A stretch of 64,000 nt of DNA from Candidatus Eiseniibacteriota bacterium. Its GTDB lineage: Bacteria; Eisenbacteria; RBG-16-71-46. The stretch is from NCBI GenBank assembly GCA_031370785.1, contig JANMQY010000061.1, forward strand, positions 1 to 64,000, in the 5' to 3' direction. Position numbers and translations under genes: made by a program. Below are positions 1 to 64,000 of this stretch, piece after piece. The notes below the pieces were generated by a model that was given only the letters and a program-made list of their open reading frames with translations, was not told the DNA's origin and made no database searches. The first letter of the stretch is position 1, and each line of letters begins with the position of its first letter.

Positions 1-719
1 CCCGCACGCCGGCGGCCGGCGAGGCCGGGGCAGTGGCCGCCGGCGGACCCGATGAACGCGTGACCGGGCGCAGTGGATTCGCCCTCGTCTTCTCGGATCG
101 CTATCTGCTCCTGATCGCGTTCCTGATGCTGGTCTACAACCTCGTGAACACCAACGGCGAGTACATCCTCGGCAAGACGGTCGTGATGCTGTACACCCTG
201 GCGCACGGCGAAGCTGCCACCGGAAGCCTCGACGCGAAGAAGGTGATCGGAGAGTTCTACGGCAACTTCTTCACGCTGGTGAACCTGATCTCGGCCGGCA
301 TCCAGGCGCTGGTCGTCTCGCGCGTGCTCAAGCACTTCGGCGTGCGGGTCGCGCTGCTCGTACTGCCCGTGGTGGCGATGGCCGGCTACATCTCGATGGC
401 GTTCGTGCCGTTGCTCTCGTTCATTCGCACCGCCAAACTGGCCGAGAACGCGCTGGACTATTCGCTGCAGAATACCACGCGGAACGCGCTTTACCTGCCC
501 ACGAGCCGCGAGGCGAAGTACAAGGCGAAGCAGGCCAACGACACCTTCTTCGTGCGCTTCGGCGACGTGCTCTCGGCCGGCTTCGTCTTCGCGGGGACCA
601 CGTGGCTGGGCTTCGCGCCGAAACACTTCGCACTGGTGAACGTCGGCCTGATCGTGATCTGGCTCGTCCTCGCGGTCGCCATTGGCCGGCGCTTCAAGCA
701 GCTTTCCGGGACAACCTAG
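1..719 (+). CDS. Npt1/Npt2 (TLC/NTT) family nucleotide transporter, C-terminal part (5' end outside window)
   Basis: Frame open from the window edge; multi-TM protein with NTT-like motifs AKLAENALDYSLQNTTRNALYLP and KYKAKQANDTFFVRFGD. Confidence 0.8.
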   Translation, partial: RTPAAGEAGAVAAGGPDERVTGRSGFALVFSDRYLLLIAFLMLVYNLVNTNGEYILGKTVVMLYTLAHGEAATGSLDAKKVIGEFYGNFFTLVNLISAGIQALVVSRVLKHFGVRVALLVLPVVAMAGYISMAFVPLLSFIRTAKLAENALDYSLQNTTRNALYLPTSREAKYKAKQANDTFFVRFGDVLSAGFVFAGTTWLGFAPKHFALVNVGLIVIWLVLAVAIGRRFKQLSGTT

Positions 720-733
720 GAGGAGTCCCGGTC

Positions 734-3466
734 GTGGCCTCATTCTCGCCGCGCCGCCTGTTCGATAGCCTGAGCCGCAGGCTTGGGATCGAGCCGCACG
801 AAGGCCGTCTGCTCGTGCTCATGGGCGCGCTCGTCACGACCCTGATGTGCGCGTACACGATCGCCAAGGTGCTGCGCGACGCCCTGTTCATCGCCGAATT
901 CGGCGCGCTCTCGCTGCCCTATGCGTACATCGGAGTGGCGCTGGCTTCGGTCGCCTTCGTATGGCTGGAAGGCGCGGTGGCGAGCCGGCTCACGCGTGTC
1001 GGCGCCGCCCGATTCAATCAGTACGCCGCGGTCGGATTCGGCGCGCTCGCCGCCACCATGCTTCCGATCTCGCCCCACTGGACGATCGTCTGGTTCTACC
1101 TGTGGACCGGCAGCCAGGCGATGATGCTCCTTCCCCACTTCTGGGGACTCGCGCTCGACGTGTGGGACTCGCGACGCGCCCGGCGCGTGTTCCCGGTTCT
1201 GGCGGGGTTCGGTCTGATCGGCGGGCTGGCGGGCGGCGCGTTTTCCGCGTGGTCGACGCCACTGGTCCGGCGGGTGGGCCTGATGTGGTTCATGGTCGCG
1301 CTGCTGGTCCTGTCCCATCTGCTGAGCCTGGTCGTGGAGAGATATCGCGCGCGCCGGCCGAGCGCGGTCGAGGCCAAGTCGACGGCCTCGCGCTGGGAGA
1401 TCATCCGCAGATCGAGGTACATCAAGATCTTCGCCTTCGGGCTGGCGCTGTCGGTCATTGTCGGAACGCTCGTCGACTTCCTGTTCAAGTACTACATCCA
1501 GCACGTCTATACCAACCCCCAGACCCTTACCCGGTTCCTCGGCAAGTTCTACGTCGTGCTCAACTCGGCGGCGCTGCTCTTTCAATTTGGCGCCGCCGGA
1601 TGGCTGATGCAGCGGCTCGGACTCGGAACGGCCAGCGGATTGCAGCCGGCCTCCATCCTGCTGCTCTCGGCGTGGGTGGCGCTGAGCCCGGGATGGTGGG
1701 CGATCAACGCGCTGCGCTCGATCCAGGGCGTGCTGTCCCAGTCGCTGGGCAAGGCGGCGACCGAGATCTACTACGCGGCGATCCGCCCCACCGAGCGCCG
1801 GCTGATCAAGCCCGCCATCGACACGCTCGTCGAGCGCTGGTCCGACGCGGTCGTGGGCGTGATGCTGATCGTCGTGCTGCAAGCGCTGCGTATCCGCATC
1901 CCGGCGATCGCGATCGGGACCGCGGTCCTCGCGGGACTGTGGCTGGTCTTCAACATCCTTCTCAATCGCGAGTTCGGCACCGCCTTCGAGAAGGCCCTGA
2001 GCAGTCGCTGGATCGATCCCGAGGCGGCTCCCGAGTCGATGCGGATTCCTTCGGCGCGCAGGGCGCTGCTCGAGGCGCTGCGATCCGGCGACGAGCCTCA
2101 CATCGTGCTCGCCCTCCAGCTGAGCCAGGCCACACGCGATCCGCAGATCTCCGAGGCCGTGCACAATTGCCTGCGACACCCATCGCCGAACGTCAAGCTC
2201 GCGGCGGTGCAGGCCATGGAGTCGATGCGACTGCGTGATCGCGAAGGAGTGATCGAGGGTTTCCTCGAGGACCAGGACGAAGGACTGCGCCGTGCCGCGG
2301 TGGGATACCTGCTCTCGCTGGGCCGGAATCCGACCGCGTTCGCGCGGCGCCTTCTCGAGGGAGAGGACGCGGCGCTTCGCCAGTATCTGATCGACGCGCT
2401 TTTCGAGCGTCCCTACGCGGCCGCCGGCGTGCTGACCCCTCAGTGGATCGACGCTCGCATCGAGTCCGGATCGCGCGAGGATCTGCTGCTGGCGGCGCGT
2501 GCGCTGGGCGTGATGACCGGCCACGTGCCGGCACAGAAGCTGCGCGCGCTGCTGGCGAATCCGGACGTCGAGATCCAGCGCGAGGCGCTGCGTTCCGCGA
2601 CCCGGCGACCCAGCCCCGAGTTGCTCGATGTCCTTCTCAAGCTGCTTCCGGTTCCCGATCTGAGCTACGAAGCGCGCCAGGCGCTTGCCGCGATCGGCGA
2701 CCCCGCGGTGCCGGGGCTGCGGCAGCTTCTCGGTGGGGAGAGCGGGGCGCACCCGCAGGAACTCGCCGCACGCACGCTGGCAGGTATCCCGAGTCCGAAC
2801 TCGATCGATGCGCTCATGTCACTGGTGCGGAGCAGCGATGTCCGGCTGCGCTACCTCGGGCTGCGCGGACTCGCCCGGATGCGCGTTCGGGTCGGACTTC
2901 CGGTGCTCGCGCGATCCAGCGCGCACCGGATGTTCCTGCGCGAGCTTCACGACTACCGCCATGCCCGGGAGTCCGCGCTCGCGCTCGAGAAACATCCCAC
3001 GCCCGGGATCCGGCTCCTGGGCGAGAGCTATCGCGAGTCCGCGGAAATGGCCCTCGAGCGCGCGCTTCAGGCGCTCGCCTGCTGGTACGAGCCGAAACCG
3101 CTGCCCGGCGTCTTCGAACGCCTCAAGTCCCCCACCCACGAGACCGCCTCGCCCGCGCTGGAGTATCTTGGGCACGTGCTGCCACGCCAGGTGTTCCGTC
3201 CGGTCCAGAGGATCTTCGAGGCGCGCGCCCTCGACGAGCCCGATGGCGCCGTGGGTGATGACGATCTTGTCGCGCGTATCCGCCAAGCATGGGAATCGGG
3301 AGACGAGTGGCTTCGCGCGTGCGCCGTGCACGCCTCACGCGCCATCGCCGGCTTCGATTCCCGCCTGTTCTCCAGCGGCGATCAGGGAAGCGCGCTGGTT
3401 CGCGCCGAGCTGGCCGCGCTCGCCGGCCGCTCCGGCGCTGCGAAGCCGGTTTCGGTGGAGACCTAG
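734..3466 (+). CDS. NTT/MFS-type transporter fused to HEAT-repeat domain
   Basis: AGGAGG before GTG 734; N-terminal ~430 aa multi-TM (KVLRDALF, HFWGLALDVWDSRRARRVF, IKPAIDTLVERWSD), followed by HEAT-like repeats (LRHPSPNVKLAAVQAM, LEDQDEGLRRAAV, NPDVEIQREAL). Confidence 0.8.
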   Translation: MASFSPRRLFDSLSRRLGIEPHEGRLLVLMGALVTTLMCAYTIAKVLRDALFIAEFGALSLPYAYIGVALASVAFVWLEGAVASRLTRVGAARFNQYAAVGFGALAATMLPISPHWTIVWFYLWTGSQAMMLLPHFWGLALDVWDSRRARRVFPVLAGFGLIGGLAGGAFSAWSTPLVRRVGLMWFMVALLVLSHLLSLVVERYRARRPSAVEAKSTASRWEIIRRSRYIKIFAFGLALSVIVGTLVDFLFKYYIQHVYTNPQTLTRFLGKFYVVLNSAALLFQFGAAGWLMQRLGLGTASGLQPASILLLSAWVALSPGWWAINALRSIQGVLSQSLGKAATEIYYAAIRPTERRLIKPAIDTLVERWSDAVVGVMLIVVLQALRIRIPAIAIGTAVLAGLWLVFNILLNREFGTAFEKALSSRWIDPEAAPESMRIPSARRALLEALRSGDEPHIVLALQLSQATRDPQISEAVHNCLRHPSPNVKLAAVQAMESMRLRDREGVIEGFLEDQDEGLRRAAVGYLLSLGRNPTAFARRLLEGEDAALRQYLIDALFERPYAAAGVLTPQWIDARIESGSREDLLLAARALGVMTGHVPAQKLRALLANPDVEIQREALRSATRRPSPELLDVLLKLLPVPDLSYEARQALAAIGDPAVPGLRQLLGGESGAHPQELAARTLAGIPSPNSIDALMSLVRSSDVRLRYLGLRGLARMRVRVGLPVLARSSAHRMFLRELHDYRHARESALALEKHPTPGIRLLGESYRESAEMALERALQALACWYEPKPLPGVFERLKSPTHETASPALEYLGHVLPRQVFRPVQRIFEARALDEPDGAVGDDDLVARIRQAWESGDEWLRACAVHASRAIAGFDSRLFSSGDQGSALVRAELAALAGRSGAAKPVSVET

Positions 3467-3468
3467 AG

Positions 3469-4137
3469 ATGCTGACCCCGGTCGAACGCGTGCTCATCCT
3501 GAAGAGCGCCGATCTGCTCAAGGACGTCGGTCCGCGGCGCCTGCTCGAGCTCGCCGAAGTCGCGCGCGAGATCGAAATTTCGAAGGGCGAGACGATCTAC
3601 AAGGAGGACGACCCCGCCGACGCGCTGTACATGGTGGTCGAGGGGCGCGTGAGCATCGTGACCGGAGAGCGGACTTCCGAAGTGGGCCCGGGCGAGGCTT
3701 TCGGAACCTGGGCGCTGGTCGACGACTCCGGGCGGGGTCATCGGGCGGAGTGCATCGAGGACGGCCGCACGCTGGCTCTACACCGCGACGAATTCTACGA
3801 TGTGGCGGCCAGTGATCTGACGCTGCTGCAGGAGGTGGTGCGCGCGCTCGCACGGCGCCTGCGCGCTCTGGTCTCGGATCAGCCGGAGGAAGCGCGGGTC
3901 GAGGGCGAAGGTGTCGAGAAGCCCGAGGCTCTGGTGAAGGCCGAGACCGCGGCCGCGGAATCCGCGGCGGCAGCGCCCGAGACCCCGCCCCCGACGCCGG
4001 GCGCCGCGCTGGCGGCGGCGGCTCTCGGTCAGACCCTGCCCGAGAGCACGACCCAGGAAGCACGGCGCAAGCCCGAGCTGCCGCGCGAAGACATCGTGCC
4101 GACGCACGCGCCCGAAGTCGAGCCGAAGTCCCCATAG
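3469..4137 (+). CDS. Cyclic nucleotide-binding domain protein
   Basis: MLTPVERVLILK start, KGETIYKEDDPADALYMVVEGRV...GPGEAFG cNMP fold, Ala/Pro/Glu-rich tail; starts 2 nt after the upstream stop. Confidence 0.8.
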   Translation: MLTPVERVLILKSADLLKDVGPRRLLELAEVAREIEISKGETIYKEDDPADALYMVVEGRVSIVTGERTSEVGPGEAFGTWALVDDSGRGHRAECIEDGRTLALHRDEFYDVAASDLTLLQEVVRALARRLRALVSDQPEEARVEGEGVEKPEALVKAETAAAESAAAAPETPPPTPGAALAAAALGQTLPESTTQEARRKPELPREDIVPTHAPEVEPKSP

Positions 4138-4157
4138 TCAATGGCCGGGAGGAACGC

Positions 4158-4787
4158 ATGGACGGACTGAAACTGCGAAAACCGAGCGAGGATTTCTTCA
4201 GCTGGTTCGAAGAGGCGGCGCACAACAACGTCGAGGCGGCGCTGCTGCTCGACCGGATGTGCAAGGAGTTCGGCCGCTCGGAGGAGATCGTGCGCCAGCT
4301 GCACGACCTCGAACACAAGGGCGACGGCATCTCGCACGCCGTCTACAAGAAGCTCAACAAGGTCTTCATGCCGCCGCTCGATCGTGAGGACATCATCGCG
4401 ATCACGATCGCGCTCGACGACGTGATGGATCACATTCACGAAGCCGGTGACGCGATGTGCATCTACAACATCAAGGAGCCGACCAGCGTGGCGCGCGAAC
4501 TCGCGACCGTCATCGTCGGGTGCACCACGCAAGTCGAGCAGCAGATGCCCAATCTTCGCAGCCGCCGCTCCATGCGGCGGGTCGAGGAGGGCATCATCGA
4601 GATCCACCGGCTCGAGAACCAGGCGGACGCGCTGTTCCGCCAGGGGACCATGGACCTGTTCCACAAGCCTCACGACCCGACTCACGTGATCGCCTGGAGC
4701 CGGATCTACGAGACGATGGAGCAGGTGACCGACCGGTGCGAAGACATCGCGGATGTCCTGCGCGGGCTGGTGATCAAGCATGCCTAG
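4158..4787 (+). CDS. DUF47 / PhoU-like phosphate transport regulator
   Basis: LEHKGD, FMPPLDREDI, LDDVMD, IHRLENQAD, DRCEDIAD motifs; overlaps pit. Confidence 0.9.
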   Translation: MDGLKLRKPSEDFFSWFEEAAHNNVEAALLLDRMCKEFGRSEEIVRQLHDLEHKGDGISHAVYKKLNKVFMPPLDREDIIAITIALDDVMDHIHEAGDAMCIYNIKEPTSVARELATVIVGCTTQVEQQMPNLRSRRSMRRVEEGIIEIHRLENQADALFRQGTMDLFHKPHDPTHVIAWSRIYETMEQVTDRCEDIADVLRGLVIKHA

Positions 4788-5781
4788 CGAAGGCGTGACG
4801 CCGCTGCTGGTCCTGCTGGTTTCGCTTGCCGTCGTGTTCGATTTCATCAACGGGTTTCACGACACGGCCAATGCGGTCGCGACTGTCATCTCGACGCGCG
4901 TGCTGCGACCGTGGGTGGCGATCACGATGGCGGGCGTGCTGAATTTCGTCGGAGCCATGAGCGGAACCGAGGTCGCCCGGACGATCGGTAGCGGGATCGT
5001 CGGCGGCACGGTCCCGCTGGTCGCGATCACCGCGGCGCTGGTGGGCGCGATCGCGTGGAATCTGTTCACGTGGTACTTCGGCATTCCGAGCAGCTCCAGC
5101 CACGCGTTGATCGGCAGCCTGCTCGGCGCGGGCATCGCCAGCCTGGGAATCGGCTCGGCGCACTGGAACGTGCTGGTCGACAAGGTCGCCATGCCGCTGG
5201 TCCTGTCCCCGATGGTCGGATTCTTTTTCGCGCTCTTCCTCATGAGACTTCTGGTGCGCATCTTCGGCTCGATGAGTCCCGCCCGAGTCGGTCCGATCTT
5301 CCGACGGTCGCAGGTCGTTTCAGCGGCGTTCATGGCATTCAGCCATGGCAGCAACGATGCCCAGAAGACCATGGGCATCATTACGCTGGGCCTGGTCAGT
5401 GCAGGACTCCTGCCGACGTTTCACGTGCCCACCTGGGTGATCGGATTGAGCGCGGCCGCGATGGGCGCCGGAACGCTTGCCGGAGGCCGGCGCATCATTC
5501 ACACCATGGGCACTCGGCTCGCGCATCTCGAACCGATCCACGGCTTCGCCGCGGAAACCGCGGCGGCGACGGTAATCGAGACCGCGTCGCGTTTCGGCTT
5601 TCCCCTGAGCACCACTCACGTGATCAGCTCGAGCATCCTCGGCGCCGGCGCGGCACGGCGCCTGAATGCGGTGCGCTGGGAGGTGGTGCGCACCATGGTC
5701 GGCGCCTGGGTGCTCACGATTCCGGTCACCGCAACACTGGGATTTCTAACGGCGCTGGCCGCACGAGCCGTGTTTCACTAG
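4780..5781 (+). CDS. pit: Inorganic phosphate transporter, PiT family
   Basis: NGFHDTANAVAT, PSSSSHALIG, HGSNDAQKTMG, PLSTTH signatures. Confidence 0.95.
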   Translation: MPSEGVTPLLVLLVSLAVVFDFINGFHDTANAVATVISTRVLRPWVAITMAGVLNFVGAMSGTEVARTIGSGIVGGTVPLVAITAALVGAIAWNLFTWYFGIPSSSSHALIGSLLGAGIASLGIGSAHWNVLVDKVAMPLVLSPMVGFFFALFLMRLLVRIFGSMSPARVGPIFRRSQVVSAAFMAFSHGSNDAQKTMGIITLGLVSAGLLPTFHVPTWVIGLSAAAMGAGTLAGGRRIIHTMGTRLAHLEPIHGFAAETAAATVIETASRFGFPLSTTHVISSSILGAGAARRLNAVRWEVVRTMVGAWVLTIPVTATLGFLTALAARAVFH

Positions 5782-5833
5782 TCGAGCCGTCCTTCCCGGG
5801 CGGAGTCGAGAAGAGACCGACACGGAGGATGGA

Positions 5834-6655
5834 ATGAAGCGTATTGCCGACCGTCTGCAGGTGCGCGGCCGCAAGGTTCGCCTGTCCGAGTGGAAGCCGG
5901 GCGCGACCCCCGGGTGCAAGGACAAGGAAGATGCGGCGGAGCGGCTCGCGAAGAACCTCGCACGCATCGATGAGCTGCAGTATCGGCTCTATGCCGAGGC
6001 CAAGCGCTCCCTTCTCATCGTGCTGCAGGGAATGGATACCTCGGGCAAGGATGGCGTGATCCGCAAGGCCATGACCGTATTCAACGCGCAGGGTTGCAAG
6101 GTCTGGCCGTTCAAGGTGCCCACCCACGAAGAGGCCACGCATGATTTTCTCTGGCGCATCCACCGCGCGACCCCCGCGCGCGGCGAGGTGGCGATCTTCA
6201 ACCGGTCGCACTACGAGGACGTGCTGGTGGTTCGAGTGCACGACCTCGTGCCGCGCGAGGTCTGGTCGGGGCGCTACGACGTGATCAACGATTTCGAGCG
6301 CTACCTGAACAGGAACGGCACCGAGGTGATCAAGTTCTTCCTGCACATCAGCCGGAAGGAGCAGCGCGACCGGTTGCTCGCGAGGCTCGAGGCACCGACC
6401 AAGCGCTGGAAGTTCAGCGATGCCGATCTCGCCGAGCGAACGCACTGGCAGAGCTATCAGCGCGCGTACGAGGATGCGCTCGCCCGATGCAGCACCAAGT
6501 ACGCACCGTGGTACGTCATCCCGGCCGACCGAAAGTGGTATCGCGACTTCGCGGTCTCGGACATCGTCGCGGACGTGCTCGCGAAGATGGATCCGAAGCT
6601 GCCCAAGGCGAAACTCGACGTGAAGGGGCTGCGCGCGCGCCTGATGCGACCGTAG
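5834..6655 (+). CDS. ppk2: Polyphosphate kinase 2 family protein
   Basis: QGMDTSGKDG Walker A, FNRSHYEDVLVVRV, APWYVIPADRKWYR. Confidence 0.93.
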   Translation: MKRIADRLQVRGRKVRLSEWKPGATPGCKDKEDAAERLAKNLARIDELQYRLYAEAKRSLLIVLQGMDTSGKDGVIRKAMTVFNAQGCKVWPFKVPTHEEATHDFLWRIHRATPARGEVAIFNRSHYEDVLVVRVHDLVPREVWSGRYDVINDFERYLNRNGTEVIKFFLHISRKEQRDRLLARLEAPTKRWKFSDADLAERTHWQSYQRAYEDALARCSTKYAPWYVIPADRKWYRDFAVSDIVADVLAKMDPKLPKAKLDVKGLRARLMRP

Positions 6656-6731
6656 AGGTGAGCGTCCGGTTTATCGCTCCCTCCCGGGCGTGGCGCCAGC
6701 TCGCGATGGCGCTTGCGTCAGTTGACCAGCA

Positions 6732-6744
6732 TGTAACGCGTACA
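6732..6744. promoter_or_regulatory. Palindromic enhancer (UAS) candidate TGTA-N5-TACA
   Basis: TGTAACGCGTACA, ~87 bp upstream of the -24 GG at 6831; half-site TTACA at 6763-6767. Confidence 0.6.
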
Positions 6745-6829
6745 AGCGCGCCATTCCCTTTCTTACAACGATCGCTCATTTTTTCGGCCGTGCCCGTTGT
6801 CAAAACACGACTTCCGGAGACGCAGCCGA

Positions 6830-6844
6830 TGGCATGGAACCTGC
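6830..6844 (+). promoter_or_regulatory. sigma54 -24/-12 promoter
   Basis: TGGCATGGAACCTGC (GG-N10-GC), intergenic, upstream of ATG 6928. Confidence 0.7.
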
Positions 6845-6927
6845 GTTATGTCCCTCCGAGCGAGTTCCCCCGGCTCGCCGCGTGCCGATATCTGGACGGA
6901 ACCACCCTTCGGAAGCGGGAGAGCCTC

Positions 6928-7335
6928 ATGGTTGCACTGACTGACGATCTGACTGCGGCGCGCCGCTTCTGCGAGAGCCTCGGGGAAGCGCTGCGGACCT
7001 TCCAATACCGCATGCAGACCGATGACGAGATCACCGGGATGGTGAAGGCCGGCAACCATGAGGCCTTCGACGCGCTGGTCATGCGCTACCGCGACCGCAT
7101 CTACGGTCTCGCGATCGCCTCGCTCGGCAACGAGGAAGAGGCCGGAGAAACCGTGTGCCAGGCCCTCACCTCCGCGTTCCACGACGTGCGCTCGGTCGGA
7201 CCGGAGTGCTCGACCGGAACCTGGCTTTACCTCCACGGCCTGCGCGCCGTATTCTCGCGCCTTGAAAAGTCGCCCGGCGGTTACGCGATCGAAACGCGTG
7301 CGCCGATCCAAGAGGACAATCTCGAGGTCGCCTGA
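6928..7335 (+). CDS. ECF sigma factor region-2-only protein (paralog A), no region 4
   Basis: TDDEITGMVKAGNHEAFDALVMRYRDRIYGLAIASLGNEEEA...TWLY resembles ECF sigma regions 1.2/2; stops after 135 aa; GGGAGAG RBS. Confidence 0.7.
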   Translation: MVALTDDLTAARRFCESLGEALRTFQYRMQTDDEITGMVKAGNHEAFDALVMRYRDRIYGLAIASLGNEEEAGETVCQALTSAFHDVRSVGPECSTGTWLYLHGLRAVFSRLEKSPGGYAIETRAPIQEDNLEVA

Positions 7336-7363
7336 GAATCCGGAAGATTCCCACCTCCCTTCG

Positions 7364-8884
7364 ATGAGCATCCCGCGTGAACAGCAGCGGGCACGGCTGC
7401 TGGGCATTGCACGACGTGCGATGCTGGAGCGCGGGCTCGAGCCGGACTTCCCGGCCAAAGCACTGGCCGAGGCGAAGTCATTCCCCGGTGACGTCGCCCG
7501 CGAGGCTCCCGATGTGCGCGATCTCCGCAAGCTGGCCTGGTGCTCGATCGACAACGATGATTCGCGCGATCTCGACCAGCTGACGGTCGCCGAGTCGCTC
7601 CAGGGCGGCAAGACCCGGATCCTGATCGCAGTTGCGGACGTCAGCGCGGCCGTCGGGCTGGGCTCGGCGCTCGATGCGCATGCGCGGACCAACACGACGT
7701 CGGTCTACACGCCGGGCCACAATTTTCCGATGCTGCCCGACCTGCTGAGCACCGACCTGACCTCGCTGGTGATGGGCGAGGATCGGCTGGCCATGATCGT
7801 CGAGATCGTGGTCGACGCGGAGGGCGACCGCGGAGCGGGGGTTGTCTTCCGGGCCACTGTGCGCAATCAGGCCAAGCTCGCATACAACAGCGTGGGGCCC
7901 TGGCTCGAGGGCGAAACTCCCGTGCCCGAGGCGGTTGCGGCCGTTCCTGGCCTGGCCGATCAGCTGAGGCTTCAGGACCAAGCGGCTCAGCGCCTGCGGG
8001 CCAACCGCCATCAGCGTGGAGCGCTCGAGCTCGAGACGCTCGATGTGCGGGCGAAATTCGACGGCGATGCGGTGAGCGCGCTGGTGGCCCAAAGGCGCAA
8101 CCGCGCCCGGGAACTCATCGAGGACTTCATGATTGCCGCCAACAGCGCCATCGCCGGCTTCCTCGAGAGCCACCAGCTTCCGATCGTGAGACGCGTGGTG
8201 CGATCCCCGGAACGCTGGCCGCGCATCGTGGAGATCGCCCGCGCGCTCGGCGAGCGGCTGCCGGCCGAGCCGGACGCGAAGGCGCTCAACGCATTCCTCA
8301 TCAAGCGCCGCGCAGCGGACTCGCTGCGCTTTCCCGACCTCTCGCTTGCGGTGATCAAGCTGCTCGGCCGCGGAGAGTATGTCGCGACCTTCCCCGGCCA
8401 GCCCGTGATCGGTCATTTCGGTCTGGCCGTGACCGATTACACGCATTCCACCGCCCCCAATCGACGCTACCCGGATCTGATCACCCAGCGATTGCTGAAG
8501 GCGGCTCTCGCCGGCGCTCGGGTTCCGTACGATCGCGGCGCTCTCGGGGCGCTGGCGGCGGAATGCACGCTGAAGGAGGACGCGGCCCAGAAGGTCGAAC
8601 GCCTGACGCGCAAGGCGGCGGCGGCGCTGTTGCTCGGCGACCGGATCGGCGAGGAGTTCGACGGGATCGTGACCGGCGCTTCACCCAAGGGAACCTGGGT
8701 CCGGATCTTCGATCCACCGGTCGAGGGCCGGATCGAGGAGGGCAGTGAAGGGCTCGACGTCGGAGACACAGTGCGGGTCAAGCTCGTGCATACCGACCCC
8801 GATCGCGGATTCATCGACTTCGTCCGCCGGTCTCACGCTCCGATCGGCCGATCCTCGGCCGCCCACGCTCGATCCAGCAGGTAG
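7364..8884 (+). CDS. RNB-domain exoribonuclease (RNase II/R family, short form with C-terminal S1)
   Basis: SIDNDDSRDLDQ, IEDFMIAAN, HFGLAVTDYTHSTAPNRRYPDLITQR. Confidence 0.9.
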   Translation: MSIPREQQRARLLGIARRAMLERGLEPDFPAKALAEAKSFPGDVAREAPDVRDLRKLAWCSIDNDDSRDLDQLTVAESLQGGKTRILIAVADVSAAVGLGSALDAHARTNTTSVYTPGHNFPMLPDLLSTDLTSLVMGEDRLAMIVEIVVDAEGDRGAGVVFRATVRNQAKLAYNSVGPWLEGETPVPEAVAAVPGLADQLRLQDQAAQRLRANRHQRGALELETLDVRAKFDGDAVSALVAQRRNRARELIEDFMIAANSAIAGFLESHQLPIVRRVVRSPERWPRIVEIARALGERLPAEPDAKALNAFLIKRRAADSLRFPDLSLAVIKLLGRGEYVATFPGQPVIGHFGLAVTDYTHSTAPNRRYPDLITQRLLKAALAGARVPYDRGALGALAAECTLKEDAAQKVERLTRKAAAALLLGDRIGEEFDGIVTGASPKGTWVRIFDPPVEGRIEEGSEGLDVGDTVRVKLVHTDPDRGFIDFVRRSHAPIGRSSAAHARSSR

Positions 8885-8932
8885 ATCCGGCGGGCGAGGC
8901 TGCCGGCAAAGGCATCCTCGCGCGCCCCGGTT

Positions 8933-9334
8933 CTACTTGACCACGACCTGCCGATTCATGAGCTTGAGCACGACGATGACCAGGATCACGACGATCAGAA
9001 CGCCGATGATGGCGCCGGTCGCATCCCCGCCGCTCGGCAGACCCTTGGAGGCGCTGGCGAGCGTGTGCAGGTCCTGGTCCGACATGCTGGCGAGCCGGAG
9101 CTGGGCATCCGCCGGCGAAACGCCGTAGTCCCGCAGCTTCTGCGCGACCACCTTGTTCTCGAGCGCCCGCTGCGCGACCAGCAGGTCGGCGTCGCGCGCC
9201 GATGCGATTGTGGTCGAGCCCGACAGACTCGAGGGTGCGAGACCGGCCGCGGCCGGAGCGATGTCGAGAGCGCCCATGTACAGAACGACCACGAGCGCAG
9301 TCCAGAACCTGAGCTTGCGCGGGAACATTTTCAT
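8933..9334 (-). CDS. PA2779-family exported/membrane protein
   Basis: Signal peptide, LRDYGVSPADAQLRLASMSDQDL...LPSGG followed by a C-terminal hydrophobic helix; GAGAGG RBS. Confidence 0.75.
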   Translation of the reverse strand: MKMFPRKLRFWTALVVVLYMGALDIAPAAAGLAPSSLSGSTTIASARDADLLVAQRALENKVVAQKLRDYGVSPADAQLRLASMSDQDLHTLASASKGLPSGGDATGAIIGVLIVVILVIVVLKLMNRQVVVK

Positions 9335-9396
9335 GTCGTACCTCTCGATGTGAGGAACTGGTGGCGTCCGGCAAGGACTGCCGGCACGGTGATCGA

Positions 9397-9546
9397 CTAC
9401 AGAACCTTGCGGCCCTGAATGACCCTTACCAGCACGACGATGATGGCAATGACCAGCAGGAGATGGATCAGCCCGCTTCCGACGTGAAGCGCGAAGAACC
9501 CCAGCAACCACAGGATCAGCAGCACTACCGCAATCGTCCAAAGCAT
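9397..9546 (-). CDS. lmo0937-family (DUF5670-like) small membrane protein, 49 aa; not in ORF track
   Basis: Translated by hand: MLWTIAVVLLILWLLGFFALHVGSGLIHLLLVIAIIVVLVRVIQGRKVL; GGAGG RBS. Confidence 0.85.
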   Translation of the reverse strand: MLWTIAVVLLILWLLGFFALHVGSGLIHLLLVIAIIVVLVRVIQGRKVL

Positions 9547-9574
9547 GGATGAGACCCTCCCTTTGTAAGTTGGG

Positions 9575-9600
9575 GGCGGCAGGGCACCTTCCCTGCCGCC
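9575..9600 (-). terminator. GC-rich stem-loop downstream of the ice-binding gene
   Basis: GGCGGCAGGG-cacctt-CCCTGCCGCC, 10-bp stem; no clear U-tract. Confidence 0.45.
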
Positions 9601-9621
9601 TCCACCATCAGTGGCGTCCCG

Positions 9622-10371
9622 CTACGGCAGCGCCACCGCGTTGGCATCCATCGTCACTGCTCCGTTGCGCGCCAGGGCACGCCCCGACAGCGATGTGCCG
9701 CTGACGAGCGTGATGCTCGACAGCGCCACGATGTTGCCCCTGAACTGAGTGCCCGTGCCCAACGTCGCGCTGCTCCCGACCTGCCAGTAGACGTTGTTCG
9801 CGGCGGCGCTGCCGATGAGATTGACCTGTGCGTTGGTCGCAGTCGTCAGCGTGCTCCCGATCTGGAAGATGAAGACCGCGTTGGGGTCGCCCTGCGCATC
9901 GAGCGTGACGTTGCCGGTGAGCTGAGCCGACGACGCCCAGAAGTAGACACCGGGCTGGAAGGTGCGACCCCCCAGGTTGATGCCGGTCATGGTGGCGTTA
10001 CGTGCCCGGCCGGCCAGATCGTTGTACGCGATGGTGAGATCGGCCTGAGCGGCCGCCGCGGCGGCATCGTTGACGTGAATCGTTCCTCCGGTCGGCTGAC
10101 CTGCCGGAATGCCGGTGATCGACGACCCGGGACTGACGCCGACGTCGCCGACGATGGTGGTGGTCGCGCCCGTGTTGGTCACGGTCGAGCCCCCCAGGAT
10201 CACGAAGGTGGACGCGGTGCCGAGTGCCGAGGGAGCCGGACCGCCTCCGGGAGGCGCTCCCGGTACCACGCATACTTTGGTGGGCGAATGGCAGCCGCAC
10301 ATTGCCGCGATCAGCGCGGCAGCCGACAGAATGGCGGCGAGCCGAGCGTGGCTTCGTTGAAGAGTTCGCAT
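9622..10371 (-). CDS. Ice-binding (DUF3494) family protein, probable lipoprotein
   Basis: LGTASTFVILGGSTVTNTG, GDVGVSPGSSITG, AVFIFQIGSTLTT, NVYWQVGSSATLG, GRALARNGAVT; signal peptide ending AAMCGC. Confidence 0.88.
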   Translation of the reverse strand: MRTLQRSHARLAAILSAAALIAAMCGCHSPTKVCVVPGAPPGGGPAPSALGTASTFVILGGSTVTNTGATTTIVGDVGVSPGSSITGIPAGQPTGGTIHVNDAAAAAAQADLTIAYNDLAGRARNATMTGINLGGRTFQPGVYFWASSAQLTGNVTLDAQGDPNAVFIFQIGSTLTTATNAQVNLIGSAAANNVYWQVGSSATLGTGTQFRGNIVALSSITLVSGTSLSGRALARNGAVTMDANAVALP

Positions 10372-10491
10372 TGTGGCCCCTCCTTATATGTGAGACCAGA
10401 ACCGTGGGTTCGTTTCGTCTCGGGCTCGGGCAGCGCCCCCTTGCCGCGGAGCTCTGTCGGGTCCGTCCCGCGAGTCCGCGCCGGCGGATGG

Positions 10492-10511
10492 CGGGCAGCC
10501 GTGGCTGCCCG
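10492..10511 (-). terminator. Stem-loop downstream of the OmpA gene
   Basis: CGGGCAGCC-gt-GGCTGCCCG. Confidence 0.4.
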
Positions 10512-10531
10512 GTCATACGCCGGCGCCCGAC

Positions 10532-11962
10532 TCAGCGCTTGATCTGCTGCAGAACCTCCTTGTTCAGCACCGTGAATTCGACCCGACGGTTCTGGGCCAT
10601 GTTCTCGGGGCTGGTGTTCGGCACCAGCGGCTTCGACTCGCCGTAGCCCTTGGCGATGAGCTGCGTCGCCTGGAGCTTCGGGAAGTGCTGCAGCAGGTAG
10701 GCACGTACCGAAGCCACTCGCCGACGGCTGAGCGCCAGGTTGTACGCATCGCTGCCACGCGAATCGCAGTGACCGCCGATTTCGATCTTGAGCTGCGGCC
10801 ACTTACTCAGCACCTCGCCGACCACGTCGAGCGTGTGGCGGAACTCGGGCAGAATGTTGGCCTTCGCAGTCTCGAACTTGACGTCCTGCAGACGGATCAT
10901 GCCGGTGTCGAGCAGCTCCATCTCGCGCTGCCGGACTTCAGTCAGCTGGCAGCCGTCCGAATCCACCTTGGTGCCGAGCGGCGTGTCCGGGCATTTGTCG
11001 AGCCCGTCGCATACGCCGTCGCCGTCGGTATCGACCGGGCAACCGTTCACGTCCACCTTGCAGCCCTGCGGAGTGTTCGGGCAGGTATCCACACCGTCGC
11101 ACACGCCGTCCCCGTCCGAATCGATCGGGCAGCCGCGCTCGTCCACGGTGCATCCCCTTGGCGTATCGGGGCACTGGTCGATGCCGTCCCAGACGCGGTC
11201 GCCGTCGGAGTCGTTCGGGCAACCCTTCGCGTCGACGGTCGCGCCGCGCGGAGTATTGGCGCACTGGTCCAGCCCATCGCAGACGCCGTCGCCATCCGAG
11301 TCGGTCGGACAGCCGTTCGCGTCCACCGTGCATCCGTGCGGCGTGTCGGGGCACTTGTCGAGCTTGTCGGGGACGCCGTCCCCATCGCTGTCTTCGTCCC
11401 TGCCGCCGAATGCGAAAACCAGTCCGGCGCCGGCGATGACATTGTTGATGTGGGCTTTCGAGTAGTTCTTCTTCGGGATGAGGAGCACGTCACGTGCTTC
11501 GAGTCTCAACCCGATCGCATTCGTGACCTTGACCTTCAATCCGACCGCGCCTTCAAAGGCGCCGTCCTTGTCGTCCGCGCTCCACCGCGGCACGAACTTC
11601 GAGACGCCGCCGCCCAACGAGATGAACGGATTGATCGCCCGGGGCTTGGAGGAGACCAGCATCAGGTTGGCCGACAGATGGGTCCAGCTCGCATCCGCGC
11701 CGCATGACTTGGTCTGGGTGTATCCGCCCGCGAAATCGAGCCAGAGCGGGCTTGCCAGCCTCACTCCGAGCCGGCCGCCGACGTAGAGATCGTCGTTGAG
11801 CGTCAGTCCGCTCGCCGCCTTGAGTTCGTCGTCGAAGAACGTCCAGCCTCCGAACGGAACCAGGTTGAAGCGTTTCTCTTGGAAGTCCGATGCGACCGCC
11901 ACCTGTGAAAGCAGCGACGCAGTCAGGACGATCAGCGGAAGCCATACTCGTTGGCGCATCAT
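10532..11962 (-). CDS. OmpA-family outer membrane protein: beta-barrel, thrombospondin type-3 repeats, OmpA C-terminal domain
   Basis: Signal peptide; barrel-like strands; 5 DxDGDGVxD repeats; IGGHCDSRGSDAYNLALSRRR, GYGESKP, NRRVEF; GGAGG RBS. Confidence 0.92.
   Translation of the reverse strand: MMRQRVWLPLIVLTASLLSQVAVASDFQEKRFNLVPFGGWTFFDDELKAASGLTLNDDLYVGGRLGVRLASPLWLDFAGGYTQTKSCGADASWTHLSANLMLVSSKPRAINPFISLGGGVSKFVPRWSADDKDGAFEGAVGLKVKVTNAIGLRLEARDVLLIPKKNYSKAHINNVIAGAGLVFAFGGRDEDSDGDGVPDKLDKCPDTPHGCTVDANGCPTDSDGDGVCDGLDQCANTPRGATVDAKGCPNDSDGDRVWDGIDQCPDTPRGCTVDERGCPIDSDGDGVCDGVDTCPNTPQGCKVDVNGCPVDTDGDGVCDGLDKCPDTPLGTKVDSDGCQLTEVRQREMELLDTGMIRLQDVKFETAKANILPEFRHTLDVVGEVLSKWPQLKIEIGGHCDSRGSDAYNLALSRRRVASVRAYLLQHFPKLQATQLIAKGYGESKPLVPNTSPENMAQNRRVEFTVLNKEVLQQIKR
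10946..11395 (-). repeat. Five tandem 90-bp (30-aa) TSP3-like Ca-binding repeats
   Basis: xD(S/T)DGDxVxDxxDxCxxTPxGxxVDxxGC repeated five times within OmpA. Confidence 0.9.
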
Positions 11963-12216
11963 TGAAATCCTCCGATCCGTGAAGGCGAAGACTCCGATCC
12001 AGGGGCGGAGTCCATGCCCATTCCCTTCATCATCCGGAGCACGGACTTCGCGGCCGGCCGGCGGTATCAAGGGTCCTCTTTGAACTGGTGGTTACACTTC
12101 GCTGGGCCTGGTACTGCGAGACGAGGGCAAGTGTCCCGTTCGCTCCGGCTCGAGGTATGACGCGGGGTGTTGAAGCGGCAGGAAGGCCGGATTGCTCAGA
12201 AGTAATCGCGATCTTA

Positions 12217-12930
12217 TCACGGAACCGTCGTTGCGGAGACTGGGCCCTGCGCGGAATGCGCGGGCGGGCGTCGCGACGGCTCGAGACTGTTCCGAATGGT
12301 TCCCAGAGCGCCGGACGATTTATTCGTGACCGGGTCGACCAGCGTCGCCCGCACGACGAATCGTTTCGGGGCCGGTCCGACCCAGTGGAACGGATAGCAG
12401 GTGACCAGGGTCAGCGACTGCGCGTCGGTCGGGGCGAGCAGGTCGACGCGGCGCGGATCGACCACGGCGTTCCACGCGACCCGATAGGTATAGGTTCTCT
12501 CGACAGTCTGGATGCGGATGAGGTCGTCGTTGCGCACCGCACCGAGGCCGCGGAAGAACGTGTCGCGGTGACCTGCGAGCGCGACGTTCCCGGGCTGTCC
12601 CGGCTGGGCGGTCGATGGGATGTGTCCGACCGCACGCTCGAGAACCTTGCGATCCACACCCTGGTCGATCATCGCCGAGATCCCGAGCCGCGGGATCTCG
12701 ATCCTGCCAATGCCCGACGGAACGCCTGGAGACTCGATCCGGTTCTGCGACTTGCCGGCGCTCGAGATCTCGCTGTCGTCTGCCTCCTGCACCGCAGTGT
12801 CGAACGCCCGGGATTGCGCGGATTGGAAGGCGTGCGCCTCGCTGTAGCTCTTGAGCCACATTCCGACGAGAACCAGCCCGAGCAACATGAGCCCGCTGTC
12901 GACCCAGCGAAGCGACGGGCGCAGGACCAT
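12217..12930 (-). CDS. Sortase (class D-like)
   Basis: N-terminal TM, GRIEIPRLG, GNVALAGHRDTFFR, LTLVTCYPF...PKRFVVRA (His/Cys/Arg triad). Confidence 0.92.
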   Translation of the reverse strand: MVLRPSLRWVDSGLMLLGLVLVGMWLKSYSEAHAFQSAQSRAFDTAVQEADDSEISSAGKSQNRIESPGVPSGIGRIEIPRLGISAMIDQGVDRKVLERAVGHIPSTAQPGQPGNVALAGHRDTFFRGLGAVRNDDLIRIQTVERTYTYRVAWNAVVDPRRVDLLAPTDAQSLTLVTCYPFHWVGPAPKRFVVRATLVDPVTNKSSGALGTIRNSLEPSRRPPAHSAQGPVSATTVP

Positions 12931-12940
12931 CACGTGGCTC

Positions 12941-13246
12941 CTAGTCCCGTGCGGGATCCGACCGGGCACTCGCCGCGGTCTGGCCCGCCGAATTGGAATG
13001 GAACAGTCTGCCGATGCCGGCGGGAATCTCCGCCAGGACGCCGGGGTGACCACCGAGGAAACGCTTGCCAATCTCGCGGGTCCGGGCGGGCTCGGCGAAT
13101 TCACGCGGCTCGACCGGCGCGTAGGTGATCAGCGACTTGTCGCGCCGTGCCAGCGCACGGAGCAGACCGAGCGCGATGATCACGCTCAGGATCCAGACCA
13201 CGTTGCAGATCGCGATGACAAGTACGCTCACTGAACCGAGTGTCAT
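12941..13246 (-). CDS. Small membrane protein, hypothetical
   Basis: GAAGGA RBS; N-terminal hydrophobic helix; packed between the substrate and sortase genes. Confidence 0.5.
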   Translation of the reverse strand: MTLGSVSVLVIAICNVVWILSVIIALGLLRALARRDKSLITYAPVEPREFAEPARTREIGKRFLGGHPGVLAEIPAGIGRLFHSNSAGQTAASARSDPARD

Positions 13247-13274
13247 GGTGTCCTTCTCTGCCGATCTGGTTCGA

Positions 13275-13883
13275 TCAGTGTCGTGGACGGCGCAGCTGCA
13301 CGAGTACGCCCGAGGCTCCGAGCGCAATCAGGCCCAGCAGGCCGATCAGCGACTGGTCGCCGGCCGTCTGCGGGAGCATGTCGTCGTAGTTGGTGGCCAT
13401 CCGGGAGCGCTGCTCATCACCTGAGATCAGCGCGCTCCGGCTGGTGGCTTCGTGGTCACGGTTGTATTCGGAAGCGCGGTAGCGACGCTCGTAGACGGGC
13501 CGCGCTGAAATCCTGCGCTCTGCGGAGGACGTCTCGTACCGGTCGGACCGATATGCGGCACCAGTTTCATCCTCGCCGTCCCGGATCGGAACCACACGGG
13601 AAACGTAGTAGCGGCCGTCCTCCATGACCTTGAACTCGGCGCGCATCACCATGCCGGGCTCGAGGTCGATGGGCAGCATCGTGCGCGAATCCATCATCAG
13701 CGTGACCTGCTCGTTCTGATCCGTGTCGACGATGAGCTTGCGATCCCCGACCGCGACCACCGTCCCGACGATCATCGGCTCCGTCCGGAGCACGTGCTCG
13801 CTGGTGCTCGGGATGGACGCGAATGCCGTCCCCGAACACAGCGCCAGCATCGTGACTACCAGGCGAAACAGACGTCTCTTCAT
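13275..13883 (-). CDS. Secreted protein with sortase sorting signal LPQTA
   Basis: Signal peptide; OB-fold-like GTVVAV segment; C-terminus LPQTAGDQSLIGLLGLIALGASGVLVQLRRPRH (motif, TM, basic tail). Confidence 0.85.
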   Translation of the reverse strand: MKRRLFRLVVTMLALCSGTAFASIPSTSEHVLRTEPMIVGTVVAVGDRKLIVDTDQNEQVTLMMDSRTMLPIDLEPGMVMRAEFKVMEDGRYYVSRVVPIRDGEDETGAAYRSDRYETSSAERRISARPVYERRYRASEYNRDHEATSRSALISGDEQRSRMATNYDDMLPQTAGDQSLIGLLGLIALGASGVLVQLRRPRH

Positions 13884-13939
13884 CGCTGATTCCTCTCGAC
13901 TTCCTGGCGCCCGAAGCGGGCCGCCTGTCAACGGAGCGC

Positions 13940-14155
13940 CTAGTGATCCTGGCGCGCCGGTGGGACCGAGCTCTCCGTGTTTTCCCCCGCGCCGGGCTCG
14001 ACCAGCTGCGGGGCGCTGACGGCGATCACTGCCAGGCCGTCCGAAGGCACCGTCCCCGCGCTCGGCATCGGGTGACGACCCGAGATCGCAATCAGCAGCG
14101 CAATGAACGGGAGAAGGACTAGGAATCCGGTGAGCAGTGATCGGAACGAAACCAT
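13940..14155 (-). CDS. Small membrane-anchored hypothetical protein
   Basis: GGAG RBS, hydrophobic N-terminus, first ORF after the sigma54 motif at 14229-14243. Confidence 0.45.
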   Translation of the reverse strand: MVSFRSLLTGFLVLLPFIALLIAISGRHPMPSAGTVPSDGLAVIAVSAPQLVEPGAGENTESSVPPARQDH

Positions 14156-14228
14156 CTGAAAACTCCGAACTCGAGTGATTTGAGCCTTGATACTCACGCC
14201 GCAGCGAAGCCGGCGGCCTGCCGGGTAC

Positions 14229-14243
14229 GCGAGATTGATGCCA
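14229..14243 (-). promoter_or_regulatory. sigma54 -24/-12 promoter for the sortase/substrate operon
   Basis: Minus strand TGGCATCAATCTCGC; identical to 14984-14998. Confidence 0.7.
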
Positions 14244-14346
14244 GCACGCGGAGCCGACGTCGCGTTCGCTCAGAGTGTGTTGCCACCAGTGGAACTAGCC
14301 CCGCCGAATCGAAGCGAATCGACGATTCGAGGAGGGGCAAATGGGG

Positions 14347-14378
14347 GGTAGATTCTTCAAAGTGGGGAAGATTCTGCA
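14347..14378. promoter_or_regulatory. Tandem UAS candidate
   Basis: GGTAGATTCTTCA and GGAAGATTCTGCA, 19-bp period, 104 bp from the promoter; mirrored at 15102-15133. Confidence 0.6.
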
Positions 14379-14527
14379 AAGAAGTCCTGACATGAATCAG
14401 GGCGTGTGGGGAGGGGAATACGGACATGGACGGAATCGACTCTTCGTGCCGAAACGCCGAGCGGCGATGGAGCCTTGGCTCCATCGCCGCTCGCGCGGAA
14501 TCCGCCGGTCGTGGGGAACTCCCGACG

Positions 14528-14857
14528 TCAGGACTTCCGGCGGCGAGTGCGGCTGGCTCCACCGAATGCGAGGAGGCTCAGCGACACGAGGGTAAGCATC
14601 CCGGGTTCCGGGACGGCGTTCACCGGATTGCCAGGATTGCCCGGTGTAGGATTCGGGTCATGGGACCCGGTAGGAACTCCGGCAGGCGGCAGATTCCCGG
14701 CATCGCCCGCAGGCTTGGGCCGGGTGTCGATCAGCCACTTGTCCGAGGGAAGATGGCCAAGCTGAACGTAAGCTCCCGCTGCGAGCGGAACCACCAGCAT
14801 CGCCAGTGCGCAGATACCGACGCAGATGGACAACCTCGATCTCAATTTCATGTTCAT
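14528..14857 (-). CDS. Small PEP-CTERM protein
   Basis: Signal peptide, Pro/Gly/Asn-rich linker, AVPEPGMLTLVSLSLLAFGGASRTRRRKS; GAAGGAG RBS. Confidence 0.85.
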   Translation of the reverse strand: MNMKLRSRLSICVGICALAMLVVPLAAGAYVQLGHLPSDKWLIDTRPKPAGDAGNLPPAGVPTGSHDPNPTPGNPGNPVNAVPEPGMLTLVSLSLLAFGGASRTRRRKS

Positions 14858-14983
14858 GGCTCCTTCGATTACGGCAGCCCGCACCACTCGCATCGGATGA
14901 ATTGCTGCCCACTTCTGCCCGCATCTCGGTCGCGTCGGGGGTTTTCGCTATGCGAGAACGTCCCGGCGCCGAGCGAAGGATAC

Positions 14984-14998
14984 GCGAGATTGATGCCA
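14984..14998 (-). promoter_or_regulatory. sigma54 -24/-12 promoter for the PEP-CTERM gene
   Basis: Minus strand TGGCATCAATCTCGC. Confidence 0.7.
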
Positions 14999-15101
14999 AC
15001 ACCCTTGGCCGTGCCGCAAATGTCGCCGAGCGCGTTGCCGAGGAATGGACTACAGTGCCAGGCGAGCGAGCGTTCACGTGACGAATCGCCCACGAAACAG
15101 G

Positions 15102-15133
15102 GGTAGATTGTTCAATCCGAAGCAGAATGTTCA
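15102..15133. promoter_or_regulatory. Tandem UAS candidate
   Basis: GGTAGATTGTTCA and AGCAGAATGTTCA, 19-bp period, 104 bp from the promoter. Confidence 0.6.
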
Positions 15134-15530
15134 ATGGGACCAATCGCGGGCGTCCTCGAGCGAAGCTCGATATCACAGCGAACGCACGCCGGCGTGCAAC
15201 GAGAAGCATTTCGTATCGATTGGCAGCGGTCATTCGCTTCTTGCCGCTTTCCGCACCGATTGGAGGCGGAACTCGTCCTGATGTCGGGTCCGCGATTTCT
15301 CGAAATTATCAGAGCACACGTTTCCTTGACGCGTTCACCATGTGAAGCTGGTACTTCATCGTTACCGGGCGAAACCGGCCGCCGGCCACCCGGAACATGT
15401 CTTGCTCCATCGGCCATTCGCGCCCGCGGAAACTCGACCGGCACTCTCCAGCGTGGGCCGCGCGAAACACACCCGACACCCTTCGGGACTTTCAGATCAT
15501 GATCGCCTCCTGGTGAGGCAAAGGAGCCCC

Positions 15531-18500
15531 TTGGCGCAGATCGAAGCGCCGGAGCAGCGACCGCCTGCTTTCGACGGGCATGCCGTGAGCCCGGGCGAGG
15601 CTCTCGGTGCCGCTTCCTTCATCGATGAGCCGATTCGCGCAGAAATCTTCGGTGTCGAGCGGTTCGAGCAGCACGCCGAGTCTCTCGCTGCAGCGCAGGT
15701 CGTTTCCGATTCGACGCGTGGCCGCCCGCTCTCGCCGCGTGTTCTGGAGAATGGCCGCGTCCTGCTGCAGTGCTACCGCACGATTGCGCTCGCGATCCGG
15801 CAGAAGCAGTCGATCACGCCGGCCGCGGAATGGCTCGTTGACAACTTCCACGTGGTCGACGAGCAGATTCGCGAGATCCGCGACGATCTTCCGGCCGGCT
15901 TCTACCGGCAGCTGCCCAAGCTCGCTTCGGGACATCTGCAGGGCTATCCGCGGGTCTATGGCGTCGCGTGGGCGTTCATCGCGCACACCGACAGCCGATT
16001 CGATCCGGAGCTGCTGAGGCGTTTCGTCGCCGCCTACCAGCGCGTGCAGCCGCTGACCATCGGTGAGCTGTGGGCAGTGGCGATCACACTGCGCATGGTC
16101 CTGGTCGAGAATCTTCGCAGGATCGCAGAGCGGATCATCAGCAACCGCGCCGCGCGCGAGGAGGCCGATGCGCTTGCCGACAGCCTGCTGAGCGAAGACG
16201 AAGGGGCCACCGGACGCGCGACCGCCGCGCTCGAGCTGCTCGCGAAGACCCCGCTCGCGACCGCATTCGTGGTGCAGCTCATCCAGCGCCTGCGTGATCT
16301 GGATCCGAAGGTGCTCCCGATGCTGCACTGGCTCGACCAGCGCCTCGCCACCGAAGGGACCTCCGCCGACGACGTCGTTCGCGCCGAACACCAGCGGCAG
16401 GCCGGCTCGAGCGTGACCGTTCGCAACATCATCACCAGCATGCGATTGATGTCGGCCTTCGACTGGTCCGACTTCTTCGAGAGCGTGAGCCTGGTCGACG
16501 GCGTGCTCACCAGCGGCAGCGATTTCGCCTCGATGGATTTCGCGACCCGCGATCGCTATCGACACGCGATCGAAGAGCTGGCGCGAGGCTCCAGCCACAC
16601 CGAGCTCGAAGTTGCGCGCCGTTCGGTCGCGAACGCGGCGCGCGCACGCCTCGCGACCAATGGAGATGAGCCGGCCGATCCGGTCCGCCGCGGCGATCCG
16701 GGCTATTACCTGATCTCGCGCGGCCGCGCCTCGTTCGAGCGCGAGCTGGGATTCCGGGTCTCGGTGGGCGGCGCGCTGCTGCGCGCGTACGTTTGGGCCG
16801 CGGTCCCCGGCTATCTGGGCACGATCGTGCTCGGCACCGCCGCGATCATGGCGGTGCCACTGCTGCGTTGCCTCGATGAAGGCGTGCCCACCGCGAACCT
16901 CGTGCTGCTCGGCCTGCTGGTCGTGGTACCGGCGTCGGACCTGGCAATCGCGCTCCTCCATCACGTCGTGACCCAGCTGCTCGGACCCCGCCCTCTCCCG
17001 CGCCTCGAATTGCGCGAAGGCGTGCCGAAGGAGCTGAGGACGCTGGTCGTCATGCCCACCCTGCTGACCGGCCGCGCGACGATCGAGGAACAGGTCGAGC
17101 GGCTGGAAGTCCACTTTCTCGCCAATCCGGACGGGGACCTGCGCTTCGCGCTGCTGAGCGACTGGGCGGATGCGCCGAGCGAAACGCAGCCTGCGGATCA
17201 GGAGCTCCTCTCGATCGCGGCAGGCGGGATCGAACGGCTGAACGAGCGTCACGGCCCGGCGCCCGGCGGCGGCGAGCGCTTCCTGCTCTTCCATCGCCGG
17301 CGGGTGTGGAACGAGCGCGAGCGCAAGTGGATGGGCTGGGAGCGCAAGCGCGGGAAGCTCCGCGAGCTGAACCATCTGTTGCGTGGCTCGACCAACACCA
17401 CGTTCCTGCCGGTGGAAGGACGCCCTCCCGAGACCGCTCCCGATGTCCGCTACGTGATCACGCTCGATGCCGACACCCGCCTGCCGCGCGGCGCGGCGAT
17501 TCGCCTGATCGGAACCATGGCGCATCCGCTCAACCGACCGAGGTTCGACGAGCGCAACGGGTGCGTGGTCGAGGGCTACGCGATCGTGCAGCCGCGCATC
17601 ACTCCCGCGCTTCCAACCGACCACGAAGGCTCACTCTTCCAGAAGGCGTTCTCGGGACCGTGCGGGATGGATCCATACGCTTCGGCGGTTTCGGACGTGT
17701 ATCAGGATCTGTTCCAGGAGGGCTCGTATACCGGCAAGGGGATCTACGAGATCGACGCGTTCGAGGCCGCGCTCGGGTGCCGCGTGCCCGAGAACGCGAT
17801 GCTGAGTCACGATCTCTTCGAAGGAATCCTCGCCCGCGCCGCGCTGGCTTCGGACGTCGAGCTGTTCGAGGAGTATCCGGCCCATTTCGAGGCGGCGGCC
17901 GCGCGCCAGCACCGCTGGGCGCGTGGCGACTGGCAGCTCCTTCCGTGGATCCTGCGGAGCGCGCCATCGACCGCGGGAGACCGAGCCCCTTCGGCCATCT
18001 CCGTGATCGGGCGCTGGAAGATGCTCGACAACCTGCGCCGCTCGCTCTCGGCCCCCACCGCGTTCCTGACCCTGATCGCCGGATGGTTCCTGGTGCCGAG
18101 CACCGCGATGGTGTGGACCGGATTCATTCTCACCACGATCGCGGTGCCGGCACTGCTCGCGTTCATGGCCGGGCTCGAGCCGCGTCGTTCCGGCATCTCG
18201 CTGCGCAGCCACTTTCGCGGGGTGCTGTCCGACCTGGCGATCGGGGTATCGCAGTTCGCCCTGAGCGTCACGTTCCTCGCGCACCAGTCGTGGCTGATGC
18301 TCGACGCGATCCTGCGCACACTGGTCCGCCTTTTCATCACCAGGCGCTCCCTGCTCGAGTGGGTGACGGCAGCGCAGTCCACCTACGCCGGAGAATTCGA
18401 CCTCGCCGGGTTCTACCGGCGCATGGCTGGCGGCGTCGCGCTGGGTGCGGCCGCGGGAGTCGCGCTGGTCCTCGAACGTCCCTCCGTCTGGCCGGTGGTC

Positions 18501-21500
18501 GGCCCGTTCATCGTGCTGTGGAGCGCGGCCCCGGCGATCGCGCGCTGGATCAGTCTGCCGCCGCGGGCTCCCGGGGCCGCGCGAATCTCGGCTTCGGACC
18601 GGCGCATCCTGCGCTCGACCGCACGCCGCACCTGGAGTTTCTTCGAGACGTTCGTCACCGACGAGGATCACTCGCTCCCCCCCGACAATTTTCAGGAGGA
18701 TCCCTCGCCGGTGGTGGCGCACCGCACCTCGCCGACCAATCTCGGCCTGTATCTGCTCTCGACCCTCGCGGCGCGCGACTTTGGATGGATCGGCACACTG
18801 GAGGCGGTCGATCGGCTGGAGGCCACGCTCGCCAGCATGGGCCGGCTCGAGCTGTATCGCGGCCACTTCTACAACTGGTACGACACACGCGAGCTTCGAC
18901 CGCTCGAGCCGCGTTACATCTCGACTGTCGACAGCGGCAACCTCGCCGGACACCTGCTGGTCGTGATGCAGAGCTGCCGCGAGCTGCTGAACGCTCCGTT
19001 CGTGGGAACGCGGGTCTTCAGTGGTGTCGAGGATGCGCTCCTCCTGCTGCGTGCCGCGCGCGTGGACTCACCGCGCGCGCGCAGCGCGCTCCGGACTCAG
19101 CTCGGCCGCGCGATCGAAGCGCTGACCTCCTTGCTGGCTGCGGCTCCCACCGATGCCGCAGGCTGGACCGAGCGATTCGTCGAGCTGAGGGCGCGCTCCA
19201 GCGTGGTCTCGGATCTCGCGACCATGCTCGCGCTCGAGCGCGGAGAGCTGGCGGGCTCGGAATTGCAGCGGTGGGCGGAGGCGGCAAGGGCCTGCATTGA
19301 AAGCCAGGCGCGTGACGCTGCCATGTTCATTCCGCTGTTGCGGCTGGATCCGGAGACCCGCGCGAGCCTGGGCACCGGCCCATTGCTGGTGTCGGCCGGC
19401 TGGGCGGCGATCGAGCCGCTGCTCCGGACCATGCCGTCGCTCACGGACGCTCCCGAGCGCTTCGGCGCTGCCGCGCGCGAGCTCGACGCGATCCGCTCGG
19501 AGCTGCTGCACAGCGATCCGGCGAACCGTCGCGAGATCGGGTGGGTCGATGCGCTCACCCAATCGCTGCGGCGCTCGGTCGCCGAGGCGACCACGCTGAT
19601 CCGCCGCCTGTCGGCGATCGCGCAGACCGCGGAGAACACCTTTCAGGCGACGGACTTCACTTTCCTGTTCGAACGCACGCGCAAGCTGTTCTCGATCGGC
19701 TACCGACTGATCGACGGCACTCTCGATCCGGGTTTCTACGACCTGCTGGCCTCTGAGGCGCGCCTCACCAGCTTCATCGCGATCGCCAAGGGGGACGTTC
19801 CCTCGCCACACTGGTTCCACCTCGGCCGCGCACTGACGCCGGTGAGCCATGGCTCGGCCCTGATCTCGTGGTCGGGCTCGATGTTCGAATACCTGATGCC
19901 CGAGCTGGTGATGCGCTCGCCGGCGGGAAGCCTGCTGCGGCAGACGTGCGAGCGCGTGGTGCGGCGGCAGATCGAATACGGCGCCGAGCGCGGCGTCCCG
20001 TGGGGGGTCTCGGAGTCGGCCTACAACGTGCGGGACCTTCACCTCACCTACCAGTATTCGAACTTCGGCGTGCCCGGGCTGGGTCTGCAGCGCGGACTCA
20101 GCGAGGCGATCGTGGTCGCTCCGTATGCCACCGCACTTGCCGCGATGCTCGATCCGGTCGCGGCCACGAGCAATCTGGCACGGATCACCGGAATCGGGGG
20201 CCGGGGAACCTATGGCTTCTACGAAGCACTCGACTTCACCGATACCCGTCTGCCTCCGGAGCAGGATGTCGCGATCGTGCGCGCATACATGGCGCACCAT
20301 CAGGGCATGACGCTGGTGTCGCTGCTTAATGCCTTGCACGAGGGCGCGATGCGAACCCGATTCCACTCGGAGCCGATCGTCAAGGCCACCGAGCTGCTCC
20401 TGCAGGAACGCACCCCGCGCGACGTGCTGGTCGCGAGACCGCGCGTCGAAGAGGTGTCGACCGCCGGCCACGTGCGCGAGCTGATGGCGCCGGTGCTGCG
20501 CCGGTTCACCACCCCGCACGAGTCGGTCCCGCGCACGCATCTGCTCTCGAACGGGCGCTACACCGTCATGCTCACCGCGGCCGGCTCGGGATACAGCCGC
20601 TGGGGCGATCTCGCGGTCACCCGCTGGCGCGAGGATGCCACGCGCGACAACTGGGGCTCATACGTGTTTCTCAGGGACGCGCGGACGGGCAATGTCTGGT
20701 CGGCGGGATACCAGCCTTCGTGCGTCGCGGCGGACGCCTACGAGGCCACCTTCTCTGAGGACCACGCCGAGATCGTGCGGCGCGATCGCGGCCTCATCAC
20801 CACGCTCGAGGTCGTCGTCTCGCCCGAGGACGATGCCGAGGTGCGGCGCGTGTCGGTCACCAACCTCGACATGCGCACCCGCGACATCGAGGTCACTTCC
20901 TACGCCGAGCTGTGCCTCTCCCCTCAGGCCGCCGATCTCGCACACGCGGCGTTCACCAATCTCTTCGTGCAGACCGAATTCATGCCCGAGCACTGCGCCC
21001 TGCTCGCGACCCGGCGAAGGCGCAGCATGGCCGACGCCGAGGTGTGGGCCGCACATCTGGCGATCGTCGAGGGCGAGACCTGTGCCGACATGCAGTACGA
21101 GACCGATCGCGAGCGCTTTCTCGGGCGAGGGCACGGAGTGCGCGATCCGATCGCGATGAACGACGGGCGTCCGCTGTCCAATACCGTCGGCTCGGTGCTC
21201 GATCCGATGATGAGCCTGCGCTGCACGCTGCGCATCCCCGCGGGCGGGACCGCCCGGGTCGTGTTCTCGACCATGGTCGCATCCTCGCGCGAGCAGGTGG
21301 TGGAGCTTGCCGAGAAATACCGCGATGCGCGCGTCTTCGAGCGCACCATGGCGCGAGCCTGGACGCAGGCGCAGGTCCAGCTCCATCACCTCGGCATCCG
21401 GCCCGACGAGGCGAACGTGTTCCAGCGGCTGGCCAATGGCCTGATCTATTCGGACCCCTCGCTGCGCCCTTCGTCCGATGTGCTCGCGCGCAGCACGCTG

Positions 21501-24377
21501 CCGGTCTCCTCGCTGTGGGCGCACGGCATCTCGGGAGACCGCCCCATCGTGCTGGCGCGCATCGACGACGCGGAGGACATCGAGATCATCCGTCAGCTAC
21601 TGCGCGCACACGAGTACTGGCGCATCAAGGGATTGTGGGCCGACGTCGTCATCATCAACGAACACCCGCCCTCGTACGCGCAGGAGCTGCAGAACTCGCT
21701 GGCCGCGCTGGTGCGCGGCAGCCAGCAGCGGCTCTCCGCCGATTCGTCGGGAGTGCGCGGCAATCTGTTCCTGCTGCGCGCCGACCTGATCTCCGAAGAG
21801 GAGCGCGTTCTGCTCCAGACCGTCGCGCGCGCGGTGCTGCTCAGCCGGCGCGGCACGCTGTTCGAGCAGGTCTTTCGATCGCAGCGCACCGAAGCCCCGG
21901 CGGCTCCAGCGGCGACTCCGGCCCGATTCGAAAAGCGCCAGAGCGCGCCAGCGCCGGCGCCGGATCTGGAGTTCTTCAACGGACTGGGCGGTTTCGCCAA
22001 CCAGGGCCGCGAATACGTGATCGTGCTCGCCGATGGCCAGCGCACACCGCGCCCGTGGATCAACGTGGTCGCAAATCCGGTGTTCGGCTTTCTCGCCTCG
22101 GAATCGGGATCCGGTTTCACGTGGTCGCTCAACAGTCACGAGAACCGGCTCACGCCCTGGTCGAACGATCCGGTCGGCGATCCCGCGGGCGAGGCGATCT
22201 ATCTCCGCGATGAAGAGAGCGGCGAGGTGTGGACTCCGACCGCTCTGCCGATCCGCGACGAGTCGGCTTCCTACATCGCGCGCCACGGTCAGGGCTACAG
22301 CCGCTTCCGGCACGCCTCGCACGGCATCGTGCTCGATCTGCTGCAATTCGTGCCGGCCGAGGATTCGATCAAGATCTCGCGGCTGGTGGTGGAGAATCGC
22401 TCCAACCGCTCGCGCCGCCTTTCGGTCACGGCCTACGTCGAGTGGGTGCTCGGCGCCTCGCGCGGCGACCCGACCCCGCACGTCATTACCGGAATCGACC
22501 CGCAGACCGGAGCGCTGTTCGCGCGGAGCTCGTGGGGCGGCGAATTCGGCGGTCGCATCGCCTTTGCGGATCTCGCCGGGCGTCAGACTTCGTGGACCGG
22601 GGACCGGACCGAATTCCTCGGCCGCAATGGCGATTTGGCGCGACCCCGCGCGCTGGAAGGAGGCCTGCGGCTCTCGGGCAGGGTCGGAGCCGGACTCGAT
22701 TCGTGTGCGGCGCTCCAGACCACGCTGGAGCTGCGCCCCGGCGCGCGCGCCGAGATCGTCATCTTCCTCGGCCAGACCGAGAACCCAGAGCGCGCCCGCG
22801 AGCTGCTGCAGCGTTATCGCACCGCGAACCTGGACGAGGTGGTGCGTGAGGTGGTGGGCCGCTGGGACGACCTGCTGAGCATGGTGCAGGTCACTACGCC
22901 CGAGCCGTCCATGAATCTGCTGCTCAATCGCTGGCTTCTGTATCAGACCCTGAGCTGCCGCATCTGGGCGCGCGCGGCGTTCTACCAGGCGGGCGGCGCG
23001 TACGGCTTCCGAGACCAGCTGCAGGACGTAATGGCGCTGAGCGCCACGAGGCCGGCCCTCACTCGCGAGCATCTCCTGCGCGCCGCGGCGCGCCAGTTTG
23101 TCGAAGGCGACGTGCAGCACTGGTGGCATCCGCCATCGGGCCGCGGCGTGCGCACGCGCATCAGCGATGACCTGTTGTGGCTGCCCTACGCCGTCTCGCG
23201 GTACGTCGAGGCCAGCGGCGACCATTCGGTGCTCGATGAAGTCGTTTCGTTCCTCGAGGGCGATGCGCTCGCCGAGGGACAGGACGAATCCTACTTCCAG
23301 CCGCGGCTCTCCCAGATCCGCGAGTCGCTGTTCGAGCATTGCGCACGCGCGCTGGATCGCAGCCTCGCCGTCGGCAGCCACGGTCTGCCGCTGATGGGCA
23401 CCGGCGACTGGAACGACGGCATGAATCGCGTCGGCCGCGAAGGCCGGGGCGAGAGCATCTGGCTGGGCTGGTTCCTGCACCAGAATCTGCACGAGTTCGT
23501 GAAGCTCGCGAGCGAGCGCGGGGAGCATGATCGTGCGCTGCGCTGGCAATCCCACATGGAGCTGCTCGCCGTCGCGCTCGAGCGCGAAGCATGGGACGGG
23601 GAATGGTACCGGCGCGCCTACTTCGACGACGGCACGCCGCTCGGCAGCTCGCAAAACGACGAGTGCAAGATCGACTCGATCGCCCAGTCGTGGGGTGTGC
23701 TGAGCGGCGTCGCAGACCCGGAGCGCGCCGCCAGGGCGATGAGCGCCGTCGATCGACTTCTGGTGCGTCGAGCCGAGCGGCTGATCCTGCTGTTCACGCC
23801 GCCGTTCGATCGCACGCCGCTCGATCCGGGATATATCAAGGGCTACGTGCCGGGCATTCGGGAGAACGGCGGGCAGTACACACACGCCGCGGTGTGGACC
23901 GTCCTCGCCTTCGCCAGACTCGAGGATGGGGACAGGGCAGGCGAGCTATTCCAGATGCTGAATCCGATCACCCACACCGGCACGCCGGCCGACGTCGAGC
24001 GCTACGGAGCCGAGCCCTACGCGGTGGCGGCCGACGTCTATGCCGAGCCTCCGCACGTGGGACGCGGCGGCTGGACCTGGTACACGGGCGCCGCGGGCTG
24101 GCTGTATCGCGCCGGCATTGAATCCATCCTCGGGCTACACGTGCACGGCGCGGCGCTGGGGATCGATCCGTGCATTCCCACGGCGTGGCCGAGCTACACG
24201 ATCCGGCTGCGCTTCCATTCGGCGACCTACGAGATCAGCGTCGAGAATCCCGACCACGTCTCGCGCGGCGTGGTGCGGACGGAGCTCGACGGAAAGTCGC
24301 TGGCCTGCAGCCGCGACATTCCACTTGCGGACGACGCGGCGGTGCATCGGGTGCTCATCGTGCTCGGGCGCTCCTGA
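15531..24377 (+). CDS. ndvB: Cyclic beta-1,2-glucan synthase (NdvB/ChvB/Cgs; GT84 plus GH94 phosphorylase domains)
   Basis: ~2950 aa; TPAAEWLVDNF, WMGWERKRGKL, YVITLDADT, LSHDLFEG, RQHRWARGDWQ, SWSGSMFEYLMP, GAYGFRDQLQD, GDWNDGMN, ENGGQYTHAA; start uncertain (AAGGAG before TTG 15531). Confidence 0.9.
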   Translation: MAQIEAPEQRPPAFDGHAVSPGEALGAASFIDEPIRAEIFGVERFEQHAESLAAAQVVSDSTRGRPLSPRVLENGRVLLQCYRTIALAIRQKQSITPAAEWLVDNFHVVDEQIREIRDDLPAGFYRQLPKLASGHLQGYPRVYGVAWAFIAHTDSRFDPELLRRFVAAYQRVQPLTIGELWAVAITLRMVLVENLRRIAERIISNRAAREEADALADSLLSEDEGATGRATAALELLAKTPLATAFVVQLIQRLRDLDPKVLPMLHWLDQRLATEGTSADDVVRAEHQRQAGSSVTVRNIITSMRLMSAFDWSDFFESVSLVDGVLTSGSDFASMDFATRDRYRHAIEELARGSSHTELEVARRSVANAARARLATNGDEPADPVRRGDPGYYLISRGRASFERELGFRVSVGGALLRAYVWAAVPGYLGTIVLGTAAIMAVPLLRCLDEGVPTANLVLLGLLVVVPASDLAIALLHHVVTQLLGPRPLPRLELREGVPKELRTLVVMPTLLTGRATIEEQVERLEVHFLANPDGDLRFALLSDWADAPSETQPADQELLSIAAGGIERLNERHGPAPGGGERFLLFHRRRVWNERERKWMGWERKRGKLRELNHLLRGSTNTTFLPVEGRPPETAPDVRYVITLDADTRLPRGAAIRLIGTMAHPLNRPRFDERNGCVVEGYAIVQPRITPALPTDHEGSLFQKAFSGPCGMDPYASAVSDVYQDLFQEGSYTGKGIYEIDAFEAALGCRVPENAMLSHDLFEGILARAALASDVELFEEYPAHFEAAAARQHRWARGDWQLLPWILRSAPSTAGDRAPSAISVIGRWKMLDNLRRSLSAPTAFLTLIAGWFLVPSTAMVWTGFILTTIAVPALLAFMAGLEPRRSGISLRSHFRGVLSDLAIGVSQFALSVTFLAHQSWLMLDAILRTLVRLFITRRSLLEWVTAAQSTYAGEFDLAGFYRRMAGGVALGAAAGVALVLERPSVWPVVGPFIVLWSAAPAIARWISLPPRAPGAARISASDRRILRSTARRTWSFFETFVTDEDHSLPPDNFQEDPSPVVAHRTSPTNLGLYLLSTLAARDFGWIGTLEAVDRLEATLASMGRLELYRGHFYNWYDTRELRPLEPRYISTVDSGNLAGHLLVVMQSCRELLNAPFVGTRVFSGVEDALLLLRAARVDSPRARSALRTQLGRAIEALTSLLAAAPTDAAGWTERFVELRARSSVVSDLATMLALERGELAGSELQRWAEAARACIESQARDAAMFIPLLRLDPETRASLGTGPLLVSAGWAAIEPLLRTMPSLTDAPERFGAAARELDAIRSELLHSDPANRREIGWVDALTQSLRRSVAEATTLIRRLSAIAQTAENTFQATDFTFLFERTRKLFSIGYRLIDGTLDPGFYDLLASEARLTSFIAIAKGDVPSPHWFHLGRALTPVSHGSALISWSGSMFEYLMPELVMRSPAGSLLRQTCERVVRRQIEYGAERGVPWGVSESAYNVRDLHLTYQYSNFGVPGLGLQRGLSEAIVVAPYATALAAMLDPVAATSNLARITGIGGRGTYGFYEALDFTDTRLPPEQDVAIVRAYMAHHQGMTLVSLLNALHEGAMRTRFHSEPIVKATELLLQERTPRDVLVARPRVEEVSTAGHVRELMAPVLRRFTTPHESVPRTHLLSNGRYTVMLTAAGSGYSRWGDLAVTRWREDATRDNWGSYVFLRDARTGNVWSAGYQPSCVAADAYEATFSEDHAEIVRRDRGLITTLEVVVSPEDDAEVRRVSVTNLDMRTRDIEVTSYAELCLSPQAADLAHAAFTNLFVQTEFMPEHCALLATRRRRSMADAEVWAAHLAIVEGETCADMQYETDRERFLGRGHGVRDPIAMNDGRPLSNTVGSVLDPMMSLRCTLRIPAGGTARVVFSTMVASSREQVVELAEKYRDARVFERTMARAWTQAQVQLHHLGIRPDEANVFQRLANGLIYSDPSLRPSSDVLARSTLPVSSLWAHGISGDRPIVLARIDDAEDIEIIRQLLRAHEYWRIKGLWADVVIINEHPPSYAQELQNSLAALVRGSQQRLSADSSGVRGNLFLLRADLISEEERVLLQTVARAVLLSRRGTLFEQVFRSQRTEAPAAPAATPARFEKRQSAPAPAPDLEFFNGLGGFANQGREYVIVLADGQRTPRPWINVVANPVFGFLASESGSGFTWSLNSHENRLTPWSNDPVGDPAGEAIYLRDEESGEVWTPTALPIRDESASYIARHGQGYSRFRHASHGIVLDLLQFVPAEDSIKISRLVVENRSNRSRRLSVTAYVEWVLGASRGDPTPHVITGIDPQTGALFARSSWGGEFGGRIAFADLAGRQTSWTGDRTEFLGRNGDLARPRALEGGLRLSGRVGAGLDSCAALQTTLELRPGARAEIVIFLGQTENPERARELLQRYRTANLDEVVREVVGRWDDLLSMVQVTTPEPSMNLLLNRWLLYQTLSCRIWARAAFYQAGGAYGFRDQLQDVMALSATRPALTREHLLRAAARQFVEGDVQHWWHPPSGRGVRTRISDDLLWLPYAVSRYVEASGDHSVLDEVVSFLEGDALAEGQDESYFQPRLSQIRESLFEHCARALDRSLAVGSHGLPLMGTGDWNDGMNRVGREGRGESIWLGWFLHQNLHEFVKLASERGEHDRALRWQSHMELLAVALEREAWDGEWYRRAYFDDGTPLGSSQNDECKIDSIAQSWGVLSGVADPERAARAMSAVDRLLVRRAERLILLFTPPFDRTPLDPGYIKGYVPGIRENGGQYTHAAVWTVLAFARLEDGDRAGELFQMLNPITHTGTPADVERYGAEPYAVAADVYAEPPHVGRGGWTWYTGAAGWLYRAGIESILGLHVHGAALGIDPCIPTAWPSYTIRLRFHSATYEISVENPDHVSRGVVRTELDGKSLACSRDIPLADDAAVHRVLIVLGRS

Positions 24378-25671
24378 TCAGTCTCGCCAGCACGACCGCG
24401 GTGCGCTTCGCCTGCACCGCGAGCGTGCCGAGGTCCGCGGTCTCTCTCACGGTGTGCCCGCCGTCGCCCTTGAGCCCCATGGCGTCGATCGCCATCTCGA
24501 CGTGCCCCTCCGCGAACGAGACGTCCGCGGCGCCGGCGCGGGCAGGGTCCACCGGCTCGACCGGGCCCTGCCCGAGATCGCGGCTGGCGGCATCCACCAT
24601 CGCGAGCAGCCGGCGATTCCCCTGGCTCGGTGCCAGCGGCGGATAGCCGTCGTCGAATTCGATCGACGCGCCCGCGTGCGGCGGGCTGGCGGCGACGATG
24701 TGGCGCATCGCGGCCTTCGCCCACTCACGCTGCGCGACGCTCAACGTGCGCAGGTCGCCGCTCACCACGGTGCTCTCGGCGATCACGTTGTTCTTTCCGA
24801 ACGCGGTCCCCCGGTTCTCGCTCTCGTCGAAGGTGACTGCCGTCCCGCCGACGATCGCGCCGGGATTCACCGTCAGGTACGGCTCGTGCGATAGCGAGTC
24901 ATGGAATGCGGCGAGAATTCGCGCCGCCTCGTACACCGCGCCGCTGCCGATCTCGTCGCGAAAGATCAGCGAGGAGTGTGCGGGCTGCCCCGAGACACGC
25001 AGCACCCAGCCGCCTGCGCCGCGCCGCGCGATCACCACGTGACGCGGATCGCCGTCGCCGTCCTCGAACCCGATCGCGAGGTCGGCCCATTCGGCGGCCT
25101 GCACCAGGTCCCGGCGCGCGAGCTCGAGCGGCTCACCCGAATGCTCCTCGTCGCCGGTGAGCACGGCGGTGACCGAGATCCGGTTCAGCAACCCGACATC
25201 GGCCAGCGCCCGGAGCGCGGTCAGCATGACGACGTCTCCGCCCTTCATGTCGATCACGCCCGGGCCGCGGGCAGAGGTCTCGCTGAGGCGCTCAAAGCGC
25301 TGGAACGGGCTGTCCTTCTCGAACACAGTGTCGAGATGCCCGATGAGAAGCACCTTCGGGGCGCCGGCGCGCCCGTCGCGACGCGCGACGAAGTGTCCGG
25401 CCCGGCCCCACGCGGCGCCGCCGATCCAGCGGGTCTTGAATCCGAGGGCCTCGAAGGCCGGCCGAAAACATTCCGCGACCGCGCGCACGCCTTCGAAGTT
25501 CATGGTGCCGCTGTTGAGATTGACGGCGCGCTCGAGCAATGCGAGCGCCGCGGGTGTCTGGTGGTCGACCGACGCCACGATCCGACGCTCGTCGGGTGTG
25601 AGCCCGGCGGGCAGGGCAAGTCCGGGGGCGAGCAAAGTGAGCAAGAGCGAAAGCGCGAGAGCGGCCTTCAT
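24355..25671 (-). CDS. M20 family metallopeptidase (carboxypeptidase G2-like), exported
   Basis: IGHLDTVF, GPGVIDMKGG, TGDEE, GGHTVRE; signal peptide. Confidence 0.88.
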   Translation of the reverse strand: MKAALALSLLLTLLAPGLALPAGLTPDERRIVASVDHQTPAALALLERAVNLNSGTMNFEGVRAVAECFRPAFEALGFKTRWIGGAAWGRAGHFVARRDGRAGAPKVLLIGHLDTVFEKDSPFQRFERLSETSARGPGVIDMKGGDVVMLTALRALADVGLLNRISVTAVLTGDEEHSGEPLELARRDLVQAAEWADLAIGFEDGDGDPRHVVIARRGAGGWVLRVSGQPAHSSLIFRDEIGSGAVYEAARILAAFHDSLSHEPYLTVNPGAIVGGTAVTFDESENRGTAFGKNNVIAESTVVSGDLRTLSVAQREWAKAAMRHIVAASPPHAGASIEFDDGYPPLAPSQGNRRLLAMVDAASRDLGQGPVEPVDPARAGAADVSFAEGHVEMAIDAMGLKGDGGHTVRETADLGTLAVQAKRTAVVLARLIRSARAR

Positions 25672-25745
25672 GCGGGCCACATGATGCGTGGAATCATGTG
25701 GCGGAGCAAGACGAGTAGCACCGCCCCCGCGCACCGCATCGGCGA

Positions 25746-25903
25746 TCAGTGCTCCTTTCGAGTCCTGGCGCTCGGGTGCCTCTTCGCCGGCACCTTCGCG
25801 CCCTTCTCCTCGCCTCGGAGAGACCGATCGCAATCGCCTGCCTGCGGCTCTCGACCTTCGCGGCGTATTCGCGCCGTCCATTCGCGCCAGATGACAGCAC
25901 CAT
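25746..25903 (-). pseudogene. Frameshifted remnant of a small basic DUF6496-like stress protein
   Basis: KVESRRQAIAIGLSEAR in one frame continues as KGAKVPAKR in another (1-nt loss near 25805); N-terminus not recognisable. Confidence 0.55.
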
Positions 25904-25996
25904 TCATGCTGCGCGATTCATGACGCCCCGGGAGCCGAAACTTTCCGGCGTGGCCGCCTGCGGGCGAGTCGCCCGTGTAAACCGACGCCGGAATAT

Positions 25997-26009
25997 TGTA
26001 GGCACTACA
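25997..26009. promoter_or_regulatory. Palindromic enhancer (UAS) candidate TGTA-N5-TACA
   Basis: TGTAGGCACTACA; half-site TGTAA 21 bp upstream (25976). Confidence 0.6.
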
Positions 26010-26066
26010 TCCGAACATCCTGCCGAACGGCCGCAATGCCTAGCTAGTGGCGCGCATTTATCCATA

Positions 26067-26081
26067 TGGCACAGAACCTGC
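26067..26081 (+). promoter_or_regulatory. sigma54 -24/-12 promoter
   Basis: TGGCACAGAACCTGC. Confidence 0.72.
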
Positions 26082-26179
26082 CTATGGCCATCTGCGATAT
26101 CAGCGGCACGAGTTGCGAGCGGGTGCTCGCAAACCCTCGAGAGGGTTCCATGTCGGCATCAATTCCGGAGGCTCTCACC

Positions 26180-26578
26180 ATGAGTTCACGGTCGCGCGGA
26201 GTGACTTTCGAAATTCAGGAGAGAGAGAGCATCCCCTCCGCCGGATACGTGAGCGTCCTTCATCCGACGGAGTACCGCCTCTTCAGTGACCAGGCGCTGG
26301 TCGACCTCACTCGCGCGGGCAACAACACCGCATTTGATGAGCTGGTCGAGCGCTATTGCACCTGTATTTACGGCTTCGCTCTCTCCGTGCTCAAGAACGA
26401 GGACGACGCCGGGGATGCGCTGTGCCGGGCCTTCCTGGCCGCGCGCAATGACATTCATTCGGTCGGCGGACAGTGCTCGCCGGGAACCTGGCTCTACCTG
26501 CATGGACTGCGCGCCGTGTTTCAGACGTTGAGCCCCGCGCGCGGCCGATACTCGATCGTGGACGGCGCGGGCGACTGA
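26180..26578 (+). CDS. ECF sigma factor region-2-only protein (paralog B), no region 4
   Basis: SDQALVDLTRAGNNTAFDELVERYCTCIYGFALSVLKNEDDA...GTWLYLHGLRAVF; GGAGG RBS (alternative start 26150). Confidence 0.7.
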   Translation: MSSRSRGVTFEIQERESIPSAGYVSVLHPTEYRLFSDQALVDLTRAGNNTAFDELVERYCTCIYGFALSVLKNEDDAGDALCRAFLAARNDIHSVGGQCSPGTWLYLHGLRAVFQTLSPARGRYSIVDGAGD

Positions 26579-26753
26579 AGCCAGCACCCCGAAACTCGTG
26601 GCAGAGTTGCGAGCCCTCGTCGCAACCGGGCGGCAGGCGATTCTGCAAAACTGCCCCCGTATCGCAGCAGCTCTTTCAATTCCTCGCCGGCCGAAGTTCC
26701 GATCGCTCCCCGAAGCGCCTGTTGCGACTCCGCTTTCGTTCGCGGGATTCGGA

Positions 26754-26768
26754 TGGCATGGAGGATGC
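26754..26768 (+). promoter_or_regulatory. sigma54 -24/-12 promoter
   Basis: TGGCATGGAGGATGC(A), ~100 bp before the yciF ATG. Confidence 0.62.
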
Positions 26769-26866
26769 AGTCTCAACGCACTGAGGTGACGGCATTGCAC
26801 CTCTCAAAGGCCGAAGCGGTCGTACGGTGATGTGACGCAGCATTCCAATCCCTGAGGAGGTAAGGC

Positions 26867-27370
26867 ATGGCGGACAAGACTTTCGAGGAGCTCTTCATCG
26901 ACGAACTCAAGGACATCCATGACGCCGAGCACCGAATGGTGAAGGCGCTACCGAAGTTGATCAAGAACGCCAGCTCGAAGGAGCTGAGCACGGCCCTCAA
27001 GGAGCATCTCGGTCAGACCGAAGAGCATGTCCTGCGCCTCGACAAGGCATTCGAGCAGCTCGACGAGAAGCCGGGTTCGAAGGTCTGTGAGGCGATGAAG
27101 GGTCTGCTCGAGGAGGCTGAGGATCTCCTTCAAGAGTCGAACGATCCGGCGGTGAAGGATGCCGCGATCATCGCAGCGGCTCAGAAGGTCGAGCACTACG
27201 AGATGGCGACCTACGGAACGCTTCGCGAGTGGGCCCGGCAGCTGGGGTTCGACGAGGTTGCTTCCACGCTTCAGAAGACGCTGGACGAAGAGGAAATGGC
27301 TGACAAGAAGCTCACGCTGATCGCTGAGAGCCGCAACTACGCAGCGGCCACCGAGAGTCGCAGGAAGTAG
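26867..27370 (+). CDS. yciF: YciE/YciF ferritin-like stress protein (DUF892)
   Basis: ELFIDELKDIHDAE, CEAMKGLLEE, AIIAAAQKVEHYEMATYGTL; GAGGAGG RBS. Confidence 0.92.
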   Translation: MADKTFEELFIDELKDIHDAEHRMVKALPKLIKNASSKELSTALKEHLGQTEEHVLRLDKAFEQLDEKPGSKVCEAMKGLLEEAEDLLQESNDPAVKDAAIIAAAQKVEHYEMATYGTLREWARQLGFDEVASTLQKTLDEEEMADKKLTLIAESRNYAAATESRRK

Positions 27371-27465
27371 GGAAAGCGCAGCCCGGAACCTCGTCAAGCG
27401 TTGTCCTCGGGCGGCACACCGGTCCATCGACGTGCGGCGCGGACTGCGCTACCGGGGGATTCGGC

Positions 27466-27496
27466 CTGGGGCCGGCATCGCAAGGTGCCGGCCCAG
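27466..27496 (+). other. Stable stem-loop with GCAA tetraloop (terminator or structured RNA)
   Basis: CTGGGGCCGGCATC-GCAA-GGTGCCGGCCCAG. Confidence 0.45.
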
Positions 27497-27610
27497 CTGC
27501 GCTTCGCATGCTACATTGCAACCTCGTTTTCGATGCTGAACCTGATTCATCGCCCGCAAATGCGGGCGCTTCCCGGAACTCAGGCTTGACCCACAGGATC
27601 GGGGCATACG

Positions 27611-28099
27611 ATGACCTCGCCGTCGGATGGTGGTGGGAACTCACCGCCCAACGATCCGGCTTCGGCAGTATCGCGACCGCCTTCCGCAGTCTCGCCTGAC
27701 GGCGACTCGAAGCCGGTTCCCAGGCGAGGGAGGCGGATTCTCATCGTCGAGGATAATCGCGATTCCGCCGAGACCCTTCGGCTGCTGCTCGAGATGTTCG
27801 GCGATACGGTCCGCACCGCCTACCAGGGCACGCAGGCAATCACCATCGCGCGCGAGTTCGACCCTGATGTCGTGCTGTGCGACATCAGCCTTCCCGGCGA
27901 GATGGACGGCAATGCGGTGGCTCGCGTCCTTCGCGCGGAGGCGGTGGGTCCCGCGCTGCTTCTGATCGCGATGAGCGGCTACGACAGTGGTGAGGATAGC
28001 CAGCGCGCCTTGAATTCCGGGTTCAACGCCTATCTCCCCAAGCCGGTCGAGTTCTCGATACTCCAGGCATTGCTCGACAAGGTTCCCGGGACGACGTAG
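27611..28099 (+). CDS. Single-domain response regulator
   Basis: ILIVEDN, VVLCDISLP, AMSGY, YLPKPV; start uncertain. Confidence 0.8.
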   Translation: MTSPSDGGGNSPPNDPASAVSRPPSAVSPDGDSKPVPRRGRRILIVEDNRDSAETLRLLLEMFGDTVRTAYQGTQAITIAREFDPDVVLCDISLPGEMDGNAVARVLRAEAVGPALLLIAMSGYDSGEDSQRALNSGFNAYLPKPVEFSILQALLDKVPGTT

Positions 28100-28130
28100 C
28101 GGCTGCTGGTGGGAAGAGGCGCGTGACTGC

Positions 28131-30794
28131 TCACGCCGCGGCGGGTGCGTCTCCCACGGGCGCAGTCGATGTCATGGGATGGGTCGCGGCGTCTCCGGCG
28201 AGCCTGGCGACCGCAGCCGAGAGCTCTGCCGGCTCGACCGGCTTCGACAGATGCAGCTGGAACCCGGCTTGGAGCGCCAGCTCGCGGTCCTCCTGCCTCG
28301 CGAACGCGGTGAGTGCGATCGCCGGGATGTGCTCGCCGTGCTCGCCGTCTTCGATCTGCCGAATCGTCCGGATGAGCTCGTACCCATCATGGCCGGGCAT
28401 TCCGATGTCGCTGACCAGGACCTGCGGCCGGAAGCTCTGGTAGGTGGCGAGGGCATCGGACACGGTGTTGGCTGCAACGACTTCGGCCCCCTGCTCGGTC
28501 AGCACGCGTTGCAGCAGCTCACATGCATCGCGCTCGTCGTCGACCACTAGGATCCTGAGTCCCGCCACGCCGGCCGGTCGGACTTTGTCGCGGCGCTTCC
28601 TCGGCGGAATGGTCTGCCGGAGGGGCCGCTCCACTTCGTAGCTCCCGCTCTGCGACGAGTGCAGGGGCAGCTCGATGGAGAACGTTGCGCCCTCCCCTTC
28701 GCCGGGGCTGACCGCGTGCACGTGTCCGCCATGCAGCTCGACCAGGTTCCGCACGATGGCGAGACCGATTCCAAGCCCGCCCTGGCGGCGCGTGGTCGAC
28801 GCATCCTGCTGGCGAAAGCGCTCGAACACGAAGGGAAGGAATTCGGGCGAGATCCCCTGCCCGGTGTCGCGCACGCTGATCTCGATGTGATCCGCGGCGC
28901 GGGAGACGCGCACCTCGATCTCGCCGCCCGAAGGCGTGAACTTGATCGCGTTCGAAAGCAGATTCCAGATCGCCTGCTGCAGGCGCTGCGCGTCGCCCTG
29001 AACCGGCCCGGTCGACGGATCGAACCAGGCAGTAATCCGGGTGGACTTCGATTCGGCCGCTGGCCGCACAACGTCGATCGCCGCTTCCACGACGGCCCTC
29101 GGATCGATCTGCTTCATGTCGAGCTGCATCTTGCCCTGCACGATCCGACTCATGTCGAGCAGGTCCTCGATGAGCCGCTTCTGCAGAGTCACGTTTCGCT
29201 CGATGATCTCGAGACCGTGTCTGGCCTGGGCCGCATCGAGTTGATCGGTGCCGAGCAGCCTTGTCCAGCCGAGCATCGCCTGCAGAGGCGTACGCAGCTC
29301 GTGCGAGAGCGTCGTCAGGAACTCGTCTTTGATCCGGCTGATGCGTTCCGCTTCGCTCCGCGCGAGTCGCTCGCTCTCGAGCAACCGCTCGCGCTGCTCT
29401 TCCGCACGTTTGCGATCCGAGATGTCGATGCAGGATCCGATGTAGCCGTTGAACTCTCCACGCTGACCGTAGAGCGGCACGGCGTTGTCCAGCATCCAGC
29501 GCCATTCGTCGTCGTATCTGCGGAGCCGATACTCCATGGTGAACGGGCGACGTTCCGCAAAGGCGGCGGCATAGGTTTCCTTGCAGCGCTCCAGGTCGTT
29601 CGGATGGATGCCGTCCATCCAGCCATAGCCCAGCTCCTGGGTCATGGTGCGCCCGGTGAATTCCTTCCACGGGCGGCTGAACCAGGTGAATTGCCGGTCC
29701 GGACCGCTCATCCAGACCAGGACCGCGGCGCTGTCGGCCATCAGCTGGAAGCGCTTCTCCGTCGCCTGCAGCGCCGACTGCGCCTTTCTCAGCTCCGACA
29801 GATCCTGCACGACCGCCAGGACGCGCAGCGGGCGCCCGTGGGCCTCACGGATCAGGGTCGCGGTGATGTGCACCGAGACCGGCTGCCCGTCCGGGCGAAC
29901 CAGATGGGTCTCGATCGGCGCGAGCCCGGTTTCACCCCTCGCGAGAGCCTCCAGCCGGATCCGCTCGCTCTCGGGCGAACCCCGAGGAATCAGTGAGGCG
30001 AACGTGCGGCCGACCAGCTCATCCTCGGAGAATGCGGTGATCTCGCACATCTTGGGATTGACACGAAGGAAGCGGCCCGAGGGCACCTCGATCTGGACGT
30101 GCCCGATGCCCACGCATTCGAAAGTCGCGCGGAATTCCTCGACGCGCGCGCGAATCTCCTTCTCGATTCGTCGTCGATCGCTGATGTCCCGGATGAACGC
30201 GCTGAAGAAGGTGTCTCCGTGTCCAATCGCGGCAAGCGCGATCTCGATCGGAAACTCCTCCCCATCGCGGCGGAGTCCGCAGAGCTCGATGCGACGATCC
30301 AGGATCGGGGAGTGCCCGGTCGCTCTGAATTCCTCGAGGCCGCTCAGGAAGGCCGCGCGATCCTGGGGCGCGAGCAGGCTCTCGTGCAGCAGGCAGCCGA
30401 GGATCTCCGTTCCCGATCGGCCGAACATCTTCTCCGCCTTGCGATTCCATCCGGTGACCCGCCCCGTGGAATCCGTGCTGATCACCGCATCGAGCGTGCT
30501 CTCGAGAATCCGGCGAGTGGTCTCCTGGTTTTCGATCTGGGCCCGCGCGAGCTGTTCGGCACTGAGCTTCGCGTCCGCCGCCGCCGCACGTTGGTGGGAT
30601 TCGGCACGATAGAGATTGAGCAGCGTCCTTCGCAGCGCAAGCACCATCACCGCCAACAGAACCAGGGCGACGCTTCCGATCACTGCCACCCACCGGTGCG
30701 CCACGATCGCGCCAATGCTGGTGGCGGTCGCGATGAGAGCCATCGCGACGAAACCACCGATCATGCGGCGATCGAACGACCAGAATCGCGCCAT
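28131..30794 (-). CDS. Hybrid sensor histidine kinase (TM, 3x PAS, HisKA, HATPase, REC)
   Basis: PAS/PAC motifs, TLSHELRTPL, WNLLSNAIKFT, DTGQGI, GGLGIGLAI, LVSDIGMP. Confidence 0.93.
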   Translation of the reverse strand: MARFWSFDRRMIGGFVAMALIATATSIGAIVAHRWVAVIGSVALVLLAVMVLALRRTLLNLYRAESHQRAAAADAKLSAEQLARAQIENQETTRRILESTLDAVISTDSTGRVTGWNRKAEKMFGRSGTEILGCLLHESLLAPQDRAAFLSGLEEFRATGHSPILDRRIELCGLRRDGEEFPIEIALAAIGHGDTFFSAFIRDISDRRRIEKEIRARVEEFRATFECVGIGHVQIEVPSGRFLRVNPKMCEITAFSEDELVGRTFASLIPRGSPESERIRLEALARGETGLAPIETHLVRPDGQPVSVHITATLIREAHGRPLRVLAVVQDLSELRKAQSALQATEKRFQLMADSAAVLVWMSGPDRQFTWFSRPWKEFTGRTMTQELGYGWMDGIHPNDLERCKETYAAAFAERRPFTMEYRLRRYDDEWRWMLDNAVPLYGQRGEFNGYIGSCIDISDRKRAEEQRERLLESERLARSEAERISRIKDEFLTTLSHELRTPLQAMLGWTRLLGTDQLDAAQARHGLEIIERNVTLQKRLIEDLLDMSRIVQGKMQLDMKQIDPRAVVEAAIDVVRPAAESKSTRITAWFDPSTGPVQGDAQRLQQAIWNLLSNAIKFTPSGGEIEVRVSRAADHIEISVRDTGQGISPEFLPFVFERFRQQDASTTRRQGGLGIGLAIVRNLVELHGGHVHAVSPGEGEGATFSIELPLHSSQSGSYEVERPLRQTIPPRKRRDKVRPAGVAGLRILVVDDERDACELLQRVLTEQGAEVVAANTVSDALATYQSFRPQVLVSDIGMPGHDGYELIRTIRQIEDGEHGEHIPAIALTAFARQEDRELALQAGFQLHLSKPVEPAELSAAVARLAGDAATHPMTSTAPVGDAPAAA

Positions 30795-31168
30795 TCAGTG
30801 CCCTGCCAATGTCCCGATGAGCAGACGCCGCCAGGAAAGCAGCCGGCGTCGAGACGTGAAGCAAACTTCCCGAAGACTGAGAGAAGCGCGCGATCGGGGT
30901 TCATCGATCTTGCTCGCGGTTCTTCGGGGCCAGATCCGGTAAGGGCGCCGGCGGATCCTGTGCGCGCTCGCCGGATTCGACAACATGGGTCGGTAATGAG
31001 ATCGAGACGGGCATGCCGACAGCAGACCATCCCGTCTTGAAACCCCGCGCACGGTCGGGGCGTGCCGCACCGGCCGGGGGGCCGTGCGATTCCGGGAGTA
31101 GAAGCGGCGAGGCTTTCGGAACCCTCGATCTGGATCCGGTCCAGCACCGCCTCTCTCCCTACAGCTGG

Positions 31169-31384
31169 CTACTTCTCGTCCTCCTCGTCTGCCCGGCCTC
31201 GAGTGTCGGGGTCTTCGCGTTCCGTTCCTGCCGTATCGGACTCGTTGTCGACGTCGCCGTTCCAGACCTGGGATTCATTCGCGGGGGTCGTCCGCGAACG
31301 GTCCTTGTGCGACGGGTTCTCCGGGCGACGGCGGTGCACCTTCTCGCGGCGCTTCTGCGAACTACTTTCCCTGGGCTGGCTCAT
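31169..31384 (-). CDS. Small hydrophilic, likely disordered hypothetical protein
   Basis: GAGGAGG RBS; charged 71 aa; follows csbD. Confidence 0.55.
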   Translation of the reverse strand: MSQPRESSSQKRREKVHRRRPENPSHKDRSRTTPANESQVWNGDVDNESDTAGTEREDPDTRGRADEEDEK

Positions 31385-31436
31385 CAGTCCTCCTCGATCG
31401 AACCTGTTGCCTTGATGACCAGCGGCCTTTGGGCGC

Positions 31437-31646
31437 CTAGCGACGGATCTCCTCGCGGCTGAGCCATTCCTTCACCGCGCGTTCGGCTTCCTCACGCTCC
31501 ATTCCGTAGCGATGCTGAATCCGACCGATCAGCTGTTCACGTCTTCCCTGGATGATGTCCAGGTCGTCGTCGGTCAGCATTCCCCATTCCTCGAGAATCC
31601 GCCCCTTGGCCTGCTTCCAGTTGCCCGATACCTCGTCCCAGTTCAT
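31437..31646 (-). CDS. csbD: CsbD/YjbJ family stress protein
   Basis: MNWDEVSGNWKQAKGRILEEWGMLTDDDLDIIQGRREQLIGRIQHRYG; AAGGAG RBS. Confidence 0.93.
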   Translation of the reverse strand: MNWDEVSGNWKQAKGRILEEWGMLTDDDLDIIQGRREQLIGRIQHRYGMEREEAERAVKEWLSREEIRR

Positions 31647-31725
31647 GAAACATCTCCTTTCACGATCTGCGGCCCTCACGCCGCTCTCGTTTCGCTCAAG
31701 AAGACTTTTCGGACTCCGGAACGCT

Positions 31726-31878
31726 TCAGGCGAGCGGACGACGTCCCTGGATGATCCGGATCAGGACCGTCGCGATCGCAAGGGCGAGCAGAATGTGAAT
31801 GAATCCACCCATCGTGTACGACGTCACCATGCCGAGCAGCCAGAGCACCGTGAGCACAACGAAGATTGTCCAGAGCAT
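31726..31878 (-). CDS. lmo0937-family small membrane protein, 50 aa; not in ORF track
   Basis: Translated by hand: MLWTIFVVLTVLWLLGMVTSYTMGGFIHILLALAIATVLIRIIQGRRPLA; GGAGGAGG RBS. Confidence 0.88.
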   Translation of the reverse strand: MLWTIFVVLTVLWLLGMVTSYTMGGFIHILLALAIATVLIRIIQGRRPLA

Positions 31879-31965
31879 TTGAGGGCCTCCTCCGATTTTT
31901 TTTGATCTAACGGGGGAGCGAACCGCCTTTCACGCCGACCTTTCGCTCTCCGCCTGGGGCATAAG

Positions 31966-31980
31966 GCACCTTCTGTGCCA
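31966..31980 (-). promoter_or_regulatory. sigma54 -24/-12 promoter for the lmo0937-csbD operon
   Basis: Minus strand TGGCACAGAAGGTGC. Confidence 0.7.
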
Positions 31981-32076
31981 GAGAGAGCACGGGCGCGAGA
32001 TCGGTGTGATGCAACGGACTTGCGGCGGCGCGGGGATCTCGACTCGGCGCGAGCGGGAAGGGATGATGCCGACATT

Positions 32077-32089
32077 TGTAGACGGTACA
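32077..32089. promoter_or_regulatory. Palindromic enhancer (UAS) candidate TGTA-N5-TACA
   Basis: TGTAGACGGTACA, ~98 bp upstream of the -24 element, in the divergent gap before the activator gene. Confidence 0.6.
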
Positions 32090-32277
32090 CCGGACACGCA
32101 GCGGCGTCGGAGGGTCCGGTTCAGGCGCTTCCGGCGGGATTTGTCGCCTGGTTGCGCGCAGGCGGCCCGGTTGAGCATACTTCCCGTCGGCTGCTCCCTG
32201 AGGTGGTGCCCATGCCACCCGCTTCACCGCCGCCCGGTTCCGCGAGCGAGTGACCGACCTAGAATCGAGAAGAGTCC

Positions 32278-33618
32278 ATGCTTCGAGCCCTGATCGTCGA
32301 CGACGACGTTGATTTCGCCAAGAGCCTTGCCGCGCTGGTCGAGCGCGAAGGCTTCTCGGTTTCCACCGCCTCGAGCATCAAGGAGGCGCGAGCCAGCATC
32401 GCAAACGGCCCCCCGGTGCTAATCACGGCCGACCTCCATCTTCCGGATGGAAGCGGCATCGACCTGCTGCGCGAGGTCGAATCCGTCGCCGATTGCGACG
32501 TGGTGGTGATCTCCGGTCAGGCGACGCTCGACTCCGCGATCGAAGCCCTGCGGCTCGGCGCGCTCGACTACCTCACCAAGCCGCTCCACATGCCGCGGCT
32601 GAAGACCATCCTCGGGCACGTCACCCGCGCACGCGCGCTGAAGGAGGAGATCGGTTCGCTGCGGCATGAGCTGCGGAAGTTCGGGCGCTTCGGTCCTCTG
32701 GTCGGGAACTCTCCGGCGATGCAGAAGGTCTACGACCTGATCTCGAGAGTGGCGCCGACCCAGGCGTCGGTCTTCATCACCGGCGAGAGCGGAACGGGCA
32801 AGGAACTTGCCGCCCAGACCATCCATGAGTTGAGTCGCCGGCGGACGCAGCCCTTCATCCCGATCAACTGCGGCGCCATGCCCCCGACCCTGATCGAGAG
32901 CGAGCTGTTCGGCCACGAGCGTGGCAGCTTCACCGGCGCGACGCAGATGCGCCGCGGCTACTTCGAGCGCGCATCGGGCGGCACTCTGTTCCTCGATGAG
33001 ATCACCGAGATGCCGTTCGAGCTGCAGGTGAAGCTGCTGCGCGTGCTCGAGACCGGCAAGCTGATGCGGGTCGGCGGCGACGAGGCGATTCCGGTCGACG
33101 TTCGCATCATCGCCGCAACCAATCGTCAGCCGGAGCAGGCGGTTCAGGACGGAAAGCTTCGCGAAGACCTGCTCTATCGGCTGAACGTGTTCCCGATCGC
33201 GCTGCCACCGTTGAGGGACCGCCGTGAAGATGCGCTGCTCCTCGCGGAGAGTTTCCTTCAGGATCTGAATCAGGCCGAGGAGACCACGAAGACTTTCAGC
33301 GAGGAATGCCGGGATCAGTTCCTGTCGCGCTCGTGGCCCGGCAATGTGCGCGAGCTGAAGAACGAGGTCCACCGCTCCTTCATCATGGCTGAGGACGTCA
33401 TCGATCTGCTCACGGATGCGCCGCCACGTCCGGCTCCTCCGGCCGCCGACGGACCCATCAAGACGATTCAGGTCGGAACCTCTCTCGCCCAGGTCGAGCG
33501 ACAGCTCATCCTCGCAACCCTCGAACATTGCGGGAACGACAAGCGGAAGGCGTCGGCGATTCTGGGAATCAGCCTGAAGACGCTCTACAACCGCCTCAAC
33601 GTCTACGAAGCCGTCTGA
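32278..33618 (+). CDS. sigma54-dependent NtrC-family response regulator (REC, AAA+, Fis HTH)
   Basis: [53 protein letters not shown]. Confidence 0.95.
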
Positions 33619-33776
33619 TCGCGCCGGGCAGAGCCTCTCTCTCCTGGCACTTTCCTGCCTGCGCAGAGTTCGCGAGATCCCGGCCCGTCGCCCCGGCGGC
33701 CGACGCTGCGCGTGAAACGCTCCGCACCTCCGCTCGCCTCGAGTCGACACCTCGCTGAACCGGGGCGTCCGGCTTT

Positions 33777-33791
33777 TGGTCCGCTTGTTGC
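33777..33791 (+). promoter_or_regulatory. Possible sigma54 -24/-12 promoter
   Basis: TGGTCCGCTTGTTGC(T), 80 bp before ATG 33872. Confidence 0.5.
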
Positions 33792-33871
33792 TGGGATCAC
33801 ACAGCGCGATCGGCCCCGGTTGGCTAACACCGCACAACTACGACTGAATCGCGCTCGAGAAGGAGATCCGA

Positions 33872-34270
33872 ATGCCCGTCATTGTCCAAGTCTGCGTTGT
33901 CATTGTAACAATCGCCATCGTCACTCTGGCGATCTATGCCATACGGCTCATGAAGTCGGTGAATGCGACGCTGGCGAGTGTTGACGAGCTCGTCGAGAGC
34001 TTCCGCGGGACTCCGGAGAGAATCCGAGATGTGCTGGGCACCGTGGAAGAGGTGGCAAACTCGGCGCGAACCATGGTCGCCGGCGTGAAGGATGTCGTCG
34101 GGTACGCGACCGACATCTCGGCTTCGGTGATCGATGAAGTCGCCAAGCCCGTGCTCGGGGCGGTCGCCGTCCTTCGTGGGCTGCGCACAGGGACGAAGTT
34201 TCTGCTGGAACGCTTTACAAACGGACCTTCAAGAACGCGCCGCTACAACCAGGGAGGCAATCATGTCTGA
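33872..34270 (+). CDS. DUF948/YtxG-like membrane coiled-coil protein
   Basis: N-terminal TM then amphipathic helix; AAGGAG RBS; overlaps the YtxH-like gene. Confidence 0.6.
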   Translation: MPVIVQVCVVIVTIAIVTLAIYAIRLMKSVNATLASVDELVESFRGTPERIRDVLGTVEEVANSARTMVAGVKDVVGYATDISASVIDEVAKPVLGAVAVLRGLRTGTKFLLERFTNGPSRTRRYNQGGNHV

Positions 34271-34556
34271 ACGTCAGGGTGGTTCTGTTGTGACCGGACT
34301 CTTGATCGGCACTGCGATCGGCGCAGGCCTCGCGCTGTTGCTGGCTCCGGCGAGCGGGGTGGAAACGCGCCGCCGTCTTGGAGAGACCACGAAGCAGCTG
34401 AAGGATGGAGCGCAGGACAAGCTGAACCAGGTGAAGCAGACCTTCAGCAAGGACGGCGCGAAGCCCAGAGACATCGGCACCGGCTCGTTCGCGGACGGTC
34501 GCGACGACTTCCGTCGCACCTCTCCTCAGCAGCCGATCGGAAGCCGTACCACGTAG
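34263..34556 (+). CDS. YtxH domain-containing protein
   Basis: GLLIGTAIGAGLALLLAPASGVETRRRL; GGGAGG RBS. Confidence 0.85.
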   Translation: MSERQGGSVVTGLLIGTAIGAGLALLLAPASGVETRRRLGETTKQLKDGAQDKLNQVKQTFSKDGAKPRDIGTGSFADGRDDFRRTSPQQPIGSRTT

Positions 34557-34637
34557 TCGGAGGGCTTCCGACCAGATCACCAGGTTGTCCGAGGGTTCCG
34601 GAGTTGAGTCGAGGCGAGGCAGGGGGGCGTCGACGGC

Positions 34638-35366
34638 TCACTCCGGACCTTCGACATTTTCTGCGGCAGTAATGCCGTGCGCCGCCGCTCGAGCAGATGA
34701 GATGGACGCGGGACCCGGCGCCGAGTCACCCGACCGCACCCGCCGCGAATTCAGCACTTCCCGGATGCGCTTCGCCATTCTGGCAGCAAGTCCGGCGACC
34801 TCGTGCGCGTAGGTCTGGACCTCGCCACTGCTCTTTCCCCGGATCAACTCCGCGTAGTTGGTGATCGCGGCGAGCGGCTGCACCAGATCGTGGGAGATCT
34901 GCCTCAACTCGCGCTCGACCTGAGATGGCGGCTCGGCTCGGTCGGCTGCGCTCGCAATCCTCTCTTCCGTGCCGGTACCGGCTCCGGAAATCTCGGCTCG
35001 CAGGGTTTCGATCAGCCGCGCGTTGCACTCGGCGCGGGCTCGCTCCAACGCGGCGAACAGCCAGCCCAGAACGAGCAGGCCGCACAAGCCTGAAAAGAGC
35101 AGGTTGGCCCCGGTCATGACCCACCCTGCCTCGACGAACCAGCTCGGCGCGGCGATCGCGGCCGCGCCACCCAGAGCCAACACCAGCCCGACTCCTCGAC
35201 CGCGCACCCAGGTGCCGAGGACGGTTGCCAGGAGGAGCGCGGTGGGAATCAACGGACGAAGGGAGGGCATCCAGACCATGCCCGCGAAGGCCAGAACGAC
35301 GGACGCCCCCGCAATGGCATAGTCCAGGGCTCGCGACCAGGTGGATCGAGTCGTGGATGGGCTCAC
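34638..35366 (-). CDS. Membrane protein with HisKA (phospho-acceptor) domain but no ATPase domain
   Basis: ~4 TM segments, then ISHDLVQPLAAITNYAELIR; ends without N/G boxes. Confidence 0.6.
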   Translation of the reverse strand: MSPSTTRSTWSRALDYAIAGASVVLAFAGMVWMPSLRPLIPTALLLATVLGTWVRGRGVGLVLALGGAAAIAAPSWFVEAGWVMTGANLLFSGLCGLLVLGWLFAALERARAECNARLIETLRAEISGAGTGTEERIASAADRAEPPSQVERELRQISHDLVQPLAAITNYAELIRGKSSGEVQTYAHEVAGLAARMAKRIREVLNSRRVRSGDSAPGPASISSARAAAHGITAAENVEGPE

Positions 35367-35455
35367 TCGGGCAGCCTGACATTGCCCCGACCTGAGTTCA
35401 ACGGCCCTTTCACTCCCCCCCGAGTCGGCCTTCCCTGCCTGATCGTCCGGCGGTA

Positions 35456-35461
35456 TATAAT
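35456..35461 (+). promoter_or_regulatory. Possible sigma70 -10 box
   Basis: Perfect TATAAT in a GC-rich intergenic region ~70 bp before the probable start; no convincing -35. Confidence 0.3.
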
Positions 35462-35531
35462 CTTGCCGTCCTTTCTTGCGCTCCCGGCTGACGGCTCGGG
35501 CGAGCCGGACGATGGCGTTCCGATTCGCGCG

Positions 35532-38500
35532 ATGACATCAGCCCAGTGTCCCGAGGGCACCGTGACCCCGACCCGACGCGCCGCAGCGCCCACTCGCAAC
35601 ATCGAGCCGCTCCCGCTGTTGCGCGCCAAGCTCAACCGCCCGAACGTGGCGGGAGACGTACTCGAGCGCCCGCGCCTGCTTCGCGCGCTCGCGGAAAACG
35701 CCGCGCGGCCAGTCACCCTGATCATCGCCGATGCGGGCTACGGCAAGACCACGCTGGTCGCGAGCTTCGCGCGCCAGGTCGCGCGACCGGTGGTGTGGTA
35801 CTCGCTGATGCTCTCCGACGCGGACCCGGTCGTGTTCGGGCGCTATCTGCTCGAAGGATTCCGGCGCGAGATCCCACGGTTCGGTCGCGATTTCAGCCGC
35901 GTGCTCGACGAGGCGCGACCGGGGAGCCGCTCGGTCGAGATGCTGGCCGGCACTCTGGCGAACGAGCTGGCGACGCTTCGCGGCCCGACCCGGCTGCTGG
36001 TACTGGACGACTTTCAGGAAGTGTCGGGGAATCGCGCGGTGGTCGCGTTCACCGAGACGCTGCTTCGCTACCTGCCCGCCACGGTGCGCGTGGTCGTGGC
36101 TTCGCGCTCCGCGCCCCCGCTCGCACTCGAGCGCCTGCGCTCGGGCGGCGAAGTGTTCGAGCTGCATTCGAGCCACCTGCGCCTCACCCGCGAGGAGATC
36201 GAGCGTCTGTTCGCCGAGGTGTACCGGCGTCCGCTGTCCGAGACCGAGCTCACGGCACTGGAGGAAACGACGCTCGGCTGGCCGACCGCCGTCCATCTGG
36301 TGCACGAGTCCTTGCGGCGCGACCAGAGCGCGAGCCTCGAGGAGGTTCTGGCGGACGTCCGCTCCTCGAACCTCCAGATGCACGAGTACCTGTCGTCCGA
36401 GGTGTACATGCGCCTCGATCCGGACGCTCGCCGGCTTCTCGATCGCACCTCGGCGCTGCACCGCTTCGACTCCGCGCTGGCCGCGACGCTCTCCGGACTT
36501 CCTGCGGCCGAGCTGACCCTGGATGGACTGGTGCGCCGCGGTCTGGTGCGCGCCTTCGGCCACGGGGCGCAGATGTCGTACGAGTGCCACGATCTGGTGC
36601 GTCGCTTCGTGCAGCACGAGCTCGAGTCCCGCGCCGGGAGCGACAGCCTGCGCGAGCTCGAGGCCGACACCGCGGCGGCGCTCTCGGCGCGGGGCGAGCC
36701 CGAGCGTGCGCTGCGCCACTGGCTGCGGGCTGGTCGGGTCGAGGACGCGGCGGGCGTGATCCGGGATCTCGCGCCCGGGCTGCTTCGTCAGGGGCGCGCC
36801 GCTGCGCTGCGCGAATTCCTCGGCGAGCTGCCCGCCGCGAAAGTGCGCGGGGATGCGGAGCTGGCGCTGGCGCTGGCCGACGCGCGCCAGACGCTCGGCG
36901 AATGGGACGAGGCCGAGGCGCTCTATCAGGACGTGCTCGAGACCTGCCGTGCCTCCGCCCTGCGCGAGATCGAGTGCCGCGCACTGCTTGGGCTCGGCAA
37001 GGTCTTGAACCTGCGCGGACGCCACGAGCAGGTGCTGGGCATGGCCGAGCGCGGCCTCGCCATGTCGCAGAAGCTCGGGGCCGGCCTTCGGGCCCGCCTG
37101 CTGCAGATGAAGGCCGGCGCCCACTTCTATCTGGGCCAGTATCAGGCCGCGGTCGAAGTGCTCGGCCAGGTGCGCGCGCTGCTCGAGGGCACGCCCGATC
37201 CCGAGCTGCTGCTTCCGACCATCCACAATCTCGCCGGCGCCTACGCGGCGCTCGGCAAGTTCCGCGAGGCATCCGCCGAATTCCGCGTCGCGCTGGCCCA
37301 GGTCCGCGGCACTTCTTCGCCGCGCGCTCCGCTCTACCTTTCGAATCTCGCCTTCCACCTGGCGGAGCTCGGCGAGCTTGCCGACGCGAGGCGCGCGGCC
37401 GAGGAGGGACTGCTTGCGGCCCAGCGTTTCTCGAACCGCGCGCAGGAGTGCGTCTGCCATCAGGCGCTCGCCCAGGTGCTGGCGCTGAGCGGCGATCTCG
37501 ATGGGGCGCTGGGCGCGCTCAAGCGCGCCGAAGAGCTGAATGCCGAGCTGCGCATGGAGGTGATCGGGGCCGACCTCCTCCTGCTGCACGGGAGGGTGTT
37601 CCTCGCGCGCGGGCAGTACCGGCGCGCGGTCGAGTTCGTGAGCGAGGCGATCGAAGGGCTGAAGCAGCGTCCCGAGGATCCGCGTCTGGCGGAGGCGCAG
37701 GCGGTGCTGGCCTGGTGCGAGCTGCGCGCCGGACGACTCCACGTGGCGCGCAGCCTGCTCCAGTCGCTGGTGGTGCAGACCGACGCCGGTGAGAACGACT
37801 ATCTGGCGATGCGCGCCCATTACTGGCTGGGAGAAACCCTGCTCGCTCTCGGCGAGAAGCGCGGGGTCGACGCCCACCTCAAGCTGGCGCTACGGCTGGT
37901 GCGCGAACGCGGCTACCTCTACTTCCTGAAGGTGCAGGCACGCGAGGACCCCTCGGTCCCGCTGCACGCGCTGGCGCGTGGCATCGAACCCGACACCGTG
38001 GCGGGCGCGCTGGTCGAAGTGGGCGCGGATATCGAGACGCCGCTGCTTGCGATCCTGAACGACGCCGACACCGCAGCCGGTGAGACGGTGCTCGCGGTGC
38101 TGGCCGAAGTCGGCGGGCAGACCGCGCACACCGAGCTTTCGCGGCTCGCAAGAGAGCGGCGCGCGCTGCAGCCTTCGATTCGAAGCGCCCTGCGTCACAT
38201 CGAACGGCGCGGCGATCGCGGTGCCGCGGCGGCGTCCGACAGCGCGGCGCCCACCGTGCACCTCGCGCTCTACGGTCCTCCCCACCTGCGAGTCGACGGC
38301 CTGGCGCTGCCGGGGTCGGCATGGCGAACGCAGCGCGCCTTCCAGATGCTGGTCTACCTCGCGCTGAATCCGCGCGGGGTGAGCCGGGACGTGCTGATCG
38401 ACCGCTTCTGGCCAGGCAGGCAGGCGGCGGCGGGCCGGCGCAACCTGCACCCGACGCTCTCCTACGTGCGCAGCGTGCTTCCTCGCACTTCGGCGGCGCC

Positions 38501-39107
38501 CATCCTGCGCGAGGGCGAGCGCTATTTCCTGAACCCCGCCTACCCGATCACTTGCGACGCCTGGGACGTGGACCACGCGCTGGATGCGGCGCGCAACGCG
38601 CCCGATGCCGCGCGCCGCCGTGCCGCGCTCGAACGTGCGGTGCTGGTGGCCGGCGGCAGATTCCTCGACGGGCTCTACGCCGACTGGGCGGATGAGCTTC
38701 ACGTGCGTGAGCGCGATCGGATGGGAAAGCTGCTGCTCGATCTGGGCGCGCTCTCAGCTTCTGCCGGCGACTACGATGCGGCGCTCGCCCACTTCCGTCG
38801 CGCGCTGGAGTTCGACGCGTATCGCGAGGGCACGTGTCTCGCGGTCATGGAGTGCCAGATCCGGCTCGGCAATCGCAGGGCGGCGATGGTCGAATTCGAG
38901 CGCTTGAAGACGCTGCTTCGCACCGAGGTCGGCGTCGAGCCACTCCCCGAGACCGCGGAGGCGGTGCGTCAGCTGTTGAGCGGCGAAGGCGTGAACGGGT
39001 GGCCGGAGCCCGGCTCGCAACAATTGGTACAACCCACTGTGGCACAGCGCGCTAGAGCCACCGCTCAAGCCTCGCTCAAGGGCTCGGCGCGAGGATCTTC
39101 CCGATGA
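35532..39107 (+). CDS. MalT-like STAND NTPase/TPR regulator with C-terminal wHTH-BTAD
   Basis: LRAKLNRP, ADAGYGKTTL, LLVLDDFQ, TLGWP; TPR-like helices; LIDRFWP, FLDGLYADWA, VGVEPLPET; start uncertain. Confidence 0.85.
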   Translation: MTSAQCPEGTVTPTRRAAAPTRNIEPLPLLRAKLNRPNVAGDVLERPRLLRALAENAARPVTLIIADAGYGKTTLVASFARQVARPVVWYSLMLSDADPVVFGRYLLEGFRREIPRFGRDFSRVLDEARPGSRSVEMLAGTLANELATLRGPTRLLVLDDFQEVSGNRAVVAFTETLLRYLPATVRVVVASRSAPPLALERLRSGGEVFELHSSHLRLTREEIERLFAEVYRRPLSETELTALEETTLGWPTAVHLVHESLRRDQSASLEEVLADVRSSNLQMHEYLSSEVYMRLDPDARRLLDRTSALHRFDSALAATLSGLPAAELTLDGLVRRGLVRAFGHGAQMSYECHDLVRRFVQHELESRAGSDSLRELEADTAAALSARGEPERALRHWLRAGRVEDAAGVIRDLAPGLLRQGRAAALREFLGELPAAKVRGDAELALALADARQTLGEWDEAEALYQDVLETCRASALREIECRALLGLGKVLNLRGRHEQVLGMAERGLAMSQKLGAGLRARLLQMKAGAHFYLGQYQAAVEVLGQVRALLEGTPDPELLLPTIHNLAGAYAALGKFREASAEFRVALAQVRGTSSPRAPLYLSNLAFHLAELGELADARRAAEEGLLAAQRFSNRAQECVCHQALAQVLALSGDLDGALGALKRAEELNAELRMEVIGADLLLLHGRVFLARGQYRRAVEFVSEAIEGLKQRPEDPRLAEAQAVLAWCELRAGRLHVARSLLQSLVVQTDAGENDYLAMRAHYWLGETLLALGEKRGVDAHLKLALRLVRERGYLYFLKVQAREDPSVPLHALARGIEPDTVAGALVEVGADIETPLLAILNDADTAAGETVLAVLAEVGGQTAHTELSRLARERRALQPSIRSALRHIERRGDRGAAAASDSAAPTVHLALYGPPHLRVDGLALPGSAWRTQRAFQMLVYLALNPRGVSRDVLIDRFWPGRQAAAGRRNLHPTLSYVRSVLPRTSAAPILREGERYFLNPAYPITCDAWDVDHALDAARNAPDAARRRAALERAVLVAGGRFLDGLYADWADELHVRERDRMGKLLLDLGALSASAGDYDAALAHFRRALEFDAYREGTCLAVMECQIRLGNRRAAMVEFERLKTLLRTEVGVEPLPETAEAVRQLLSGEGVNGWPEPGSQQLVQPTVAQRARATAQASLKGSARGSSR

Positions 39108-41662
39108 AGCGAGCCCTCCAGGCTGCTGGCGAATCGAAGCGCACTCGTTGCGCCCGGCGTACGCGCGTCTTCCTGGCGCTGTCGATCGCCGCGTGCGCGC
39201 TCGTGCCTTCGCTCGCTCTCGGCGCGCCGTTCATCTGGGACCAGGACGACGACGCGATCGACGATCGGATCGAGACCGTCAACGTTCTCGGCTTCTCCTT
39301 CTCGTTCGAGGGCGCCGACACGCTCGCGCCTCAGCGATTCGAAGTCGTGCGTCAGGCCGGCGGCCTCTATTTCGGCGCCTACGTCGTTTTCGACCACACG
39401 CCCACCGACTCGGATCTCCTGCTGCTGACCTCGCTCGGCATGCCGGTGCTGCACCGCTACGAGAATGTGCCGGCGGTGCGCACCCGTGCGACCTACGTCC
39501 AGATCGAGGCCGCGGCCGGACTGAGCGGCGTCGAGCGCATCGAAGCGGTGCCCATGCTCTACCCGCAGGTTCACGACGGGCTGGCCGGAATCGGCGCGCG
39601 CGATCCTGCCGAACACGTGTTTCCGACCTGGGCAGGGAGCGGCGGCGCCGATGGAACCGGCGTGGTGGTCGCCTTCCTCGACACCGGCATCAACGACGCC
39701 CCGGACGGCGCCTATCCCGGGCACGAATCGCTCATCGGCCGATCCCTCGGCGGAGCCGAGTTCGTGCATGACGATTCGCTGGTCGACACGCCGAAGGAGG
39801 GCAGTGAGAACCCCGAGGATCGCGGCGGAACCGCCACGCACTCGCATGGGACGCACGTCGCGGGAATCACGCTCGGCTCGGGCGGCGCGAGCGGATACGC
39901 GATCGGTGTCGCGCCCGGCGCGCGATACGTCGACGTCAAGGTGCTGAACGATACGGGAACCGGCACCGAGGTCGGCGAGGGCATCGACTGGTGCATCCAC
40001 AATCGCGCGCGCAACTGGGGCGTCCCGGGCTACGCCGGCATCCAGGTGATCAATCTCTCGCTCTCGAGCATCGATCGGACCGATGGGAACGACGTGGTCT
40101 CGCGTCTGGCCGACCGCGCCGCCGAGCTCGGGATCGTGGTCGTGGCATCGGTCGGGAATGGCGGGCACGATCATTTCATCCCTTCGCCGGCGGGCTCGAG
40201 CCGCACGCTCGCGGTCGGCGCGATCGACGTGCAGCACTCAGGTCCGATCGGCGATGACACCTGGGCCTCGTTCGACAACTACGGTCCGCGAGCCGACGAC
40301 GGCGACCTGGACCCCAGCGACGAGCAGAAGCCCGACCTGCTCGCGCCGGGAGTGGCGGTGCTCTCCGCCGACGGCTCGTTGGTCAGCAACGGCGCCCAGT
40401 ATCAGCGGCTGAACGGAACCAGCATGGCGGCCGCGTTCGTGAGCGGCGCGGTCGCGGCGCTCCGTTCCGCCTATCCCTCGCTCACTCCCGCTGAAATCGG
40501 CGATCTGCTGCGCAGGACCGCGCGCCGCGATCTGGCGGGCGCACCCGCGGGCACGACCGGCCCCGATCCACGCTGGCGATCGTCGATCGGATTCGGCGTG
40601 ATCGATCTCTACGCCGCGCGGATCGAGATGGAACAGCCTCTGCGCTCGCAGCCGGTCCAGCTCGAGCTGAGCGCATCCGCGACCGCGATCTCGGCGGTGC
40701 TGCGCATGCAGCGCGAGCGTGGCGCGGCGGCGTTCGTGTTCGAGCGCGCGCCGGATGTGGGCGGCGCGCCCGGCGCCTTTGCGGGCTACGACTCGGTCGC
40801 GGCGGCCGGCGACTCCTCGCTCGCGGATGCGACCGATCGAGCCACGTATCCGCGCAGCTGGATCGTGCCGGTCGGAGAACGCGGCACGGCGTTCTGGTAT
40901 CGGGTTTCATTCACGGAAGGCGGGGCGCGCTACGACTCGCCCGAGCTGCGCTTCGTGAGCCCGATCGGGCCGCCCGCGGCCACCCTTGAATTCACCGTCG
41001 TGCACGACGCCTACGACCACGACATCGCCGGGCTCATCTCAACGACCGGCCCCGGAGGCTCCTACTGCACGACGCTGCCGGGCACGCGCGCCGCGTACTC
41101 GAGCGAGTGGGTGACCGGCGAGAGCACGACGGGGACGGTCCAATGGACCTTCCACCTCGATGTTCCGCAGGGAGTCGCCGATCGTCCGAGCTCATCCCAG
41201 CCCTGGTGGCTGCGCGTCGACGAGGCCGGCTACGTCAATCGCGTGGGGCGGGTCACCGGGTACAGACTCATCTGGCACGGCGCGGGCGGCGATGAGATCT
41301 ACGAGGGCGGCCCGGTGCCGATGCCCACGATCGAGGGACAGTCGGTGTTCGCCTCGATCCCCTACGCGACCACCGGCGTCGGTGGCCCCACGCCGTCGGC
41401 GGGGCCGCTACGCTTCGGGCCCAATCCGGTCGTCGCGGGCTCGACCGTGTCGTTCGCGGTATCAGTGCCGACGGATCGCACGCTCGACGTATTCGATCTG
41501 AGCGGGCGTCGCGTCGCCCGCGCGCCGTTCACGCCGGGAAGCAGCGGGGCCATCGCACGATGGTCGACGCGAAATGCCTCGGGACAGCCGCTCGCTCCGG
41601 GGATCTACCTGGCGAGAGTGGGCAGGAGTGAAGTGGTGCGGGTCGCGGTCATTCGTCCCTGA
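39104..41662 (+). CDS. Secreted S8 subtilase with C-terminal FlgD/T9SS-like sorting domain
   Basis: FLDTGI, HGTHVAG, NGTSMAA triad; C-terminal GPNPV...VFDLSGRRV...PGIYLARV; ATGA overlap with the regulator. Confidence 0.88.
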   Translation: MKRALQAAGESKRTRCARRTRVFLALSIAACALVPSLALGAPFIWDQDDDAIDDRIETVNVLGFSFSFEGADTLAPQRFEVVRQAGGLYFGAYVVFDHTPTDSDLLLLTSLGMPVLHRYENVPAVRTRATYVQIEAAAGLSGVERIEAVPMLYPQVHDGLAGIGARDPAEHVFPTWAGSGGADGTGVVVAFLDTGINDAPDGAYPGHESLIGRSLGGAEFVHDDSLVDTPKEGSENPEDRGGTATHSHGTHVAGITLGSGGASGYAIGVAPGARYVDVKVLNDTGTGTEVGEGIDWCIHNRARNWGVPGYAGIQVINLSLSSIDRTDGNDVVSRLADRAAELGIVVVASVGNGGHDHFIPSPAGSSRTLAVGAIDVQHSGPIGDDTWASFDNYGPRADDGDLDPSDEQKPDLLAPGVAVLSADGSLVSNGAQYQRLNGTSMAAAFVSGAVAALRSAYPSLTPAEIGDLLRRTARRDLAGAPAGTTGPDPRWRSSIGFGVIDLYAARIEMEQPLRSQPVQLELSASATAISAVLRMQRERGAAAFVFERAPDVGGAPGAFAGYDSVAAAGDSSLADATDRATYPRSWIVPVGERGTAFWYRVSFTEGGARYDSPELRFVSPIGPPAATLEFTVVHDAYDHDIAGLISTTGPGGSYCTTLPGTRAAYSSEWVTGESTTGTVQWTFHLDVPQGVADRPSSSQPWWLRVDEAGYVNRVGRVTGYRLIWHGAGGDEIYEGGPVPMPTIEGQSVFASIPYATTGVGGPTPSAGPLRFGPNPVVAGSTVSFAVSVPTDRTLDVFDLSGRRVARAPFTPGSSGAIARWSTRNASGQPLAPGIYLARVGRSEVVRVAVIRP

Positions 41663-41960
41663 GCGACAAAGCCGCGGCAAGACGAACGAAGAAGATCGTG
41701 CGACATCGGGCGGAGATGGGATCTGATCCCGGTGTGATTCACACGGGGGTTGGAGCCTGGAATCCCGCTCCGCTCCGATCGTCGCACGGTCGATGAGGCC
41801 GCAGGCTCCCGTGCGGCCGTTTTGATGATGCGGCCGAAGGGCGGCGACCGTAAGGCCTCACGTGGCCGCACCGCCGCCTCGCCCCGGGATTGACCCCTCG
41901 CAGTCCCCCGACGATACTTCCCGCTCCTGCACGCAAACCGCCGCTCCCCGGAGGAAACCC

Positions 41961-43775
41961 ATGCGCCGCATCGCAGTGTTGATTGCGCTCGCACTTTTCG
42001 CCGCGTCGCACGGTCCGGGGGTCTCGAGTGGCGCCGGTGCGGCGGACCTCCAACCTCACCCGACATACGAGGCGCTCCTCGTACCGATGCACGAGCCGGG
42101 CATCTTCGGCGGGCGGTTCGTCATTGCCTCGGCGAACGACGCCAGAACCTTCAATCCGATCCTCACGAGCGAGACCAACTCGAGCGACGTCACCGACCGA
42201 CTCTTCACCGCGCTCGCCGAGTTCAACAATTCGACGCAGAAGTACGTTCCGGCACTGGCCAGCAGATGGGACGCGAGCGCCGATGGGCTGGAGTGGGTCT
42301 GGCACCTGCGCCGTGGGGCGCGTTTCTCCGACGGGCATCCGATCACTTCGGCTGATGTCGTATTCAGCTTCAACGTGGCGAACGACACCACGCTCCACTC
42401 GCCGGTCCACGATGCGCTGCTGGTGCATGGCGAACCGATCCAGGTCACGGCGCGCGGCCCCCATACGGTGGTGACGCGGATCTCGCGGCGGTACGCCCTG
42501 ATGGTCCCGACGGTGGCGTCGCTACGCATTCTCCCACGGCACGTGCTCGAGCCGGCGTGGCGGGCGGGGCGCTTCGCGGCTTCGTACTCCGTGACCACGC
42601 CGCCCGAGAGCCTGGTGACCAGCGGCGCGTGGACGCTGCGCGAGTTCGTGCCGCACGAGAAGACGGTGCTCGCCCGCAATCCCCGCTGGTACGGCGTGGA
42701 CATGTTCGGGCGGCGACTGCCTTATCTGGACCAGCTCATCTTCCTGATCGTGCGCGATCAGAACACGGCCGCGCTCAAGTTCCAGTCGAACGACGGCGAG
42801 CTGGACGCGCTCGACAACGTGAAGGCCGAAGACTACGCCGAGTACGCGAAGAACCAGGCCAAAGGCCACTACACGCTCTACGATCTTGGGCCCACTCTGA
42901 CCAGCAACTTCTTCTGGTTCAACCTGAACACCGTGAAAACCCCCACGGGCGGAAGGCAAGTCGGACAGCCGTACGTCGAGGAGGCGACCTACTCCTGGTT
43001 CTCGAATCGCGACTTCCGCCGCGCGGTCTCGATGGCCATCGACCGCGATGCGATGATCCGCAGCGTGTTCTTCGGCGACGGGGTCAAGAGCTGGTCGGTG
43101 ATCACTCCCGGCAACCGCCTCTTCTACAATCCCAACGCGCCTGCTTTCGACTGCAGCCCTGAAGAGGCGAAACGGCTGCTGGCCAGCATCGGATTCGAGG
43201 ACCGGGATCACGACGGGGTGATCGAGGATGCAAGAGGCAACCCGGTGCGATTCACGCTCAAGACCAACTCCAACAGCAACACGCGCGTTCAGATGGCGAA
43301 CTTCGTTCGCGACGACCTGGCCCGGGTTGGAATCCAGTGCACGCTGGTGCCGGTCGAGTTCAACACCATGATCGGAAACATCCAGAACGACTTCGACTAC
43401 GAAGCCGCGCTCGGCGGGCTCGGAAGCACGATCCCGCCGGATCCGGGGCTGGGAGCGAATTTCTATCTCTCGCGCGGCTCGACCCACTTCTGGAACGCCC
43501 GCCAGCGCCACCCTGAGACCCCGGCCGAGGCGAGCCTGGACAGCCTGTTCGACGCGATCGTGTCCACCGTCGACCTGAAGGCGCGCAAGCGGATCTCGGC
43601 CGAGATGGAGAACGTCATCGGCGAGCAGGGCTGGGTGGTCTGGCTGCCGGTGCTCAAGCTCAAGGTGCCGGTGCGGAACCGGTTCGGCAATGTCGAGCCC
43701 AGCACCATCCGCCACCGCATCCTGTGGAACATCGAAACCGTGTTCGTGAGACCCGCCGCAAAGCCAAAACAATAG
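41961..43775 (+). CDS. ABC transporter substrate-binding protein, family 5 (peptide/nickel)
   Basis: RTFNPI, PALASRW, LRRGARFSDGHPITSADVVFS, LARNPRW, FRRAVSMAIDR. Confidence 0.9.
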   Translation: MRRIAVLIALALFAASHGPGVSSGAGAADLQPHPTYEALLVPMHEPGIFGGRFVIASANDARTFNPILTSETNSSDVTDRLFTALAEFNNSTQKYVPALASRWDASADGLEWVWHLRRGARFSDGHPITSADVVFSFNVANDTTLHSPVHDALLVHGEPIQVTARGPHTVVTRISRRYALMVPTVASLRILPRHVLEPAWRAGRFAASYSVTTPPESLVTSGAWTLREFVPHEKTVLARNPRWYGVDMFGRRLPYLDQLIFLIVRDQNTAALKFQSNDGELDALDNVKAEDYAEYAKNQAKGHYTLYDLGPTLTSNFFWFNLNTVKTPTGGRQVGQPYVEEATYSWFSNRDFRRAVSMAIDRDAMIRSVFFGDGVKSWSVITPGNRLFYNPNAPAFDCSPEEAKRLLASIGFEDRDHDGVIEDARGNPVRFTLKTNSNSNTRVQMANFVRDDLARVGIQCTLVPVEFNTMIGNIQNDFDYEAALGGLGSTIPPDPGLGANFYLSRGSTHFWNARQRHPETPAEASLDSLFDAIVSTVDLKARKRISAEMENVIGEQGWVVWLPVLKLKVPVRNRFGNVEPSTIRHRILWNIETVFVRPAAKPKQ

Positions 43776-43848
43776 GCCGGTCACGCTGCGTTCGCCTCGT
43801 GCGTAAGGGCAGGAGACGCTGCTCGTTGCGAACCCTTGGTCTCAGGTC

Positions 43849-44649
43849 ATGCCCGATCCGATGAAGAGCGCACCACCCACGAAAACAGAGGACAGTGCCC
43901 GTGTCGTGCGGAAGCACCACATGCTGGTGCGGCTGTCGCACTGGACCCATGTCCCACTGCTCTTCGGGCTGATCGCGAGCGGCCTTGCGATCTACTGGGC
44001 CGCGCCGGTTTTCGAGCATGCGCCCGACCCGGTGACACACAATCGCGACTACCTCAAGGATGCGGGAGTGGTGATCGCACGCGGGCTGGAGGACGACAGG
44101 GGCGATCCGGGCAACTGGATCTACGATCACCTGAGCCTCGGCAGGTACCAGCTCGCGCCCGCGCTGCGCCTGCACTGGGCGCTCGCCTACCTTTTCATGG
44201 TGAACGGCGTGCTCTACGCGATCGGGCTGGCCGCGGGCGGCGGATGGCGGGCGCTCCTGCCGCGCCGCTCGGACGCGCGCGAGGCACTCCCCATGCTGCG
44301 GTTCTATCTCGGCGTGGTGCCGATGGCGCTGCTCCGGCGCCCGTGGCCCCACCCCGAAGTGCGCTCCAGGTACAACGCGCTGCAACGCGCGGCGTACTTC
44401 TCGATGCCGCTGTTCGGCGCGCTGATGGTGCTTTCCGGGTGGGCGATGCACAAGCCGGTGCAGCTCGGCTGGCTCGAGCGAGCGTTCGTGAACTACGAGG
44501 GCGCACGCGTCGTCCATTTCGTGAGCATGCTGGTGATGGCGTCGTTCGTGGTCCCGCACGTTCTGCTGGTCATCGCCGACGGCTGGGACACGTTCCGCTC
44601 GATGGTGGTCGGCTGGTCGGCCCGCGGGAAGGACGGCGCTCATGAATGA
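43849..44649 (+). CDS. Cytochrome b/b6-domain membrane protein (Ni-hydrogenase cyt b-like)
   Basis: HHMLVRLSHW, LHWALAYLF, RYNALQRAAY, ARVVHF, VPHV. Confidence 0.85.
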   Translation: MPDPMKSAPPTKTEDSARVVRKHHMLVRLSHWTHVPLLFGLIASGLAIYWAAPVFEHAPDPVTHNRDYLKDAGVVIARGLEDDRGDPGNWIYDHLSLGRYQLAPALRLHWALAYLFMVNGVLYAIGLAAGGGWRALLPRRSDAREALPMLRFYLGVVPMALLRRPWPHPEVRSRYNALQRAAYFSMPLFGALMVLSGWAMHKPVQLGWLERAFVNYEGARVVHFVSMLVMASFVVPHVLLVIADGWDTFRSMVVGWSARGKDGAHE

Positions 44650-45637
44650 CCACGGGCACGAGCCGCCGCTCCCGCCGCCTTCCGACGCTCCCGCGGAACA
44701 GTCGCCCACCGCGCGGGAGCCATCGACGGAACTCACCGCCCCCACCGCCGCGCCGGCGAGGCCGCATCGTCCGCGGCTCGTCGATGCGCTGGCCGAGCGC
44801 CCGGAGATCATCGAGATCCCGCGGCGAAAGCTCGCCGCACAGACGCGCCGCGATTTTCTGGTGTTCGCAGCGGGAGTGCTCGCCACCGGCGCGGGCGCGT
44901 GGTGGCTCCTCCCCGACCGCACCAGGGCGCGACTCTTCCCGGGAAGCGAGCGCGATCGTCTCGACACCCTCGCGGCGCGCATCGGCCTCACGCGGGAGCG
45001 TCGCGAGCGCGTGCTCAATGGCGCGCTCACCTTCGATGACGACATCGCCGAGGCGCTCTATTCCAGGGATCGGCGGGTGCGCACCTATCCACGCTCGGCG
45101 GTGACGCCGCTGCGCAACAACTACAACGGACGCACCCCGGGTCCCGAATACCTCGCGACCTGGGCGCTGCAGGTCTCGGGCCTCGCATCGGGCCGGACCG
45201 AGCGGCTCACCGCCGATCGATTCGAGACCGGCTTCACGCTCCGCGACCAGGTCACGCGCCTGGTCTGCGTCGAGGGCTGGAGCGCGGTGGCGTGGTGGAA
45301 TGGCATCCGCTTCGCCGACTTCCTCGCCGCTTTTCCGCCGGCGCCGGGCGCGCGCTGGGCGGCGCTGCGCTCCTCGGTGAATCTCGATCCCGCAGGGAGA
45401 CCGGATCCCTACTACGTCTCGATCGATCTCGAGACCGCGCGCCATCCGCAGACGCTGCTCGCGACCCGGCTCGAAGGCAGGCCGCTTACCGTCGAGCACG
45501 GCGCGCCGCTGCGGCTGCTGGCGCCGATGAAGCTCGGTCTCAAGAACATCAAGGCCATCACCGAGATCGCCTACACCGCAAACGAACCGCCCGACTACTG
45601 GAACGAGCGCGGCTACTCGAAGTACGACGGACTGTGA
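44642..45637 (+). CDS. Molybdopterin-dependent oxidoreductase (sulfite oxidase/MsrP-like)
   Basis: TRRDFL Tat-like motif, LVCVEGWSA, HPQTLLA, HGAPLRL, KLGLKNIKAI. Confidence 0.88.
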   Translation: MNDHGHEPPLPPPSDAPAEQSPTAREPSTELTAPTAAPARPHRPRLVDALAERPEIIEIPRRKLAAQTRRDFLVFAAGVLATGAGAWWLLPDRTRARLFPGSERDRLDTLAARIGLTRERRERVLNGALTFDDDIAEALYSRDRRVRTYPRSAVTPLRNNYNGRTPGPEYLATWALQVSGLASGRTERLTADRFETGFTLRDQVTRLVCVEGWSAVAWWNGIRFADFLAAFPPAPGARWAALRSSVNLDPAGRPDPYYVSIDLETARHPQTLLATRLEGRPLTVEHGAPLRLLAPMKLGLKNIKAITEIAYTANEPPDYWNERGYSKYDGL

Positions 45638-45647
45638 GCGCCGCCGC

Positions 45648-46730
45648 TCAGCGCTTGCTGGCGCGCCGATCGGTCGGAGCGAGCTCGCCGATCAGCGCCT
45701 GAATCACCGCGGCACCGGGCAGCGCGAGCAGCGCGCCGGCGGGACCGAGCAGCTTCGCGCCGGCCAGTACGCTCACCGTGACCACGAACGGATGCATCTT
45801 GAGGTAGCGCCCCATCACGCGCGGAGTGATGAACGTTCCGACCACCCAGTTGACCGACACGTAGAGGGTGAGTCCGAGCACCGCGAGGGACGGGCTCACG
45901 CTGATGCCGCTCAGCACGATTGCGGCCGCGGCAATCCCAAACCCGATGTACGGGATCAGCTCGGCGAGCCCGACCAGGATCCCGAGCAGCAGCGCGCCGG
46001 GCAGATGCATCAGCGCGAGCGAGGGGCCGACCGAGATCGCCATCACAACGCACACCACCGCCTGCCCTCGGACGTAGCTGCGCAGCGCGCGGTCCACCGC
46101 ACCCCCCAGCCGCATGACTTCGGCGCGCATGTCTTCGGGAAGGAAACTGAGCGCGCTCTCCTGCACCGCATCGGAGTCCGCCATCAGATAAAAGGCGAGC
46201 AGCGGCACCAGCAGGAAGCCGAAGATCAGTCCGAGGCTGCCGAACAGCCGCCCCATGGCCGCGACGACGATGCCGCCCAGGTTCTGCACCCATCCCGCGG
46301 CGTTCGCGCTCAGGCTGTCGATCACCGGTTCGAGCCAGGGCTGGAGTTGGTGTTCGGCCGCGTAGGCCCTCGTTCCCTGCAGCAGCCGCGCCACGGTATC
46401 GGGCGCGGACGTCGCGAGACGTGAAGCCTCCTCGGCGATTCGCGGGGTCGCAAGCACGATGATCCAGCCCACCAGCCCGACCAGCGCGAGGATCACCAGT
46501 GCGGCCGCGGCGTGGCGCGGGATGGAGCGCCCGCCCTTGAATCGGATGCGCTCGATCGCATTGACCAATGGCAGCAGCGCGTAGGCGAGCAGCACCGAGT
46601 AGCCGACGGTCAGCGCGAGATCGCGCAGCAGCCAGACCGCGATCGCCAGCGCCAGGCCGATCCAGAGAATCGCCGAGCGGGTGCGATTGTCGCTCGCGCG
46701 CCGCCCGGGTTCTCGCTCGCCGACGCTCAC
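45648..46730 (-). CDS. AI-2E (PerM) family transporter
   Basis: LLAYALLPLV, LRSYVRGQ, ELIPYIG, TPRVMGRYLKMHP, GALLALP; start uncertain. Confidence 0.88.
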   Translation of the reverse strand: MSVGEREPGRRASDNRTRSAILWIGLALAIAVWLLRDLALTVGYSVLLAYALLPLVNAIERIRFKGGRSIPRHAAAALVILALVGLVGWIIVLATPRIAEEASRLATSAPDTVARLLQGTRAYAAEHQLQPWLEPVIDSLSANAAGWVQNLGGIVVAAMGRLFGSLGLIFGFLLVPLLAFYLMADSDAVQESALSFLPEDMRAEVMRLGGAVDRALRSYVRGQAVVCVVMAISVGPSLALMHLPGALLLGILVGLAELIPYIGFGIAAAAIVLSGISVSPSLAVLGLTLYVSVNWVVGTFITPRVMGRYLKMHPFVVTVSVLAGAKLLGPAGALLALPGAAVIQALIGELAPTDRRASKR

Positions 46731-46921
46731 AGGCTCCAATCCGCGCGCGCCGCATCGGTCGCGGCCCGCCCCCGAACTTCGAGCGCCGCGGAAACGGCAG
46801 GTGCGGAAACGCTGCGCATGGGATCTCCCTCCATCGAGCAACGGCGAGGCATGAACGCCGTAGGGTATCAGGCTCGCGACCGATTTGCCCGGTCCGTCCG
46901 TGGACGGGTAGGCTCGTTGGA

Positions 46922-47635
46922 ATGAGCAACGATCCCGGTATCGAAGTCATGATTCCGGCCGGCAAGGATTTTCCGGAGACGCCCGCCTACGCGGTGCTTC
47001 CGCCCGGCGCGACCCGCGGGGTGGTCGTCATTCACGAGATTCTGGGCCGGCGGCCAGATATCGATCGCGTGGTGCAGCGCTTCGCGGCCCGAGGCTACGC
47101 GGCGGTCGAGCCCGAGCTGTTCCGCGCTCCTTCGGTGTTCGCGTGCATCCGCCGCACGATGGAGGCGGTGCACACCGGAAAGGGGCCGGTCGTGCATCAG
47201 GCCAGCGCGGTGCGCTCCTGGCTGTGCGAGCAGACCGGGATCGAGGAGCGCAAGGTCGGGATCATCGGCTTCTGCTTTGGCGGAGGCTTCGCGCTCGCGG
47301 TCGGGCGCGGCTGGGGCGCGGTCTCCACCAACTACGGGATGATTCCGATCCGCCGCGAGGTGCTGCGCGGAATGGGACCGACCATCGGCTGCTACGGCGG
47401 ACGTGACCGGCCCATGCGCGGAAGCGGCGCGCGCCTCGAAGCCAGGCTCAAAGCGGTGGGCGTCGAGGTCGAGAGCCACACGTTCGAGGAAGCCGGGCAC
47501 GCATTCCTGACTGACGGGCACCATCCGGTGCTCTCCTATCTCGGTCGCCCGCTCACGCACGTCGAGTACCGCGCCGACATCGCAGAAGAGGCGTGGCGCC
47601 GCATCTTCGCGTTCTTCGACCGTCATCTCGCCTGA
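46922..47635 (+). CDS. Dienelactone hydrolase family protein
   Basis: GVVVIHEILG, IGFCFGG, GGRD, AGHAF. Confidence 0.88.
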   Translation: MSNDPGIEVMIPAGKDFPETPAYAVLPPGATRGVVVIHEILGRRPDIDRVVQRFAARGYAAVEPELFRAPSVFACIRRTMEAVHTGKGPVVHQASAVRSWLCEQTGIEERKVGIIGFCFGGGFALAVGRGWGAVSTNYGMIPIRREVLRGMGPTIGCYGGRDRPMRGSGARLEARLKAVGVEVESHTFEEAGHAFLTDGHHPVLSYLGRPLTHVEYRADIAEEAWRRIFAFFDRHLA

Positions 47636-47731
47636 AGCGTCGCGCCCGTCCCCCTCTCCGGCCGCGCTGGTCACGGTGCCTTCCGTCCTTTCTTGCACCG
47701 GGGCTTGGATTCCTGAATCTTCATTCACCTG

Positions 47732-48376
47732 ATGACGACATCTTCACCCTCACTCGAGTCGCGCGGATCGCTGCGCGCACAGTTCCGTGACTCCGCGCGC
47801 GCCGCGATCCTGGACGCCGCCGAGCGCACCTTCTCGGAGCATGGCCTCGATCACGGGCGCATGGAGCGGATCGCGAAGCAGGCGGGCGTCTCGGTGGGCA
47901 CGCTCTACAACCACTTCGCGGATCGCGAGGCGCTGATCACGGCGCTGATCGAGCAACGCCGCCGGGAGCTGATCGAGCACGTGGACGCGGCGCTCCGAAG
48001 CGCCGAGCAACCGTTCGACTCGCGCCTCGCCGCATTCCTGGAGGCGGTGTTCGCGCACTTCGAGCAGCATCGGAGGTTCCTCGCGATCGTGGCCCAGGGC
48101 GAACAGCCGGGCTCGCGTCTTCTGCTCACGCGCCCGCACACCCCTCCCTCTCCGATCCTGCAGGCCCTGGTCGAGCGGGCGGAGAAGCTCATGGCTCAGG
48201 GCGTGCGGCAGAAGGCCCTGGCCCGCGAGCAGCCGCAACTTCTCGCCGCGATGCTCGTCGGTATGGTGCGCTCGGTGCTGGTTCGCGAGCTGCTCGGCCC
48301 CGCGCCGCGCGGCGGCTCAGCGGATCTCCCCGGGCGGATCCACAGGCTGTTCCTCGAGGGAGCCCGACGCACATGA
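47732..48376 (+). CDS. TetR/AcrR family regulator
   Basis: ILDAAERTF...IAKQAGVSVGTLYNHFADREAL. Confidence 0.92.
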   Translation: MTTSSPSLESRGSLRAQFRDSARAAILDAAERTFSEHGLDHGRMERIAKQAGVSVGTLYNHFADREALITALIEQRRRELIEHVDAALRSAEQPFDSRLAAFLEAVFAHFEQHRRFLAIVAQGEQPGSRLLLTRPHTPPSPILQALVERAEKLMAQGVRQKALAREQPQLLAAMLVGMVRSVLVRELLGPAPRGGSADLPGRIHRLFLEGARRT

Positions 48377-49572
48377 GAGCTGCCACACCATTCGGATCCG
48401 AGAGCGCCACGCCATTTCTTCCCGCCCGCGCGACCCGCCCGGGGATTCCCGTACGTGTGGTCGCGCTGCTCGCGTCCGCAGCGCTCATGACCGGAGGCTG
48501 CGCCGCCCCCACGGCTCGTCGCGAGGTGCGCGTTCCGGTCACCGTCGCCGCGGCGGTTCAGCAGGCGGTGCCGGACGTGATCGAGGCGACCGGCACCGTC
48601 GAGGCCCGCCAGACCGTGGCGATCAATCCGCAGGTCGGCGGTCTCATCACCGCGGTGCGCTTTCGCGAAGGCCAGGAGGTGCGCGCCAACCAGGTGCTGA
48701 TCGAGATCGATCGCCGCCCGTATCGCGCGGCGCTGGAGCAGGCGAACGCGAGCCTCGCGCGCGATCGCGCGCAGTCCGAAACCGCGCGCCTCAACCTGGC
48801 GCGCGCCCAGACTCTGGTCGGAAGCGGCGCGATCTCGCAGCAGGAGTTCGAAACCCAACGCGCTTCGGCCGCCGCGCTCGCTGCCACCGTGCGCGGCGAT
48901 TCGGCCAACGTGCTGCGCGCCGCGCTCGACCTGGACAACTGCACCGTCCGCTCGCCGATCGACGGTCGCACCGGCAGCCTGAACCTCCACCTCGGAAACC
49001 TGGTGAAGGCGAGCGACACCGCCACCCCGGTCGTCACCGTCAATCAGATCCGTCCCATCCTGGTGCGCTTCACTGTGCCCCAGCAGGAGCTGCCGCGCAT
49101 CCTGCGTCACCGGGGAGAACGCCTGGCCGTGAGCGCGAGCAGCTCCGACGACACCACGCTCGCCAGCATCGGCACGCTTTCGTTCATGGACAACGCGGTG
49201 GACGCTTCGAGCGGCACCATCGAGCTCAAGGCCGAGTTCCCCAACCGGGACGGCCGGCTGTGGCCCGGGGAGTTCGTGCGCGTCCGGCTGATTCTCGCGA
49301 CCGATCCGCACGCCATTGTCATTCCGGCGCAGGCAGTCACGCTCGGGCAGGCGGGGGCCTATGTCTACGTGGTGAATCCCGACACCACCGTGGCCTCGCG
49401 AACCGTCACCGTCGCGCGCAACAGCGGCTCGATGACCGTGATTCGCGCCGGCCTCGCGCCGGGCGAGCGCGTCGTGGTCGACGGCCAGCTTCGCCTGTCG
49501 CCCGGCGCGAAGATCACGATCAAGCCCGCGCCTCAGCCCAGCGCCGGTGAGAGCGTGGGGTCGCGACCGTGA
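48373..49572 (+). CDS. RND efflux periplasmic adaptor subunit (MdtA-like)
   Basis: Lipoprotein-like N-terminus, [19 protein letters not shown]. Confidence 0.92.
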
Positions 49573-52500
49573 ATCTGTCCGAGCTCTTCATCCGCCGTCC
49601 GATCATGACCACCCTGGTCATGATCGGAATCGTGCTGGTCGGACTGCTTGGCTATCGCACGCTGCCGGTCAGCGACCTGCCCAACGTCGACTACCCGGTG
49701 ATCAGCGTCAGCGCGAACCTCGCGGGTGCGAGCCCCGAGACCATGGCCTCCGCGGTCGCGACCCCGCTCGAGAAGGCGTTCTCGACCATCGCGGGCCTCG
49801 ACGCGATGACCTCGACCAGCGGACTCGGGAGTACCAACATCACGATGCAGTTCGCGCTGGATCGCAGCATCGATGCGGCCGCACAGGACGTGCAGGCCGC
49901 GATCGCGAAGACCCTGCGCCAACTGCCCTCGGGAATCATTCCGCCCTCCTACCAGAAGGTGAACCCCGCCGACTCGCCGATCCTGTTCCTCGCGCTCACC
50001 TCCGACCAGCTGCCACTTTCCACCCTCGACGAGTACGCGCAGAGCTTCCTCGCGCAGCGCATCTCGACGGTCAAGGGCGTCGCCCAGGTGAGCGTGTTCG
50101 GATCACAGAAGTACGCGGTACGGGTCCAGCTCGACCCGCAGGCGCTGGCGGCGCGCGGGGTGGGCATCGACCAGGTGGCCGACGCCATCAACGGCGCGAA
50201 CGTGAACCTGCCGACCGGCGTGCTGACCGGGCCCGACAAGACGCTCACCGTCCGCGCCAACGGCCAGCTGACCAGCGCCTCCCAGTTCCGCTCGCTGGTG
50301 GTGACCACCCACGGTGGTGCTCCGGTGCGGCTCGGCGACCTGGGACGCGTGCTCGACGACGTGCAGGACAACAAGACCGCGAGCTGGTACCGGGACAAGC
50401 GCGCGATCGTGCTCGCGATCCAGCGCCAGCCCGGCACCAATACCGTCGAGGTCGCGAACGGTGTGCAGGCTCTGCTGGGACGCCTGCGCGCGCAGCTGCC
50501 CAATTCGGTTCATGTCGAGACCCTGTTCGACCGCTCGATCTCGATCCGCCAGTCGGTGAACGATGTGCAGTTCACGCTGCTGCTGACGCTGTGCCTGGTG
50601 GTGCTGGTGATCTTCCTGTTCCTGCGCAACATCACGGCCACCGTGATCCCGAGCCTCGCGCTGCCGCTGTCGCTGATCGGCACGTTCGCGGTGATGTCCC
50701 GGCTCGGCTACAGCATCGACAACCTGTCGCTCATGGCGCTCACGCTCTCGGTCGGCTTCGTGGTGGACGATGCGATCGTCATGCTCGAGAACATCGTCCG
50801 GCATCGCGAGATGGGCAAGTCGCCGCTCCAGGCGGCGCTCGACGGATCGCGCGAGATCAGCTTCACCATCCTGTCGATGACGCTGTCGCTCACCGCCGTG
50901 TTCATCCCGGTGCTGTTCATGGGCGGATTGCTCGGGCGTCTGTTTCACGAGTTCGCGGTGACCATCAGCGCCGCGATCCTGGTGTCGGGCTTCGTCTCGC
51001 TCACGTTGACGCCGATGCTGTGCAGCCGCTTCCTCAAGCACGAGCACGGCACGCAACATGGGCGCCTGTACCAGGTGTTCGAGTCGGGCTTCAACCGCAC
51101 GCTCCACGCCTACCAGCGCAGCCTCGCATGGGTCATGGAGCGCCGCCCGCTCGCGCTGTGGTTCTCGCTTGCGATCCTGGTCGCGACCGTGGTGCTGTTC
51201 AAGATCGTGCCCACCGGCTTCATCCCCAACGAGGACACCGGCCAGATCCAGGGGACCACCGAGACCGCCGAAGGCACGGCCTTCGAAGCGATGCGCGCAC
51301 ACCAGAAACAGATCGCCGACATCATCCTCGCCGACCACGACGTCGCCGGCTTCATGTCATCGGTCGGCGCCGGCGGACCGTCCGGCGCAAGCAACCAGGG
51401 GCGCCTCTTCATCCGGCTCAAGCCGCGCTCGCAACGCCGCCCGGTCGACGAGGTGATCCGCCGCCTGCAGTCCAAGCTCGTCACGGTGCCCGGCATCCGG
51501 GTATACCTGCAGAACCCGCCGGTGATCCGCGTCGGAGGACGGGTCGCGAAGAGCCTGTATCAGTTCACGCTGCAGAGCACCGACGTGGCCGCGCTCTATC
51601 CTGCGGCGCAGCAGCTGGAGGCCCGGCTGCGCACCCTTCCCGAGCTGGAGGACGTGACCAGCGACCTGCAGATCCGCAATCCGCAGGTCAACCTGAAGAT
51701 CGACCGCGACCGCGCCTCGGCGCTGGGCGTCTCGAGCCAGCAGATCGAGGAGGCACTGTACAACGCGTTCGGCTCGCGACAGGTCTCGACCATCTACACG
51801 CCGGACAATCAGTACTGGGTGATCCTCGAACTGCTGCCCGAGCGTCAGCGCGACGTGACCGCGCTCCAGCAGCTGCACATCCGTGGCACGGGCGGCGATC
51901 TGGTGCCGCTCGGTGCGGTGGCCACGATGACGCCGGGACTCGGGCCCTTGAGCGTGAATCACTCGGGGCAGGTGCCGTGCGTGACCCTGTCGTTCAATCT
52001 CAAGCCCGGTGTCGCGCTCGGCAACGGGGTCGATCTGGTGGAGCGCACGGCGCGCGAGGTGCTGCCTTCGAGCGTCATCACCAACTTCTCCGGCACCGCG
52101 CAGGCGTTCCAGGACAGCCAGCGCGGCCTGCTGTTCCTGCTGCTGGTCGCCGTGCTCGTCATTTACCTCGTGCTCGGCATGCTGTACGAGAGCTTCATCC
52201 ACCCGCTCACGATTCTCTCGGGCCTACCGTTCGCGGGATTCGGCGCGCTGATCACGCTGTGGCTGTGCCGCACCGAGCTCAACGTGTACGCATTCGTCGG
52301 GGTGATCATGCTGATCGGGCTGGTCAAGAAGAACGCGATCATGATGATCGACTTTGCGCTCGAAGCGGAGCGCAGGGAAGGCAAGACCGCGCGCGACGCG
52401 ATCCTCGAGGCGTGCAGCGTGCGATTCCGCCCGATCATGATGACGACCATGGCCGCCCTCATGGGAACGCTCCCGATCGCCCTCGGGGTCGGAGCGGGCT

Positions 52501-52733
52501 CCGAGTCACGCCGCCCGCTCGGCATCGCAGTGGTCGGAGGGCTGGCGTTTTCGCAGATCATCACGCTCTACATCACGCCGGTGATCTACACCTACCTCGA
52601 CTCGTTCCAGAAGTGGATGGCGCGGCGCGCTGCGGCACGAACCCGGCGCGCCCCGGCGGCGACGCCGCTTTCCGGCGATCGACCCGGCGCCGCCGCACGC
52701 GAGAGCGAGGCGGTCTCGGGCGCCAGGGGCTAG
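49569..52733 (+). CDS. RND efflux transporter permease (MdtB/MdtC-like)
   Basis: [47 protein letters not shown]. Confidence 0.95.
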
Positions 52734-52770
52734 GAGCGGCAGGAGACGCGTTCAGGGCCTCCCTCGACTT

Positions 52771-52989
52771 CTAGCGCACGTCCTCGCCGTTCAGGTCGCT
52801 CGGGCCCTCTCCCATGCCCTCGAGCGGACTGTCCAGCCCTTCGTGATCCTCGGCCTCGGCCTGAGCCTCGGCTCCGCCGGTCTTTGCGTGCTTCTTCGCA
52901 CGGCGCGCCTCGCGCTTCTCGTTGGCACGGGCCAGGCGCTGCTGTTCCTTCTGACGCTTGAGGAATGACGGTCTCTTGCTTGCTGCCAT
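52771..52989 (-). CDS. Small basic-then-acidic hypothetical protein
   Basis: GAGGAG RBS; MAASKRPSFLKRQKEQQRLARANEKREARR. Confidence 0.65.
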   Translation of the reverse strand: MAASKRPSFLKRQKEQQRLARANEKREARRAKKHAKTGGAEAQAEAEDHEGLDSPLEGMGEGPSDLNGEDVR

Positions 52990-53237
52990 GGGAACTCCTC
53001 TCAGGGGCCTCCGCCTCGTCGACAGGAATGACGGGGTCGGGTGACGAACGTCTGGAATGCGACGTGCGCATCATCGCAGAGTTCGCGCCGATTTGCAGGG
53101 ATTTCGCGGAACGAGATGGCAGCGCTCTGGTTCGCGCCTCCGAGCGCGCGATCTCACTCGACCGGGCGGGAGGTGCGGGAATGGCGGAAAAGCGCCGCGC
53201 AAACCTGTATTCTGCCGCCACCGAGAGGAGGCTGCCT

Positions 53238-54383
53238 TTGAGTTCAGGGGTCCGGGGGATGCGGCTGGTCGGAGTTTCGGCCTACGCTCCTCAACAGGTG
53301 TGGAGCAATGCTCGAGTCGCCGCGCGCCTTCGGCTCGAACGCATGCGCACCAGCGCCCGGATGCGTCAGGCGGGTAGCAGGACACTGACCTCCGAGGAAA
53401 CCAAGCTGTTCCAGACCAGCGATCGCTGGGTGCGCCGCTTCATCGGTTTCGAGGAGCGGCATTTCTCGTGCGACGGCGAGGGAACCGTCGATCTGGCGAC
53501 GCACGCCGCCCGGCAGCTGCTCGAACGCTCGGGCCACGGTCCTTCCGACATCGATGCGATCGTGTTCGGCAGCGTCACTCCCTCCTATCTCTACAGTCCT
53601 CCCGATGCCGCGCTGCTCCAGCACGCGCTCGGCATTCCGGTGTGGCAGGGGCCAGCCCCCCGCGAGATCAAGGGCGTCGACGTCTCGCTGGCGTGCAGCA
53701 GCTGGGTCGCATCGCTCATGCTGTGCTACGCGCTGATCCGCTCCGGCATGGCGCAGAGCGTCCTGCTGATCGGCGCCGACCGGATGAGCGCCGCGATCAA
53801 CTGGCGCGATCGCAGCTTCGCGACCGTGCTCGGAGATGCGGGCACCGCCACCCTGTGCGTGGCGGTCCCCGAAGCCGAAGACTGGTTCGCGCCCTCTCGG
53901 TTCTGGAGCTGGCTGGATGGCGGGCACGCCGGCATCATCCTCACGCCCGAGGGAGGATCGCGTCATCCCTCGCCCAGCGGCGATGTCACCTCCGGAAGGA
54001 ACCGGCTGGCGATGGACGGCGCCGCGGTGCGCCAGATCCTGGTTCCGTTCATGGGCGGTCCCGCCGTGGACGCGGCGCTGGCCAAGGCCGGGATGCGGCT
54101 CGATGAACTCGATTTCGTCACGCTGCATGAGGCCAATCTGGTACTCAACGCCTCGATCATTGAGAAATGGCGGGCGCGTGGTTTCCGCGGGCGGGTGCTC
54201 GATGCCGGTGGACGCTTCGGCAACACCACCAGCGCCTCGATCCCGCTGGCGCTGGCCATGAATCCCGACGAGCTGACCGTGGGCCGGAAATTCGGCCTGT
54301 TCGGCTTCGGCGGCGGCCTCTCCGCCAGCTTCGCGTTCGGCACACTGCGACATCCGCTCCCGGCCTGGACCAACCAGGCCTGA
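53238..54383 (+). CDS. 3-oxoacyl-ACP synthase III (FabH-like)
   Basis: DVSLACSS, TVLGDAG, TLHEAN, FGNTTSASIPLAL, FGGGLS; GAGGAGG before TTG 53238. Confidence 0.85.
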   Translation: MSSGVRGMRLVGVSAYAPQQVWSNARVAARLRLERMRTSARMRQAGSRTLTSEETKLFQTSDRWVRRFIGFEERHFSCDGEGTVDLATHAARQLLERSGHGPSDIDAIVFGSVTPSYLYSPPDAALLQHALGIPVWQGPAPREIKGVDVSLACSSWVASLMLCYALIRSGMAQSVLLIGADRMSAAINWRDRSFATVLGDAGTATLCVAVPEAEDWFAPSRFWSWLDGGHAGIILTPEGGSRHPSPSGDVTSGRNRLAMDGAAVRQILVPFMGGPAVDAALAKAGMRLDELDFVTLHEANLVLNASIIEKWRARGFRGRVLDAGGRFGNTTSASIPLALAMNPDELTVGRKFGLFGFGGGLSASFAFGTLRHPLPAWTNQA

Positions 54384-54447
54384 GCCGCGTTTCGAGCGCG
54401 CCGCGCCGATTGTCCGTGCCCGGCAGGCATGCCGTATCCTCGCGCCC

Positions 54448-55614
54448 ATGTCCCTGACCCGGCCCGAAACGCTGGTGGACGACATGATCGCGCCCGAGCC
54501 GCGGGTGGACGCCGAAGCGGTGGTGTATCGCCTCTACGACGTCGGCTACGAGATCCGTCTCGAGCAGGCGTTCCATCTGCTGGCTTCCAGCACACCGGAG
54601 CGCCCGCGCCCGGTGCGCGGTGAAGCACAGGCCATCCAGATCCCGAACCCGCCGGTGACGGTCGGACTGGGCGTCGAGACCGTGAAACTCGCCGGGGAAT
54701 CGCGCGAGGTGGAGCTCTCGGCGCGGCTCTTCGACTTCGGCGTGGTCTCGCTGCGCGCGCGACTGGTCGCACCGCCCGGCCTGGCCTGGAGCGAGTTTGC
54801 GGCGTTCGGCGCCGCGATCGGCGCCGCTCAGTTCTGGGGAGAGATGTTCGCCCGGGTGCGCGAACGCCTGCTCGCCCGCATCGCTCCCGCGATCGAGAAG
54901 TCGGGCGAGGCGCCGGTCGTCGAGGACTACGTCGTGTTCCGCGTCAATCGGCTGGAGGACGGCGCGGCGGCCGGCACGGGCCCGCGCGCGCGACTCTCGC
55001 CCGATGCGCTGCGCGACGAGGACGTGGCCCGGCTGCTGCTCGGCGAGTTGCGTCCGCTCTCGGGCGCCACCCGCCGCGAGCTCCTCTCGCAGCGCTTTTC
55101 CTACTTCGAAGACGATCTGACGGTGCTCACCTGGAACTCCGCGCTCATCATCGAGCCAGTCCACGAGGACGCCGACATCCAGTACGTGCTCGAGTTCGCG
55201 AACGCGCAGCTCCTCGAGCTGCGCTTCTACGACGCCCGGCTCGACGCCGAGATTCCGAAGATCTACGACCGCATCGAAGAGGCGCGGCAGGGCTTTCAAC
55301 TGCTCGGGCGCGGCTTCAACCGGCTGCTCGCGGTGCTCCAGACCCGGGTCGCGGACGCGACCGAGCTGGTGGAGCGCGTCGAGAACTCGCTCAAAGTGAC
55401 CGACGACGTCTTCCTGGCCCGCATCTACTCGGCGGCGCTCGAGATCTTTCGCGGACGCACCTGGCGCAGCGGCATCGACCGGAAGATCGCGATCCTGCGC
55501 GAGACCTACGGCATGCTCAACGCCGAGTCGCAGGCGCGCCGCTCCGAGGTGCTGGAGATCATCATCGTCGCCCTGATCGTGATCGAGATCGCGCTCGCCT
55601 TACTGAAGCATTGA
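54448..55614 (+). CDS. Conserved hypothetical protein, RMD1/DUF155-like with C-terminal TM
   Basis: RLFDFGVVS, LEFANAQLLELRFYD, RSEVLEIIIVALIVIEI. Confidence 0.6.
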   Translation: MSLTRPETLVDDMIAPEPRVDAEAVVYRLYDVGYEIRLEQAFHLLASSTPERPRPVRGEAQAIQIPNPPVTVGLGVETVKLAGESREVELSARLFDFGVVSLRARLVAPPGLAWSEFAAFGAAIGAAQFWGEMFARVRERLLARIAPAIEKSGEAPVVEDYVVFRVNRLEDGAAAGTGPRARLSPDALRDEDVARLLLGELRPLSGATRRELLSQRFSYFEDDLTVLTWNSALIIEPVHEDADIQYVLEFANAQLLELRFYDARLDAEIPKIYDRIEEARQGFQLLGRGFNRLLAVLQTRVADATELVERVENSLKVTDDVFLARIYSAALEIFRGRTWRSGIDRKIAILRETYGMLNAESQARRSEVLEIIIVALIVIEIALALLKH

Positions 55615-55620
55615 GCGACG

Positions 55621-55822
55621 ATGCCGATCCGAGATCACATCCTTCCCGGGCTCGATCACGAGATGGCCGGCACCCGCCGCTCGCTGGAGCGCGTCCCGGA
55701 GGACCGGCTGGCGTGGAAGCCGCACGAGAAGTCGGGCTGGGCTGGCTGGCCACGCACCTGGCGCGGCTGCCGCACTGGGCGGTCCAGGCCTTCACCCGGG
55801 ATTCCATCGACATCGCGGATAG
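55621..55822 (+). pseudogene. DinB-family pseudogene fragment
   Basis: EMAGTRRSLERVPEDRLAWKPHEKS, then frameshift to LGWLATHLARLPHW, then truncated by msrA. Confidence 0.7.
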
Positions 55823-55836
55823 AGGCCGGCGCCGAG

Positions 55837-56412
55837 TCAGGCGCGGCCGGGGCGGCTCTCTGCGCCGGCGCCGGCGAGTCGCGCCGCGTACTTCGCGCGC
55901 AGCTTCGTGAGCTTGGGCGCGATCATCGCGCGGCAGTAGGCCTGTTCCGGATTCCGGCGGTAGTAGCCCTGGTGGTACTCCTCGCCGGGATGGAACGCCT
56001 CGAGCGGCGCGAGCTCGGTCACGATCGGCGCACCGAACACGCCAGAGGAGCCCAGCTCGGACAGGACCTGCTCGGCGGTCGCCTTCTGAGCGCTCGAATC
56101 ATGGAAGATCACCGAGCGGTACTGGGTGCCGGTGTCCGGCCCCTGCCGGTTGAGCGTGGTCGGATCGTGGAACGCGAAGAAGATCTCGAGCAGATCTCGA
56201 TACGAGATCACCGCCGGATCGAACGTCACCTGCACCACCTCCGCGTGCCCGGTCCGTCCGCTGCAAACTTCCTCGTAGGTCGGCCGCTGCCCGCGCCCGC
56301 CCGCGTAACCCGACACCACCTTCTGTACGCCGGCCAGCGGCTCGAACACCGCCTCGAGACACCAGAAGCACCCGCCGCCCAGCGTGGCGGTCTCGGTTGA
56401 ATGCGGTTCCAT
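55837..56412 (-). CDS. msrA: Peptide-methionine (S)-S-oxide reductase
   Basis: GGGCFWCLE, TGHAEVVQV, HDPTTLNRQGPDTGTQYRS, EEYHQGY. Confidence 0.96.
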   Translation of the reverse strand: MEPHSTETATLGGGCFWCLEAVFEPLAGVQKVVSGYAGGRGQRPTYEEVCSGRTGHAEVVQVTFDPAVISYRDLLEIFFAFHDPTTLNRQGPDTGTQYRSVIFHDSSAQKATAEQVLSELGSSGVFGAPIVTELAPLEAFHPGEEYHQGYYRRNPEQAYCRAMIAPKLTKLRAKYAARLAGAGAESRPGRA

Positions 56413-56477
56413 GTTCTTCTCCGATGGTGAATGGCTAGAGGGCTCAGCAGCGGGCACCCCGGTCTCATGCGCACGGT

Positions 56478-57365
56478 TCAGCGAGCGTCCTCGGCGCTCG
56501 TCAACCGAACCACGTTCTGAAATGGATCGCGGGTCTCGAAGCCGTCTTCGACCCGCGCTGCGGAGAAACCCGCGGCCTCGAGCCGGGCGACGGTGCGTTC
56601 GAGTCCCTCGCGTTTCGGCAGGTGCACCTCGAAGCTGTGAAGCCCTGCGGCTCCTGCCGGCGGAACCGGCGCGCCCTCTCCGGCCCAGGTGTTGAGCCCG
56701 ACATGATGGTGGTATCCACCCGCCGAGACGAACAACGCCGACTTTCCGGCGCGCATCATCACGTCGAACCCGAGCGCGCCGACGTAGAAACGTTCGGCCT
56801 CGCCCAGGTGTGACACGGTCAGGTGCACGTGGCCGAGGTCGGTCCCTTTCGCGAGCCCGCTCCACGCTCCATCGTCCGCTCCGGGCTCGGCGAGCAGGCC
56901 GGCCAGATCGAGCGCCTCCGTGGTCATGAGCGCCTTGCCACCCTTCGCAGCCCATTGCTCGCGCGGTCGATCGCGATAGATCTCGATCCCGTTGCCTTCC
57001 ATGTCGGACAGATAGAGCGCCTCGCTCACCGAATGGTCCGCGGCACCATCGAGCGGAGTTCCGGTTTCGATCAGCCGCGCCAGCGAGCGGGCCAGGTCAC
57101 GGCGGGACGGCACGCGCACCGCGAAGTGATAGAGCCCCGTCGTCCCGCGGGCACGCGGCGCCTCGCGGCTCTCCCGCAGTACCAGCAGCTCGCGACCGTC
57201 GACGCCGAGCCGCGCCACGCCGGGGCCTCGCGCCAGCACCCGGAAGCCGAGTCGGGATTCGTAGAAGGCCACCGCACGGCCCAGGTCACGAACGGTGAGG
57301 TGAACCGACCCGAGAGCCGTGGCCGGGTCGATCGAGGTTCGGACCTTCTCAGCGTCCAGCCGCAT
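56478..57365 (-). CDS. VOC family protein (CatE-like, two glyoxalase domains)
   Basis: GLYHFA, DHSVSEALYLSDMEGNGIEIYRDRP, GHVHL, GGYHHHVGLNTW. Confidence 0.9.
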   Translation of the reverse strand: MRLDAEKVRTSIDPATALGSVHLTVRDLGRAVAFYESRLGFRVLARGPGVARLGVDGRELLVLRESREAPRARGTTGLYHFAVRVPSRRDLARSLARLIETGTPLDGAADHSVSEALYLSDMEGNGIEIYRDRPREQWAAKGGKALMTTEALDLAGLLAEPGADDGAWSGLAKGTDLGHVHLTVSHLGEAERFYVGALGFDVMMRAGKSALFVSAGGYHHHVGLNTWAGEGAPVPPAGAAGLHSFEVHLPKREGLERTVARLEAAGFSAARVEDGFETRDPFQNVVRLTSAEDAR

Positions 57366-57640
57366 GGCGAAGCTCCTGGAAGGATGGGTTTCCGTCTGGT
57401 TTGGCCGGTGGCGTCATGATGCGCCAGCTCCGGGGTTCGGTTCCACCGCCCCTCCTGGGCGCCCCAAACCCGGGCGGAGGCGGGGCGAACCCCTGGGATG
57501 GGTTGCGAGCCCCGGCGCCCTTCGACTTATCCGGCTCAATCCGGGGCCCCAACCTGCCGAAACCCAGATCGATGGCATTCCCCGGTCCACATGGTCCGGG
57601 CCCTAGCGTTTGCTTTGTCCAGGGAAGGGAAGCTGCTCGC

Positions 57641-58321
57641 ATGCGCCACGCACATCACGGATTCCCAATCGCGGCCTGCTGTGTTCTCGCCTCGTGCCTG
57701 ATCTCCTCCGTGGCCGCGGCCGGGGTGATCCGTGGCACGCTGTGGCTGACACACCCCAGCGCGGCCGCGATGGCCGCGGCGCTGGCCAGGTCATCCTCGA
57801 GGCCGGCGCAGCCCGGAGTTTCCGATGCGGTGATCTACATCGAGAGCATTCCCGAAAAGTCGGAGAAAAAGCTCTCGCGTGGGGGCTGGTTCTCGCCCAA
57901 GCCCAGGATGTCGCGCGTCATTCAGGTGGACCGGCGCTTCATGCCCAGGGTGCTCTCGGTCACCCCCGGGACATCGGTCGAATTCCGTAACCGCGACCTC
58001 GTCTATCACAACGCCTTCAGCGTTTCGGTGGCCAAGCGCTTCGACCTGGGCCGCTACCCGCCGGGGAAGGCCGACACCGTGAGGTTCGAGCGTGCCGGCG
58101 TGGTCAACGTGCACTGCGACATCCATCCGGACATGAGCGGCTATGTCGTGGTGGTGCCAAACCATGCTTTCGACCGCCCCGACTCGCTCGGCAGCTACTC
58201 GCTCCCGAAACTTCCGCCGGGGAAATACGCGCTGCGCGTGTGGCATCCGCGCCTGGGCGAGCTGCGACGCGACGTCGAGATCCCGAAGCACGGCAATCTC
58301 GAACTTCCACTGGTGTTCTGA
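57641..58321 (+). CDS. Exported cupredoxin-like / carboxypeptidase-regulatory-like protein
   Basis: Signal peptide; FRNRDLVYHNAFS and HCDIHPDM (H...C-x2-H-x2-M); LPPGKYALRVWHP. Confidence 0.7.
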   Translation: MRHAHHGFPIAACCVLASCLISSVAAAGVIRGTLWLTHPSAAAMAAALARSSSRPAQPGVSDAVIYIESIPEKSEKKLSRGGWFSPKPRMSRVIQVDRRFMPRVLSVTPGTSVEFRNRDLVYHNAFSVSVAKRFDLGRYPPGKADTVRFERAGVVNVHCDIHPDMSGYVVVVPNHAFDRPDSLGSYSLPKLPPGKYALRVWHPRLGELRRDVEIPKHGNLELPLVF

Positions 58322-58324
58322 GCC

Positions 58325-60157
58325 ATGCGCCTGAGCCTCCGCTGGAAGATCCTGCTCATCACCGTGATCACCCCGCTCACGCTCGGAGTGTCCACGTTCG
58401 TGACCGTGCATCGCAGCGTCAAGCAGCACGTGAACTCGTCCTCGATTCACGAGAGCCTCGAACACTCGCGGCTGGTGTTCGAGAGCATGCTCGCCGCGCG
58501 TGCCAAGGCGCTGGCCGGTGGCGCGCAGGTGATCGCGCGCGACCCCCGGTTCTTCTCGCTGCTGACCCTGGACCGGACTCAGCGCGACTCGCGGTTCGCG
58601 GCCACGGTGCGCGGGATGGCGCACGACTTCAATCAGATCACTCAGACCGAGCTGTTCGAGGTGCTGGACCGGCGCGGCCGGATTCTCGCCTCGGTCGGTG
58701 GGGTCTCCTCGGAGCGGGAAGCGCGCGAGGCGCTGGTGCACACCGCGCTCGAGGGAACCGCGGTCACCGGTGTGCTGGTTCAGCACGACGCCCAGTATCA
58801 GGTGACCGCGACGCCGGTGCGCGCGGACGGCCAGATCGTGGGCGCGCTGCTGCTCGGATCCGAGATCGGCGAGCGCCTGGCGCGGGTGCTGCGCGCGCAG
58901 ATGCTCAGCGAGGTCACGTTCGTCTCCGGCCAGGAGATCACCGGCACGACGCTGAGCCTGGCGAAGGACCGCGACGCGCTGAGCCAGCGGCTCGACGGCT
59001 TCGGGCTCACGCAGCAGACCGATTTCGGCCGCCTTGGAGTTTTCCGGGTCCACGGCGCGCACTTCACCTACCTGACCATCGTGCGCCGCATCCCGGGCTC
59101 GGATTCGCCCCACCCCCAGCTCTACGTGATGCAGCGCGCCTACGATCCTGAAACCCGGTTCCTCCAGCAGATGCAGCAGGACATGATCCTGCTGGCGGCG
59201 ATCGCCCTGATCGCTGCGCTGATCACCGGTCTGATGCTTTCCGAGAAGATCACCCGCCCGATCGGGCAGCTGGTGCACGGCGCACAGGAGATGCAGCGCG
59301 GCAACTACACGCACCCGGTCCAGGTCAAGAGCTCGGACGAGATCGGCTACCTCGCGGAGCGCTTCATGGAGATGCGCCAGCGCGAGCAGGTCTACGTCAG
59401 CAGCCTCGAAGAGGCCGCCAAACTCAAGAGCGAATTCATCAGCATCGCCTCGCACGAGCTGCGCACCCCGATCAGCGTGATCAAGGGCTATCGCGACCTG
59501 CTCGACGAGGGCAAGCTCGGCCCGATCGAGCCGCGCCAGAAGCAGGCCCTCGAAACCATTCGCGGCTGCCTCTCGCAGCTGACCAGGATCGCCGAGCACG
59601 CGACTCAGATCGCACAGGTGCGAAGCGAGCGCCTCGAGCTGGCCATCGAGGAGCAGCCGATCGGCCCGCTGCTCGATGTGGCGGTCGGCACCGCACAGGC
59701 CGCGGCGCCGAATCGCAAGGTCAACCTCAACGTGCTGGTGGAGCCTCCCTCGCTCGACCCGGTCGCGGTGGACGGTCCCCGTCTGACCCAGGCGGTCACT
59801 CAGCTGGTCTCGAACGGCATCCGTTTCACGCCCGACGGCGGCAAGGTCGAAGTCCGCGCGTTCGTGTCCGAGGAAACGCTGCACATCGAGGTGACGGACG
59901 ATGGGCCTGGCATCCCCGAGGAGCGCCTCCCGCGCATCTTCGACGACGGCCATGCGGTGCGCGGCTCGACCAACCACCATTCGTCGGACTCGCTCGAGTT
60001 CAACTCGGGCGGTCTCGGGCTGGGGCTCGGAATCACGCGGGGCATCGTCGAAGCGCACGGCGGAACCATCAGCGTCGACAGCCAGCCGGGCAAGGGCAGC
60101 CGCTTCGAGATCCGGATTCCGCTGCGCACCGTGCGAAACGAATCGACCGCGGCCTAG
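58325..60157 (+). CDS. HAMP-domain sensor histidine kinase
   Basis: 2 TM, HAMP (SDEIGYLA), IASHELRTP, DDGPGI, GLGLGLGI. Confidence 0.92.
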   Translation: MRLSLRWKILLITVITPLTLGVSTFVTVHRSVKQHVNSSSIHESLEHSRLVFESMLAARAKALAGGAQVIARDPRFFSLLTLDRTQRDSRFAATVRGMAHDFNQITQTELFEVLDRRGRILASVGGVSSEREAREALVHTALEGTAVTGVLVQHDAQYQVTATPVRADGQIVGALLLGSEIGERLARVLRAQMLSEVTFVSGQEITGTTLSLAKDRDALSQRLDGFGLTQQTDFGRLGVFRVHGAHFTYLTIVRRIPGSDSPHPQLYVMQRAYDPETRFLQQMQQDMILLAAIALIAALITGLMLSEKITRPIGQLVHGAQEMQRGNYTHPVQVKSSDEIGYLAERFMEMRQREQVYVSSLEEAAKLKSEFISIASHELRTPISVIKGYRDLLDEGKLGPIEPRQKQALETIRGCLSQLTRIAEHATQIAQVRSERLELAIEEQPIGPLLDVAVGTAQAAAPNRKVNLNVLVEPPSLDPVAVDGPRLTQAVTQLVSNGIRFTPDGGKVEVRAFVSEETLHIEVTDDGPGIPEERLPRIFDDGHAVRGSTNHHSSDSLEFNSGGLGLGLGITRGIVEAHGGTISVDSQPGKGSRFEIRIPLRTVRNESTAA

Positions 60158-60163
60158 CTACCG

Positions 60164-60766
60164 ATGATGGAGAAGCGCTCCCGGAACCTCGCCCTTCGGT
60201 CCCGCGCACACGCGAGCCTGATGCGCGCAGCGCTGATGGCTCTGGCGTGCGTCGCCGCCGCGGCGACCCTGTGGCCCGCAACCGCAGGCGCGGACCAGGC
60301 GGAACAGAACGAGATCAAGGCGAACATGCTGTGGAACATCGCCAAGTTCGTGCGCTGGCCGGATGGGGCATTCGACAAGACCCGGGGACAGCTGGTCTTC
60401 ACGATCCTGGGTGAGGATCCGCTCGCCGAAGCGCTGGCGGTCACGTTGAGCACCAAGACGATCAACGGTCGGCCGGTGTTCGTGCACTTCGCGCGCCGCG
60501 CGCAGGACGCCGCCGGAAGCCAGATCCTGTATATCGCCGCTTCCGAGCATGGCCGGATCGACGAAGTTCTGAAGGCGATCGACGGCAGCTGGATGCTCAC
60601 GGTCGCCGATTCGTCGGGCTTCGCGGTGCGCGGCGGGATGGTCGACTTCGCGCTGGAGCTCGACAAGGTTCGATTCGAGATCAATCAGGTCCGCGCGGAG
60701 AAGGCCGGACTCAAGATCAGCGCCAAGCTGCTCGCTCTTGCGCACGTCGTGGAAGCCACCCCCTAA
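60164..60766 (+). CDS. YfiR family (DUF4154) periplasmic protein
   Basis: IKANMLWNIAKFVRWP, KVRFEIN, GLKISAKLLALA. Confidence 0.88.
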   Translation: MMEKRSRNLALRSRAHASLMRAALMALACVAAAATLWPATAGADQAEQNEIKANMLWNIAKFVRWPDGAFDKTRGQLVFTILGEDPLAEALAVTLSTKTINGRPVFVHFARRAQDAAGSQILYIAASEHGRIDEVLKAIDGSWMLTVADSSGFAVRGGMVDFALELDKVRFEINQVRAEKAGLKISAKLLALAHVVEATP

Positions 60767-60781
60767 TCCCAGGGAGCAGCG

Positions 60782-63580
<2,799 letters not shown>

Positions 63581-63619
63581 GCAGCGGGTCGGGTCGTTCA
63601 ATCCTCGAGGAGGTCGCAC

Positions 63620-64000
63620 GTGCGCATCATGATTCTCGTCGCCGCTCTGGCCCTGGTGACCGTTGGCCGAGGACTTCTCATGGCGATCATCGTCCGGTTG
63701 TTCGGCCGCGCGATCGGCGAACACGCGGTCGCCCAGCAGCCCGATCGCATCCAGCTGGTGCGCAGCGCACCCAGCGCGTGGCGCAACGCGTCGGCGGCGG
63801 GCGCCCTGGCCGAGCCGCTGGTGAGGAGTGGCTTCGACGATGCGGGAACGTTCCGCGTTCAGGAAATGCCGGGCCTGGTGGTGCGTCTGCTGGCGAACCC
63901 GGGAGACGGATTCCTCGCGGTGGTGTACGAGCATCCGAAGGCCGGCCACTGGCTCGACCTGGTGACGCGGTACGGCGACCGCACCAGCATCACCTTCACC
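63620..64000 (+). CDS. Hypothetical membrane-anchored protein, runs off the window
   Basis: GAGGAGG then GTG; hydrophobic N-terminus; frame open to the end. Confidence 0.55.
   Translation, partial: MRIMILVAALALVTVGRGLLMAIIVRLFGRAIGEHAVAQQPDRIQLVRSAPSAWRNASAAGALAEPLVRSGFDDAGTFRVQEMPGLVVRLLANPGDGFLAVVYEHPKAGHWLDLVTRYGDRTSITFT

Follow-up and report, generated by a model that had tools for sequence, protein, structure and literature searches.

To our knowledge, one case of a sigma-derived domain working as a regulator has been studied well, that of PhyR, and one pair of split sigma factors is known, SigO-RsoA. In PhyR, the sigma-2-like and sigma-4-like parts are fused to a receiver and are switched by phosphorylation. 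The available sections of one article describe that this ECF-derived domain serves alphaproteobacteria as a decoy in their general stress response and that its DNA and core contacts are degenerate (PMC8103513). Another example is SigO-RsoA, in which, according to the accessible parts of the sources, a sigma-2-type module stands on its own polypeptide (PMC7826278, PMC8103513) and RsoA shares an operon with its sigma-4 partner (yvrI-yvrHa; PMC8103513). A preprint describes proteins that carry sigma-2 or sigma-4 as a single domain as common in bacteria and phages; its 'Domain2Only' survey applied Pfam trusted cut-offs to ~1,400 genomes and, in the portion of the text available, gives no function, regulation or family for these proteins (bioRxiv 10.64898/2026.10.08.757525).

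The DNA analysed here, called the window, is a stretch of 64,000 nucleotides from a Candidatus Eiseniibacteriota bacterium. The phylum Eisenbacteria has, as far as we know, no cultured member. Both reading frames called in the original prediction are present and are named here half-sigma 1 and half-sigma 2 (Table 1). They are paralogues with 49% identity over 100 aa (E 4e-35), and the motif GTWLYLHGLRAVF, announced as identical, is common to both. The start codon of half-sigma 2 is supported by its best relative, P0007, which has the same length (132 aa), is 66% identical and aligns over residues 1-131. Judged by sequence, each ORF is a genuine gene whose product is a stand-alone ECF sigma-2 protein from the RpoE/AlgU branch, and that gene and family are real is close to certain. 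This family sets single-domain sigma proteins in a concrete setting, namely a predicted circuit of kinase, activator and sigma-54, with a predicted regulon of three promoters and with conserved family-specific residues that are open to mutation.

Table 1. Positions of the half-sigma genes, their putative control sites and neighbouring genes in the window.
Feature	Positions	Strand	Remark
Palindrome TGTAACGCGTACA, putative EBP site of half-sigma 1	6732..6744	.	first base 98 bp upstream of the promoter's first base
Sigma-54-type -24/-12 promoter TGGCATGGAACCTGC	6830..6844	+	98 nt before the half-sigma 1 ATG
Half-sigma 1, 135 aa	6928..7335	+	N-terminal helix, ECF sigma-2 domain (~residues 30-112), short PG-x-Y tail
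RNB/S1 exoribonuclease (RNase II type)	7364..8884	+	next gene, starting 28 nt after half-sigma 1
Palindrome TGTAGGCACTACA, putative EBP site of half-sigma 2	25997..26009	.	first base 70 bp upstream of the promoter's first base
Sigma-54-type promoter TGGCACAGAACCTGC	26067..26081	+	113 nt before the half-sigma 2 ATG
Half-sigma 2, 132 aa	26180..26578	+	paralogue of half-sigma 1
Sigma-54-like site TGGCATGGAGGATGC	26754..26768	+	ahead of the DUF892 stress gene; without an exact palindrome
DUF892 stress gene	26867-27370	+	behind the site at 26754..26768
Single-domain response regulator	27611..28099	+	start codon uncertain; candidate pathway member, linked by position
Hybrid PAS histidine kinase	28131..30794	-	candidate sensor, which may feed the EBP
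71-aa hydrophilic protein	31169-31384	-	stress operon
CsbD	31437-31646	-	stress operon
DUF5670	31726-31878	-	stress operon, behind the promoter at 31966..31980
Sigma-54-type promoter TGGCACAGAAGGTGC	31966..31980	-	predicted to drive the DUF5670, CsbD and 71-aa protein genes
Palindrome TGTAGACGGTACA	32077..32089	.	third and last genomic copy, between stress-operon promoter and EBP gene
NtrC-type activator (EBP)	32278..33618	+	receiver, sigma-54 AAA+ and Fis-type HTH; proposed regulator of both half-sigmas
DUF948	33872-34270		after the EBP gene
YtxH	34263-34556		after DUF948

The two proteins had been read as the N-terminal half of an ECF sigma factor, and their matches to RpoE/AlgU-type ECF sigma factors are indeed confined to the region-2 half. 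The NCBIfam models SigM PRK09643 (E 9.5e-12, model positions 10-97 of 204) and PRK11922 (E 9.9e-11, positions 11-87 of 231) are both matched over the N-terminal half alone. The Pfam Sigma70_r2 matches of half-sigmas 1 and 2 are weak (15.1 and 14.6 bits, E 0.02 and 0.028), below the family cut-off of 24 bits and under the Pfam cut-off that the 'Domain2Only' survey used, according to its available text; the same model matches 27 of the 39 aligned family members at E<=0.01. Among solved structures, AlgU was matched by the family profile at E 5.3e-20 and region 2 of sigma-E at E 2.5e-18; the sigma-E alignment has a single one-residue gap and is ungapped thereafter. A sigma-2 fold is predicted by AlphaFold2 (mean pLDDT 80.5; blocks 31-110 at 91-96), and the model superposes on sigma-E region 2 (4lup_A) with a TM of 0.85 (target) and an rmsd of 1.0 A over 82 columns. 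The half-sigmas resemble the ECF (group 4) factors of the RpoE/AlgU/SigW branch in sigma-2 sequence and predicted fold (rmsd ~1 A), but they have neither linker nor sigma-4, carry an additional N-terminal helix, end in a conserved PG-x-Y tail, and differ in their predicted sigma-54 promoter. In this genome, the nearest paralogue, with 36% identity, is the full-length ECF of C83, and no anti-sigma gene lies adjacent to it.

The upstream DNA of the two genes matches as described before, with a -24/-12 promoter and TGTA-N5-TACA ahead of each. The pattern TGGCAY-N5-YTGC has 31 matches in the 3.44-Mb genome, both strands counted, and two of them precede half-sigma genes. The exact palindrome has three copies genome-wide, all 70-109 nt upstream of sigma-54-like sites: one at each half-sigma gene and one at the CsbD operon, which adjoins the EBP gene. 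Because the only third copy adjoins the EBP gene, the half-sigmas appear as two of the three predicted targets of one activator. The genome also encodes rpoN (C60:22570-23955; 442 bits, over the cut-off) and has 16 strong matches to EBP genes. These promoters share with the sigma-54/NtrC type the GG-N10-GC spacing, a palindrome 70-110 bp upstream and an activator made of receiver, AAA+ and Fis-type HTH; they differ in the -12 element, which is CTGC or GTGC and not TTGC, and in their output, which here consists of sigma-70-family-derived proteins and general-stress genes.

Of the 11 loci having upstream DNA, nine have a sigma-54-type promoter for the half-sigma unit, placed directly upstream of the half-sigma in seven and ahead of a small-membrane-protein/M48/half-sigma operon in two, while none was seen at G151 and L048. 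The palindrome stands beside half-sigmas in G000 and G039 alone among the loci examined. In G039, an EBP homologue (64% identical, with a nearly identical HTH) lies next to the half-sigma in divergent orientation, and TGTAGCGGCTACA, of the same palindrome type, lies between the two genes, 108 nt upstream of the half-sigma promoter. The claim that the genes are induced by sigma-54 has gained from rpoN, the 16 EBPs, the promoter in most loci and the palindrome shared with an activator locus, which together make sigma-54/EBP control of the half-sigma genes probable.

A relative that is ~93% alike was found in RNA libraries. Its homology begins only at 6714, 18 nt before the first palindrome, and for the second gene extends from 25976 to 26595, that is, from 21 nt before the palindrome to 17 nt past the stop. 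None of the listed differences falls inside the promoter of half-sigma 1, and the flanks vary. In run X12, a 506-nt contig covers 6868-7373, from 24 nt after the promoter to 38 nt past the stop, although such contigs cannot show transcript ends and RNA libraries may hold DNA.

The family comprises ~35 diverged relatives, nearly all of 103-151 aa and with a common end point. For half-sigma 1, 23 candidates yielded four relatives, each of 135 aa and with identities of 96, 86, 81 and 67%, and a search with half-sigma 2 against 1.84 billion representatives gave 30 matches at E<1e-10, 26 of them of 103-151 aa. Of the homologue comparison outlined beforehand, constancy of length was borne out; the crude dN/dS (0.34-0.72) is moderately below 1 and nearer to the small-stress-protein controls (0.47 and 0.65) than to the enzyme controls (0.21-0.29), and no conserved unknown gene adjoins the half-sigmas across 14 loci, and no binding partner was identified. 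Half-sigmas were found in one family of Candidatus Eisenbacteria alone, in 7 of its 89 genomes, a patchy distribution which indicates that their function is dispensable. This patchiness, the Pfam region-2 score under the cut-off and a dN/dS not far below 1 would accord with functionless, decaying remnants of ECF sigma factors that lost region 4. The family data contradict such decay and make it very improbable: the end point and the length of ~130 aa are kept down to 24-48% identity, the family-specific motifs (H103, R106, PG-x-Y tail) are conserved, the reading frames are unbroken, conservation extends to promoter and palindrome, and the related strain keeps the unit from palindrome to stop though its flanks differ. 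The view of a real family of region-2-only proteins has therefore stood.

Neither protein has a region-4 HTH, as had been stated, and other frames do not supply one. Whole-genome six-frame searches gave 17 matches to PF08281 and 21 to PF04545, none on C69, the contig of the window, and none of the 39 aligned family members (0/39) matched a region-4 family. A split sigma of the SigO-RsoA kind would need a region-4-only partner, and here the half-sigmas differ from that pair, since no such gene was found in the half-sigma loci or in the genome. All genomic region-4 matches belong to full-length sigmas or to LuxR, Lrp and XRE proteins. One small ORF at C102 is weakly sigma-4-like (E 0.0065) and lies within a flagellar cluster; ORFs of this type are present in 43 of the 89 family genomes but in only three of the seven that hold a half-sigma.

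These searches bear on the reading in which a half-sigma, docked on the clamp helices of beta-prime, both recognises and melts a -10-like element, alone or with an unlinked region-4-type partner. Phage T4 gp55 is a precedent for such a sigma acting alone, and the result would be a sigma-54-to-sigma-2 transcriptional cascade. The lack of a partner argues against it, as does the replacement of the unwinding Asn and of the region-2.2 Gln, a residue with a role in core binding. When the 39 members were aligned and mapped onto sigma-E, residues Q51, F64, I77 and N80 proved to be Cys, Val/other, His and Arg in the half-sigmas: the position of N80 holds Arg in 33/39 and Asn in 2/39, that of the pocket residue F64 holds Phe in 10/39, and that of Q51 holds Cys in 22/39, with Gln absent from its four commonest residues. 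In sigma-E, as the accessible part of the source gives it, N80 is the unwinding wedge, and the N80A change merely halves the rate of open-complex formation (PMC6648896), so loss of the Asn need not be disabling. W99, which aligns with the pocket residue W73 of sigma-E, is invariant (39/39), and the DNA-facing helix with its preceding loop keeps the sigma-E length and shows strong conservation, which includes R106 and R111. Conservation is likewise strong in the last helix, WLYLHGLRAVF, which bears an Arg and a His potentially able to contact nucleic acid; on the alignment, this conservation exceeds the need of a mere scaffold. Together with W99, this helix leaves room for a DNA-reading role. 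The same reading is favoured by the intact sigma-2 fold of the AlphaFold2 model, by the predicted place of the half-sigmas as two of three targets of a dedicated activator, which would fit second-tier regulators, and by SigO-RsoA, whose sigma-2 and sigma-4 are described, in the available sections, as functional on separate polypeptides (PMC7826278, PMC8103513). With both sides weighed, a minimal or split sigma is rather unlikely.

The pattern as a whole suggests a sigma look-alike that serves as a regulator and not as a sigma factor. Arg at N80, the scarcity of Phe at F64, the replaced Q51 and the missing region-4-only partner were counted for such a mimic, as were the degenerate contacts of PhyR. 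The conserved W99 and last helix, the mild N80A effect, the patchy distribution, the only moderately lowered dN/dS, the lack of a sigma-54 promoter at G151 and L048, the palindrome's restriction to G000 and G039, the failure to identify a binding partner and the C83 ECF without an adjacent anti-sigma were counted against the explanation as a whole; mimic in place of sigma is a tentative choice. Like PhyR, the half-sigmas are ECF-derived, with replaced residues at several putative contact positions, and have a general-stress-like gene context; in contrast to PhyR, they consist of sigma-2 alone, have 132-135 aa, carry no C-terminal receiver and are predicted to be controlled by transcription, and no NepR-like candidate is conserved in their loci. 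The idea of redox or Zn sensing has weakened, since the two Cys and the His, kept in both window proteins as noted originally, are not conserved family-wide (C77 in 22/39, C94 in 28/39, H103 in 35/39).

The best explanation, still tentative, is a sigma-2 mimic induced by sigma-54 and the EBP. Sigma-54 RNA polymerase would transcribe the half-sigma genes from their -24/-12 promoters, as the sequence strongly indicates, after the response-regulator EBP, probably signalled by the neighbouring hybrid PAS kinase, has bound TGTA-N5-TACA ~70-110 bp upstream and activated them. The same EBP would drive the CsbD/DUF5670 operon, which would place the half-sigmas in a small stress regulon. The proteins would not read promoters but occupy a partner that normally binds sigma-2, be it an anti-sigma factor or the clamp helices of beta-prime in core RNAP, and so may tilt the balance of sigma-70-family holoenzymes under stress. 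If they bind either one, a route from a sigma-54 stress signal to sigma-70-family transcription would be shown. Less probably, the output of the two-component/sigma-54 system is a stand-alone sigma-2 that docks on core RNAP; such proteins would be either the smallest cellular sigmas, which would need no region 4 to read a -10-type element, or global competitors displacing sigma-70-family factors in stress, and would link the sigma-54 and sigma-70 systems directly at the protein level.

The RNB/S1 exoribonuclease is possibly co-transcribed with half-sigma 1; an RNA-library contig spans their junction (7241-7441), which does not by itself prove a single transcript. An RNB homologue adjoins a half-sigma in a second genome too (G152:C59), in a different gene order, and sigma-2 domains bind single-stranded DNA, as given in the accessible part of one paper (PMC6648896) and in the title of 4lup. 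Both points would agree with a sigma-2 fold reused outside transcription initiation, for example in a protein that binds single-stranded nucleic acid and acts together with the exoribonuclease when stress induces RNA turnover. However, this neighbour occurs in only 2 of 14 half-sigma loci, and no nuclease adjoins half-sigma 2 or most of the relatives, which leaves such a reuse improbable. Across the 14 loci, YtxH is found in seven and DUF948 in five, with CsbD, DUF892 and OmpA-type proteins also near, and hybrid kinases adjoin the half-sigmas in G044 and G151 as well.

The two ORFs of the half-sigma proteins (half-sigma 1 and half-sigma 2; see table) were recovered as originally predicted, in a genome of 3.44 Mb and 67.8% G+C divided into 147 contigs, with the window covering the first 64 kb of contig C69. 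Both proteins share 49% identity over 100 residues (E 4e-35), and GTWLYLHGLRAVF is identical in both. Pfam Sigma70_r2 matched both weakly, under its cut-off, and NCBIfam ECF sigma models matched both with E values of 1e-11 to 1e-10, along the first half of the model only. The family profile, compared with solved structures, retrieved AlgU (E 5.3e-20), sigma-E region 2 (2.5e-18) and SigW (1.2e-16), and its alignment with sigma-E contains a single one-residue gap and is gap-free after it. An AlphaFold2 model based on 39 sequences reached a mean pLDDT of 80.5, with residue blocks 31-110 at 91-96. SigW, AlgU and sigma-E region 2 occupied the top Foldseek ranks for this model, with a TM-score on target of 0.85 and an rmsd of 1.0 Å over 82 columns for 4lup_A. 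Six-frame searches of the genome (17 matches for PF08281, 21 for PF04545) revealed no region 4 near the half-sigmas, on C69. The half-sigma observation, namely region 2 without region 4, is thus confirmed by the profile and fold matches and by the empty region-4 search on this contig.

Within the genome, half-sigmas 1 and 2 are the only short members, and the next-best matches, on contigs C83 (36% identity) and C30 (33%), are ECF sigmas of full length that include region 4. Of 23 candidates from a word-indexed search with half-sigma 1, four are relatives; each has 135 aa, and their identities are 96, 86, 81 and 67%. Half-sigma 2, searched exhaustively, had 1649 matches at E<=1e-3, 30 of them at E<1e-10; 26 of these 30 best matches measure 103-151 aa, the exceptions having 73, 179, 194 and 1179 aa. 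Alignment A1 comprises 39 relatives (P0001-P0027, P0029, P0030, P0032-P0036, P0038, P0039, P0041, P0043 and P0044), one of which, P0038, resembles a piece broken from an ordinary ECF. P0028 (1179 aa), P0031 (73 aa) and the longer P0037, P0040 and P0042 were excluded, so that length partly decided the choice of the lower-ranked rows. Sigma70_r2 was matched at E<=0.01 by 27/39 members and a region-4 family by none (0/39). A46 and W99 are invariant in A1, and conservation is 90% or more at D32, F47, R53, A83 and L100. The family-specific positions are H103, R106 and R111 (35, 33 and 32 of 39, respectively), together with the tail P116-G117-x-Y119 (22/39, 22/39 and 23/39). A related-locus search with the narrower alignment A2 gave one genome locus and six metagenome loci, and did not recover the half-sigma 1 relatives of 96-67% identity. 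The dN/dS of eight half-sigma pairs was 0.34-0.72 by NG86, a crude estimate as the pairs are at most 62% identical and dS is probably saturated. By the same method, control pairs gave 0.29 for an activator (EBP), 0.25 for RNB, 0.21 for OmpA, 0.47 for DUF948 and 0.65 for YtxH, a comparison that indicates constraint on the half-sigmas, but modest. The original prediction of a real family holds, with proteins of about 130 aa bearing region 2 only. Residues 87-119 of half-sigma 2 were also matched in 10 separate stretches of P0028, and residues 98-130 in five stretches of P0103 (968 aa); these are either repeats resembling the WLYLHGLR helix region or an artefact of composition.

The profile matched every one of 201 phylum genomes (G015 being counted in this tally only), because full-length ECFs score too, at about 90-120 bits. 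With more than 125 bits and a checked short ORF, nine places in seven genomes were found, all in taxonomic family f1: two each in the present genome (G000) and G152, and one each in G083, G044, G151, G122 and G039. Half-sigmas thus occur in at least 7 of the 89 genomes of f1; diverged copies that score in the range of the ECFs could have escaped this count. A strict back-translated WLYLHG(L/F)R pattern occurs at five places in four f1 genomes, with 0 control matches. Occurrence is sporadic within genera, as in genus g3, where 1/16 other genomes (G152) has a half-sigma. Querying the same-genus genome G087 (88% complete) with the DNA of the two loci gave no match, a result that shows neither presence nor absence. 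The half-sigma locus of a MAG labelled Candidatus Eisenbacteria is identical to that on contig C130 of G122.

Four metatranscriptome-library runs of one study contain contigs mostly 90-95% alike to the window. Long contigs match from 6714 on, 18 nt before palindrome 1, the sequence before 6714 being unlike, and again along 25976-26595, a stretch that opens 21 nt ahead of palindrome 2 and closes 17 nt beyond the stop codon, and whose flanks are replaced or unlike on both sides in the relative. These limits indicate that palindrome and gene are kept together, up to the stop codon, while what surrounds them differs. In this relative, about 93% alike, the limits of homology fall within about 20 nt of the palindromes and of the half-sigma 2 stop codon, and the two half-sigma units thus behave like cassettes placed in different settings. 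Among the differences listed, none falls at 6714-6749, 14 at 6750-6829, none at 6830-6844 and 11 at 6845-6863, a promoter footprint that is only suggestive. A 506-nt contig of run X12 lies exactly on 6868-7373; RNA libraries may contain DNA, and their contigs are no proof of transcription or of where transcripts end. Window stretches left uncovered by runs X12 and X13 are no evidence of silence.

The genome encodes rpoN (442 bits, above cut-off) and 16 strong matches to sigma-54 activators, and TGGCAY-N5-YTGC occurs in 31 copies on both strands. Two of these copies lie 98 and 113 nt ahead of the start codons of half-sigmas 1 and 2, respectively, and have GAACCTGC in common. Among 11 family loci with upstream DNA, seven have TGGCAY-N5-NTGC directly upstream, about 80-110 nt before the start (half-sigmas 1 and 2, G083, G044, contig C59 of G152, G122 and G039). 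Two others (contig C36 of G152 and metagenome locus L049) have the half-sigma third in an apparent operon, after a 64-aa membrane protein and an M48 peptidase, with an identical TGGCACGCTTTCTGC ahead of both. In the remaining two (G151 and metagenome locus L048) this promoter was not found. The genome contains exactly three copies of the palindrome TGTA-N5-TACA, versus about seven expected from base composition. The third copy stands about 190 nt before the NtrC-type activator gene (receiver, AAA+ and Fis-type HTH domains), and the minus-strand promoter downstream of it is oriented towards DUF5670, CsbD and a hydrophilic protein of 71 aa. Of 251 relaxed promoter-like sites, only these three have an exact palindrome 30-220 nt upstream; one more has it with one mismatch, and chance alone would give about 1.2 copies with one mismatch or none. 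In G039, a homologue of the activator (64% identical, HTH nearly identical) is the divergent neighbour of the half-sigma, with TGTAGCGGCTACA 108 nt upstream of the half-sigma promoter. The palindrome is absent from the half-sigma loci of G083, G044, G152 and G122, so the enhancer there may differ. With rpoN, the promoters and the palindromes shared with the activator locus, the predicted control of the half-sigmas by sigma-54 and an activator is well supported at the sequence level, and both genes would probably belong to one circuit. A fourth sigma-54-like site precedes a DUF892 stress gene; since no exact palindrome is near it, it may depend on a different activator or on the enhancer of half-sigma 2, which lies about 750 bp upstream. 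No Rfam RNA family was found in the window.

Coordinates of the features (window positions unless a contig or extracted locus is named)
Feature	Position	Strand	Remark
954-aa ORF	602-3466	+	Weak TLC ATP/ADP-transporter match and HEAT repeats
Palindrome 1	6732		98 nt upstream of half-sigma 1 promoter
Half-sigma 1	6928-7335	+	135 aa
RNB exoribonuclease gene	7364-8884	+	Begins 28 nt past half-sigma 1
Ice-binding-like protein	9622-10371	-	Pfam E 8e-63
Repeat of 18-nt stretch with TGGCATCAATCTCGC site	14243-14226		Within repeated upstream block
Small secreted protein	14528-14854	-	Weak PEP-CTERM match, E 0.0015
TGGCATCAATCTCGC	14998-14984	-	About 130 nt upstream of PEP-CTERM-like gene
Giant GH94 protein	15342-24377	+	About 3000 aa
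Palindrome 2	25997		70 nt upstream of half-sigma 2 promoter
Half-sigma 2	26180-26578	+	132 aa
Sigma-54-like site TGGCATGGAGGATGC	26754-26768	+	Ahead of DUF892 gene
DUF892 stress gene	26867-27370		
Palindrome 3	32077		109 nt upstream of minus-strand TGGCACAGAAGGTGC
NtrC-type activator gene	32278-33618	+	
Operon with third-place half-sigma	L042:2693-5055	-	
Operon with third-place half-sigma	L049:979-3355	+	
Giant GH94 homologue	L044:3998-10798		Divergent neighbour of G122 half-sigma
Sigma-4-like ORF	G000:C102:26989-27312	+	108 aa; equals L046:4990-5316
rpoC part	G000:C118:4-762	-	
rpoC part	G000:C92:4-258	+	
Beta-prime clamp-helix fragment	L054:4-318		

The Gln of region 2.2 (Q51 in sigma-E), a residue that matters for core binding, corresponds to C77 of the family, where Cys (22/39) and Arg (9/39) are found and Gln is not in the four commonest residues. 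The sigma-E numbering of the alignment agrees with the residues named in the available text of PMC6648896, which describes N80 as the unwinding wedge and F64 and W73 as pocket residues. N80 corresponds to R106 (Arg in 33/39, Asn in 2/39), F64 to position 90 (Phe in 10/39) and W73 to the invariant W99. This pattern resembles the sigma-like domain of PhyR, described in the available part of PMC8103513 as having degenerate DNA and core contacts and as titrating an anti-sigma factor. The likeness favours reading the half-sigmas as putative sigma-2 mimics, which the sigma-54 circuit would induce. The main rival reading is a minimal or split sigma, as strong conservation of the last helix and an unchanging Trp leave room for a DNA-reading role. 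Against it, the six-frame PF08281 and PF04545 genome searches yielded no region-4-only partner of the kind suggested earlier. The two apparent region-4-only matches to PF08281 are a LuxR-type regulator (contig C65) and a full-length TIGR02999-like sigma (C124), and the extra PF04545 matches are Lrp (C24), XRE (C67) and a weak sigma-4-like ORF in the flagellar cluster of C102. This last ORF, between a response-regulator gene and FlhG/FliA-like genes, has a region-4-like HTH (Pfam E 0.0065, below cut-off), and was rejected as a partner, being present in 43/89 f1 genomes without co-occurrence with half-sigmas. Complex prediction between residues 25-135 of half-sigma 1 (with A1) and the genome's own beta-prime clamp-helix fragment scored 0.08, with the mark at 0.32, and speaks neither for nor against. 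In this assembly, rpoC is cut by a contig break just ahead of the clamp helices, an assembly matter and not biology. The proposed redox or Zn sensitivity is unsupported, because the Cys residues vary in the family. Among systems already studied, SigO-RsoA and PhyR come closest, and the molecular function of the half-sigmas, including the favoured mimic reading, is unproven. The literature search on stand-alone region-2 families or Eisenbacteria sigma factors found one survey preprint alone (October 2026, bioRxiv 10.64898/2026.10.08.757525), which describes single-domain sigma-2 or sigma-4 proteins as common, and whose main text, where available, assigns them no family, regulation or function.

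Among 14 half-sigma loci, the neighbours include YtxH (7), DUF948 (5), kinase, activator or receiver genes (5), the 64-aa membrane protein (4), an outer-membrane beta-barrel (3), and RNB, M48 peptidase, OmpA-type and giant GH94 genes (2 each); no conserved gene of no known family was found beside them. The giant protein of the window combines GH94 supersandwich, GH94 catalytic and glucoamylase-like domains, and resembles cyclic beta-1,2-glucan synthases. A 194-nt RNA-library contig of run X11 covers 14648-14835, in the PEP-CTERM-like gene, at a depth of about 3000, and the site upstream of this gene has a sigma-54-like GG-N10-GC spacing. The window also encodes an ice-binding-like protein and a 954-aa ORF.
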